Origin: Patescibacteria group bacterium
GTDB taxonomy: Bacteria > Patescibacteriota > Patescibacteriia > 2-01-FULL-39-33
Direction: 5' to 3'
Assembly (NCBI GenBank): GCA_041649575.1
Contig: JBAZMW010000003.1
Span: 30,001 to 62,000, forward strand
Length of the DNA stretch: 32,000 nt
In this document: positions 1-32,000 of the stretch, piece by piece
Layout: every line of letters begins with the position of its first letter
Numbering within the stretch: the first letter of the stretch is position 1
Program-made: the position numbers and the translations under genes
The notes under the pieces: generated by a model
What the model was told of the DNA's origin: nothing
What the model saw: only the letters and a program-made list of their open reading frames with translations
Database searches by the model: none

Positions 1-248
1 AAAGAAATAAAATCAGAATTGGTCAGATTAGCAATAATTCTAGCCAAAGTGGTTTTGCCCGATCCAGGCGGACCCCAAAAAATCATCGAGGGAATCTGGT
101 CTTTTTCTATCAACTGCCGCAACAGCTTGGTTTCACCAATGATTTCGTTTTGGCCCACAAAATCGGCCAAGGTATCAGGCCTCATTCTATCGGCCAAAGG
201 CGCTTCCAGGCCTAATTTTTGCCTTAAATTTTGATCAAATAAATCCAT
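1..248 (-). CDS. rarA: Replication-associated recombination protein A (RarA/MgsA AAA+ ATPase), N-terminal part; gene continues past the left edge
   Basis: Absent from the ORF track because it is truncated. My reverse-complement translation from the ATG at 248 reads MDLFDQNLRQKLGLEAPLADRMRPDTLADFVGQNEIIGETKLLRQLIEKDQIPSMIFWGPPGSGKTTLARIIANLTNSDFISF. The LRP.TL..FVGQ lead-in plus Walker A GPPGSGKTT is the RarA N-terminus. The + ORF 19..234 is its antisense shadow. Confidence 0.8.
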   Translation of the reverse strand, partial: MDLFDQNLRQKLGLEAPLADRMRPDTLADFVGQNEIIGETKLLRQLIEKDQIPSMIFWGPPGSGKTTLARIIANLTNSDFIS

Positions 249-286
249 GAGAACATTTTACTCTGGTTCTGTTTTTCTGCCAACTA

Positions 287-315
287 TTGACAAAAATATT
301 GAAGTATGATATAAT
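287..315 (+). promoter_or_regulatory. Perfect consensus sigma70 promoter (TTGACA-17 nt-TATAAT) upstream of GC island 1
   Basis: TTGACA at 287-292, 17-nt spacer at 293-309, TATAAT at 310-315. It lies about 70 nt upstream of the ATG at 386. Confidence 0.5.
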
Positions 316-385
316 AGTAAATGTGAGTGTTTTAGAGAAATAGAGGAAAACAGCCAAAAACCGTGAGACATAGGAGGACTGCAAG

Positions 386-751
386 ATGAAAGTTCTTTTC
401 AAAACCGGCTGGCTGGTAGGCCGCCGCAAGTGGGCAAGCCGCCGGCGGCGCAGCAAAGCGTGGAAGCAGTTGAAGCGGGAGACCAACTGCCTCGAAGGTA
501 TACTCCGCAGAATGGAGATGTACCACTCGTTGGAGAACTGGACTTCCCGAGAAGGGAAGGATATCAACAATAGAATGGTACTCCGTGAGGCGGCGGCCCA
601 ACTCCCCAAGGTGGCGTCCGCGGAACAGCAATGCCGCCGCGTCGGCGTCAAGGAGGACGAGCTCGTCGCCATAGGAGAGCGACGAGCGCAGCATTGGAAG
701 ATGGTGAGCGTAGTAGAACTGAGCCGCGCCGTAAACACGGCCGGGCTCTAA
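386..751 (+). CDS. Hypothetical basic soluble protein (121 aa), no domain recognised
   Basis: AGGAGG at 372-377 sits 8 nt before the ATG. Third codon positions are GC-rich in this frame. Several overlapping ORFs on both strands look like GC-driven shadows. Confidence 0.55.
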   Translation: MKVLFKTGWLVGRRKWASRRRRSKAWKQLKRETNCLEGILRRMEMYHSLENWTSREGKDINNRMVLREAAAQLPKVASAEQQCRRVGVKEDELVAIGERRAQHWKMVSVVELSRAVNTAGL

Positions 752-769
752 CCGCGAAAGGAGAAGACC

Positions 770-1246
770 ATGAGCAACAAGCTGTTTGGGACCAGAGCCG
801 CACTGTTCGCCTTGCCCATGATGGCGCTGGGCTGGACGTTGGTATTCGCGATCAAAAGGGGGTACACCGAAGAACTGGAGGCGTTGTTGTATGCTTCCTT
901 CCTCTTCGCAGGGCTGACCTACTTCTGTTTGGCCGCCACCTGCGCCACCGCGTGCTACGACTGCTGCCGGCAGTTGTTGGGACGGCTGGAGAAAGCCTGG
1001 GCTGCCCGTACGGCCAAGGTGTCGGTGATCTGGTACGCCAACATAGCGGCCGGGGCAGCAATACTGCTGGTGGCCATCTACCTGGTGGCCTACCAGGTCG
1101 ACTGGCTCGAGTTCTTCGAGCTAAGGACGATGAGAGACAACGTACTACTCATCCTCCTGGCGACGCTGCTCGGCAGCGTCGGAGTGGCCGTCGGCGCCGG
1201 CACCAGCAATATGCTATCTATTCGCCTGTCACAGACGGACGAGTAG
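770..1246 (+). CDS. Hypothetical integral membrane protein (158 aa, about 4 TM helices, Cys cluster CATACYDCC)
   Basis: AAGGAG at 758-763 sits 6 nt before the ATG. There are four hydrophobic stretches (AALFALPMMALGWTLVFAI, ALLYASFLFAGLTYFCLAATCATACY, VIWYANIAAGAAILLVAIYLVAY, VLLILLATLLGSVGVAVGAG). Confidence 0.65.
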   Translation: MSNKLFGTRAALFALPMMALGWTLVFAIKRGYTEELEALLYASFLFAGLTYFCLAATCATACYDCCRQLLGRLEKAWAARTAKVSVIWYANIAAGAAILLVAIYLVAYQVDWLEFFELRTMRDNVLLILLATLLGSVGVAVGAGTSNMLSIRLSQTDE

Positions 1247-1257
1247 CTCGCAGTCAA

Positions 1258-1300
1258 CCGCCCCCAGAGTGAAAACTCTGCGGGGCGGTGAATTATTTTT
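1258..1300 (+). terminator. Intrinsic terminator after the 770..1246 CDS
   Basis: CCGCCCCCAGAG (1258-1269) pairs with CTCTGCGGGGCGG (1276-1288), giving 12 bp with one bulged C and loop TGAAAA. TGAATTATTTTT follows. Confidence 0.6.
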
Positions 1301-1305
1301 AACTC

Positions 1306-1334
1306 TTGACAACCCAGAAGCAATGCTCTAATAT
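1306..1334 (+). promoter_or_regulatory. Near-consensus sigma70 promoter (TTGACA-17-TAATAT) internal to island 1
   Basis: TTGACA at 1306-1311 and TAATAT at 1329-1334. Its position argues that the ATG at 1338 is not the real start of the next CDS. Confidence 0.45.
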
Positions 1335-1373
1335 AAGATGTCAAGAGCGGTTGACCACAACGGAGGAGTAGTC

Positions 1374-1640
1374 ATGGCAACTATCATCCTTGTACTTTCA
1401 GCAATCGGGGCATTATGTAGCTGGCTGATGGAATTCTCCCTGCCGCCAGACTCGCGCTTTGCTGGCAACTGGTGGGCGGAGAACAGCATCACCATCGTGT
1501 TCTGGAGTAATATGGTTCTAAGCGCCATAGTGATCGTCTTGGAGTACGCCGCCCAGAAGATCCAACAGCGAAAGAAGACGCGGGGAGGAGTCTGGCTGAA
1601 GCGCAGAAATAGGGAGTGGGATGAGAAGGAGGCCCACTGA
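1374..1640 (+). CDS. Hypothetical small membrane protein (88 aa, 2 TM, strongly basic C-tail)
   Basis: I trimmed the track ORF 1338..1640 to the ATG at 1374, because GGAGGA (1362-1367) lies 6 nt upstream and 1338 abuts the -10 box. The two TM segments are MATIILVLSAIGALCSWLMEF and ITIVFWSNMVLSAIVIVLEYAA. The tail is QKIQQRKKTRGGVWLKRRNREW. Confidence 0.6.
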   Translation: MATIILVLSAIGALCSWLMEFSLPPDSRFAGNWWAENSITIVFWSNMVLSAIVIVLEYAAQKIQQRKKTRGGVWLKRRNREWDEKEAH

Positions 1641-1662
1641 CAACAGTCTTGGCAGAGCAAAA

Positions 1663-1705
1663 ACGTCCGACACCGGTGACTTTAGGTGTCGGACGTATTC
1701 TTTTT
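1663..1705 (+). terminator. Intrinsic terminator closing island 1 (could also serve convergent uppS)
   Basis: ACGTCCGACACC (1663-1674) pairs perfectly with GGTGTCGGACGT (1685-1696). ATTCTTTTT follows. Confidence 0.7.
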
Positions 1706-1715
1706 GAAAGATAAT

Positions 1716-2402
1716 TTAATTGCCCCCAAATCTTCTGTTTCTCTTGTTGAATTCCTCGATGGCCGTATCTAAATCTGTTTGGGAAAACTCCGGCCAATGG
1801 CACTTCACAAAAAGCAACTCGCTGTAAACCGACTCCCAAGTCAGGAAGCCGGACAAACGCTGTTCACCGGAGGTGCGAATAATCAAATCCGGATCGGTTT
1901 GGCCAGCGAGCCAAATATTTTGAGAAATCAAATTTTCATCTATCTCTTGAGCCGGCCGACCGGACTGAACTATTTTTTTTACCGCTTCCACAATTTCCAA
2001 ACGGCCGCCATAATTAAGGCAAATATTCAATAATCCCCGTTCATTGTTTTTGGTTGCTTCTTCGGCTTCAATAATGGCTGTTTTTAATTTTTCTGACAGG
2101 CGTTCTCGGCTGCCAATAATCTTTAGCTTAATGCCGCGACGGTTAAACTCGGCAACTTCTTTGGTTAAAGCTCTATGAAGCAGATCCATCAGGTAGCCAA
2201 CTTCTTCCTCGCTCCGATTCCAATTTTCGGTGGAAAAAGCATAAATAGTCAGAGTCTTAATGCCGCGGTCAATACACCACTCCCCCACTTCTTTCAGTTT
2301 ATTATAGCCCCGACGATGACCCTCAAGAGTCGGCAGGCCGTGCTCTTTGGCCCAGCGGCGATTGCCGTCCATGATAATAGCTAAATGATTGAGTCCTGAC
2401 AT
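1716..2402 (-). CDS. uppS: Undecaprenyl-diphosphate synthase (cis-prenyltransferase)
   Basis: HLAIIMDGNRRWAKEHGL, TIYAFSTENWNRSEEEV and IRTSGEQRLSGFLTWESVYSEL are hallmark UppS motifs. Confidence 0.95.
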   Translation of the reverse strand: MSGLNHLAIIMDGNRRWAKEHGLPTLEGHRRGYNKLKEVGEWCIDRGIKTLTIYAFSTENWNRSEEEVGYLMDLLHRALTKEVAEFNRRGIKLKIIGSRERLSEKLKTAIIEAEEATKNNERGLLNICLNYGGRLEIVEAVKKIVQSGRPAQEIDENLISQNIWLAGQTDPDLIIRTSGEQRLSGFLTWESVYSELLFVKCHWPEFSQTDLDTAIEEFNKRNRRFGGN

Positions 2403-2425
2403 AAAATATAATTTTTTAATTTTTA

Positions 2426-2496
2426 TCGGGCTGCGCGGAATTGAACCGCGATTACACGCACCCGAAGCGTGCGTAATACCGTTATACCACAGCCCG
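2426..2496 (-). tRNA. tRNA-Pro (anticodon CGG), 71 nt, no encoded CCA
   Basis: I hand-folded the reverse complement. Acceptor CGGGCTG pairs with CAGCCCG. Anticodon stem CACGC pairs with GCGTG, with loop TTCGGGT (anticodon CGG). T arm is CGCGG-TTCAATT-CCGCG. The discriminator is A. Confidence 0.85.
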
Positions 2497-2519
2497 TCTT
2501 GCCGATTAAAAATTATGAA

Positions 2520-2756
2520 TTAAGAATTGATTTCATTATCAACAGACTCGTTCTTATCTGGATAACAACACATCACATTATCCAGATATTGAAGGCCACA
2601 GAAATAATCACAAATAGAAACATTTTTAACAGCACATTTGTGAATATCAGTATCTTCGGCCTCATTCCAAGGACACTTCATCTGTTTCCAGGAGGTTTCT
2701 TTTTCTGAGACTAAATCAATATCCAGATTAGCGCCGTCTAAAATTTTAATCTCCAT
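2520..2756 (-). CDS. Hypothetical small Cys-rich protein (78 aa, 7 Cys)
   Basis: The ORF sits tightly between the tRNA and the SpoU gene. The Cys pattern is CPW..HKC..IC..FC..CC. I recognise no family. Confidence 0.45.
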   Translation of the reverse strand: MEIKILDGANLDIDLVSEKETSWKQMKCPWNEAEDTDIHKCAVKNVSICDYFCGLQYLDNVMCCYPDKNESVDNEINS

Positions 2757-2760
2757 AATT

Positions 2761-3237
2761 TTATTTGTTCATAATCTGATAAGCGGCGATGCCGAAAGCG
2801 ACCGAGACATTTAAGCTCTCCTTAATCCCCTGCATTGGTATGTGCACCACGGCGTCGGCCCGCTTGAGCAATGCCTCTGAAACGCCGCTAACCTCATTGC
2901 CGATAATCAAAACTAAGGGAAACTTTGGCTTAAATATGCTAACATCAATACTGTTTGATGTCAATTCTAGGGCAACAATTTTAAAGCCCTGTTTCTTTAG
3001 TCTATCAACTAAACGCCAACTTGACCAGACCTGCTCCCAGAGCACCGACTTTTCCGCTCCCAAAGAAACTTTTAGAACTCCCTTTGGCAAGCTGGTCGCC
3101 TTGACGCCTCTGGTGGCGGCAGTGATGCCGCCTAAATAAATTTTCTTGACACCCAGGGCGTCGCTGGTGCGAAAAATCGACCCCACATTATACAGGCTGC
3201 GCAAATTATCGCAGACGACATAAAGGTCTTTGGCCAT
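2761..3237 (-). CDS. SpoU/TrmH-family (SPOUT) RNA 2'-O-methyltransferase
   Basis: NVGSIFRTSDALGV, LIIGNEVSGVSEALL and IPMQGIKESLNVSVAFGIAAY match the three SpoU motifs. Confidence 0.85.
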   Translation of the reverse strand: MAKDLYVVCDNLRSLYNVGSIFRTSDALGVKKIYLGGITAATRGVKATSLPKGVLKVSLGAEKSVLWEQVWSSWRLVDRLKKQGFKIVALELTSNSIDVSIFKPKFPLVLIIGNEVSGVSEALLKRADAVVHIPMQGIKESLNVSVAFGIAAYQIMNK

Positions 3238-3242
3238 AAAAA

Positions 3243-4808
3243 TTATTTAAGCTGACAACGCCACTGTCCCATATTATCGACGATTTTATCAAGACTGACT
3301 TCCTGCATTTTGCCACGCATGGTATTGTCGACATCGTTATAATTATCCGGCACAAAATAACGAATCGGACCAACCAAAAATTTAGGTAAAAGACCCATGA
3401 AATACAAATCCAAATTAGAAAATTTAGTCAGCCCGCTACCGCCGCTTAAATAGACTTTGCTGGTGAAGGTGCCATTACTATTATCACGCCAGCCGCTACC
3501 GCCCAAAGGAGAAACAGCATCAAGATAACGGCTCCAATGATCATAATTGGGGCTAGTAAGCAAAATTTTATTTTCTTGACCCGAGTCATCTAAAAATTTA
3601 GCTTTGCCGCTAAAATGATGCAACAACTCATGCGAAATATAACCAACGGCTCGATCTAGATCGTCATTACTGTCGACGCTATATTTTTCGACATTACCCA
3701 TATTGGCAATACCCTTGAGCTTGCCTTGGCTGCCAAAATTATAAGCCGAGTGCATCCGTGGCTGGCCCGTACCCAAAAAATCGTTAGTAAGCATCAGGTA
3801 TTTGGCAGTCACTGGCTCATTGAGGACAAAATTGTTATACAAAATTATAAAATCAAGATCGTCCTGGTTTTTGTCATAAAAAGTATTAATGACTTCGTTG
3901 TCCGGTTTTTTCTGACCATCAAAATCGGTGAATAGCAGCCAAGGATCGTCGCTAAGAATGGTCAGGGGGTAAGAGACATCCACCTCGGCCAAATCCGAAG
4001 AGGCCAGTTTGAAATTTTTGGCTAGTCGATCTTTGATTAGATTAATTTTATCTACCTGCTCCGGAGAATAATTTTCTTTGGCTACCAAAATAAAGGCTAC
4101 TTTGAATTTTTTGTTTTCACAATCAGCCGTATTTTTAACAGGCGCGGCCACGGGATTAAAAACAGTCTTGGTAAAACCATTGATTTCCCGCCGGCGCTGA
4201 TCGAAAGAAGCATCGCCGCTGACAATATCAGAAGTTTTGAATTTATTGGCAAAAATGCTTTGCAAATCCTTAAAGGGCCTAAATAAACCCTTTTCTATGT
4301 AATAATACCCCTGGGAGCTGGTTGATTTATAAACCAGGCCGGCCGGCAATTGATCGGGGCTGCTTATTGGCTCGCCCAGAGAATAATCCGGAAAGAAAGC
4401 ATCGGGCAATCTGACCAAACGCTTTTCCCAACGCGAACCATAAATTTCTTTTATTATTCCCTCATCCTTGAAAAGCCGCAGAACACCGCCGGGCTCGACA
4501 GCATAAAAATTATTATCAGTCTGAAAAGTGACAATTCTTATACCCGGCCGGACGGTGACATTTTTGTTCAAAGGGTATTGCGCCAACTGTTTTGCAGTCA
4601 AAGTGTTAACCTCGGAAAAATCATCGTACCAGGACTTGTAGGTGCTCTCGGTGGGAAAAGTGTGACGGAAATTGTTGCCATCCAGATAATAAACGGCCGG
4701 ACCATCAGCCGATTTGACCAAACTGCCAAAAGCAAAAACCGGCGAAGCCAAAATCGCTCCACCAAAAATAACCAAAGCCGTGAGTAGCAATCGATATTTT
4801 TTTATCAT
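3243..4808 (-). CDS. Secreted hypothetical protein with HExxH zinc-metallopeptidase-like motif (521 aa)
   Basis: Signal peptide MIKKYRLLLTALVIFGGAILASPVFA. Single HExxH in YISHELLHHFSG. I recognise no family. Confidence 0.55.
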   Translation of the reverse strand: MIKKYRLLLTALVIFGGAILASPVFAFGSLVKSADGPAVYYLDGNNFRHTFPTESTYKSWYDDFSEVNTLTAKQLAQYPLNKNVTVRPGIRIVTFQTDNNFYAVEPGGVLRLFKDEGIIKEIYGSRWEKRLVRLPDAFFPDYSLGEPISSPDQLPAGLVYKSTSSQGYYYIEKGLFRPFKDLQSIFANKFKTSDIVSGDASFDQRRREINGFTKTVFNPVAAPVKNTADCENKKFKVAFILVAKENYSPEQVDKINLIKDRLAKNFKLASSDLAEVDVSYPLTILSDDPWLLFTDFDGQKKPDNEVINTFYDKNQDDLDFIILYNNFVLNEPVTAKYLMLTNDFLGTGQPRMHSAYNFGSQGKLKGIANMGNVEKYSVDSNDDLDRAVGYISHELLHHFSGKAKFLDDSGQENKILLTSPNYDHWSRYLDAVSPLGGSGWRDNSNGTFTSKVYLSGGSGLTKFSNLDLYFMGLLPKFLVGPIRYFVPDNYNDVDNTMRGKMQEVSLDKIVDNMGQWRCQLK

Positions 4809-4815
4809 TAACTAA

Positions 4816-6156
4816 TTAATAATTTAAAATTGTTTTTACTCTTTTCGCTTCTTTGAATTTATGAAAAATTATCTTGTCTATATTGTAAGTGCCATATTTA
4901 GGCGCCTCGACAAAACCCTGGATAGCCGCCTCGGCCAACCAGCCGGATTTTAGCCAATCACCGAGCCATTCATTGGCATAAAGCGGGTTTTCCTGATCGA
5001 TGCCCGTGCCCAAGAGCCGCAGCCATTTCTGATTGAAAATTTCTTGCGAGCCAATAGGCGGCGCCATAATTATTGGCAAACCCAAAGCGCAATAAAAAGA
5101 TAGTTCACTGGGCTTGGTCCATAGGACGTCGGTGTTTCTTAGCAATAAATTAAACTTTCTGAAATATTTATCTTTGGTCGGCTCAAATAAAATCTTTACG
5201 CCCCAGCCAAGCGCCTTGGCCAGGCGCAGCCTTTTGATTTCTTTTTTAAAATAGTTGTTAACCTCATTATTGACGCCAGCCACCAGATTAATTCTCATTT
5301 TTTTGGCGATGACTTCTTTCTTCAAGCTAGCAACGATTTGCATTCCCAGCTCCCTTTGAGCGCCAGCGCCGCCGACGGCAAAAGTAATAGTCAGGGGGCG
5401 AATTAATTTGGTTCTGAGATTATTTCTGCCTAGTTGCTGAATTAAAGTTTTTTTATATTGGGAAATATAAACTTGATGCGGATCGAGCTGAATCAGCCGC
5501 CGGCCCAAATCGGCTTTCAAAATTTTCAGATTATCTCCCACGTTTTCTTGAGGCAAGGGAAAGCCGGTAAAAAATATCCGGCCGGGGTTGACGCCATAAA
5601 GCTTTAGTCTTTCCTCTACCCGCTTATTGGTGGCAAAATAAATGATCCGGCTGTTATGGGGATCGGGCGGCACCCAGGCGCGGCTGATATCGGTATCGCA
5701 TAAAACGCAATAAATCTCACCAGGATAATTGAAATACTCGGCCATCATGGCGGTGGCAAAAAAAGTAGTGACAAAAGGCAGGGGTTTTCTGGACAATTTG
5801 TCAATCAAGTGTTTGCCCCAATTATCTTTTTTGAAAAACTTGTAGATTTCCCTGAGTTGGATGTTGCTCTTGGACAGATCGCGGCGGGGATAGAATTGGG
5901 GGATGGACTGGATTTTATCGTAGAGCTCAAAGGCCTTATTGCCAATGAGCGGCACCATCTTGAAACGAGAAATAAACTCATAAAAAGCCCGGCTATTTTG
6001 CCAGATACTGCGGTCTTTCTCGGGAATGCCGGGGTAATTGTTGGCGGTGATAATTTTGCCTTGAGCGATCGATTTCAGAGGGTAGGCAGCCCGCTGATGG
6101 CCATAACCCATATCGACAGTCACCACCCAGGCTTTATGCGGCAAACTTTCGGACAT
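4816..6156 (-). CDS. Glycosyltransferase, MGDG-synthase/GT28-like (tentative)
   Basis: N-terminal VVTVDMGYGHQRAAYPL resembles the G-G-G-H..AA..L motif of MGDG-synthase/UgtP-type enzymes. The C-terminal half has a Rossmann-like AVGGAGAQRE. Assignment is from memory only. Confidence 0.45.
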   Translation of the reverse strand: MSESLPHKAWVVTVDMGYGHQRAAYPLKSIAQGKIITANNYPGIPEKDRSIWQNSRAFYEFISRFKMVPLIGNKAFELYDKIQSIPQFYPRRDLSKSNIQLREIYKFFKKDNWGKHLIDKLSRKPLPFVTTFFATAMMAEYFNYPGEIYCVLCDTDISRAWVPPDPHNSRIIYFATNKRVEERLKLYGVNPGRIFFTGFPLPQENVGDNLKILKADLGRRLIQLDPHQVYISQYKKTLIQQLGRNNLRTKLIRPLTITFAVGGAGAQRELGMQIVASLKKEVIAKKMRINLVAGVNNEVNNYFKKEIKRLRLAKALGWGVKILFEPTKDKYFRKFNLLLRNTDVLWTKPSELSFYCALGLPIIMAPPIGSQEIFNQKWLRLLGTGIDQENPLYANEWLGDWLKSGWLAEAAIQGFVEAPKYGTYNIDKIIFHKFKEAKRVKTILNY

Positions 6157-6200
6157 AATAAAAAATTAAAATCAGCAATTATAAATTATTATTATTATAC

Positions 6201-6227
6201 CAAAAACCCCGTTGAAATCCAACGGGG
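6201..6227 (-). terminator. Intrinsic terminator downstream of hup
   Basis: CCCCGTTG (6207-6214) pairs with CAACGGGG (6220-6227). On the minus strand TTTTTG follows. Confidence 0.65.
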
Positions 6228-6256
6228 CTCTTGGCGCTTTAAAGCAGTAGCTATTA

Positions 6257-6538
6257 CTAGAGAACCGCTTCTTTGGCGGCTTTGGCGACTCGGAATTTAA
6301 CCACGGTTTTAGCCGGGATCCTGATGCTTTCGCCGGTAGCTGGGTTGCGGCCTTCGCGGGCTTTGCGCTGGACTTTGACCAGCTTGCCTAGTCCCGGAAC
6401 CACAAACTCGCCATTTTTCTTGACTTCGGAATAAGCCATATCGGTCAGCTTATCCAACAAAGCCACTACGTCTTTCTTGGCCAGGCCAGTGGCATCGGCC
6501 AGAGAACTCATTAACTGTGACTTGGTCATTTTAGCCAT
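6257..6538 (-). CDS. hup: HU/IHF-family nucleoid DNA-binding protein
   Basis: 93 aa. The sequence GLGKLVKVQRKAREGRNPATGESIRIPAKTVVKFRVAKAAK is the HU beta-arm signature. Confidence 0.9.
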   Translation of the reverse strand: MAKMTKSQLMSSLADATGLAKKDVVALLDKLTDMAYSEVKKNGEFVVPGLGKLVKVQRKAREGRNPATGESIRIPAKTVVKFRVAKAAKEAVL

Positions 6539-6654
6539 AAACTTTCAAGTTAATTATTAATTATGATTAATTGTTAATTAAACGATTCTACTTGCTGCAC
6601 TTATCCACAGGTTTTATTATATTTCAATTCTATAGAAAAAACAAGGGAAAAGCA

Positions 6655-6701
6655 AAGATTTTTTAAAAAATAAAGCCCGACTCGAAACAAATCGAGTCGG
6701 G
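6655..6701 (-). terminator. Intrinsic terminator downstream of the MFS gene
   Basis: CCCGACTCGA (6676-6685) pairs with TCGAGTCGGG (6692-6701). On the minus strand CTTTATTTTTTAAAAAA follows. Confidence 0.7.
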
Positions 6702-7999
6702 TGGAAACCCTCGCCGTCATCAGCGAGAATTAAATGTCCGGTGATAGGTGGCGATCATAACCAAGCCGGCCAAAAGCGCGCTGACGCCCAAAAGCTCCAA
6801 GCAGAAAGCTAGCGACCAGTATTTGACCGCCAGACCGAACAGGCCCAGCGACACAACGCCGGCCACGCTGTTGGCGGTGGATTTGATGGAGGCGACCGTG
6901 GCTCGGTTCTCGCTGTCGAGGTGCCGGTGCAGGAAAAAGCCTAGGAAAGGCGTCATATATCCCCTGACCAAATTCTGCATCAAGATCAGAAGAACCGCCC
7001 ACTTGGTCACCCACGCGCCCATCAGCCAAATAGGCAAAGCGATCAGTAGCACCATTAGAACGATGCCGCCGAACTCGCCACAGCGCCGAGTGATTCGCTC
7101 GGCCTCATGACTGCTAATGGCGGCCACCACATTGAGCAGACAGAACATCCAGCCGAAATACTTGAGCGGCAATTCTACCAGCTCGAAGTAGGGGTTGTAG
7201 GTGAAAAACCAGATCTTGGAAACGGCGCCAATAAGCACCGAGAAGCCAATAACCCACTTCACCTGCCGGTGGTTGTAAACGAAAAGAGCGCTCAGCTTGA
7301 GCAAACGGAAATACTCTTGCCAGCTTTTCTCTCGCTTGATAATTACTGGCGGGTCGATCATACGATAAGCGGCCACGCAAGCGATAATCATAAACGGCAC
7401 GCCCAGCCAGACCGGCAAACGCAAGTTGACCTCCGCCAAATAGCCCACTGTGGCAGAACAAGCCGCGACCAAAGCCAGCCGGTAGGCGCTGGAGCGACCC
7501 TCGATTTTCTGGAACTCACTTTCCCGTCCCAAGAATTTCAAGGTGTCGGCCAGCATTGAGGTGTCGGCGCCAGAGATTAGCGACGCGCCTATAACCCACA
7601 GAAAATTGGCCAGCCAAATCGTCAAGGGACTAGTGGCGCTGGCAAAGACGGCCAGCTTGACGGACCAGACGCAAATGCCAATCAAGATGGTAAGGCGCCG
7701 GCCGAGCAAATCGGCCAAAGCGCCACAGGGACAATCCAGCAGAACAATGCCAACCACGCAGACCGCCTCCATTAAGTAGATATCCGAGAGCGTCATGCCC
7801 GACACCCGATTGATGAAGGTGATGAGTATCGGGCCCCAAAACAGCGGCTCCTTGAACACCTGAAACCAGAAGTACAACTTGATGTTTCTTTCGGCTTGCT
7901 CTCGAGTCATGGCAGACCTCCTCTTCTATCGCCAGGCGATGTGTTAAAGTGCGATTTTTTCCAAACAGACAAACAAAAACCTCGGCTGTCTGGCCGAGG
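6700..7999. other. GC-rich island 2 (MFS transporter cassette)
   Basis: My hand count of line 7441-7500 gives 40/60 G+C. The flanking hup and 8224..10227 genes are visibly AT-richer. Confidence 0.7.
6720..7910 (-). CDS. MFS-superfamily transporter (396 aa, about 12 TM)
   Basis: GALADLLGRRLTILIG matches MFS motif A (G-x-L-A-D-x-x-G-R-R/K) between TM2 and TM3. The profile is hydrophobic throughout. GAGGAGG lies 6 nt upstream of the ATG. Confidence 0.85.
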   Translation of the reverse strand: MTREQAERNIKLYFWFQVFKEPLFWGPILITFINRVSGMTLSDIYLMEAVCVVGIVLLDCPCGALADLLGRRLTILIGICVWSVKLAVFASATSPLTIWLANFLWVIGASLISGADTSMLADTLKFLGRESEFQKIEGRSSAYRLALVAACSATVGYLAEVNLRLPVWLGVPFMIIACVAAYRMIDPPVIIKREKSWQEYFRLLKLSALFVYNHRQVKWVIGFSVLIGAVSKIWFFTYNPYFELVELPLKYFGWMFCLLNVVAAISSHEAERITRRCGEFGGIVLMVLLIALPIWLMGAWVTKWAVLLILMQNLVRGYMTPFLGFFLHRHLDSENRATVASIKSTANSVAGVVSLGLFGLAVKYWSLAFCLELLGVSALLAGLVMIATYHRTFNSR

Positions 8000-8005
8000 A
8001 GGTCT
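7914..8005 (-). promoter_or_regulatory. Candidate RNA control region: terminator hairpin overlapping an anti-SD that is perfectly complementary to the MFS ribosome-binding site
   Basis: On the minus-strand RNA, AGACCUCCUC (8005-7996) is the exact reverse complement of GAGGAGGUCU (7923-7914), which contains the MFS SD. This element shares 4 nt with the 5' arm of the hairpin CCUCGGC/GCCGAGG (7999-7993 / 7986-7980). UUUUUGUUUG follows the hairpin. Confidence 0.4.
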
Positions 8006-8031
8006 TATTATTTAGATTAGTTTTAACTTAT

Positions 8032-8148
8032 TTAAGAAATAAATAATTTAAACACCGCCTGGGCCAAACCACGAGAAAAAATGTCAGCAGGGACATAATC
8101 CAAGCCGGAGTTCTTCATAATAGTCTGGTGTTTAAATTCTAGTTTCAT
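8032..8148 (-). CDS. Possible 38-codon leader ORF (MKLEFKHQTIMKNSGLDYVPADIFSRGLAQAVFKLFIS)
   Basis: Below the ORF-track length cutoff; I translated it by hand. The ATG is about 19 nt downstream of the predicted start of the perfect promoter at 8174-8202. There is no SD, as with other backbone genes. It may not be translated. Confidence 0.25.
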   Translation of the reverse strand: MKLEFKHQTIMKNSGLDYVPADIFSRGLAQAVFKLFIS

Positions 8149-8173
8149 AATATTAATTTTACTTGCTGTTTGT

Positions 8174-8202
8174 ATTATAGTATACAAATAATTTTTTGTC
8201 AA
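8174..8202 (-). promoter_or_regulatory. Perfect consensus sigma70 promoter (TTGACA-17-TATAAT) on the minus strand
   Basis: The minus strand reads TTGACA (8202-8197), then aaaaattatttgtatac (17 nt), then TATAAT (8179-8174). It points toward the small ORF and the MFS gene. Confidence 0.45.
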
Positions 8203-8223
8203 ATTTAAAAGTATTATTAAATT

Positions 8224-10227
8224 TTATTTTATGTTTTGAGTAATTGCTTCGGTGGTGGTGGCGACTTTTTTGATGATATTGCTAAGTGTCTGTTCGATCT
8301 TCTGCTTTTGGCCCATTAGTTGATTCAGTTTCTGCATTCTCTCCTCGCTCATTTCGCCAAGCTGATCCAATTCATTTTGCCAAGAATTAAGGGCCGCTTG
8401 AGACGACTGTAACGCTTCTTTGGCCTTATTGGAAGTCAAAAACAACCACCAAGGCTTTTGGGCCGACACCTGTTTTTTTTCCAAGTCAGCATTGATTCGC
8501 ATTTTGTATTTAATAAGAATAAAACCAAACAGCTTGGCCTCTTGCTGGTATTTGACTTCGACTCTATTATTATCGACTTTAATGCTTTTGACGTTGGGGT
8601 CAGTCTTGGCGATGCCGTACAAAGCCGACTCCAACTCGACTGGCGCCACCACCTTTACTTCTGTGCCCCGCATACCATTAAGTAAGCTGACCACCTTGCC
8701 TTCTTTGGCAATGGTAAACTTACCGTCGCTCAAATCGGTCAAAATCACTTTATCTAATTTGGAAACTTCGATGCCCAATTGATAATCAGTGCCTGGCACT
8801 AGCGACATTTTTTTGCCAGTCAAATCATAATAGTCGTCGATGGTCGTATAAACGGTTTCGCTGTCCTGCCAGAGATTAACCGTGGTATGCATCCAGTCCG
8901 GAAAAAGCGTGCCGATTTTTTCGCCACCTTTATAGACAGTAGTCACATAGGTGATTTTACCGCCATCATAGTGGTCAAAACCGGTAAAAGAAAATTCCAA
9001 GGCCGCTGACTTGCCTAGATAAAATTTTTCGCCGCCATTGGGAGTCACAATCTTGGCTGCCGGCGTGCCAGTATAGGCCGGTCCGTCAACATAAGCAAAA
9101 GCGCCGTCGCTCTGATCGCTAATTAATGACTTGCCATCCTTAAAAATTGTCACTTTAATCCGATAACCGGAACCTGAGTCAGCCAGCTTGTTGGTCTTGG
9201 CCACCTCATCCCAATAAATGCCAGAGGTCCAGCCAAAATTTGATTCACCTTGACTGGGGTTTTGTGAAAAGTCGGTGTTGTATAAATTGCCCAGCAGTTT
9301 GCCGTTGCGCCAAAGCTCGATGCGTGAAGTATAAGCGCCACCCAGAGTATCGGGATCGAGCCCGGCATAAGTGTAATAACCGGAAAGCACTTTGGCGTCT
9401 TTGATAAAAGTTTCTCCGCCATTGGGACTCATGACTTTCAGACTTAGTGGCGGCAAAGTATCTTGGCCAGCCGCAAAAGAAAACTCACTTGACTCGGCCG
9501 AAGCAATCACGCTACCACCTCTTAATAGCTTAACCTTGAGGGTAAAACCGCTGCCGGCAACGATCTCAACCTCTTTCTTTTGCGCCAAATCGGTATACCA
9601 GCCGACCTTGTAACCCAAGGAGTCATAACCACGATCAACCGAGGCGTCATAAGGATATATACCAGCGACCGGGCCGAGCTCTTTGCCGTTTTGTAAGAGA
9701 AAAACTTGAAACTGCAGTTTGCCGTCTTTGGCCGAAGAATAACCAAAATATTTAAAATAAATGGTCCTGGTTTGACCATTAAGCTCATAGGTTTCGCCGC
9801 CCTTGGGATCGGTAATTAAAATGGTTTTAATGGCTGCTGGGTCCAGTTTAGCGGCATCATCTATTTTGGTGTCGATTGATTGGGGGGCGGCCAGCTGACT
9901 CGGAGCGCTATCTTCGGAATTGATATTAGTATTGGTTAAATTCCTGGTGTTTAAATTTGAAATATTATTATTTGTCTCACTATTAGCGTTGTTGTCCTGC
10001 GTTGCATCATCAGTGACATCATCAACCCCAATATTAACGTTAAGGTTGGTTGGCACTTGCAATGAATTACTGCTGGGCTGAGTCACGTTTAAATTCGAAT
10101 TCAGATTTGAATTCAAATTAAGGTTGGTTAAGGTGCTGGGGCTTTGCACTCTGTTGAAAGAGCTGACTTGAGCCAAACAAAGCCCAGGCAGCAATAAGAG
10201 GCCCAGTAGAACGAAAATTTTTCTCAT
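8224..10227 (-). CDS. Secreted repeat-domain protein with C-terminal coiled coil (hypothetical)
   Basis: I took the start at MRKIFVLLGLLLLPGLCLAQV (ATG 10227), which gives a signal peptide; the track start is 10248. The protein has an Asn-rich low-complexity region. It carries about three roughly 110-aa repeats, each opening with P(K/N)GGE(T/K)(Y/F). The C-terminus has a heptad-like region (QNELDQLGEMSEERMQKLNQLMGQKQKIEQ). Confidence 0.7.
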   Translation of the reverse strand: MRKIFVLLGLLLLPGLCLAQVSSFNRVQSPSTLTNLNLNSNLNSNLNVTQPSSNSLQVPTNLNVNIGVDDVTDDATQDNNANSETNNNISNLNTRNLTNTNINSEDSAPSQLAAPQSIDTKIDDAAKLDPAAIKTILITDPKGGETYELNGQTRTIYFKYFGYSSAKDGKLQFQVFLLQNGKELGPVAGIYPYDASVDRGYDSLGYKVGWYTDLAQKKEVEIVAGSGFTLKVKLLRGGSVIASAESSEFSFAAGQDTLPPLSLKVMSPNGGETFIKDAKVLSGYYTYAGLDPDTLGGAYTSRIELWRNGKLLGNLYNTDFSQNPSQGESNFGWTSGIYWDEVAKTNKLADSGSGYRIKVTIFKDGKSLISDQSDGAFAYVDGPAYTGTPAAKIVTPNGGEKFYLGKSAALEFSFTGFDHYDGGKITYVTTVYKGGEKIGTLFPDWMHTTVNLWQDSETVYTTIDDYYDLTGKKMSLVPGTDYQLGIEVSKLDKVILTDLSDGKFTIAKEGKVVSLLNGMRGTEVKVVAPVELESALYGIAKTDPNVKSIKVDNNRVEVKYQQEAKLFGFILIKYKMRINADLEKKQVSAQKPWWLFLTSNKAKEALQSSQAALNSWQNELDQLGEMSEERMQKLNQLMGQKQKIEQTLSNIIKKVATTTEAITQNIK

Positions 10228-10296
10228 ATGTTTTTGTTTAATTATCACCTTAATTTTCTACCTTTTGACCAAAAAAGTCAAAATCAACCAAGGGGT

Positions 10297-12378
10297 CTAC
10301 TTTTTACCCTGTCCGTCCACCCGGGCGCGCACCCGTTTCCAAAAATTAGCACCCACATCTTCCTCTTCATCTTCATCAACATAAATCACTTCCTCCTCGT
10401 CTATATCCTCTTTGACGCGCCAATCTTCGTAAACGTTTTTGGGCAACTCCCGGACAAATTGTGAGGGCTGATTAATCACTCCCGCCTCCGAGCCAAACAT
10501 GGGATAGGTCAGATACAGCTGATCCTGGGCGCGGGTGGCGGCCACATAAAAAAGCCGTCTTTCTTCCTCAATATCTTCGCAGCTGGCAGAAATCCTCTGA
10601 TTGGGAAATTGACCATCAACTAGGCCAACGATAAAAACCGCTTTCCACTCCAAACCCTTGGCCTGATGAATAGTGCTTAGCGTCACTACTTCCTCGGGTT
10701 GCTCGCGAGTGCCAATGTTTCTATCGCCCTTAAAACCCTCGGAGAGCGCCACATCGGCCAAAAGTTTTTCCAAAGAATCATAACTGGCGGCAAATAAAAT
10801 CAGCTGTTCCAAATCGGCCAAACGCTCCTCGGCGTTTTCAAAAGAATTTTCTAAATAATCTTTATAACCAGAGTCAATGACTGCTTCGATAAGTTGGGAA
10901 ACGTTTTGCTGGCCGATTTTAATTAACTTATCCAAAACCGACTGCGCTTTTTGCCAGCCAGCATAGGGACGGCCTGACAGCTCTTCGGGCCAAGGATAAT
11001 TTTTTACATCATCCAGCGAGCCGAGTGTTGAAACTTTCTGCCAAATTTTTTGGCTGTTAGCCGCACCAATACCAGTTTGCAATTGCAAGAGCCGCTGCCA
11101 AGACAACTCGTCTTTAAAGTTGGCCAAAATTTTCAAATGGGCCGTGATATCTTTGATATGCGCCTGCTCGAAAAACCGCAGTCCCCCGCGCATAATGTAG
11201 GGAATGCCGCGCTTATTAAGCTCCATTTCCAGTTCCAAGGATTGATAATGAGCTCTAAAGAGCACAGCGATATTTTCCAGCCCCATCCCCTCTTCGCGTT
11301 CTAAATCCAAAATACGCTGGCAGACAAATTCGGCCTGCAGATAATTGTCTTCCAGCGGCACGAGAGCCGGCTTGGAGCCGGAAGATTTATGAGTGCGCAA
11401 ATTTTTCTTAAACTGTTTGTGATTATTTTTGATTGACTCGTTGGACAGGGCTAGAATCTCCGGAGTGGAGCGATAATTGGTCTCCAGCTTGAAAGTTTGG
11501 CAAGCCGGAAAAACCTTGGGAAAACTCAAAATGTTATTGACATCGGCGCCGCGAAAAGAATAAATGCTCTGACTGTCGTCGCCGACCACCAAGATATTTC
11601 CCTTTTGGCCGGCCAAACTCGTCACAATTTCTCCTTGAATGGAATTGGTGTCTTGGTACTCATCGACTAAAACATATTGGAATTGCGCAGTCAGCTTTTC
11701 CCGGACGGCTTGGCTTTCAATCAAAAGCTGTTTCCATTTGAGCAACAGATCGTCGAAATCCAAAGCGTTGGCAGCTCGTTTTTTTTGATCATACATTTTG
11801 GCAATGGCCTCGATGCTGGAGAAATAACTGTCCGACAAATGAGAAAAGCGCTGCCGTAAAACTTCCCCCAACGGCTGATCAAGATTGGCGGCCAGGCTAA
11901 TAGTTTTATGAATTAGGTCGGCTTTGGGAAAATATTTATCTTGCGGAATTTGCACGCCGCTAAAACAGGCTTTGACCAAAACCCTGGAATCCTCACTGTC
12001 TAAGATGTTGAAATTAGGATTGATGCCGATGGCCGGGCCATAAATCCTCAAAATCCGATTGCCCAGATGATGAAAAGTGCCGCCCCACAAACCATGCGCC
12101 TCACTGTGCAAAAGCGATTCGATGCGGCCAAGCATTTCCCGAGCGGCCTTGTTGGTAAAGGTGACGAGCAAAATCCGGTTTGGCTTAACACCTTTCTCGA
12201 GTAAGTAGGCCACGCGATACACTAGGGTGCGCGTCTTGCCACTGCCGGCTCCAGCCAAAACCAAACACGGCCCGTCGCCACCAACCACCACTTTCAATTG
12301 TTCCTGATTGAGCTCGCTTTGATAATCAATTTGGAATTTTTCCGCCGAGCTGAAAGTTTTAAGAGTATATTCTTTCAT
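10297..12378 (-). CDS. uvrD: UvrD/PcrA-family superfamily-1 DNA helicase
   Basis: LVLAGAGSGKTRTLVYRVAYLL (Walker A/motif I), LLVTFTNKAAREM (Ia), VLVDEYQDTN (II), VGDDSQSIYSFRGA (III), TIHQAKGLEW (V) and YVAATRA (VI). The C-terminal tail is acidic. Confidence 0.92.
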   Translation of the reverse strand: MKEYTLKTFSSAEKFQIDYQSELNQEQLKVVVGGDGPCLVLAGAGSGKTRTLVYRVAYLLEKGVKPNRILLVTFTNKAAREMLGRIESLLHSEAHGLWGGTFHHLGNRILRIYGPAIGINPNFNILDSEDSRVLVKACFSGVQIPQDKYFPKADLIHKTISLAANLDQPLGEVLRQRFSHLSDSYFSSIEAIAKMYDQKKRAANALDFDDLLLKWKQLLIESQAVREKLTAQFQYVLVDEYQDTNSIQGEIVTSLAGQKGNILVVGDDSQSIYSFRGADVNNILSFPKVFPACQTFKLETNYRSTPEILALSNESIKNNHKQFKKNLRTHKSSGSKPALVPLEDNYLQAEFVCQRILDLEREEGMGLENIAVLFRAHYQSLELEMELNKRGIPYIMRGGLRFFEQAHIKDITAHLKILANFKDELSWQRLLQLQTGIGAANSQKIWQKVSTLGSLDDVKNYPWPEELSGRPYAGWQKAQSVLDKLIKIGQQNVSQLIEAVIDSGYKDYLENSFENAEERLADLEQLILFAASYDSLEKLLADVALSEGFKGDRNIGTREQPEEVVTLSTIHQAKGLEWKAVFIVGLVDGQFPNQRISASCEDIEEERRLFYVAATRAQDQLYLTYPMFGSEAGVINQPSQFVRELPKNVYEDWRVKEDIDEEEVIYVDEDEEEDVGANFWKRVRARVDGQGKK

Positions 12379-12396
12379 AACTTAATAATCATAACT

Positions 12397-12444
12397 AAAA
12401 AATAAAATAAAAACAAAAGTCCCCGCCGCATTGCTTTGGCGAAG
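12397..12444 (-). terminator. Intrinsic terminator closing the leftward operon of island 3
   Basis: On the minus-strand RNA, CUUCGCC pairs with GGCGGGG (7 bp including two G-U pairs, 10-nt loop). ACUUUUGUUUUUAUUUUAUUUUUU follows. Confidence 0.5.
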
Positions 12445-12475
12445 ACGAGATGGAAGACAAGGAACCGGCGTCAGA

Positions 12476-12823
12476 CTAGCTGACGATTGCCTCTTCATCG
12501 TCCTGACGGAACCACTGCCAGGTCAGATAGAGGGCATAGAGCGGCAGCCAAAACGGCAGCTTGGCTACCAGGACGAGCCAGGCCGACAGTAGTATTGTAT
12601 GCAGCAATATAGTGCCACACCAGGTCTGATTAATCCAATTACTACGTCGTAGAATGGCTTCGACGCGGTTGGGCCACGACTTCTCGTAGCACAAGGCGCG
12701 GAAGAAACCGACCGCCAGGCTGCGGATGTAGATCACGGGCACGAACAGCGCGACGAACACGGCCCAGACCACCAGGATAAACGCAAAGATCAAGTAAACC
12801 TCCGGTGTGCTTAGCATTCTCAT
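12476..12823 (-). CDS. Hypothetical small membrane protein (115 aa), paralogue of 12845..13174
   Basis: AGGAGGG lies 7 nt upstream of the ATG. It shares with its neighbour the TM1 segment FVALFVPVIY (versus FLAIFFVPVF), a basic loop, two further TM helices and an acidic C-tail (WFRQDDEEAIVS versus FWDYDDRYAD). Confidence 0.6.
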   Translation of the reverse strand: MRMLSTPEVYLIFAFILVVWAVFVALFVPVIYIRSLAVGFFRALCYEKSWPNRVEAILRRSNWINQTWCGTILLHTILLSAWLVLVAKLPFWLPLYALYLTWQWFRQDDEEAIVS

Positions 12824-12844
12824 GTGCGATCCCTCCTAGTCTCT

Positions 12845-13174
12845 TCAGTCGGCGTAACGGTCATCGTAATCCCAGAAGAAGAAGCTCAACTCCGAACAGA
12901 CGGTGGCGAAGGTCGCCCATACAGGCAGAGAGAACCACAATGCCGCGGCGAATAGGGTGGCCAAGGAATCGGCTACCAGACCGCCCAGGCGCGTACCCTC
13001 AACACACTGTCGCCGGTAGAGCCACCGCCGGAACCTCATTGGCAGTTGATCCGGGCCGAAGAGAACGTCGGCCACCCACACACAAAACACGGGGACAAAG
13101 AAAATCGCCAGAAATGCCACGCCGACGACCACGACCGACACAAAATTCCAAACAGCACAGATAGCCTTCTTCAT
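12845..13174 (-). CDS. Hypothetical small membrane protein (109 aa), paralogue of 12476..12823
   Basis: I trimmed the track ORF 12845..13204 to MKKAICAVWNF (ATG 13174), because GGGAGGG lies 6 nt upstream. It has the same architecture as the downstream gene, 21 nt away. Confidence 0.6.
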   Translation of the reverse strand: MKKAICAVWNFVSVVVVGVAFLAIFFVPVFCVWVADVLFGPDQLPMRFRRWLYRRQCVEGTRLGGLVADSLATLFAAALWFSLPVWATFATVCSELSFFFWDYDDRYAD

Positions 13175-13190
13175 GGCCTGCCCTCCCGCT

Positions 13191-13320
13191 AGTTGAATGA
13201 ACACGAATCCATCTTAGCAAAATAGTGGAAAAAATTCAACTGCCGCTAATTGACAAAAGGATAAAATTTTTATAAGATGATTTAAGGCCAAAAACGGCTT
13301 TGACTATGTACATTCAACTG
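13191..13320. promoter_or_regulatory. Divergent promoter region of island 3 with three copies of ATTCAACT
   Basis: The rightward promoter is TTGACA (13250-13255), 17 nt, TAAGAT (13273-13278). The leftward promoter is TTGAAT (complement of 13234-13239), 17 nt, TAAGAT (complement of 13211-13216). The motif occurs at 13191-13199 (inverted, AGTTGAATG), at 13234-13242 (ATTCAACTG, overlapping the leftward -35) and at 13311-13320 (CATTCAACTG). Confidence 0.45.
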
Positions 13321-13340
13321 GGATATGGAGGCGAGAAGCC

Positions 13341-14144
13341 ATGAAGACCACTTTGGCAACTAGCGAAATCCGCCATGCGAGACACGAACTAGAGGAAAAA
13401 CTGCGCCAGGGCGGGCAAGTCACCATGGCGAGAGGCAGGCGACAATGGGTGGGACAACTCGCTCTGGATCAGCCGACATGCGCGCTAGTCGTGCGGGCGG
13501 GCGGGCCGACTTTCAGTAGCAAGGGGGTGGAGGGCGGCTCCTTCCGGTGCAACCAGACGGGGCACATCGTCAAAGGAACGCAGACCAATACTTTCCGGGC
13601 GCGGATCTGTGGCGGGGCCATTTGCAAGCCACCGCCGAACACTGAAACATCAACAAACACTTCGGCGCACTCCTCGACGACCTCGAACCGCTCCTCGTCC
13701 TCGAGCAGCATACCAACCGTCGAGTGGACAGAGGGCAACGCGGTGTACTGCCCAAGCTGTGGTCGGTCGAAATATGTCTCTGGTGGGGGCACGGTTCAGT
13801 GCTTGGGTGCCGGCTGCTATAAGAAATTCAATGTGGTCGATCGCCGACCGCCGCCAACCGTGGAGGCCGACCGGAGCGGGAATGCGGAGTGCCCGAAGTG
13901 CTACAAGGCCAACAACATCGGCGGTTCCAGAGAGCGGATCATCACCTGTTGGTATTGCGGGAAGGAGTTTATTGCCATTCCTCCCAAGATCCAGCCGAGC
14001 GAACAACTACAGACCGTGCACCGCAACCTTTCTTATAACGACGCGCTTTGCCCTCACTGCAACAGAATAACGGTGGCCGTGGAGGATGGGCTGGTGGATT
14101 GCACGCACTGCGGCAAGAGCTTCAACGCCGACTCGAACGCCTGA
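13341..14144 (+). CDS. Hypothetical protein with three tandem zinc-ribbon (CPxC...CxxC) modules and a Ser/Thr-rich linker (267 aa)
   Basis: GGAGG lies 9 nt upstream of the ATG. The repeats are YCPSCGRSKYVSGGGTVQCLGAGCYKKFNV, ECPKCYKANNIGGSRERIITCWYCGKEFIA and LCPHCNRITVAVEDGLVDCTHCGKSFNA. The linker is TETSTNTSAHSSTTSNRSSSSSS. Confidence 0.7.
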   Translation: MKTTLATSEIRHARHELEEKLRQGGQVTMARGRRQWVGQLALDQPTCALVVRAGGPTFSSKGVEGGSFRCNQTGHIVKGTQTNTFRARICGGAICKPPPNTETSTNTSAHSSTTSNRSSSSSSIPTVEWTEGNAVYCPSCGRSKYVSGGGTVQCLGAGCYKKFNVVDRRPPPTVEADRSGNAECPKCYKANNIGGSRERIITCWYCGKEFIAIPPKIQPSEQLQTVHRNLSYNDALCPHCNRITVAVEDGLVDCTHCGKSFNADSNA

Positions 14145-14173
14145 AACACAAGGAGAAACACGCACAATCAACA

Positions 14174-14208
14174 GGAGACCAGCAGTACCGGTCTCCCGTT
14201 TTCTTTTT
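14174..14208 (+). terminator. Intrinsic terminator closing island 3
   Basis: GGAGACC (14174-14180) pairs with GGTCTCC (14190-14196) around a 9-nt loop. CGTTTTCTTTTT follows. Confidence 0.65.
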
Positions 14209-14231
14209 AAAAAATATTTAAGAGAGAATGG

Positions 14232-14927
14232 TTAGGGATTAGATGGCAGAACTATTATGGGAATTCTAATTTCTGCGGCGTTTTCCGGCAGTCCCGAAGG
14301 ATTATCTTTTTCCAAAACTAAAAATCCGTCAATCCTTTGGCTAACCGTGCCGGTGAGCTCGGCACGAAAAGGCACAAAGCCCTCGGTCATCCAGTCGGAC
14401 AAAGCTTGAGCCGAGGCCTGACTGATAATCTTACCCTGGGCATCAACAATCTTAACCGGGAGAGAAGCCTCAAAGAACCAATTGCCCCTGGCTTCGCCGG
14501 AGATAATAAAAGGCAAAGAAACTTCTTGGTTCCCATTTGGTCCATAAACCACAATTTCATTACCCTTTTGACACTCGCCGCGATAATAAGCCCATTCTTC
14601 GCATTTGGAGCCGTCAGTAAAGACGCAAATGCCAACTTGACCCATGGTTTCCGTGTCTTTTATTTCCAGCTGGCCGCCCTGCTCTTGGCAACGAACCGAA
14701 GCGGGATTGGCCAAACCGGCGTTATTGTTTATAGAACCACTGTCGTTGGTCAAGCAAGGCTTGGTCGGCATGGGCGCGCTGGGACTGCCATGTCTGACCC
14801 ATTGCCCATCGTCGCAAATCCAGGTATCTTCCTCGCCTCTTAATAACATCAAAGAAAAAATCGCTCCGGCCACCACGACCACTATGACAAAAATGATAAA
14901 AACAATTTTTTTTAAATTATTCAACAT
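14232..14927 (-). CDS. Membrane-anchored protein with DUF333-like and Gmad2 Ig-like domains (tentative)
   Basis: It has an N-terminal TM helix. ANPASVRCQEQGGQLEI...GICVFTDGSKCEEWAYYRGEC resembles DUF333. The C-terminal FIISGEARGNWFFEASLPVKIVDAQGKII...GFVPFRAEL resembles the Gmad2 immunoglobulin-like domain. Assignment is from memory. Confidence 0.55.
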   Translation of the reverse strand: MLNNLKKIVFIIFVIVVVVAGAIFSLMLLRGEEDTWICDDGQWVRHGSPSAPMPTKPCLTNDSGSINNNAGLANPASVRCQEQGGQLEIKDTETMGQVGICVFTDGSKCEEWAYYRGECQKGNEIVVYGPNGNQEVSLPFIISGEARGNWFFEASLPVKIVDAQGKIISQASAQALSDWMTEGFVPFRAELTGTVSQRIDGFLVLEKDNPSGLPENAAEIRIPIIVLPSNP

Positions 14928-15819
14928 TTATTTCTATGTTATTTTCGTTATTGCCGGCGCTGGTTTCGGCTGCCGCTTCCTTAGCCGTACCTAATTTTTC
15001 TAAGGCCTTTAGAGCTTCGGCCGGCCGGCCCAAAAAGTAGCGCTTGCCGTCTTTGGGGCCAACATACCAGGCCTGCCCCTGGCCCTCGATTTGCAACAGG
15101 ATCAGGCCCTTACGAGCATTAGAAAACTTTTGATCCAGCGGCAGCTTGCCGTTTCCCAGCGGATTATAGCCGCCTAAAATTTCGTCTTTGTCGGGAAAAC
15201 CGTCATCATCTGAATCGGCCTTGGCTTTATCGGTGCCCAAAGCTTCTTCCAAGGCATCGGACAGGCCGTCTTGGTCGCTGTCCAGGCCGCTGAAATTATA
15301 ATCAGCCAAAGCTATTTTTGACAAATCATTATTGGAAACAGGCAAAGACAAATCGGTAAGCATTTTAAAAACATTGGCATTGTCAGCGCCCAGCTGAACC
15401 CTGAATTCTTCGTATTGGCTCAGCTGGCCGGTCTTTTCCTCCAGGGTTTTTTTGAATTCCTCGGTCTTTTGATCCAACAGTTTTTGACTTTCGGAAGCCG
15501 TCTGTTGCAGCTGCGTCAGTTGAGTCTGCTTTTGCGTCAACTGGCCTTCTTTGTCGGCCAGATCTTTGGCTTTCTTGCTGTTTTCCTGTTCAACCGCAGT
15601 AATTTTTTCCAGCAGCTTGGTGTTGTCCAGATAAATTTTCACCGCGTATGCCGCCATGCCGGCGAAAACGACGATGATAATGGCATAAAAAACCCAGCGC
15701 TGATAGCGCCTGATTTTGATTTCCTGGCCAACCTGCTCGTGCGGCACAATGGCAATGCCGCAATTGGGGCAAGATTCGGAAAAATTGGGAATTTGCCGAT
15801 GACAATTAGGACAAATCAT
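14917..15819 (-). CDS. Zinc-ribbon / TM / coiled-coil protein with thrombospondin-type-3-like Asp repeats (hypothetical)
   Basis: MICPNCHRQIPNFSESCPNCG, then one TM helix, then a Gln/Lys heptad region, then DSDQDGLSDALE...DSDDDGFPDKDE. Confidence 0.65.
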   Translation of the reverse strand: MICPNCHRQIPNFSESCPNCGIAIVPHEQVGQEIKIRRYQRWVFYAIIIVVFAGMAAYAVKIYLDNTKLLEKITAVEQENSKKAKDLADKEGQLTQKQTQLTQLQQTASESQKLLDQKTEEFKKTLEEKTGQLSQYEEFRVQLGADNANVFKMLTDLSLPVSNNDLSKIALADYNFSGLDSDQDGLSDALEEALGTDKAKADSDDDGFPDKDEILGGYNPLGNGKLPLDQKFSNARKGLILLQIEGQGQAWYVGPKDGKRYFLGRPAEALKALEKLGTAKEAAAETSAGNNENNIEINVE

Positions 15820-15866
15820 ATTTTTAGTTTATTTGTTTCTATGTTGATAATTATAGCAAATTTAAT

Positions 15867-15895
15867 TAAACAAGAACAATCAACTGTGATATAAT
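15867..15895 (+). promoter_or_regulatory. Extended -10 promoter for the 15931 operon
   Basis: TGaTATAAT at 15887-15895. A weak -35, TAAACA, sits at 15867-15872. Confidence 0.35.
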
Positions 15896-15930
15896 TAAAA
15901 ATGATAGAAAAAATATTAACTTAAAAAAAT

Positions 15931-16587
15931 ATGACCGACAAAAAACCGCTGTTGCGGCAGGTGATGAAAAGGGGCGACTGGGTTCGCCTGGTTATTTTGC
16001 TTATTTTTTGGATAGCTTGCTATTCTTGGGTGTGGTGGGAGTATCAGAAGCCGATTGATATTAACATAATGATCAACGAGGCCGCCAGCGAACAAGTGGA
16101 AATCGTCCAAACCAAAGACGGCCAGCTGGTAAAAAATCTGGCGGCCGGGTACGAGGTGACTGTGCCAAAAGGCTGGTTTGTAAAAAATGTTAGCTCTGTT
16201 ATAGAAATTTACAATCGCTTTAATAACGAGGCCAGCGACTCGGAGGCTTATTATGGTTGTCAAAATGACATTAATAGTGTCAATCTTAATGGACACAGTT
16301 TAAATGACTGGTTAAAGTCAATAGATCAAGATCGAACCGGAACGGAAGAATCCGAGCCATCAAAAACGAAAATAGTTAGGGAGGAGGATATAAAGATAGA
16401 CGGTAAAAAAGGTATAAAAAGAATATATAACCCGCCAATGGGTCCAGAGTATACCCAGACTTACATTATAAATAATGAGGATGTATTAGTAATTACGCAG
16501 CTGATTGGTGTGGTAAATCAAAATGAAAAAGAAATTTGCGAAAGGGATCTTAATAAAATTATAAACAATATTTCTTTTTATAAATAA
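15931..16587 (+). CDS. Hypothetical membrane-anchored protein (218 aa)
   Basis: It has one N-terminal TM helix (WVRLVILLIFWIACYSWVWW). Its stop is 2 nt before the next start. I recognise no domain. Confidence 0.55.
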   Translation: MTDKKPLLRQVMKRGDWVRLVILLIFWIACYSWVWWEYQKPIDINIMINEAASEQVEIVQTKDGQLVKNLAAGYEVTVPKGWFVKNVSSVIEIYNRFNNEASDSEAYYGCQNDINSVNLNGHSLNDWLKSIDQDRTGTEESEPSKTKIVREEDIKIDGKKGIKRIYNPPMGPEYTQTYIINNEDVLVITQLIGVVNQNEKEICERDLNKIINNISFYK

Positions 16588-16589
16588 AC

Positions 16590-19500
16590 ATGTTTTTTAG
16601 GGGGCTCAGTTTACTCTTCATAATATTTTTTTTATTGATAATGGTATTACCTACATCACTTCATGCCGATGAGGCCTTTTTAGTTTTTCCTTTTTTAAAA
16701 AAATATGAAATTTCATGCTCATGGGGATGCTATAGCGGGCACAAAGGGACCGACTACCGTGTAAACACGGGTACAGATGTGGTCGCGGCCGCCGGAGGTG
16801 TAATAAAAAAACAAATTAATATACTCCAAGACAACGAGAAAAAAAAGGGTAGTTTTGGAAACTACACGATAATTGATCATCTTAATGGCTATCAAACGAT
16901 ATACTCGCACCTGCAAATTAATAGTATGCAGTTAAAGGAAGGCGATAAAGTTAGGGTTGGAGAAATAATAGCTAAATCCGATAATAATGGGGCTTCTACT
17001 GGCCCTCATCTACACTTTGAAATTAGAAAAAATAATATTGCTTTAGATCCATACAAAAATAATCTGTGGCTTTTAGATGAAAATAAAAATATTATTATTT
17101 TAAATGACATGGAAGAAAAAGACGATCAAAAGAATAATAAACCTACAATTACACAACCAGCCCCAGAAACACCTTGGTGGCAAAAAATTTTTGATTGGTT
17201 TAAAAAATTATTCGAAAGAAAAAGCGGCGAGGTAGCCAGCGAACAGGAAAGCCAAGCTCCAGCACCCGACCCCAAATTAGAAAACCAGGAAAATTTCGTC
17301 CCGCCGGACAAAATTTTTAACGCCGCTTATGTTTCCCAGAGCTCATATCTAAACTTGAACGCCGGAGAGACCGCCACTCTTTCTGTAAATTTAAAAAATA
17401 CCGGCAACACCGACTGGACTCCGGGCCAAGTTTCGTTAAACCTCAACAACTCCGGAGAAAGTTCTCCTTTTCATCACAACTCGTGGCTCACCGCCAGAAG
17501 ACCGGCCAGACTGGATCAGCCCCGGGTTAAGCCCGGCCAAACCGGCAGCTTCACTTTTATCATTCAAGCTCCGAAACAAAAGGGCGTTTACCAACTGTTT
17601 GTCAGACCGGTCTACCAGGATGAACTCGGCTTCCATTGGTTAGGGTCGGATTTGGGAATTTTTTGGCTGATCAACGTGGCCGAGACGGCCACAATAGCGG
17701 AATTGCCAGAAACAACGGCGCCGGAGACAGCCCAAGAAAAAGGAATGGAAGAAAAAATAACGGAACCGGAAAATAAACAGGAAAAACCAGAGGAACCAAT
17801 TACCGCGCCGAGCACTGGCGGCAGCAGCGGTGGAGAAAGTGGCGCCGACAATAATCAGTCTAGCGCTTATCCCCCGCCCGCCCCAGTCATAACCTTGCCG
17901 ACAACCGAGGAAGAACTGCTTATCGGCTCTACCTCCACCATCAAACTGGCCGGCACCAAAACGCCAAATAGCGCCACGATTTTTATTTGGCACAACGATC
18001 AACTGACAGAAATTAACAGCTTTCCCGAAGCCGGCAGTTGGCAAGCAGATTTCACTTTAACGGCAGGCGATAATTTTTTCCGCGTGGCGGCCGCCAGTAG
18101 CGCCGGCAACATCTCCGACGAAGACAAATTAAAAATAATTTACGATTCGACTCCCCCGCCAGCCGTTTCTGATTTGCAGGCTGGACGTATAACCAGTTCC
18201 ACGGCGCAAATAATTTTTACTCCGCCCGAAGCCAACCTGACTTTTGACTTGCGTTACTCTTTGGACAACTTAGATATAAACGGCTGGGACAGCGCCAGCG
18301 GCACTGCCAAAATCATAGAAGGCGCCAGCGACACTTCCACTATTTCTCTGCTAGTGGAAAACTTAGACCAGCTGCCAAAGCTGAAGTTTTATCTGCGCGC
18401 TCAAGACGCCGCCGGCAACCTGTCCGGGCTTTCCAACCAAGCCATGATAACCGTTTTACCGGCCATCGGTGAGGTTAACGGCTTTGAAATAACGCCCAGC
18501 TCCCTTTTGGCCCAATGGCTCTTGCCCAACTTTACCGTCAAAAACAGCGCCGCCGAAACAGAGGCCCGCTATTCATTAGAGCCGATTAATGAAAGTAATT
18601 TTTCCCAAGCCACCAAGATTGAAAATGTTTTACCGGCCACGCCCAACATGGTGGCCGAGGCCTATTTGCCAAACCTCTCATCTGGCACGGATTATTATCT
18701 GGCTCTAAAATATTCGGATGGCCTGAACTGGTCGGAAATTTTTTATTCGGCAAAAATCACCACCACGCAAAACTACTCGCAAATTAACGGCGGCGCCAAC
18801 TGCGCTTTTATCTCCGATCACGAGTTAAAAACCGCCAATGGGCCATATTTGATAACCGGGCAAGTTTATCTTTACTGGCATAAAAAATTGACCATTGAGC
18901 CGGGGACAATTCTGAAATTCAAGAGCGGCGGCAGTATTTTTGCTTTGGGATCGATAGAGGCGAAAGGCGCGGCCAGCGCGCCAATAATTTTCACCGCTTT
19001 TGGCGATGATGAGTTTGGCGGCGACAGCAATAATGATGGCGCGGCCTCCTCGCCCGCCTTTGGCGATTGGCAGGGAGTTATCATCAGAAATTCCCCAACC
19101 GCTCAAGTGGACTTGGATTATGTGAAAATCAAATACGCCAAAGACGCCTTAAGTATTGGCGGCGTGGATAAAACAAACATTGCCAACAGCGAAATCTCCA
19201 ACTCGTCGCGACGGGCTTTGAGCCTGATAAATATTAATAATGTTTTGGTAACCAAAAATAATATTATAAATAATAAGTTGGGGATTTACTTAGATAACGG
19301 CAAGCCAACTGAAGTTTCTTTCAATAATATAAAAAACAATAATCTTGGCACTTTTGAAGAAGAATCTGGCGGCTTGGTATTGGCCGAGTCCGACGGCCTT
19401 AATCTAACCAACAATAATATTTATAATAACAACTTCTGGGGAATTTTTGCTTTTGACGGCTTAAATTTCAATGCCGCTAATAATTATTATGGCGCGGCCG

Positions 19501-19631
19501 AAGGGCCGATTAAGATGACCATGGGAGAATTTTTGGCCGACCCGCACCAATATGATGGTCGCGGAGAGCGCGACATCATCCATGGAGATTTCAACTATAA
19601 TAATTTCTCGCCGACGGAAATTGTTTTCTAA
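16590..19631 (+). CDS. Secreted M23 (LytM-type) peptidase fused to Ig/FN3-like modules and a right-handed beta-helix (1013 aa)
   Basis: It has a signal peptide. The M23 motifs are HKGTDYRV (HxxxD) and GPHLHFEIR (HxH). The linker is Pro/Glu-rich. The C-terminus has repetitive N-rich stretches (NIANSEISNSS.., VTKNNIINNKLGIYL, NLTNNNIYNNNFWGI) typical of PbH1 beta-helix repeats. Confidence 0.8.
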   Translation: MFFRGLSLLFIIFFLLIMVLPTSLHADEAFLVFPFLKKYEISCSWGCYSGHKGTDYRVNTGTDVVAAAGGVIKKQINILQDNEKKKGSFGNYTIIDHLNGYQTIYSHLQINSMQLKEGDKVRVGEIIAKSDNNGASTGPHLHFEIRKNNIALDPYKNNLWLLDENKNIIILNDMEEKDDQKNNKPTITQPAPETPWWQKIFDWFKKLFERKSGEVASEQESQAPAPDPKLENQENFVPPDKIFNAAYVSQSSYLNLNAGETATLSVNLKNTGNTDWTPGQVSLNLNNSGESSPFHHNSWLTARRPARLDQPRVKPGQTGSFTFIIQAPKQKGVYQLFVRPVYQDELGFHWLGSDLGIFWLINVAETATIAELPETTAPETAQEKGMEEKITEPENKQEKPEEPITAPSTGGSSGGESGADNNQSSAYPPPAPVITLPTTEEELLIGSTSTIKLAGTKTPNSATIFIWHNDQLTEINSFPEAGSWQADFTLTAGDNFFRVAAASSAGNISDEDKLKIIYDSTPPPAVSDLQAGRITSSTAQIIFTPPEANLTFDLRYSLDNLDINGWDSASGTAKIIEGASDTSTISLLVENLDQLPKLKFYLRAQDAAGNLSGLSNQAMITVLPAIGEVNGFEITPSSLLAQWLLPNFTVKNSAAETEARYSLEPINESNFSQATKIENVLPATPNMVAEAYLPNLSSGTDYYLALKYSDGLNWSEIFYSAKITTTQNYSQINGGANCAFISDHELKTANGPYLITGQVYLYWHKKLTIEPGTILKFKSGGSIFALGSIEAKGAASAPIIFTAFGDDEFGGDSNNDGAASSPAFGDWQGVIIRNSPTAQVDLDYVKIKYAKDALSIGGVDKTNIANSEISNSSRRALSLININNVLVTKNNIINNKLGIYLDNGKPTEVSFNNIKNNNLGTFEEESGGLVLAESDGLNLTNNNIYNNNFWGIFAFDGLNFNAANNYYGAAEGPIKMTMGEFLADPHQYDGRGERDIIHGDFNYNNFSPTEIVF

Positions 19632-19663
19632 AAACCTCCGATATATACCGCTTCCAAAACCAA

Positions 19664-19692
19664 TTGACGAGCCGGTTTTTTTGTGATAATTT
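19664..19692 (+). promoter_or_regulatory. Promoter upstream of island 4 (TTGACG-17-TAATTT, or extended -10 TGtGATAAT)
   Basis: TTGACG at 19664-19669. TGTGATAAT at 19682-19690. Confidence 0.4.
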
Positions 19693-19759
19693 AAGGTCGC
19701 TAGTCCTTTTTGGTTTGGATGGGTCTTAGACGCAACGCACGTAACAAGGAGAACCAATC

Positions 19760-20902
19760 ATGACCATTAGAGTTGAGACGTTGGGTGAGCAGGCACTGGG
19801 CATGCTAGCAATGCTGTATAAGGACAGTCGTCCGGCAGCCATTCACCTGCAAGGAAGGCAGGTGTTCGTGAGAAAGCCAAACGGCCAGGCCGAGATCCTC
19901 GAGCTGGCGCTCGATTTCTCTTGGCCCCAAGCGCTTCTGGGCAACCGGATGCCGGAGAACCCCTCGGCCGTCTTCATGCTGGAGCTGCCGTGGCCGACAA
20001 TGGAGGAGTCAGAGAAAGCCGGAGCAGAACCCCGGCAGCCGACGCAGACGTTCCTGCGCTTCAAGGCGATCTCCTTAAACGGAGCGCTCACCCTCTTCCC
20101 GATCTGGCGGCCGATCGGCAATGCATTGGCTTGTTCAGATGAGCCAATCTTGCACTTCCCCGCCCTCAAATCGCCTCTGGTACCAGACTGGCCGACGGTA
20201 TTTGAGACAAGCCGCGGACTGGTCATCATCTCGGGCGAACGCCGCTCCGGCCGCACCATTACGGCCATGTCGCTCATCAACAGGCTCAGAGAGAATCGAA
20301 AGATAGCCATGGGCCTGATCGAACGGGCAGCCGAACACGCATTGAATGAAACGGCTGGGTTTATCGAACGGGTCGAGCTGGGGTTTGACGGTAACTGGCC
20401 TGAAGCCGTGAACCTGCTCGATCGGAGAAACTTCGATGTCATCTACCTGGAGGAAATCCCGGACGTCGCCACGCTGAATCAGGCAATCAGTGCCGCCGAA
20501 TCGCGTCTGGTCATCGCCTGCGGCCCCTCCCGCTCGGTGACGGAAACGCTGGAATGTCTGCTGGAAATGGAGCCGGACCGCGCGCGCAACGAAGGTTTGC
20601 GCCGACGGCTGGCCAGGGTGCTGGTGGGCATCATAGGCCAAGTTTTGGTGCCGAACAAAGGCGGCTCCGCGCTGGCACCGGCCACCGAAATTCTGGTGAA
20701 GACGCCGGCGGTTCACAACCTGATCCGCGAAGACAAGACCTTCCGAATCCTCGAATCCATGCGTACCGGGCATAAGTACGGAATGCTCACACTGAACGAG
20801 GATCTTCTGCGCCTGGTCAATGGTGGCTACGTTGACAAAGAAGCCGCCTTGGCCGCCTCTTACATGCCGGAAGAGCTGGAAGAGCTCCTCGGAAAGAAAT
20901 AG
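19760..20902 (+). CDS. PilT/PilU-family secretion-ATPase homologue with degenerate catalytic motifs (380 aa)
   Basis: AAGGAG lies 8 nt upstream of the ATG. The C-terminal half aligns by eye with PilT. TPAVHNLIREDKTFRI matches TPAIRNLIREDK, and GMLTLNEDLLRLVNGGYV matches GMQTLD..L..LV..G.I. The catalytic motifs are altered. Walker A is GERRSGRT (canonical GPTGSGKS). The Asp box is LIERAAEH (canonical TIEDPIEF). The His box is LVIACGPSRS (canonical GHLVFGTLHT). Walker B is DVIYLEEIPD (canonical DIILVGEMRD). Confidence 0.85.
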   Translation: MTIRVETLGEQALGMLAMLYKDSRPAAIHLQGRQVFVRKPNGQAEILELALDFSWPQALLGNRMPENPSAVFMLELPWPTMEESEKAGAEPRQPTQTFLRFKAISLNGALTLFPIWRPIGNALACSDEPILHFPALKSPLVPDWPTVFETSRGLVIISGERRSGRTITAMSLINRLRENRKIAMGLIERAAEHALNETAGFIERVELGFDGNWPEAVNLLDRRNFDVIYLEEIPDVATLNQAISAAESRLVIACGPSRSVTETLECLLEMEPDRARNEGLRRRLARVLVGIIGQVLVPNKGGSALAPATEILVKTPAVHNLIREDKTFRILESMRTGHKYGMLTLNEDLLRLVNGGYVDKEAALAASYMPEELEELLGKK

Positions 20903-20926
20903 AAAGGCTGCTATCGCACAACAAAC

Positions 20927-20968
20927 GAGCCGTCTGACGCGCACAGCGCCAGGCGGCTCTCTCTATTT
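20927..20968 (+). terminator. GC-rich hairpin terminator closing island 4
   Basis: GAGCCGTCTG (20927-20936) pairs with CAGGCGGCTC (20950-20959) with one G-U pair. It encloses an inner GCGC-aca-GCGC. TCTCTATTT follows. Confidence 0.55.
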
Positions 20969-20975
20969 GTAGAGA

Positions 20976-22268
20976 CTAATTATTATAAGATAATTTTTGA
21001 TTATCACCCAGCAATTTTTTAATAATATCGTTTCTCTGATTCAGACTAAAAGCGTGAAGCACCACCACAATACTGTTGTCTTTCTTTAAAGCCACGTTCC
21101 TTTGCGCCTCCACCAAAAAACCGGTTTTGACCGCTTCCGGCTCAAAGGCCAACAAACTCAAATTGCGATTTTTCACCGCCACCTCCCGCTCTTGGCCCGA
21201 AGCGTCCTCAGCCCTAAACACACAATCAGAACAACGCGTGCCTTCGACTATTTCCTTCTTGTCAAAAGCTACTCTGGCAATGACGGCAAACTCCTCGGCG
21301 GTGCTGATGTTATTGGCATCCAAGCCGGACATCTCAAAAAATTTAGTCTTTCCCAACCCTAAATCCTTGGCCTTTTGATTCATTGCCGCCACAAATTCAC
21401 TGCGGCTTAACCCGCTGTTATCGGCTAAAACCACCGCCGACTGGTTGGAGGAAGCGGTTAGTAGCGAATTCCACAAATCCCCTATTCTTATTTTGTCGCC
21501 CGCTCGCAAATCCACTTCGCTGGTGGTGCCCTTGGCGGCCAAGGTGTAGGGATAATTAATTTCGGTTTCGGTAATTTCTATGGTCTTATCCCAATCCGGA
21601 TCCTGGTCGAGAAAAACCAAGGCCGTCATCAGTTTGCTTAAAGAAGCCAGCGGCAAAATGGTCTGGGAATTCGAGCCGTTGGAAAATTCTTCATCGCTGT
21701 ATTTGACATAAGCCACGGCCGGAAAAGCCGAGTCAAAAGTGAATTGCTCATTATTCATCGCCAATTTTCTCAAAGTGACGTCATTGACTTGCCAGCCGAT
21801 CACCTTGATAATTCTAGAGAAATCTTTAAAGGTCATCACCGGATAACGAATATTGTCGCCGGGATTAACATACCAATAATCTTTTTTTTCGGTAAAAATT
21901 ATCTTTCCTTTATACTTATTAAGCAAAGTTTTCTGGCTCGGCTGGCCTTTTTTGGCGGCCAGACCAGCCAATTCTTTGGCGCTGACCTTAACGGCCAATT
22001 TTTGCTTCAAAAAATCCAGATCCGCCTCGCTTCTTAGAGCGTATCTTTTTTTGTCGGCCTCATTGCCGTACCACAGATTGTTTAGCACTTCTTTTTGAAT
22101 CAAAAACCGCCCCGACAAATCCGCCTGGGTAAAAACCTTGGCCACCGGCATTTTTTTGACGGCAGTTTTCTGACTGGCGGCCTGGCCGACTGAGGGCAAA
22201 AATAAAAAACCAAACAAACTCAACAAAAAAATTTTTTGCCAAAGATTTTTAGAAATTTTTGAATTCAT
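20976..22268 (-). CDS. D-alanyl-D-alanine carboxypeptidase (S11 penicillin-binding protein) with N-terminal extension
   Basis: SxxK in LASLSKLMTALVFL, SxN in LTASSNQSA and KTG in AVKTGFL. I took the start at MNSKISKNLWQKIFLLSLFGFLFLPSVGQA (ATG 22268), which gives a signal peptide; the track start is 22301. Confidence 0.8.
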   Translation of the reverse strand: MNSKISKNLWQKIFLLSLFGFLFLPSVGQAASQKTAVKKMPVAKVFTQADLSGRFLIQKEVLNNLWYGNEADKKRYALRSEADLDFLKQKLAVKVSAKELAGLAAKKGQPSQKTLLNKYKGKIIFTEKKDYWYVNPGDNIRYPVMTFKDFSRIIKVIGWQVNDVTLRKLAMNNEQFTFDSAFPAVAYVKYSDEEFSNGSNSQTILPLASLSKLMTALVFLDQDPDWDKTIEITETEINYPYTLAAKGTTSEVDLRAGDKIRIGDLWNSLLTASSNQSAVVLADNSGLSRSEFVAAMNQKAKDLGLGKTKFFEMSGLDANNISTAEEFAVIARVAFDKKEIVEGTRCSDCVFRAEDASGQEREVAVKNRNLSLLAFEPEAVKTGFLVEAQRNVALKKDNSIVVVLHAFSLNQRNDIIKKLLGDNQKLSYNN

Positions 22269-22288
22269 TTTATAATTATAACAAAAAT

Positions 22289-22948
22289 TTACCGCCGCCA
22301 CAATCTTCTAATTAGTGTCATCATCAGAACCACAATAATTATCAAGCCAATCAAACCGCTGGCCAGCCAGTGGCCGACTTTGCCCTCGAAAATTGCCCAG
22401 AGCGGCTTGTTAAAATAATATTTTAAAACCGGTAAATTAATCAGAGTGCGAGCCGCCTCGTCGGGAGGAAAGGCTTCTGCCTGGCCGACCACCAAAACGT
22501 ATTTGCCAAAATTATCGGCGCTGTACGTTTTAATCAGATAATCACCGGCCGGCAACTGAATTTTTTTCTCCGGTCCCTGCCAATAATCGTCACCGGCGAA
22601 TTCTTCATGAAAAATCTGCCAGTCGTAGCCGGAACCGTCCAAGACAAAATTTTGACTTTCCAAATCCGTGCGCTTTAGCTCTGCGGAAACATTTTTTTTG
22701 ACGTCTTTGACGGCCGGCACCAAAATCTGAAAATAAAATTCCAGCGGCTGGTCTAGAATTATTCTAAAATATTCCGGGTCGCCTTTGAGCTGGGCATAAA
22801 AAGCCTGGGAAACCTCGGGGTTGAAAATATCCAACGGCTTATCAAGAGTGGGCGATAAATTATAAATCAAACGCGGCTGATGAGCGCTGGCAGCGCCGCC
22901 CAAGACAAAGCTTAGGAGAATGGCTCCCAAAATAAAAAATTTTTTCAT
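22289..22948 (-). CDS. Secreted, C-terminally anchored hypothetical protein (219 aa)
   Basis: Signal peptide ...GGAASA followed by HQPR. The C-terminal TM helix is GLIGLIIIVVLMMTLI, followed by RRLWRR. Confidence 0.65.
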   Translation of the reverse strand: MKKFFILGAILLSFVLGGAASAHQPRLIYNLSPTLDKPLDIFNPEVSQAFYAQLKGDPEYFRIILDQPLEFYFQILVPAVKDVKKNVSAELKRTDLESQNFVLDGSGYDWQIFHEEFAGDDYWQGPEKKIQLPAGDYLIKTYSADNFGKYVLVVGQAEAFPPDEAARTLINLPVLKYYFNKPLWAIFEGKVGHWLASGLIGLIIIVVLMMTLIRRLWRR

Positions 22949-23070
22949 ATCTTTAAAATAGCCAATAAAAAAATTTTATTCCTGTTTTAGCTGATTAGAT
23001 TATAGCAAAAATTATCATTAGTAGCGACTGGGCCAGGTCTGGACTCTTAGAATTAGACATTCAAATCTAT

Positions 23071-23104
23071 AAAAATAAAAACACCTTTTAGGTGCTTTTA
23101 TTTT
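23071..23104 (-). terminator. Weak A/T-flanked hairpin, possible end of the leftward repressor-TIR-caspase transcript
   Basis: CACC (23082-23085) pairs with GGTG (23091-23094). An A-run and a T-run flank it, so it may be bidirectional. Confidence 0.3.
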
Positions 23105-23289
23105 CTGCAGGCCACTTCGAGCTAGAACCGTCCAGAAGCAACCCCTGTAAGATTATTTTAGCGCTTTTTAGACATACAGGCACGACCCACCTCGAGCATG
23201 CCTATTTTCTAAAAAAGTGACAAAGGTGACACAATATCGGCGTATTAAATTACAACTAAGTGTCACGCTTGCTATTAATAGCCAAAATT

Positions 23290-23511
23290 CTAATTCCGAA
23301 GCTTTTTACGCGCTTCTTTCATAATCTTCTCTCTACCCTCGCTGGGTTCCACCTTTTTTGCCGCTTTAATTAGAGCATCTTTTACATCTTGTTTAGTTTC
23401 ATCTGGAAACTGTTTCTTTAACTGCCTTACTGCATAATCAAACTCATAATTTTGTTTGAAGCTGATCAGGTTTCGGTCAGGCTTACCAATTTTTTTCTTA
23501 TTGTCTGACAT
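23290..23511 (-). CDS. Small Lys-rich protein, DUF3606-like (73 aa)
   Basis: KPDRNLISFKQNYEFDYAVRQLKK resembles the DRxxIN...YE..YW core of DUF3606 as I remember it. It lies 68 nt downstream of the caspase-like gene on the same strand. Confidence 0.45.
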   Translation of the reverse strand: MSDNKKKIGKPDRNLISFKQNYEFDYAVRQLKKQFPDETKQDVKDALIKAAKKVEPSEGREKIMKEARKKLRN

Positions 23512-23579
23512 AATCGTTATTATAATTAATATTTAAATAATGATCATAGGGATTAATATAATATTTTTTAAATACTTAT

Positions 23580-24521
23580 TCAAATTTTACCGTCTTTAAC
23601 CAAACGCCAATAATGATAGCCTAGCGCGGTTAACTTGCAGGACCTTGAATTCTGCGCGGCATAAAACATATGTTCTTCACCTACCGGCACAACCAATCCA
23701 ATACCTACAAACTTTTGAAGGTTTTTCATGATAACAACTTTTTCAGGTACGGCTATATCCTTATTATCAAACTCGTAAGTTGGATCCAATGCATATTCTT
23801 GATCTGGTGTAAGAAAATATTCAGTTATTTTTCTTAACACTTCGGTTGGTACTTGAGGAGTGATGGTGCGTAAAGAAGTAAAACGAGTTACATTAGTTTT
23901 AAATACTGGTCTCTGATCCCATGGCCCCAAAGCTTGATCGATATAAGCGTACACACTTCCTGGAGTTATATGACCTCGAACATCAGCCGCTCCACCCTGT
24001 AAAGCGTCTATTAATAAATTCGTAAAAATTCCATGACCATTAACTTCGACTGAACTTTCGTCCGTCTTACTAGCTGTCAATACAACCACTCCTTCAGAAA
24101 TTTGGGAGCAAACGCCACCCGCTACGGCGGGAGAGCCAAAAGATCCTGAATGGCAGCAATCTAGAATAATAATTTTGTCTTTCGCTTTTGATTTATTTGC
24201 CAATACTAATATTTCATCCATCGATACACCCTCATCGTTAGGTTGATAATCCGGCGTAACAATATAGCCACCGAATTCGTTTAGAAAGCCGTGTCCAGAA
24301 AAATATAATAATGCTATGTCACTATCTCCCTCAAACAGCTCTATAATCGTTGTCTTTAAAGACGATTTTGTAGGAACGTCCATTTTAAGAATTACAGAAA
24401 AATTTGGCGACCCGTCGCCATTTTTTTCAAGGGTAGTCGCAAACGCTGAAGCATCATTAATACAGCCCTTAAGTGGTGAGGTTGGATAATTATTTATACC
24501 AATAACTAAAGCTTTTCTCAT
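23580..24521 (-). CDS. Caspase-like cysteine protease (peptidase C14 fold) with uncharacterised C-terminal domain (313 aa)
   Basis: KALVIGINNYP is followed by the catalytic His in IALLYFSGHG and the catalytic Cys in IIILDCCHSGSFG. The roughly 100-aa C-terminal extension ends in LTALGYHYWRLVKDGKI. I moved the start to ATG 24521 (MRKALVIG). The track start 24617 would overlap the upstream gene by 95 nt. Confidence 0.8.
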   Translation of the reverse strand: MRKALVIGINNYPTSPLKGCINDASAFATTLEKNGDGSPNFSVILKMDVPTKSSLKTTIIELFEGDSDIALLYFSGHGFLNEFGGYIVTPDYQPNDEGVSMDEILVLANKSKAKDKIIILDCCHSGSFGSPAVAGGVCSQISEGVVVLTASKTDESSVEVNGHGIFTNLLIDALQGGAADVRGHITPGSVYAYIDQALGPWDQRPVFKTNVTRFTSLRTITPQVPTEVLRKITEYFLTPDQEYALDPTYEFDNKDIAVPEKVVIMKNLQKFVGIGLVVPVGEEHMFYAAQNSRSCKLTALGYHYWRLVKDGKI

Positions 24522-24522
24522 T

Positions 24523-24900
24523 TCAAAGTTTACTGATAAATGATTTAATATTTTCCCAGCTCCATATGTTGACTCTTCTTCCCGACAGCGATGAAGACAA
24601 TGTTGGCCTATCATCATTGATATACATTAACATCACAGGAATATTTTCATCAATAGCGCACTCAAGCTCAAATTTTTCGCCTGAAGCACCTGGTGTATTA
24701 TTACTAATTAAGCCGATCATGCCGTCACAACCCTTAATTTTCGTCCGGCAACGGTCTTTCCAATCAGTCTTCCACGGTTCTTTTACCGACATATCAATAA
24801 ATTCAAAAGGTGATCTTTCATTTCTCGCTTGTGCAACAAGAAAGTCCCGATATTTCGAATCTTCGGCTGCAAAACTAATAAATACTCTTTTGTTCGACAT
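24523..24900 (-). CDS. Stand-alone TIR-like domain protein (DUF1863/ThsB-like, 125 aa)
   Basis: KRVFISFAAEDSKYRDFL (betaA-helix start typical of TIR/DUF1863), CDGMIGLISNNT, and the candidate catalytic Glu in GEKFELECAI. The TGA stop is separated from the caspase ATG by 1 nt (TGAAATG). Confidence 0.65.
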   Translation of the reverse strand: MSNKRVFISFAAEDSKYRDFLVAQARNERSPFEFIDMSVKEPWKTDWKDRCRTKIKGCDGMIGLISNNTPGASGEKFELECAIDENIPVMLMYINDDRPTLSSSLSGRRVNIWSWENIKSFISKL

Positions 24901-24911
24901 AAATTATTTTA

Positions 24912-25532
24912 TTAATTAATTAAATCGCCTGGCAACACCGCATCAACGACTCCCTGGATCAGACAATTGGAAGTTAAAATAATCGGCTTGTGCGTTTTAT
25001 TACTTGACTTTGGTCTGAGGATAACCACATCACCCTTATTCTCCAAAATCTTTACCGTCGCCTCGTCATTTATAAGCGCAACTACCCTCTCCCCCGTATC
25101 TGCCGATTCTTGCTGACGTATCAATAACAAATCGCCGCTATTAATTCCCGCCTGATCCATTGAATCACCAATCGCACGAAGCAAAAAATATGTGAAACCT
25201 TTTTTTGCTAACATCGTTGAAACCGGTATCCGAGTTTGAATATTTTCTTCTGCCAGCATCGGTTCTCCGCATGTTACCGCACCAACCAAAGGAACTTCAA
25301 CCGTGCTGACTGAGTTTGCCTGTTGAATATTGGTAAGTATAAGTCCCTGGCCAGTCTTTTTAATTAATCCTGCCCGCACAAGACGATCAACAACTAAACT
25401 CGCCGATCTCGGCGATTTACCACCCGTCACCTCATTTATCTCCCTGAGAGACGGACTTACCCCATAATGGGCTATTTTATTTCGGATAAGAGAAAAAGCC
25501 CTTTTGTCTTTGTCGTTAAGGTTTTTGGTCAT
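24912..25532 (-). CDS. LexA/CI-type repressor (winged-HTH plus S24 self-cleaving peptidase)
   Basis: The N-terminal GVSPSLREINEVTGGKSPRSASLVVDRLVRAGLI is a LexA-type wHTH. VPLVGAVTCGEP aligns with the LexA cleavage loop VPLVGRVAAGEP. The Ser nucleophile is in AIGDSM and the Lys is in EATVKIL. I took the start at the ATG at 25532 (MTKNLN); the track start at 25562 is a TTG. Confidence 0.85.
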   Translation of the reverse strand: MTKNLNDKDKRAFSLIRNKIAHYGVSPSLREINEVTGGKSPRSASLVVDRLVRAGLIKKTGQGLILTNIQQANSVSTVEVPLVGAVTCGEPMLAEENIQTRIPVSTMLAKKGFTYFLLRAIGDSMDQAGINSGDLLLIRQQESADTGERVVALINDEATVKILENKGDVVILRPKSSNKTHKPIILTSNCLIQGVVDAVLPGDLIN

Positions 25533-25590
25533 AGTATAATAAGTATACAAGACCCTATACAAAAAAGCAAGGGCCTGCTATACTGTAATT
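25533..25590. promoter_or_regulatory. Divergent, overlapping, essentially leaderless promoters (genetic-switch region) with TATACA repeats
   Basis: Rightward: TATACA (25556-25561), 17 nt, TATACT (25579-25584), then 6 nt, then the ATG at 25591. Leftward: TTGCTT (complement of 25565-25570), 17 nt, TATACT (complement of 25542-25547), then 9 nt, then the ATG at 25532. TATACA is repeated at 25544 and 25556 (12-bp period), plus TATACT at 25579. Confidence 0.5.
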
Positions 25591-26007
25591 ATGGAGTACC
25601 AATTACAGCTTAAGCCGTTCATAAGAAAAGACGGCCAAAAGTATAAAATTATTCAACTAACTGATATCGCCCTGCATACCGCCAAAAAGCAGGCCACTCG
25701 TTCGATTGGCAAAAAAATTAAGGAATTATTCGACTTTAAAAAACCCATACGAATTTACTCCCCTATTCAGTTGAATAAGCAAGGGAATCAGACTGATAAA
25801 AATTCTTTTACAGTTGAGGTATTACGACAAGATCCTGATTTTCAAGAAATGGTTAGAAATCAAGAAGCAAATGGATACAAAATATTATTAGAAGTGTCAA
25901 AGGGCGGAATTCCGGTTGTTATGGGAAAAGATACTCAGGTATTTATAAAAAGCAAGAACGGCCAGCGGATACTCCGAAAATTTGCCAAAAATGATGATCA
26001 GCGATAA
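25591..26007 (+). CDS. Hypothetical Lys-rich early protein (138 aa)
   Basis: It is the first gene of the rightward transcript of the switch. I recognise no domain. Confidence 0.55.
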   Translation: MEYQLQLKPFIRKDGQKYKIIQLTDIALHTAKKQATRSIGKKIKELFDFKKPIRIYSPIQLNKQGNQTDKNSFTVEVLRQDPDFQEMVRNQEANGYKILLEVSKGGIPVVMGKDTQVFIKSKNGQRILRKFAKNDDQR

Positions 26008-26066
26008 AATTTAATCACAAAATTTTCTGCGTAGTAAAAAGTAGAATAGCTATCGCCCTTAAAGCC

Positions 26067-26140
26067 ATGCCTATTCCGCGCAAGAAATAGTTTGAAGTTT
26101 TTCAACTTCGACTGTTTCGTGTGTGGAATAGGCATTTTTG
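26067..26140 (+). terminator. Unusually long (about 30 bp) imperfect hairpin plus T-tract; a terminator and/or structured RNA/DNA site
   Basis: ATGCCTATTCC-GCGCA-a-GAAATAG-tt-TGAAGTT-[TTTC]-AACTTCG-a-CTGTTTC-g-TGTGT-GGAATAGGCAT. I hand-paired the arms, with several G-U pairs. TTTTTG follows. Confidence 0.55.
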
Positions 26141-26180
26141 TTTATATATATATTTTATAAATTAATAATTAACAAATTGT

Positions 26181-27449
26181 ATGAAAAAACTACAATGGCA
26201 CACAGCGCAAAAACGGGTCAACGACCTTATCCCCTACGAGGTCAACCCACGAGTCATCACCGACAAGCAAATGTCGGATCTTCAAAGCAGTCTTAAAAAA
26301 TACAATCTGGTAGAAATCCCAGCCGTTGACACTGGCGGAACCATTCTTGCGGGTCATCAGCGAATCAAAGCGCTTCAGCTTCTTGGTCGAGGCGATGAGT
26401 TAATCGATGTGCGAGTTCCCAATCGTAAGCTGACTAAAAGCGAATCAAAACAATACTTGATCGCTTCCAATAAGCTCGGCGGTGACTGGGATTATGATCT
26501 GCTGAAATCATTTGATTTGGAGACTCTGTCATTTGCGGGATTTGACAGTATTGAGCTGTCAAAATTTTGGGATAAAGAAAACGAAACTAAAACCGATTCA
26601 TTCGATGTTGAAAAAGAACTGAAAAAAATCATAAAACCCAAAACAAAACTTGGCGACATTATTTGCCTGGGAAAAAACAAAATTATCTGTGGAGATTCAA
26701 CCGATCAAAAAACACTAATCAAACTGCTCGGCGACGAAAAGGTTTCAATGATTTATTCTGACCCCGTCTATAATATCCAAATTGATTATAACGGCGGAAT
26801 TGGCGGCGATAAAGACTATGGCGGTAACGTCAATGATTCACGGACATTTGAAGAATACAAGCAGTTTATTACCGACAGCCTGAAATCCGCCCTTGCCGTG
26901 TCAAATCCCGACACCCATGTCTTTTACTACTGCGATCAAATATATATCGGACTGATTCAGGAAGTCTATCTATCGCTTGGGATAAATAATAAGCGGGTTT
27001 GCCTGTGGCTGAAAAATTCGCAAAACCCCGTGCCAAAAGTATTTTGCAATAAAGCCTATGAGCCAGCCGTGTATGGCGTCCGGGGAAAACCATATCTGGC
27101 CGAATCAATAACGGACTTAAACGAAGTAATGAATAAAGAATTTGGCACGGGAAACGAACTTATTGACCAAGTTGATAGTTTTCTTGAAATTTGGACGGCA
27201 AAACGCTTATCAGCCAAAGATTACGAACATGCCACCTCTAAACCCATAACCCTGCATGAAAAAGCGATAAAACGATGTACCAAGATTGGCGATATTATCC
27301 TTGATAGCTTTCTGGGCTCGGGCAGTACCCTGCTTGCGGGCGAACAATTGGGCAGGCGTGTGTATGGTTGCGAATTAGAGCCAAGGTTTTGTGACCTGAT
27401 AGTTAAACGCTATGAAGCGTTTACGGGCGTTAAAGCAATAATTAAATAA
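26181..27449 (+). CDS. ParB-like nuclease domain fused to N6/N4 DNA methyltransferase (beta-class)
   Basis: The N-terminal LIPYEVNPRVI...ILAGHQRIKAL is ParB/Srx-like. The motif IV-like element is IYSDPVYN (DPPY variant). The motif I element is ILDSFLGSGSTLLAGEQLGRRVYGCELE. Confidence 0.8.
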   Translation: MKKLQWHTAQKRVNDLIPYEVNPRVITDKQMSDLQSSLKKYNLVEIPAVDTGGTILAGHQRIKALQLLGRGDELIDVRVPNRKLTKSESKQYLIASNKLGGDWDYDLLKSFDLETLSFAGFDSIELSKFWDKENETKTDSFDVEKELKKIIKPKTKLGDIICLGKNKIICGDSTDQKTLIKLLGDEKVSMIYSDPVYNIQIDYNGGIGGDKDYGGNVNDSRTFEEYKQFITDSLKSALAVSNPDTHVFYYCDQIYIGLIQEVYLSLGINNKRVCLWLKNSQNPVPKVFCNKAYEPAVYGVRGKPYLAESITDLNEVMNKEFGTGNELIDQVDSFLEIWTAKRLSAKDYEHATSKPITLHEKAIKRCTKIGDIILDSFLGSGSTLLAGEQLGRRVYGCELEPRFCDLIVKRYEAFTGVKAIIK

Positions 27450-27450
27450 T

Positions 27451-27861
27451 ATGAAAAAGAATAAACTTCAAGACCAACTTTTTGAAGAGTTGGCAAAAGT
27501 ACCCATCGTTCAGGTAGCCTGCGAAAAGACCGGCATTTCCCGAAACAGCGTCTACCGTTGGCGCAAGGAAGATCCCGCTTTCGCAAAAAAAATGGACAAG
27601 GCACTGTCAGATGGCGTAGCGTTGGTAAATGACATGAGTGAAAGTCAGTTGTTAATAATGATCAAAGAAAAAAATTGGTCGGCAATCAGCTTCTGGCTAA
27701 AACACCGAAACGACAATTACAAAAATAAGATTGAGATAACAACCAAAGAAGATTCTGAGGCGCTGACCCCATCGCAAGCCAAAATTGTAAGACAGGCTCT
27801 AAAATTGGCTGCCATTACTGAAGCCAAATCAATAAAGAATATTAATGACAAAACAGTATGA
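27451..27861 (+). CDS. Terminase small subunit-like HTH protein
   Basis: The HTH is VACEKTGISRNSVYRWRKEDPAFAKKM. It sits immediately upstream of TerL, and the two genes overlap by 4 nt (ATGA). Confidence 0.55.
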   Translation: MKKNKLQDQLFEELAKVPIVQVACEKTGISRNSVYRWRKEDPAFAKKMDKALSDGVALVNDMSESQLLIMIKEKNWSAISFWLKHRNDNYKNKIEITTKEDSEALTPSQAKIVRQALKLAAITEAKSIKNINDKTV

Positions 27862-29342
27862 ATAAAATCATCGGATCTAACCTTGTGAATAAAATGATGA
27901 AGGATAGACTCATTAGAACGTCAATCACCAAAGATAGTTTTCTCTACTTTTTTCATTTTTACTATGCCCACTACGTAAAATACGAAACCGCTGATTTCCA
28001 AAAGGAAATTATTAATAATCTTGAAAAAAGTTCGACTGAAAATATGTACGTCGTTGCCTTTCGGGGTTCAGGCAAGTCAACCATGGTGACAACCGCCTAC
28101 CCGATCTGGGCAATGTTAGGAAAACAGCAAAAGAAATTTTGTTTGATTTTCTGCCAAACACGGACGCAGGCGAAGCAGCACATGATGAATATTCGGGGTG
28201 AACTTGAAGGTAACGACCTCTTAAAGAAAGATTTGGGCCCTTTTCAGGAGCAAAGCGATGAATGGGGTTCATATTCGCTTGTGTTTAACAAAAGCGGCGC
28301 CCGTATTACTGTGGCGTCAACTGAACAAAGCATCCGAGGCATTAGGCACAACGAACATCGGCCGGATTTAATAATCTGTGACGACGTTGAAGACGTCCAA
28401 TCAACCAAAACTCGCGAGGGCCGGGATAAAACCTACCAATGGCTTTATGGCGAGGTCATGCCCGCTGGAGACCGCAAAACTCGCTTAATAATTGTCGGTA
28501 ATCTTTTACATGAAGATTCCCTGCTAATGCGGATTAAAGACGATATCAAAAATAACCGATCAAAAGGTGTCTTTAAACAGTATCCCCTGCTCGACACTAA
28601 TGATGTTTGTCTATGGCCCGGGAAATATCCCGAAAAAAAAGACATTGAAGAAGAAAAGCTAAAAATTGCTAGCGAAATATCATGGCAACGTGAATACCTG
28701 CTTCGCATTATTCCCAGCGACGATCAGGTTATATACCACGAATGGTTAAATTATTATGACAATTTACCAAGTCAAAAACATATTGCTTATCGGGGCACCT
28801 ACGCTGGCGTGGATTTAGCCATTTCAACTGAAGATTCAGCTGATTTTACCACAATCGTTTCAGCGAGAATATATGGCCGGGCGGAAAAATTAAAAATATA
28901 TATTCTTCCAAATCCCATTATGGAAAAATTGAATTTCCCAGCTCAAGTGGAATTAATGAAAAATTTTAAAGCCACGCAAATGCCAAATTATAGTGATACC
29001 CTATTTGTCGAAAGTGTCTCATATCAAGAAGCTTTGCCGCAAATGTTAGAGTTAAACGGCGTTGATGCGGAATCAATCAAACCAAAGGGCGATAAACGGA
29101 CACGGCTTGCCTTAACATCGACATCAATTAAATCCGGCATCATTAAATTTCCACGACATGGTTGTGAGCGGCTAATTGAGCAGTTAGTGGGCTTCGGCGT
29201 TGAAAAGCATGACGATCTGGCCGATGCTTTTTCATTATTAATTAATTCTACTTTAGACAAGCACGCCCATGAATCAACGTGGTATATGGCTTTCCTGGGT
29301 GGTAAAACCTATTATTATCCTGATTACGTTGACGTGGACTAG
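27858..29342 (+). CDS. Terminase large subunit (ATPase plus RNaseH-like nuclease)
   Basis: Walker A is AFRGSGKSTMV and Walker B is DLIICDDVED. The C-terminal nuclease acidic residues are in YAGVDLAIS and GVEKHDDLADAF. Confidence 0.85.
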   Translation: MNKIIGSNLVNKMMKDRLIRTSITKDSFLYFFHFYYAHYVKYETADFQKEIINNLEKSSTENMYVVAFRGSGKSTMVTTAYPIWAMLGKQQKKFCLIFCQTRTQAKQHMMNIRGELEGNDLLKKDLGPFQEQSDEWGSYSLVFNKSGARITVASTEQSIRGIRHNEHRPDLIICDDVEDVQSTKTREGRDKTYQWLYGEVMPAGDRKTRLIIVGNLLHEDSLLMRIKDDIKNNRSKGVFKQYPLLDTNDVCLWPGKYPEKKDIEEEKLKIASEISWQREYLLRIIPSDDQVIYHEWLNYYDNLPSQKHIAYRGTYAGVDLAISTEDSADFTTIVSARIYGRAEKLKIYILPNPIMEKLNFPAQVELMKNFKATQMPNYSDTLFVESVSYQEALPQMLELNGVDAESIKPKGDKRTRLALTSTSIKSGIIKFPRHGCERLIEQLVGFGVEKHDDLADAFSLLINSTLDKHAHESTWYMAFLGGKTYYYPDYVDVD

Positions 29343-29434
29343 CGAAAAATAGCAAATGCTATGTAAAAAGATGCCAACAAGTTGCCAACAGGTATAGCTT
29401 AGCAAAACCGCTAATCTCTGGCATCAATGTATAC

Positions 29435-30754
29435 ATGGATACCAACCAAATCTCAGCACTTATAGGCAAGCCTGCCATAGTGCCCATAATTAAGGCTAAA
29501 TACGTCCTGTACGCTCGAAAATCGACCGAACAGGACGAAAGACAAGCCTTATCAATTGAATCTCAGGTCAAAGAAATGCTTGCCATAGCGGAGCGTGAAA
29601 ATCTTGATGTTATCGATATACGGCGTGAAGCCCATTCGGCCAAAGATTCGGGTCAGCGCCCGGTATTTAAAGAAATTTTGGAAGATCTGCGACGAGAGCG
29701 ATTTAACGGCATTTTAGTCTGGCACCCTGATCGCCTAAGCAGAAACGCCGGTGATTTAGGGTCGTTGGTAGATTTAATGGATCAAAGGCTACTAGTCCAA
29801 ATACGTACCTACGGGCAAACTTTCACCAATACGCCAAGCGAGAAATTTTTACTAATGATTTTATGTAGTCAGGCAAAACTGGAAAACGATAATAAAAGCA
29901 TAAACGTAAAGCGTGGCCTAAGGACACGGGTTGAAATGGGGTTATGGCCAGCGACAGCACCGACCGGATATCTCAATGAGAAAAGAATTGACCGAAAAGG
30001 TTATGTTCTCGTTGATCCTGACCGAGCGCCGATTATTAAACAAATGTTTGAAAAAGTCGCCTACGAAAAATGGACTGGCAGAAAATTATACCATTGGCTG
30101 AGATTTGATTTAAATTTCAGAACAGCGGCAGGCGGAAAGCATTTATCGTTGGGCAACATATACGTATTACTACAAAATCATTTTTACTACGGCGTATTTG
30201 AGTACCCGAAAAAAAGTGGCAATTGGTACAATGGCAAACACACTCCAATTATCACCAAGGAGTTATATGACTTGGTTCAAGGACAAGTCAAAAGCCAAAT
30301 TATGAGATCAGAGACTAAGGAGTTTGCGTTTACCAAACTTATAACCTGTGGTTTATGCGGATCAGGGATAACGGCCGATGAAAAATTTAAAAAGCAAAAA
30401 GATGGCAGCGTCCACCGTCATGTTTATTATAAGTGCACAAAATCAAGAGATAAAGATTGTAAGTGCGGATTTATAAATGAGATTGAATTGTTAAAACAGT
30501 TTGAAAAATTAATCAACAAAGTCAGCATAAATGAAATGGGCATGAAAGAAAAAATTAAATATGAAGTTGAAAGAATTAAAAAATTTCAACAATCCATACT
30601 TGGCGTAAAGCAAGATATTAAAATAAAAGACGTAGACATCCGAGACTACGCCAAATTTATTTTAAAGGATGGATCTGTTGAAGAGAAACGAGAATTACTG
30701 AGTTGTTTTAAAAGCAAAATTACTTTACAAAATAAACAAATTTCCCTTCGCTAA
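29435..30754 (+). CDS. Large serine recombinase (integrase)
   Basis: The resolvase catalytic domain is YVLYARKSTEQDERQALSIESQ...VWHPDRLSRN. The recombinase domain includes APTGYLN. The zinc ribbon is CGLCGSGI...YYKCTKS. The C-terminus is a coiled coil. Confidence 0.9.
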   Translation: MDTNQISALIGKPAIVPIIKAKYVLYARKSTEQDERQALSIESQVKEMLAIAERENLDVIDIRREAHSAKDSGQRPVFKEILEDLRRERFNGILVWHPDRLSRNAGDLGSLVDLMDQRLLVQIRTYGQTFTNTPSEKFLLMILCSQAKLENDNKSINVKRGLRTRVEMGLWPATAPTGYLNEKRIDRKGYVLVDPDRAPIIKQMFEKVAYEKWTGRKLYHWLRFDLNFRTAAGGKHLSLGNIYVLLQNHFYYGVFEYPKKSGNWYNGKHTPIITKELYDLVQGQVKSQIMRSETKEFAFTKLITCGLCGSGITADEKFKKQKDGSVHRHVYYKCTKSRDKDCKCGFINEIELLKQFEKLINKVSINEMGMKEKIKYEVERIKKFQQSILGVKQDIKIKDVDIRDYAKFILKDGSVEEKRELLSCFKSKITLQNKQISLR

Positions 30755-30790
30755 ATTAATTCATATTTAAAATATAATATTTCCCACAAA

Positions 30791-31312
30791 TTATCGAAAT
30801 GTCCACCCACGTTCTTTTGATAATCCTAATAGATCCAAACATCCAACATTATAAGATGAGTCCTTACAAATATTAGGAATGGTCCATTTTGAGGGTTTAA
30901 GACTGACCGTATAGCGTTCTTCGGTAATAATTTTTAATCCTTCATGTTTTGCCTGAGCGATTAGCCAAGGATCTGCATGCACTGAACCGATCTTTGCGTT
31001 AACAAAAGATGAAAATTTTGGTGACATGGTACGTAAAATTTTACCTTCCGCAATTAAATTATAATCCTGAAAAATACTTTTATTTTTTTGTGCCCAATCA
31101 TACAATTCTATACCTTTCTTACCGTCAGTTTTTATCTCTAATAGAACTTCAACATGAGAAATAATTATTCCCTGTTTAATTAAATCTAAAACATTTGCCC
31201 AAAGTCCCGGAGTAACTTCTTTTGATGACCATCCTGTGCCATTAAAAATATCCATCAATGAACTACTATCGATGGTGTATTCAGCAGGCTTTGAAAAAAG
31301 GTCATTAATCAT
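30791..31312 (-). CDS. DUF4411 (PIN-like) family protein
   Basis: YTIDSSSLMDIFNG...PGLWANVLDLIKQGIIISHVEVLLEI...SVHADPWLIAQAKHEGLKIITEE matches my recollection of DUF4411. It overlaps the upstream ImmA-like gene by 8 nt. Confidence 0.6.
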   Translation of the reverse strand: MINDLFSKPAEYTIDSSSLMDIFNGTGWSSKEVTPGLWANVLDLIKQGIIISHVEVLLEIKTDGKKGIELYDWAQKNKSIFQDYNLIAEGKILRTMSPKFSSFVNAKIGSVHADPWLIAQAKHEGLKIITEERYTVSLKPSKWTIPNICKDSSYNVGCLDLLGLSKERGWTFR

Positions 31313-32000
31313 AGGAATTTAAAACATCTCTAAATCCAGAAATATACCTTCTTTTTAAACCAAGATAATCAGAGACTGTTGAGTAAGAAATTTTATTGTG
31401 ACTATAGGCCTCAATCACTAAAGAGCTAAAAGATTTTCCATTTTTTTGAACAATTGTTTTTAATGAAAAACTGCCACCCGCTTTTCGTTTTGGCATTAAT
31501 GATTTATCCCAAGTTTCAACTTTATCTAAATATATTGATTTTTCAATCAACTTAAAAAATAACATTCTCCTCAATATAACCACTCTACTAACCTTAAAAT
31601 CTATGGCTAATTTTCTGACAATCGAATCAAGATCGTCCGAACTAATCTTATTAATATTTCGTAACAAATAATGATTTAAAAAATCATCCTCGGGAACTAA
31701 AAAATTTGCTGCGAATTTATTACAAAATATTTCGACTTTATTAACGTGACCGTCAACATCATCAAATATTTTAAAATTATTACATAATCCAGTCTCACGT
31801 AATAAAATATGTGCAAACTCATGAGCTAAAGAAAAATTTTTAGCACCCTCATAGTCTTTATTATTTATTAAAATCACATATGGCTTTAAATCAGCGAAAG
31901 AAAAAGCCCTATAGTCCTCCGTGGGGAAAGTATCGTGCAGAACCGCCTTTAAAGTGATCACTCCCGTTGCTTCAATCTTTGACCTAAGGTACTCAAAAAA
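31305..32000 (-). CDS. ImmA/IrrE-family (M78) zinc metallopeptidase; the 5' end runs off the window
   Basis: The HExxH motif is in FSLAHEFAHILLRE. The frame stays open upstream of the track's GTG at 31961 to the window edge (FFEYLRSKIEATG...), so the CDS is partial. Confidence 0.7.
   Translation of the reverse strand, partial: FFEYLRSKIEATGVITLKAVLHDTFPTEDYRAFSFADLKPYVILINNKDYEGAKNFSLAHEFAHILLRETGLCNNFKIFDDVDGHVNKVEIFCNKFAANFLVPEDDFLNHYLLRNINKISSDDLDSIVRKLAIDFKVSRVVILRRMLFFKLIEKSIYLDKVETWDKSLMPKRKAGGSFSLKTIVQKNGKSFSSLVIEAYSHNKISYSTVSDYLGLKRRYISGFRDVLNSYD

Follow-up and report, generated by a model that had tools for sequence, protein, structure and literature searches.

Four GC-rich islands between housekeeping genes

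The window, by which we mean the whole 32,000-nucleotide stretch of DNA analysed here, carries GC-rich islands at about 330-1710, 6700-8000, 12420-14210 and 19735-20970, where GC in 300-nt windows reaches 0.51-0.64 compared to about 0.40-0.49 in the flanks. The initial annotation had placed four GC-rich segments at these positions, and 300-nt GC, per-gene GC3 and dinucleotide signature all show a step there. Its hand counts of 40-42 G+C in 60 nt (67-70% GC) hold as local peaks but not as typical values, the means being 54-60%. The four islands themselves were confirmed, and the observation with all its details partly so. Island genes have a GC of 0.54-0.60 and a GC3 of 0.69-0.82, against 0.34-0.48 and 0.32-0.57 for backbone genes between 1 and 22 kb, with the exception of HU (0.525 and 0.61). 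In dinucleotide signature, islands and backbone lie 167 apart (within-backbone null 41 ± 13, maximum 87), whereas distances between islands (68-115) fall inside their null of 85 ± 29, so the signature is common to all four. Two-fold codon choice is reversed in the islands (TTC 0.72 versus 0.23 in the backbone, AAG 0.70 versus 0.30), and their proteins contain more Arg (7.1% versus 3.6%) and less Lys (3.9% versus 7.5%).

All four islands are set, as had been claimed, between intact genes: rarA and uppS (island 1), HU and a 38-aa ORF plus a 674-aa gene (island 2), uvrD and a DUF333-Gmad2 gene (island 3), and M23 and S11 peptidase genes (island 4). The eight CDSs were also as described, namely five membrane proteins (one of them an MFS transporter), a basic protein, a triple zinc-ribbon protein and a degenerate PilT homologue (Table 1). 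Neither mobility machinery nor target duplications were found at the islands, nor repeats at their boundaries, and there was no viral carrier. For the six orphans I1a, I1b, I1c, I3a, I3b and I3c the searches run detected no relative that would trace their origin. Family searches with I1a gave no match, and it is a singleton cluster; I3c yielded weak zinc-ribbon profile matches only and no relative in PDB, plasmid or viral searches. The start of I3b was taken as the ATG at 13174 and not the GTG at 13204, since the Shine-Dalgarno (SD) site precedes the codon-10 ATG of the longer ORF; the NCBI call is likewise 109 aa.

Table 1. Coordinates of island genes and associated elements in the window († placed by reading the sequence).
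Feature	Position	Strand	Description
Island 1 promoter	287..315	+	TTGACA-17-TATAAT with TG, 12/12 consensus; divergent from rarA
I1a	386..751	+	121 aa, basic soluble orphan; SD dG -10.2; GC 0.596, GC3 0.74
I1b	770..1246	+	158-aa orphan membrane protein, about 4 TM; GC3 0.82; SD dG -8.7
Terminator after I1b†	1258..1300	+	intrinsic; GC-rich 13-bp hairpin + T-run
Second island 1 promoter, for I1c	1306..1334	+	TTGACA-17-TAATAT, 10/12
I1c	1374..1640	+	88-aa orphan membrane protein, 2 TM; GC3 0.70; SD dG -9.5; start as NCBI
Bidirectional terminator, I1c and convergent uppS	1663..1705	.	12-bp hairpin between A-run and T-run
MFS module terminator	6666..6701	-	10-bp hairpin + T-run
I2, MFS transporter	6720..7910	-	396 aa; Pfam MFS_1, E 6e-14; SD dG -12.7
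Conserved leader RNA	7941..7999	-	hairpin 7999-7980 + U-run; segment 7968-7961 complementary to hairpin loop; CTTTAACAC box 7949-7941
Conserved leader ORF	8032..8148	-	38 aa, MKLEFKHQ...SRGLAQAVFKLFIS; GC 0.37; SD dG about 0 (AT-rich, without SD)
MFS module promoter	8174..8202	-	TTGACA-17-TATAAT, 12/12; upstream of leader ORF
Terminator-like hairpin after I3a†	12400..12446	-	hairpin + T-run
I3a	12476..12823	-	115-aa Trp-rich (8 Trp) orphan membrane protein; GC3 0.73; SD dG -10.7
I3b	12845..13174	-	109-aa orphan membrane protein; SD dG -10.8
I3c promoter	13250..13278	+	TTGACA-17-TAAGAT, 10/12
I3c	13341..14144	+	267-aa basic orphan, S/T-rich linker, three zinc ribbons (three CxxC...CxxC pairs); SD-led
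I3c terminator	14174..14208	+	GGAGACC...GGTCTCC hairpin + T-run
Putative I4 promoter†	19664..19690	+	TTGACG, 15-nt spacer, extended -10 TGTGATAAT
I4, predicted PilT-family pseudo-ATPase	19760..20902	+	380 aa; SD-led
Hairpin after I4†	20927..20969	+	weak T tail

The canonical SD site noted on every island CDS was verified by duplex energies of -8.5 to -12.7 kcal/mol, and the units do end in a hairpin and T-run, although the T tail of I4 is weak. The further claim that each island has its own near-consensus sigma70 promoter held for I1a-I1b, I1c and I3c but not throughout: the I4 candidate has a short spacer and was unlisted by our consensus scan, the best site for I3b-I3a matches at 8/12 positions only, and the MFS promoter falls outside the island as first delimited. 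These results bear out the islands as genuine biological units of expression, complete in themselves and set between housekeeping genes, whose composition is atypical and similar from one island to the next; the initial interpretation as a whole is partly supported.

The product of I4 matched TIGR01420 with an E-value of 8e-40, below the cut-off in score (137 versus 319 bits), and PDB PilT with an E-value of 3e-29. Its Walker A motif reads GERRSGRT and the motif AVHNLIREDK is kept; both His-box histidines are gone. The clade's own PilT and the best PilTs retrieved from databases score about the same against it (119-123 bits), and neither word-indexed searching of 5.8 billion proteins nor tblastn of fetched loci gave a relative above 36% identity. 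In L021, too, a GC-rich SD-led gene occupies the slot that follows the M23 peptidase gene.

Two gene classes distinguished by their ribosome-binding sites

The main new result is that the genes fall into two classes by ribosome-binding site, and that this pattern recurs in related genomes. Strong SD sites precede 8/8 island genes and none of about 25 backbone genes (0/25; Fisher P-value = 7e-8), a split that was unchanged whichever candidate start was used. The complete lack of SD sites on backbone genes had escaped the initial annotation. Start regions of island genes are more strongly folded (-11.5 versus -6.2 kcal/mol in the backbone; P-value = 0.002), and the GC of the upstream 30 nt is 0.47-0.63 compared to 0.07-0.43. 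Across 80 related loci, with an internal control of 6%, 19/38 GC outliers were SD-led compared to 87/1318 other genes (odds ratio 14, P-value = 2e-12). SD-led genes in these loci were shorter, had a GC3 higher by 0.078, more often encoded multi-TM proteins (odds ratio 2.0) and followed a longer intergenic gap, while ordinary genes of these genomes lack SD sites and have extremely AT-rich, weakly structured leaders. Taken together, these results show a minority gene class across the clade: its members are short, higher in GC than other genes, led by an SD site and transcribed separately, and membrane proteins are over-represented among them.

GC outliers of relatives resemble the islands of the window (signature distance 74) more than the backbone (143-171), and about two dozen related genomes have them, at a GC that scales with the host. 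Outlier GC3 follows that of its own genome (r = 0.87, slope 0.9) at an offset of +0.24 ± 0.05. GC-richer relatives in our sample showed no SD enrichment, and therefore no donor lineage accounts for GC richness and SD sites occurring together. It has been previously reported that the anti-SD is absent in about half of Parcubacteria and that bS21 is frequently missing in this group (PMC9297842).

An ancestral slot and an MFS module in changing neighbourhoods

Comparison with relatives showed that island 1 is an ancestral expression slot whose cargo varies. An element ATTGACAA-N17-TGCTATAAT also adjoins rarA in L014, L016, L020, L022, L026, L028, L042 and L004, and the island 1 promoter is the ancestral promoter of the slot. 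L027, L034 and L040 carry no gene in the slot. In L004, L010, L012, L014, L016, L020, L021, L022, L026, L030 and L042 its cargo is non-homologous, GC-rich and SD-led, so that about a dozen relatives carry other small membrane-protein genes of this kind here. The initial annotation had named the same genes with host-like composition at the same sites as evidence against a biological reading; at uppS/rarA relatives mostly have different genes, GC-rich again. One slot family, A, to which I1b is not homologous, occurs in six genomes at 22-33% identity with the same slot and promoter and is GC-rich in every one. Together with the tracking of host GC3, this is easier to reconcile with long residence during which the offset was kept than with import time and again.

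Island 2 was shown to be a complete regulatory module that occurs in other neighbourhoods in other SD-poor genomes. Searches with the MFS protein gave 216 homologues at E ≤ 1e-30, of which the best reached 56% identity, and metagenome relatives of up to 70%. Among 45 orthologues, 35 have an SD duplex dG of -7 or lower, compared to about 10% of their neighbour genes, and 41 have a positive GC3 offset. Orthologues of the leader ORF (37-40 aa, ending in ...GLA(Q/K)AVFK) lie 5' of the MFS gene in 13 other loci, and equivalent consensus promoters precede the leader ORF in L089, L092 and L096. The hairpin motif TCGGCYAG..CCGAG..TTTT was found in 15 MFS loci and, apart from the window's own copy, in 0/80 Buchananbacteria-like loci. 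Pairing of the loop with the downstream segment spans 8-11 bp and was matched by at most 3/500 shuffles in 7/11 sequences; L096/L100 have a covarying variant. No Rfam family matched this leader RNA. The closest MFS relatives (70% and 65% identity) belong to AT-leaning, SD-poor genomes, one of them a named Patescibacteria contig, and share the leader ORF, hairpin, SD site and consensus promoter. Neighbours of the module differ in every genome examined, and in the genome of L092 the MFS identity (65%) exceeds that of UvrD (59%).

Origin of the islands

An artefact, either metagenomic mis-assembly or a deliberate promoter-RBS-ORF-terminator construct, might be suspected from the tidy order of elements and the sharp GC steps, and both had been proposed. 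A chimera is refuted by independent assembly: one Logan contig (SRR8542065) covers positions 6359-23111 of the window (16.7 kb) with 0 mismatches, a second carries rarA-I1a-I1b-I1c-uppS, and all eight island junctions are recovered between them. The island proteins are on record from NCBI, JGI, ENA and Logan assemblies. The window is thus natural metagenome sequence from a Patescibacteria MAG and very probably not an engineered construct, and unrelated environmental MAGs show the same layout; we regard an artefact of either kind as extremely improbable.

We favor, with a probability of roughly 0.55, the reading that the islands are portable accessory-gene modules of the clade-wide class in a Buchananbacteria-like Patescibacteria chromosome. 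They form six transcription units that stand on their own, with a promoter, leader, strong SD, at least one ORF and a terminator apiece, and their cargo (membrane proteins, PilT pseudo-ATPase, zinc-ribbon and basic proteins) is accessory. Recombination may have brought such modules into permissive intergenic slots and exchanged them there, drawing on an accessory gene pool common to Patescibacteria rather than on a foreign host. Initiation on island genes probably relies on SD-anti-SD pairing, because GC-rich structured start regions could not use the native SD-independent mode. The earlier suggestion of a dispersed system targeted to intergenic sites survives insofar as the same slots are reused recurrently, but neither targeting machinery nor repeats were found.

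A possible, though clearly less probable, alternative is a native, vertically inherited regulon that is not mobile, in which selection, for example through an anti-SD-availability switch, holds codon usage and SD sites, and in which fast sequence evolution and rearrangement explain the differences between genomes. Family A with its constant slot and promoter, the SD conserved in the MFS family across SD-poor genomes, the GC3 offset that follows the host and the GC step from AT-rich leader ORF to MFS gene inside one co-inherited unit all agree with it, and Bacteroidia, whose ribosomes ignore SD sites while rpsU retains a strong one, provide a precedent (PMC9976891, PMC13000453). However, it does not readily accommodate the changing neighbours of the MFS module, its higher identity than UvrD to the L092 genome, or the non-homologous cargo and empty slots among relatives. 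Furthermore, 8 of about 22 genes in the window belong to the class, compared to 2.8% GC outliers in relatives, which looks like local gain. We know of no force that would hold GC3 0.24 higher in a gene subset, and HU, probably highly expressed, lacks the codon reversal. The initial annotation had also raised a recent multi-site acquisition from one high-GC donor, perhaps the host. Spelled out, this would be an SD-using, non-Patescibacteria donor of about 60% GC such as a host cell, whose DNA was taken up and entered several intergenic sites more or less simultaneously. The common GC3 and dinucleotide signature, canonical SD sites missing from the recipient's own genes, six proteins without detectable relatives, only distant PilTs for I4, and Arg-rich, Lys-poor proteins, which imply long evolution at high GC, would suit such a donor. 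We nevertheless consider it poorly supported and unlikely: the closest MFS relatives share the whole leader arrangement in AT-leaning, SD-poor genomes, the family being present in many of these; the promoter and slot of island 1 are ancestral and promoters within the islands are of native type; I4 is as near to the clade's PilT as to the best database matches, with at most 36% identity to anything found; and the phenomenon recurs, scaled to the host, in about two dozen related genomes.

Comparison with known systems

I4 aligns with the type IVa pilus retraction ATPases PilT/PilU over residues 122-372 and keeps an AIRNLIRE-type motif. It differs from them in lacking the Walker A lysine and the Asp-box aspartate besides the His-box histidines, in an unrelated N-terminal region of 120 residues and in its sub-threshold profile score. 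Leader-peptide attenuation controls efflux and resistance genes of the ermC, cat and tet(L) type. The MFS module, judged from its sequence, appears similar in having a short conserved leader ORF behind a strong promoter, followed by a terminator-like hairpin with an alternative pairing, the SD and the transporter gene. However, its leader has no similarity to known leaders or to an Rfam family, its hairpin begins about 32 nt past the leader stop, and its alternative pairing joins the hairpin loop to a downstream segment instead of forming a classical upstream antiterminator.

With integron gene cassettes, including dispersed attC forms, the islands share small one-gene units, foreign-looking composition and accessory or orphan genes; they differ in lacking attC-like conserved ends, an integrase or an array, and most units have their own promoter and an ordinary intrinsic terminator. 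It has been previously reported that ribosomes of Flavobacterium johnsoniae (Bacteroidia) are unresponsive to SD sites and that rare genes such as rpsU are SD-led (PMC9976891, PMC7797042, PMC13000453). The likeness to the window is in the gene-level SD pattern, nearly all genes being SD-less behind A/U-rich leaders beside a small set with strong SD sites. Here, however, the phylum is another one and the SD-led set consists of accessory and membrane genes with GC-rich codons and not of a ribosomal-protein autoregulatory gene.

Like compositionally atypical (horizontally acquired) genes and small genomic islets, the islands deviate sharply in GC, codon and dinucleotide usage, hold accessory or orphan genes, are inserted between conserved housekeeping genes and vary in presence among relatives. 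Unlike these, they lack an integrase, a tRNA target and flanking repeats, one unit has an AT-rich co-inherited leader, and the promoter of island 1 is ancestral. In most cases atypical genes have a lower GC (PMC6028130), and the islands run against this trend, deviating toward higher GC to a degree that scales with the host genome.

Composition of the GC-rich islands

Sliding GC content bore out the four GC-rich segments reported in the initial annotation (positions ~330-1710, 6700-8000, 12420-14210 and 19735-20970; islands 1 to 4), which stand as plateaus of 0.51-0.64 over a background of 0.40-0.49. The 67-70% GC that had been counted by hand describes local peaks only and is no typical value, but the islands are indeed GC-rich, with genes of 0.54-0.60. 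The identities of the eight CDSs matched the earlier description: three genes in island 1 (I1a, I1b, I1c), an MFS transporter in island 2 (I2), three genes in island 3 (I3a, I3b, I3c) and a PilT homologue in island 4 (I4). A separate promoter for each unit, as first described, was found for part of the units, the exceptions being I3b-I3a, with a weak site only, and the MFS gene, whose promoter falls outside the island; the putative I4 promoter is of the extended -10 type with a 15-nt spacer.

We found that the GC3 of island genes (0.69-0.82) lies above that of the remaining window genes, here called the backbone, in 1-22 kb (0.32-0.57), HU being at 0.61. Preferences in two-fold codon families are reversed between island and backbone genes (TTC 0.72 versus 0.23, TAC 0.66 versus 0.25, ATC 0.63 versus 0.22, AAG 0.70 versus 0.30), and the encoded proteins differ in Arg (7.1% versus 3.6%), Lys (3.9% versus 7.5%) and Trp (3.1% versus 1.7%). 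By GC-normalised dinucleotide signature the islands are 167 away from the backbone, compared with a within-backbone null of 41 ± 13 (maximum 87); the distances between islands (68-115) fall within the range for 1.4-kb pieces drawn at random from a single genome (85 ± 29). We ruled out translational selection on highly expressed genes, since HU has an only slightly raised GC3 and no reversed codons, and also a replication-orientation effect, since island genes occur on both strands with respect to the local GC skew.

Codon use in the backbone is context-dependent: where the first two bases are rich in G/C, codons ending in C are preferred (GCC 0.53, GGC 0.57, ACC 0.45), and families beginning with A or T favour T- or A-ending ones (TTT 0.77, AAA 0.70, ATT 0.58). 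This results in high AA/TT, GC and CC/GG dinucleotide ratios, which are common to the whole clade. The pattern is absent from the island genes.

Shine-Dalgarno sites and start regions

A strong Shine-Dalgarno (SD) site precedes each of the eight island genes (duplex dG versus ACCUCCUUA of -8.5 to -12.7 kcal/mol) and none of the ~25 backbone genes, for which dG mostly lies close to 0 and does not fall below -5 in any case (Fisher P = 7e-8). The initial annotation had correctly placed a canonical SD on every island CDS; that backbone genes lack one went unseen. At all candidate starts in the first 40 codons of each backbone gene we found no SD of island strength, so the contrast is not a start-codon artefact. 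GC content in the 30 nt upstream of starts is 7-43% for backbone and 47-63% for island genes, and start regions (-30 to +33) are predicted to fold with means of -6.2 and -11.5 kcal/mol, respectively (P = 0.002). The contrasts in SD and composition thus divide the window into two gene classes, which differ in both composition and initiation signal. A search of the window and of the fetched loci (1.36 Mb) did not recover a 16S rRNA gene.

In several backbone genes, including rarA and uvrD, a -10-like box (TAAAAT, GATTAT) ends 6-7 nt before the ATG (gene starts in 1-248 and 10297-12378), and the rarA arrangement is kept in relatives. Boxes so near the ATG suggest that several backbone genes may be read from leaderless mRNAs.

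Recovery of the islands in independent assemblies

The window belongs to a Patescibacteria MAG, in which it forms part of a contig of 191,558 bp; its locus tags run from WC518_02440 to WC518_02540, and NCBI, JGI, ENA and Logan all have records of the encoded proteins. A 16,753-bp Logan contig from an independent assembly of run SRR8542065 equals positions 6359-23111 with 0 mismatches, and a second, 2,573-bp Logan contig from this run contains rarA, I1a, I1b, I1c and uppS in the order of the window. These two contigs cover the islands and therefore reproduce 8 of 8 island junctions, by which an assembly chimera, one of the explanations first proposed, is effectively excluded. The engineered construct that had also been suggested is likewise effectively excluded, as the same layout is found in unrelated environmental genomes. 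For genome curation, GC-rich islands of this kind should not be discarded as chimeric.

The uppS|rarA slot and GC outliers in related genomes

UvrD homologues (63-66% identity) and a DUF6938 alignment yielded 80 loci, the source MAGs being Buchananbacteria-like and other Parcubacteria; a first genome-collection scan with UvrD had found no relative. When these loci were searched by tblastn, I1a-c, I2 and I3a-c gave no match and I4 matched ordinary PilT genes only. The relatives share the gene order HU, DUF6938, (521-aa gene), SpoU, (78-aa gene), uppS, slot, rarA, in which the slot is the intergenic site of island 1. It is occupied in L004, L010, L012, L014, L016, L020, L021, L022, L026, L030 and L042 and empty in L027, L034 and L040. 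The cargo in those 11 relatives consists of 1-2 small genes on the opposite strand, mostly for membrane proteins; every occupant is GC-richer than its own genome, and an SD is present in those with start regions examined. Six occupants form one family (A2; 22-33% identity), and the remaining ones, I1a-c included, show no homology to family A2 or to one another. A divergent promoter beside rarA (ATTGACAA-N17-TGCTATAAT) is kept in the window as well as in those relatives that have a gene in the slot. With its promoter conserved and its cargo variable, the AT-rich promoter stub that was first taken as island 1's own is an ancestral feature. For islands 3 and 4 the sole comparator is L021, which also has a GC-rich SD-led gene after the M23 peptidase gene. 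At the site of island 2, uvrD directly adjoins HU in L004, L005, L006 and L020, and the 674-aa gene, leader ORF and MFS gene are therefore extra in the window.

In L026 (18621-18986, minus strand), the slot carries two GC-rich genes, one for a 99-aa membrane protein and one for a 121-aa soluble protein whose C terminus has a zinc-ribbon-like CPNC...CYKCC motif. This content echoes the mix of small membrane and zinc-ribbon proteins in islands 1 and 3.

Strong GC outliers account for 38 of the 1,371 genes predicted for the related loci (2.8%) and for 8 of the ~22 genes in 1-22 kb of the window. Of the 38 outliers, half are SD-led (dG <= -7); the share is 7% among other genes and 6% in internal control windows, and in the related loci this association has an odds ratio of 14 (P = 2e-12); when the best candidate start is taken, 55% of outliers are SD-led versus 14-19%. 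Across 81 related loci, SD-led genes make up 5-7% of genes; relative to other genes they are shorter (150 versus 219 aa), higher in GC3 (by 0.078) and more often multi-TM (29% versus 17%; P = 0.01), with a longer intergenic gap upstream and more frequent changes of orientation. The relatives' pooled outliers have a signature distance of 74 from the window islands and of 143-171 from the clade backbones, which are mutually alike (41). Across 24 genomes, the GC3 of outliers follows that of the host genome (r = 0.87, slope 0.90, offset +0.236 ± 0.05), compared with r ~0.38 under a truncation-only null. Over 95 loci, SD-led genes were no more frequent at higher genome GC, by which a GC-rich donor that uses SDs was ruled out among the relatives sampled.

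The MFS module and its leader

I2 matches PF07690 (MFS_1) over residues 27-354 (52.1 bits; gathering cut-off 33.4) and has ~10 hydrophobic segments, in keeping with the 10-12 TM helices of MFS proteins. At E <= 1e-30, exhaustive HMMER searching gave 216 homologues, the most similar at 56% identity, and a metagenome scan with an alignment of MFS homologues gave 80 loci, with identities of 70% in L088 and L089 and 65% in L090 and L092 (the last on a 508,581-bp contig). The nearest relatives lie in SD-poor genomes, one being a named Patescibacteria contig. In loci with flanks, 35 of 45 orthologues have an SD of dG <= -7, compared with ~10% of neighbour genes; 41 of the 45 have a positive GC3 offset, which among the closest relatives is +0.15 to +0.24 in L088, L089, L092, L096 and L100 and +0.03 in L090.

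The leader region of the gene (7941-8202, minus strand) is laid out in the table. Its short ORF belongs to a family of 37-40 aa (consensus M..FKQL...SRGLAQAVFK) present in 14 loci. A segment downstream of the hairpin is complementary to its loop and 5' arm over 8-11 bp, which <=3 of 500 shuffles reach in 7 of 11 sequences; this pairing has a covarying variant in L096/L100, is weak in 4 of the 11 sequences and differs in geometry from a classical attenuator. The leader element also lies upstream of MFS genes in L088-L101, L107 and L124, matches no Rfam family and is not described in the literature searched. We regard it as a candidate new cis-regulatory element, for which a pseudoknot or an alternative hairpin is predicted.

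Positions of features in the window
Feature	Positions	Strand	Remark
Divergent promoter beside rarA	287-315		
tRNA-Pro (CGG)	2426-2496	-	upstream of uppS
CTTTACAAC box	7949-7941	-	SD and MFS gene follow
Sequence-conserved hairpin and U-run	7999-7980	-	pattern present in 15 MFS loci
Leader ORF, without SD, GC 0.37	8148-8032	-	38 aa in the window, MKLEFKHQTIMKNSGLDYVPADIFSRGLAQAVFKLFIS
MFS promoter, perfect TTGACA-17-TATAAT	8202-8174	-	consensus promoters directly upstream of the leader ORF in relatives too
674-aa orphan gene	8224-10248	-	
Peptidase C14, caspase-like	23580-24617		
S24 repressor, LexA-like	24912-25562		
N6/N4 DNA methylase	26181-27449		
HTH protein, small-terminase-like	27451-27861		
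DEAD/ResIII helicase-like protein	27858-29342		
Large serine recombinase	29435-30754		
DUF4411	30791-31312		

The module is flanked by glycosyltransferases and NDK in L089, by GlmS and a beta-CASP nuclease in L092, and by HU and the 674-aa gene beside uvrD in the window. Judged by these relatives, the whole module behaves as a portable unit among SD-poor genomes. The GC step from leader ORF (0.37) to MFS gene (0.55) lies inside this co-inherited unit, so a GC step alone does not mark an insertion junction.

The 674-aa orphan gene, which shares the interval from uvrD to HU with the MFS module, has an internal repeat period of ~384 nt (direct repeats at 9022, 9406 and 9787) and no homologue in the 80 related loci. 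It is native in composition and lacks an SD; orphan status alone is therefore not tied to the GC-rich SD-led class.

I4 and the orphan island proteins

I4 is homologous to PilT at the level of the fold: it aligns with TIGR01420 (E 8e-40, 137 bits, below the family cut-off of 319 bits) and with PilT chains in the PDB (E 3e-29 to 1e-21, residues 130-378), and it retains a C-terminal AIRNLIRE-type motif (AVHNLIREDKTFRI). Its motifs GERRSGRT, MGLIERAAE, DVIYLEEIPD and ES-RLVIACGPS stand in place of GPTGSGKS, IITIEDPIE, DVILVGEMRD and ETGHLVFSTLHT in PilT. The catalytic motifs are thus not preserved, with an altered Walker A (GERRSGRT versus GxxGSGK[ST]) and loss of the Asp-box aspartate and both His-box histidines. 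Similarity to the clade's own PilT (95-120 bits) is about equal to that of the best matches among 5.8 billion proteins (up to 123 bits; best non-self match in a large database 35% identity), so no donor can be named, and phylogenetic placement failed, I4 being at nearly equal distance to all PilTs compared.

All eight island proteins are singletons at 90% identity and have no homology to each other. No relative of I1a-c or I3a-c was detected in any library tried, and PADLOC, PHROGs and NCBIfam gave nothing meaningful for the orphans. Neither a viral carrier of I3c, I4 or the MFS family nor a plasmid or PDB relative of I3c was found.

An AT-rich element beside the islands

Positions 23580-31961 hold an integrative or prophage-like element (GC 0.30-0.42) without SDs. 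It represents the common, AT-rich sort of foreign DNA, beside the GC-rich islands, and the large serine recombinase is part of this separate element and not of the islands. Between the divergent LexA-like gene and a 138-aa gene lie 28 bp (25563-25590); the upstream regions of the two genes carry mutually complementary AGCAAGGGCCTGCTATACTGTA, which may represent an operator or palindrome, and their start regions show unusually strong folding (-20.0 and -12.7 kcal/mol).

Origin of the islands

The best description of the islands is as autonomous modules of accessory genes, belonging to a GC-rich, SD-led class found throughout the clade. This class is present in the related genomes, its members have a modular structure and the slot recurs. 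As to mechanism, we favour, with a probability of roughly 55%, an exchange of modules: these would be gained or replaced by recombination at permissive intergenic slots, from a pool circulating among Patescibacteria, and would be transcribed from sigma70 promoters of native type. They would require SD-led initiation because their GC-rich, structured start regions presumably cannot use the SD-independent initiation of native genes. Both the exchange and the functional need for an SD are what we infer here.

The islands might instead be an SD-dependent regulon that is native and inherited vertically, with selection maintaining its composition, as slot family A2, the SD conserved across the MFS family and the tracking of host GC by outlier composition would lead one to expect. 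We consider this rather unlikely in view of the variable neighbourhoods, the non-homologous slot cargo and the local excess of outliers in the window. One recent import from a high-GC host outside the Patescibacteria, close to the donor import first suggested, seems unlikely: the relatives of the MFS family sit in SD-poor genomes, the island 1 promoter is ancestral and GC-rich SD-led genes recur clade-wide, even though such an import would account for the shared island signature and the SDs.

In a further reading, which we think unlikely, SD-poor Patescibacteria would have two parallel initiation regimes. Bulk genes would start SD-less behind AU-rich leaders, and a GC-rich accessory set, mostly membrane proteins with their own promoter and terminator, would be translated via SD-anti-SD pairing. 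Such an 'SD regulon' could be controlled separately, for example through anti-SD availability as in Bacteroidia, and might be the form in which genes pass between these episymbionts; the MFS gene, as one of its members, would bring with it a leader-peptide and RNA-switch element of a kind not described before.

For Patescibacteria, the literature searched has no description of a gene class that couples GC richness with SD-led initiation; this class, like the MFS leader element, is proposed here from computation on sequence. Atypical GC-rich genes in MAGs are normally filed as horizontal transfer or contamination. Here they coincide exactly with a different initiation signal, and the link between composition and SD recurs across a whole clade of Patescibacteria. 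If functional, this link would mark genes that minimal symbionts regulate separately (transport, pilus control, envelope proteins), would make SD plus GC3 a simple sequence rule for accessory or exchangeable genes, and would bear on why the anti-SD is retained in some Parcubacteria and lost in others. The analysis also exposes a candidate new regulatory leader, located upstream of an MFS transporter family of these SD-poor genomes.

Comparison with known systems

Like genomic islands, the four segments deviate in composition (GC3; signature 167 versus the null of 41 ± 13). Their borders have no direct or inverted repeats, integrase or tRNA target, and no donor lineage with homologues closer than the recipient's relatives was found; the sole RNA gene that Rfam detects in the window, a tRNA-Pro, is not at an island border. 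It has been reported that horizontal transfer in Patescibacteria is frequent and mostly within the group (PMC12455944), and that atypical genes are usually GC-lower, not GC-higher (PMC6028130). Integron gene cassettes have an attC 3' end and an integrase or array context, and are usually promoterless, whereas the islands have unrelated intrinsic terminators and mostly their own promoters; with no shared repeats and no integrase, integron cassettes were ruled out. DGR-type mutagenesis was ruled out by the lack of repeats, and structured non-coding RNA by ORFs that have family matches or an SD with coding GC1/2/3, the Rfam match being to tRNA only.

The MFS module resembles a leader-peptide transcription attenuator in having a conserved short ORF between promoter and gene. 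The anti-SD motif is missing in about half of Parcubacteria, and in this group bS21 is often absent (PMC9297842). For initiation, the closest parallel is with Bacteroidia, whose ribosomes ignore SDs, rpsU retaining one (PMC9976891, PMC13000453). As in this SD-unresponsive system, the backbone genes described here are SD-less behind A/U-rich leaders (0 of 25).

Follow-up and report, generated by a model that had tools for sequence, protein, structure and literature searches.

A type IV Thoeris TIR-caspase pair behind a LexA-type repressor, the probable cargo of a small satellite-like element in Patescibacteria

Type IV Thoeris and the TIR-caspase pair of a patescibacterial genome

The reference for type IV Thoeris is the pair PsTIR and PsCaspase of Pseudomonas sp. 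1-7 (Rousset et al., Science 387:510, 2025; bioRxiv 10.1101/2024.10.24.620036). A distinct domain at the C-terminus of the caspases of this type has been hypothesised to be the sensor of the signal N7-cADPR (Rousset et al., Science 2025). The original survey already took in Patescibacteria, its Table S1 (Rousset et al., Science 387:510, 2025) including Parcubacteria and Nomurabacteria genomes, and a further instance adds little to the knowledge of the system itself. Here we analyse a stretch of 32 kb (hereafter the window) from a Patescibacteria MAG, in which a TIR gene and the gene of a caspase-like protease stand next to each other behind the gene of a repressor (Table 1). The original prediction had read these two genes as a TIR-caspase abortive-infection module, leaving open whether it is orthologous to type IV Thoeris or an independent pairing. 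On re-reading the sequence, the ORF coordinates and the junctions claimed for the locus were all found as stated.

Table 1. Features of the repressor operon and of the adjoining genes, in coordinates of the window, with strand and basis of assignment
Feature	Coordinates	Strand	Basis
Conserved small protein, 73 aa, NCBI name DUF3606	23290..23511	-	253 homologues
Caspase-like protease effector, 313 aa	23580..24521	-	Peptidase_C14, plasmid orthologue, fold model
Caspase C-terminal domain, residues 200-313 (114 aa)	23583..23924	-	Alignment with plasmid orthologue
TIR protein, ThsB-type, 125 aa	24523..24900	-	Pfam ThsB_TIR, PADLOC ThsB1, PsTIR alignment
Promoter-like site within repressor 3' end	24906..24935	-	TTGCCA-18-TAAAAT, 10/12 consensus matches
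LexA-type repressor, 206 aa from ATG at 25532	24912..25532	-	Pfam, TIGR00498, E. coli LexA
Promoter-like site, repressor operon	25542..25570	-	-35 TTGCTT, 17-nt spacer, -10 TATACT, read from sequence
Candidate operator, palindrome GTATA-N8-TATAC	25543..25560	.	Same position in other loci
orf138, divergent from repressor	25591..26007	+	tblastn conservation
ParB-like N-terminal domain + N6/N4 DNA methyltransferase fusion	26181..27449	+	Pfam N6_N4_Mtase E=1e-28; phrog_498 E=2e-81; phrog_620 ParB-like
Small terminase-like protein, 136 aa	27451..27861	+	phrog_4044 terminase small subunit E=2.9e-9; weak Pfam Sf6_terminase
Large terminase-like protein, 494 aa	27858..29342	+	phrog_38 terminase large subunit E=2e-73
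Large serine recombinase (integrase)	29435..30754	+	Pfam Resolvase, Recombinase, Zn_ribbon_recom; phrog_95 integrase E=2e-60

The TIR protein matches Pfam ThsB_TIR with 25.3 bits (cut-off 21.2) and the PADLOC ThsB1 model with E=1.4e-6, and it can be aligned with the tested PsTIR over the full length of both, at 37% identity (E=1e-32). Its Glu78, in the motif KFELECA (codon 24667..24669), is aligned to the catalytic Glu79 of PsTIR and is invariant across an alignment of 16 TIR homologues, PsTIR included; both the TIR identity of the gene and its candidate catalytic residue, as first proposed, are borne out. By homology, the protein would be the signal synthase of a type IV Thoeris system. Searches of the PDB by sequence returned a sole match for each of the two proteins, namely the ThsB-like TIR 8v6t (E=4e-4) and the metacaspase MCA2 (E=2e-4), and found no solved type IV Thoeris protein usable as a reference.

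For the caspase we adopted the family-conserved start, MRKALV, at 24521 in place of the start at 24617 in the mechanical ORF list; the TGA of the TIR gene (24523-24525) is followed by a single A and then by this ATG, a gap of 1 nt. The protein matches Peptidase_C14 (E=5e-22), the PADLOC 'caspase' model PDLC02987 (E=2.7e-25) and phrog_18397 (E=1.7e-87). The predicted His/Cys dyad is intact, with His77 (YFSGHG, codon 24291..24293) as well as Cys122 and Cys123 (LDCCHSG, the codon of Cys123 being 24153..24155) invariant in 37 homologues. As reference for the caspase we used an orthologue located via PsTIR on the Pseudomonas plasmid CP136985.1, the tested PsCaspase being compared over its first 9 residues only (MRKALVVGI, against MRKALVIGI here). 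The plasmid gene adjoins a PsTIR homologue, itself 70% identical to PsTIR, and its product aligns over the entire length, and so also in the C-terminal domain, with the caspase of the window (45% identity, E=1e-101), Cys123 standing opposite Cys130 of the plasmid protein. In an AF2 model of the caspase (pLDDT 77.5) the best PDB folds are the MALT1 paracaspase, caspase-1 and metacaspase, by which the modelled fold is confirmed as that of a paracaspase/caspase.

The C-terminal domain aligns to the plasmid orthologue up to the final residue and is present in 608 representative clusters, nearly all of them with the domain at the C-terminus of caspases of 310-335 aa; its residues W201, Q203, R204, H303, Y304 and W305 are invariant. 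A fold search with the domain gave nothing better than a MarR-type winged helix at E>=0.04. Judged from these alignments, it is the canonical domain of type IV Thoeris caspases, and not the extra effector domain that had been suspected. The caspase domain is also like that of the EACC1-associated caspases (NCBIfam NF047832, E=8e-30), but it scores 103.9 against a cut-off of 140, and the match is confined to the protease domain; since it falls under its cut-off, the label 'caspase_w_EACC1' was left out of the classification. It is the C-terminal domain together with the TIR partner that defines the system and sets it apart from NF047832 and PDLC02987.

The two genes also co-occur in other genomes: of 80 genome loci from many phyla, about 65 have a TIR homologue beside the caspase, the gap between TIR stop and caspase start is 1-5 nt across the family, and a single protein (P0264) fuses TIR, TPR, caspase and C-terminal domain. 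By sequence, the pair is a type IV Thoeris system orthologous to the one described, given the full-length alignments with PsTIR and the plasmid caspase, rather than an independent pairing. Nor is it the unusually small form it had seemed, for the tested PsTIR has 123 aa and the partner caspases have approximately 310-335 aa; it is a full-size member.

The homology, the catalytic residues, the domain set and the gene pairing are found at this locus, and it is from homology with the Pseudomonas system that we infer the chemistry and the phenotype. On sensing infection, the TIR protein would convert NAD+ through Glu78 to the cyclic signal N7-cADPR, which would activate the caspase-like protease, probably via the C-terminal domain acting in a dimer. 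The protease, using His77 and Cys123, would cleave numerous cellular proteins, including EF-Tu, after arginine residues, with the outcome that the infected cell would yield no phage. A scheme with the roles reversed, in which the caspase cleaves and activates a TIR protein that then kills by NAD+ depletion, can hardly be credited, even though there are several other systems in which TIR domains act as effectors by depleting NAD (Rousset et al.). Tests on the Pseudomonas ortholog rejected it, the size of the TIR being unchanged and the drop in NAD+ mild (Rousset et al.), and the 125-aa TIR protein here has no additional region to be cleaved off.

The LexA-type repressor and its predicted control of the operon

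The repressor gene, on the same strand as the pair, has its stop (24912-24914) 11 nt ahead of the TIR ATG, and both its original assignment to the LexA/CI type and this spacing hold on re-reading. Its product combines an N-terminal LexA_DNA_bind domain with an S24 autoprotease (Pfam Peptidase_S24, E=5e-25), scores 133 bits against the NCBIfam lexA equivalog TIGR00498 (cut-off 110.95) and shares 36% identity with E. coli LexA, the Ser (GDSM) and the Lys (TVK) being aligned. Its predicted cleavage site reads Cys-Gly, as in UmuD, rather than Ala-Gly.

The promoter-like site of the repressor operon is conserved in four orthologous loci, and as the ATG lies 9 nt downstream of the predicted -10 site the mRNA would be nearly leaderless. 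The palindrome GTATA-N8-TATAC overlaps the spacer and the -10 of this promoter as well as the -35 of the divergent promoter, and recurs at the same place in the loci L003/L010, L009 and L015. Within the window it has one match, and 30% of shuffles give at least one, so that it is conservation across loci, and not this within-window match, which marks it as a candidate operator; the repressor would presumably bind there. Going by the gene spacing, the pair may be co-expressed with the repressor. A further promoter-like site, which lies shortly before the TIR ATG and within the repressor gene at its 3' end, could drive the pair separately from the repressor promoter. Such matches are common in this AT-rich DNA, a consensus promoter scan having given 21 against 9.8 expected. 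In the literature we found nothing that links type IV Thoeris with elements of Patescibacteria or with LexA.

Scoring as a true LexA equivalog, the repressor may be the host SOS regulator, in which case the pair would belong to the SOS regulon of the chromosome, as a suicide or defence module induced by damage, and would not be the cargo of a mobile element. The retained Ser and Lys and the identity to E. coli LexA point the same way, and in one locus (L012) the repressor is flanked by DNA-repair genes. We nevertheless hold this to be quite improbable. Among otherwise co-linear elements the identity of the repressor ranges from 28% to 75%, a divergence typical of swappable immunity regions and not of a housekeeping regulator; the gene is co-linear with an integrase, terminases and a phage-type methylase at different genomic sites; and the candidate operator motif occurs in the 32 kb only at the repressor's own promoter.

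A conserved block with integrase and terminase genes

The repressor operon forms one end of a block that is conserved over some 7.2 kb (23569..30742), with the gene order serine integrase, TerL, TerS, ParB-methylase, orf138 and repressor-TIR-caspase. The block recurs, with differing flanks, in at least 11 genomes of Patescibacteria, and co-linearity by blastn and tblastn with at least 11 Patescibacteria loci extends from the caspase stop through the end of the integrase. The integrase, at the opposite end of the element, is 65-73% identical in related loci, and in tblastn the large terminase-like protein matched 291 phage records, several of them annotated as large terminase. The product of orf138 is conserved at the same position with 31-55% identity in tblastn (L007, L009, L011, L013, L035 and L085), and had no family match in Pfam or PHROG searches; the gene occupies the slot expected of a Cro-like or early gene. 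One related locus (L068) has the gene order of the block circularly permuted. Searches with Pfam and PHROG revealed no capsid, portal or tail genes in the block, nor were replication genes recognised there; no convincing direct repeats that might represent att sites flank it, and an Rfam scan of 22000..32000 found no RNA family. In view of this lack of capsid, tail and replication genes and of att sites, the block is a putative mobile element, of either the satellite or the decayed-prophage type.

Among the S24-positive loci, 18 out of 20, these 18 being of the Patescibacteria type, have the S24 gene as the immediate upstream neighbour of the pair in the same orientation. The position of the system behind a repressor, inside a block that recurs with different neighbours, makes it most likely that a small integrative element, satellite-like in kind, carries it as defence cargo, in keeping with the earlier suggestion of prophage or satellite cargo. 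Taken together, we consider it very likely that the pair is a type IV Thoeris system, most probably carried by such an element and transcribed from an autoregulated repressor promoter.

An unlikely alternative is that the S24 protein serves specifically to regulate Thoeris in response to DNA damage, in the manner of CapH/CapP and BrxR/CapW, which regulate other defence systems, rather than being the immunity repressor of an element, and that a three-gene unit was captured beside the terminase/integrase block. The adjacency of the S24 gene to the pair would fit this reading too, and S24-TIR-caspase units that lack terminase or integrase genes in their vicinity are found in L005/L014, between mur genes and cmk, and in L012, between the genes of a photolyase and UDG. 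Against this, the whole block is kept in the same order in 11 of 13 assessable loci, and L012 retains, by eye, an apparent N-terminal remnant of orf138, suggesting decay of an element. Moreover, related S24 genes (29-52% identity) adjoin orf73, the 73-aa gene of Table 1, and serine recombinases with other cargo, for instance CBASS-like genes in L113 (gene order LexA-like, orf73, SAVED, SMODS), and the candidate operator extends as well into the divergent promoter, which belongs to genes of the element itself.

As the pair closes off a mobile block and its effector kills cells, its main role might also be to stabilise the element through addiction, in the way of a toxin, the protease being freed when the element or the control by the repressor is lost and phage defence being secondary. 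In line with this, the E. coli 328 system is slightly toxic on induction (Rousset et al.). We regard this as very improbable: tested homologues make the signal only upon phage infection and are otherwise tolerated (Rousset et al.), the locus has no antitoxin-like partner, and defence islands that do not lie in mobile elements commonly contain the pair.

The 73-aa gene begins 68 nt past the caspase stop, just outside the conserved block, and had been proposed as an extra, DUF3606-like partner of the pair. The label stands as an NCBI name, but the Pfam DUF3606 match (PF12244) of 13 bits is below the cut-off of 24.3 (E=0.09, residues 5-32 only). The gene has 253 homologues at 68-89% identity. None of the 88 caspase-centred loci carries it (0/88), it adjoins S24 genes in 8 out of 58 loci from metagenomes, and a scan of viral_contigs gave no match to it. 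As a Thoeris partner the gene is ruled out by its absence from the caspase loci, its place outside the block and its S24 and serine-recombinase neighbours. Going by gene neighbourhoods, it travels with S24 repressors and serine recombinases, alongside other cargo.

The slot behind the repressor holds type IV Thoeris in the window and CBASS-like genes in the related operon of L113. As a tentative proposal, the block of about 7 kb may represent an undescribed family of minimalist satellite-like elements of Patescibacteria, in which the repressor operon would be a swappable slot for abortive-infection systems and a RecA-cleavable repressor would boost defence upon an SOS signal set off by damaged DNA or by phage infection. 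What is mildly new is the place of the pair in Patescibacteria, directly after a repressor gene that is probably part of a small mobile element. This context suggests how these ultra-small, host-dependent bacteria may gain abortive infection, namely through small integrase/terminase elements with a slot behind a self-cleaving repressor. If expression follows repressor cleavage, it would offer a simple case of SOS-tuned TIR signalling, and the element family may provide a handle on the poorly known biology of phage satellites in Patescibacteria.

Comparison with known systems

With the system of Pseudomonas sp. 1-7 the locus shares a stop-start junction of few nucleotides, the aligned Glu, His and Cys residues and full-length homology of both proteins, at an identity of 37% for the TIR protein and about 45% for the caspase. 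It differs in its host, a Patescibacteria MAG, and in its placement behind an S24 repressor gene, which is not described in Rousset et al. The 'additional TIR' gene is absent at this locus, whereas it is present in the close relatives L003 and L005.

Like the phage satellites of the PICI kind and the minimalist islands of the PICMI type, the block is a small integrative unit that encodes an integrase, a repressor and packaging proteins but neither capsid nor tail. It departs from them in carrying both TerS and TerL, in using a large serine recombinase and in having no recognised replication or helper-interference genes, and it is a candidate rather than an established member of these groups.

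In phage lambda, the abortive-infection genes rexAB are located behind cI and co-transcribed with it. The present arrangement appears similar, in that a predicted abortive-infection module lies immediately 3' of a putatively RecA-cleavable S24 repressor in an element of temperate type. The proteins and their mechanism are unrelated to those of rexAB, and the predicted promoter here, in distinction from the lambda case, looks negatively autoregulated. By virtue of this rexAB-like position behind the repressor, resident elements would protect their host.

TIR-caspase pair and its tested relatives

The LexA-type, TIR, caspase and 73-aa genes form a minus-strand row with gaps of 11, 1 and 68 nt, the TIR/caspase junction being TGA-A-ATG; the originally predicted coordinates and motifs all proved correct when re-checked against the window sequence. 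Profile searches identified the 125-aa protein as a ThsB-type TIR (Pfam 25.3 bits, cut-off 21.2; PADLOC ThsB1 E=1.4e-6), the 313-aa protein as a Peptidase_C14 caspase (E=5e-22), and LexA_DNA_bind and Peptidase_S24 domains in the repressor, which scores above the NCBIfam lexA equivalog cut-off (133 vs 110.95 bits).

Features of the window, with predicted sites marked as such
Feature	Coordinates	Strand	Remark
LexA-type gene	24912..25532	minus	counted from ATG
125-aa TIR gene	24523..24900	minus	
313-aa caspase gene	23580..24521	minus	
73-aa gene	23290..23511	minus	
Co-linear block	23569..30742		~7.2 kb
Candidate operator	25543..25560		GTATA-N8-TATAC
Promoter-like site	24935..24906		
Inverted repeat	26067..26135		25 nt, 84% complementary, 19-nt loop
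Palindrome	29419..29444		contains TGTATACA
DUF4411 and Peptidase_M78 genes	30791..31961	minus	overlapping

The TIR of the cloned Pseudomonas operon (Table S2; Rousset et al.) is 123 aa long. This PsTIR and the window TIR align over their full lengths (37% identity, 69% positives, E=1e-32), which places Glu78 of the window in the column of the PsTIR catalytic Glu79, a residue invariant in a 16-sequence alignment. Because the sequence of the partner PsCaspase was usable only as its start, MRKALVVGI (MRKALVIGI in the window caspase), and was itself compared over that stretch only, we took as reference the caspase neighboring a 70%-identical PsTIR homologue on the P. aeruginosa plasmid CP136985.1, reached by searching plasmids for PsTIR homologues. 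All 313 residues of the window caspase align with it (45% identity, E=1e-101) up to the extreme C-terminus (LTVLGQHYWNLVKEGLI vs LTALGYHYWRLVKDGKI), with Cys123 falling on the catalytic Cys column; all of 37 homologues compared keep His77, Cys122 and Cys123. The best PDB folds for its AlphaFold2 model (pLDDT 77.5) are MALT1 paracaspase, caspase-1 and yeast metacaspase (E 1e-12 to 1e-9). The end-to-end homology of both proteins and their aligned catalytic columns make this an ordinary type IV Thoeris pair and not a separate TIR-caspase invention, a choice that had originally been left open. Parcubacteria and Nomurabacteria genomes already figure in the published Table S1 (Rousset et al.).

The module had also been described as unusually small and as possibly bearing an extra effector domain on the caspase. 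The former does not hold, the tested PsTIR being itself 123 aa and the relatives with the C-terminal domain mostly 310-335 aa. The latter falls as well: the C-terminal 114 residues alone, searched against 1.84 billion representatives, matched 608 clusters, nearly all of them proteins of 310-335 aa with the domain placed C-terminally, and the CP136985.1 caspase aligns through it to its end. The best matches of this domain in a fold search against the PDB, MarR-type winged-helix proteins, were not significant. An exception among the clusters is an 836-aa protein (P0264) that combines TIR_2, TPR repeats, Peptidase_C14 and the C-terminal domain in one chain. The same domain also forms the end of two further long proteins: P0244, which has 1017 aa and two caspase stretches, and the 464-aa P0156.

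Searching with the caspase recovered 80 genome loci, and in about 65 of them it has a TIR homologue as neighbor; the paired loci include Bacteroidota, Bacillota, Patescibacteria and others, with stop and start always 1-5 nt apart. Some relatives have additional genes. Directly 3' of the caspase, L003 and L005 (both 5946..6353) carry a second, 135-aa ThsB_TIR gene that the window lacks; both are close relatives (80-83% caspase identity), and the gene fits the "additional TIR" column of Table S1 (Rousset et al.). A DUF2188 gene, listed as a putative Thoeris effector in a 2025 preprint, separates the S24 repressor gene from the TIR gene in L007 (4364..4606) and L012 (4686..4967). On Rhizobium and Pseudomonas plasmids (L001 5359..5634, L002 5383..5664) the type IV pair is followed by a conserved gene of 91-93 aa that is unrelated to the window 73-aa gene; its RyR-domain match is weak and under the cut-off (E=3e-4 to 8e-4).

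A conserved block with a repressor

Rightward of the repressor the opposite strand carries orf138, a ParB-methyltransferase fusion (phrog_498, E=2e-81), small (phrog_4044, E=3e-9) and large (phrog_38, E=2e-73) terminase-like proteins and a large serine recombinase (phrog_95, E=2e-60). Co-linearity of the block from the caspase to these genes extends to at least 11 Patescibacteria loci (66-75% nucleotide identity), with flanking genes that vary by genome, which upholds the proposed mobile-element setting. We infer, rather than classify, a small integrative, satellite-like element, since capsid, tail and replication genes are absent from the block and no att repeats were found for it. Both terminase subunits are present, and the block may represent an undescribed family of satellite-like elements.

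In a Shapirobacteria contig (L068 8001..14169) the TIR-caspase pair is directly followed by integrase, TerL, TerS and methylase, a circular permutation of the order in the window. Circularisation of the block, or its integration through a different site, would be expected to give such an order. The DUF4411 (PIN-like) and Peptidase_M78 (ImmA/IrrE) genes just past the window integrase, where GC content is at its lowest for the window (0.30-0.34), are missing from the related loci and may form a further defence or toxin-antitoxin pair.

In 18 of 20 S24-positive loci, all of Patescibacteria type, the S24 gene directly precedes TIR-caspase in the same orientation; it accompanied the pair in none of the Bacteroidota or Bacillota loci. 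Among co-linear elements repressor identity ranges from 28% to 75%, a variability like that of immunity regions. Two loci, L005/L014 and L012, keep S24-TIR-caspase without the terminase/integrase part, in L012 between photolyase and UDG and with an orf138-like remnant (judged by eye). These loci lend some weight to two rival, less likely readings, in which the repressor would be a dedicated Thoeris regulator or the host LexA.

The 73-aa gene had been put forward as a possible extra partner (DUF3606), a label whose score is under the Pfam threshold. Its family is real and strongly conserved (253 homologues, 68-89% identity), but it occurs in 0 of 88 caspase-centred loci and lies outside the nucleotide homology with related loci, which ends at 23569, at the caspase stop; it is thereby ruled out as a Thoeris component. 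No caspase adjoins the gene in any of the 58 metagenome loci that a search with the family recovered; the only place with one, L089/L090, came from a contig look-up, and there the caspase is convergent. An S24 repressor adjoins the gene in 8 of these 58 loci, and in several a serine recombinase lies no more than a few kb away. In L113 (840..6385) a related LexA-like gene is followed after 5 nt by the orf73 homologue, then a SAVED protein, a SMODS nucleotidyltransferase and a (disrupted) serine recombinase, and the locus therefore keeps the same operon frame with CBASS-like cargo in place of Thoeris. Because of these neighbors, its absence from caspase loci and the L113 order, we place the gene with the repressor and element backbone. 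The family has another defence-type neighborhood in a 3-Mb genome (L091/L092 4001..7049), where an HTH_3 gene and a cluster for ubiquitin-like conjugation (Multi_ubiq/ThiF) adjoin the orf73 homologue.

Predicted regulation and mode of action

The putative repressor promoter (-35 TTGCTT, 17-nt spacer, -10 TATACT) ends 9 nt before the ATG. The candidate operator covers its spacer and -10, as well as the -35 of a promoter-like site that would read divergently into orf138; it is not significant within the window alone, and the arrangement is kept in L003/L010, L009 and L015. The repressor retains the S24 Ser and Lys, with Cys-Gly at the cleavage site where E. coli LexA has Ala-Gly; UmuD is cleaved at Cys-Gly. 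The simplest reading of these motifs would be negative autoregulation with release upon RecA-stimulated cleavage, the Thoeris genes being held at a basal level that an SOS signal would raise. The promoter-like site before the TIR gene could also drive them independently. The palindrome overlapping the integrase start shares a GTATAC core with the candidate operator, and the stretch separating orf138 from the methylase gene contains an inverted repeat.

By homology with the tested system, the window TIR would sense infection and turn NAD+ into N7-cADPR, which would switch on the caspase, probably via its C-terminal domain in a dimer; the caspase would then cut EF-Tu and many other proteins after Arg, and no phage would emerge from the infected cell. 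For the tested system, T6 escape mutations in E. coli map to a capsid vertex protein (Rousset et al.). The original interpretation stands for the system and its mobile setting, and is wrong on the small form, extra domain and DUF3606 partner. A literature search yielded no paper that ties type IV Thoeris to LexA-type repressors or Patescibacteria elements, which makes the repressor and element context a small novelty to put on record, not a discovery, type IV Thoeris itself having already been described.
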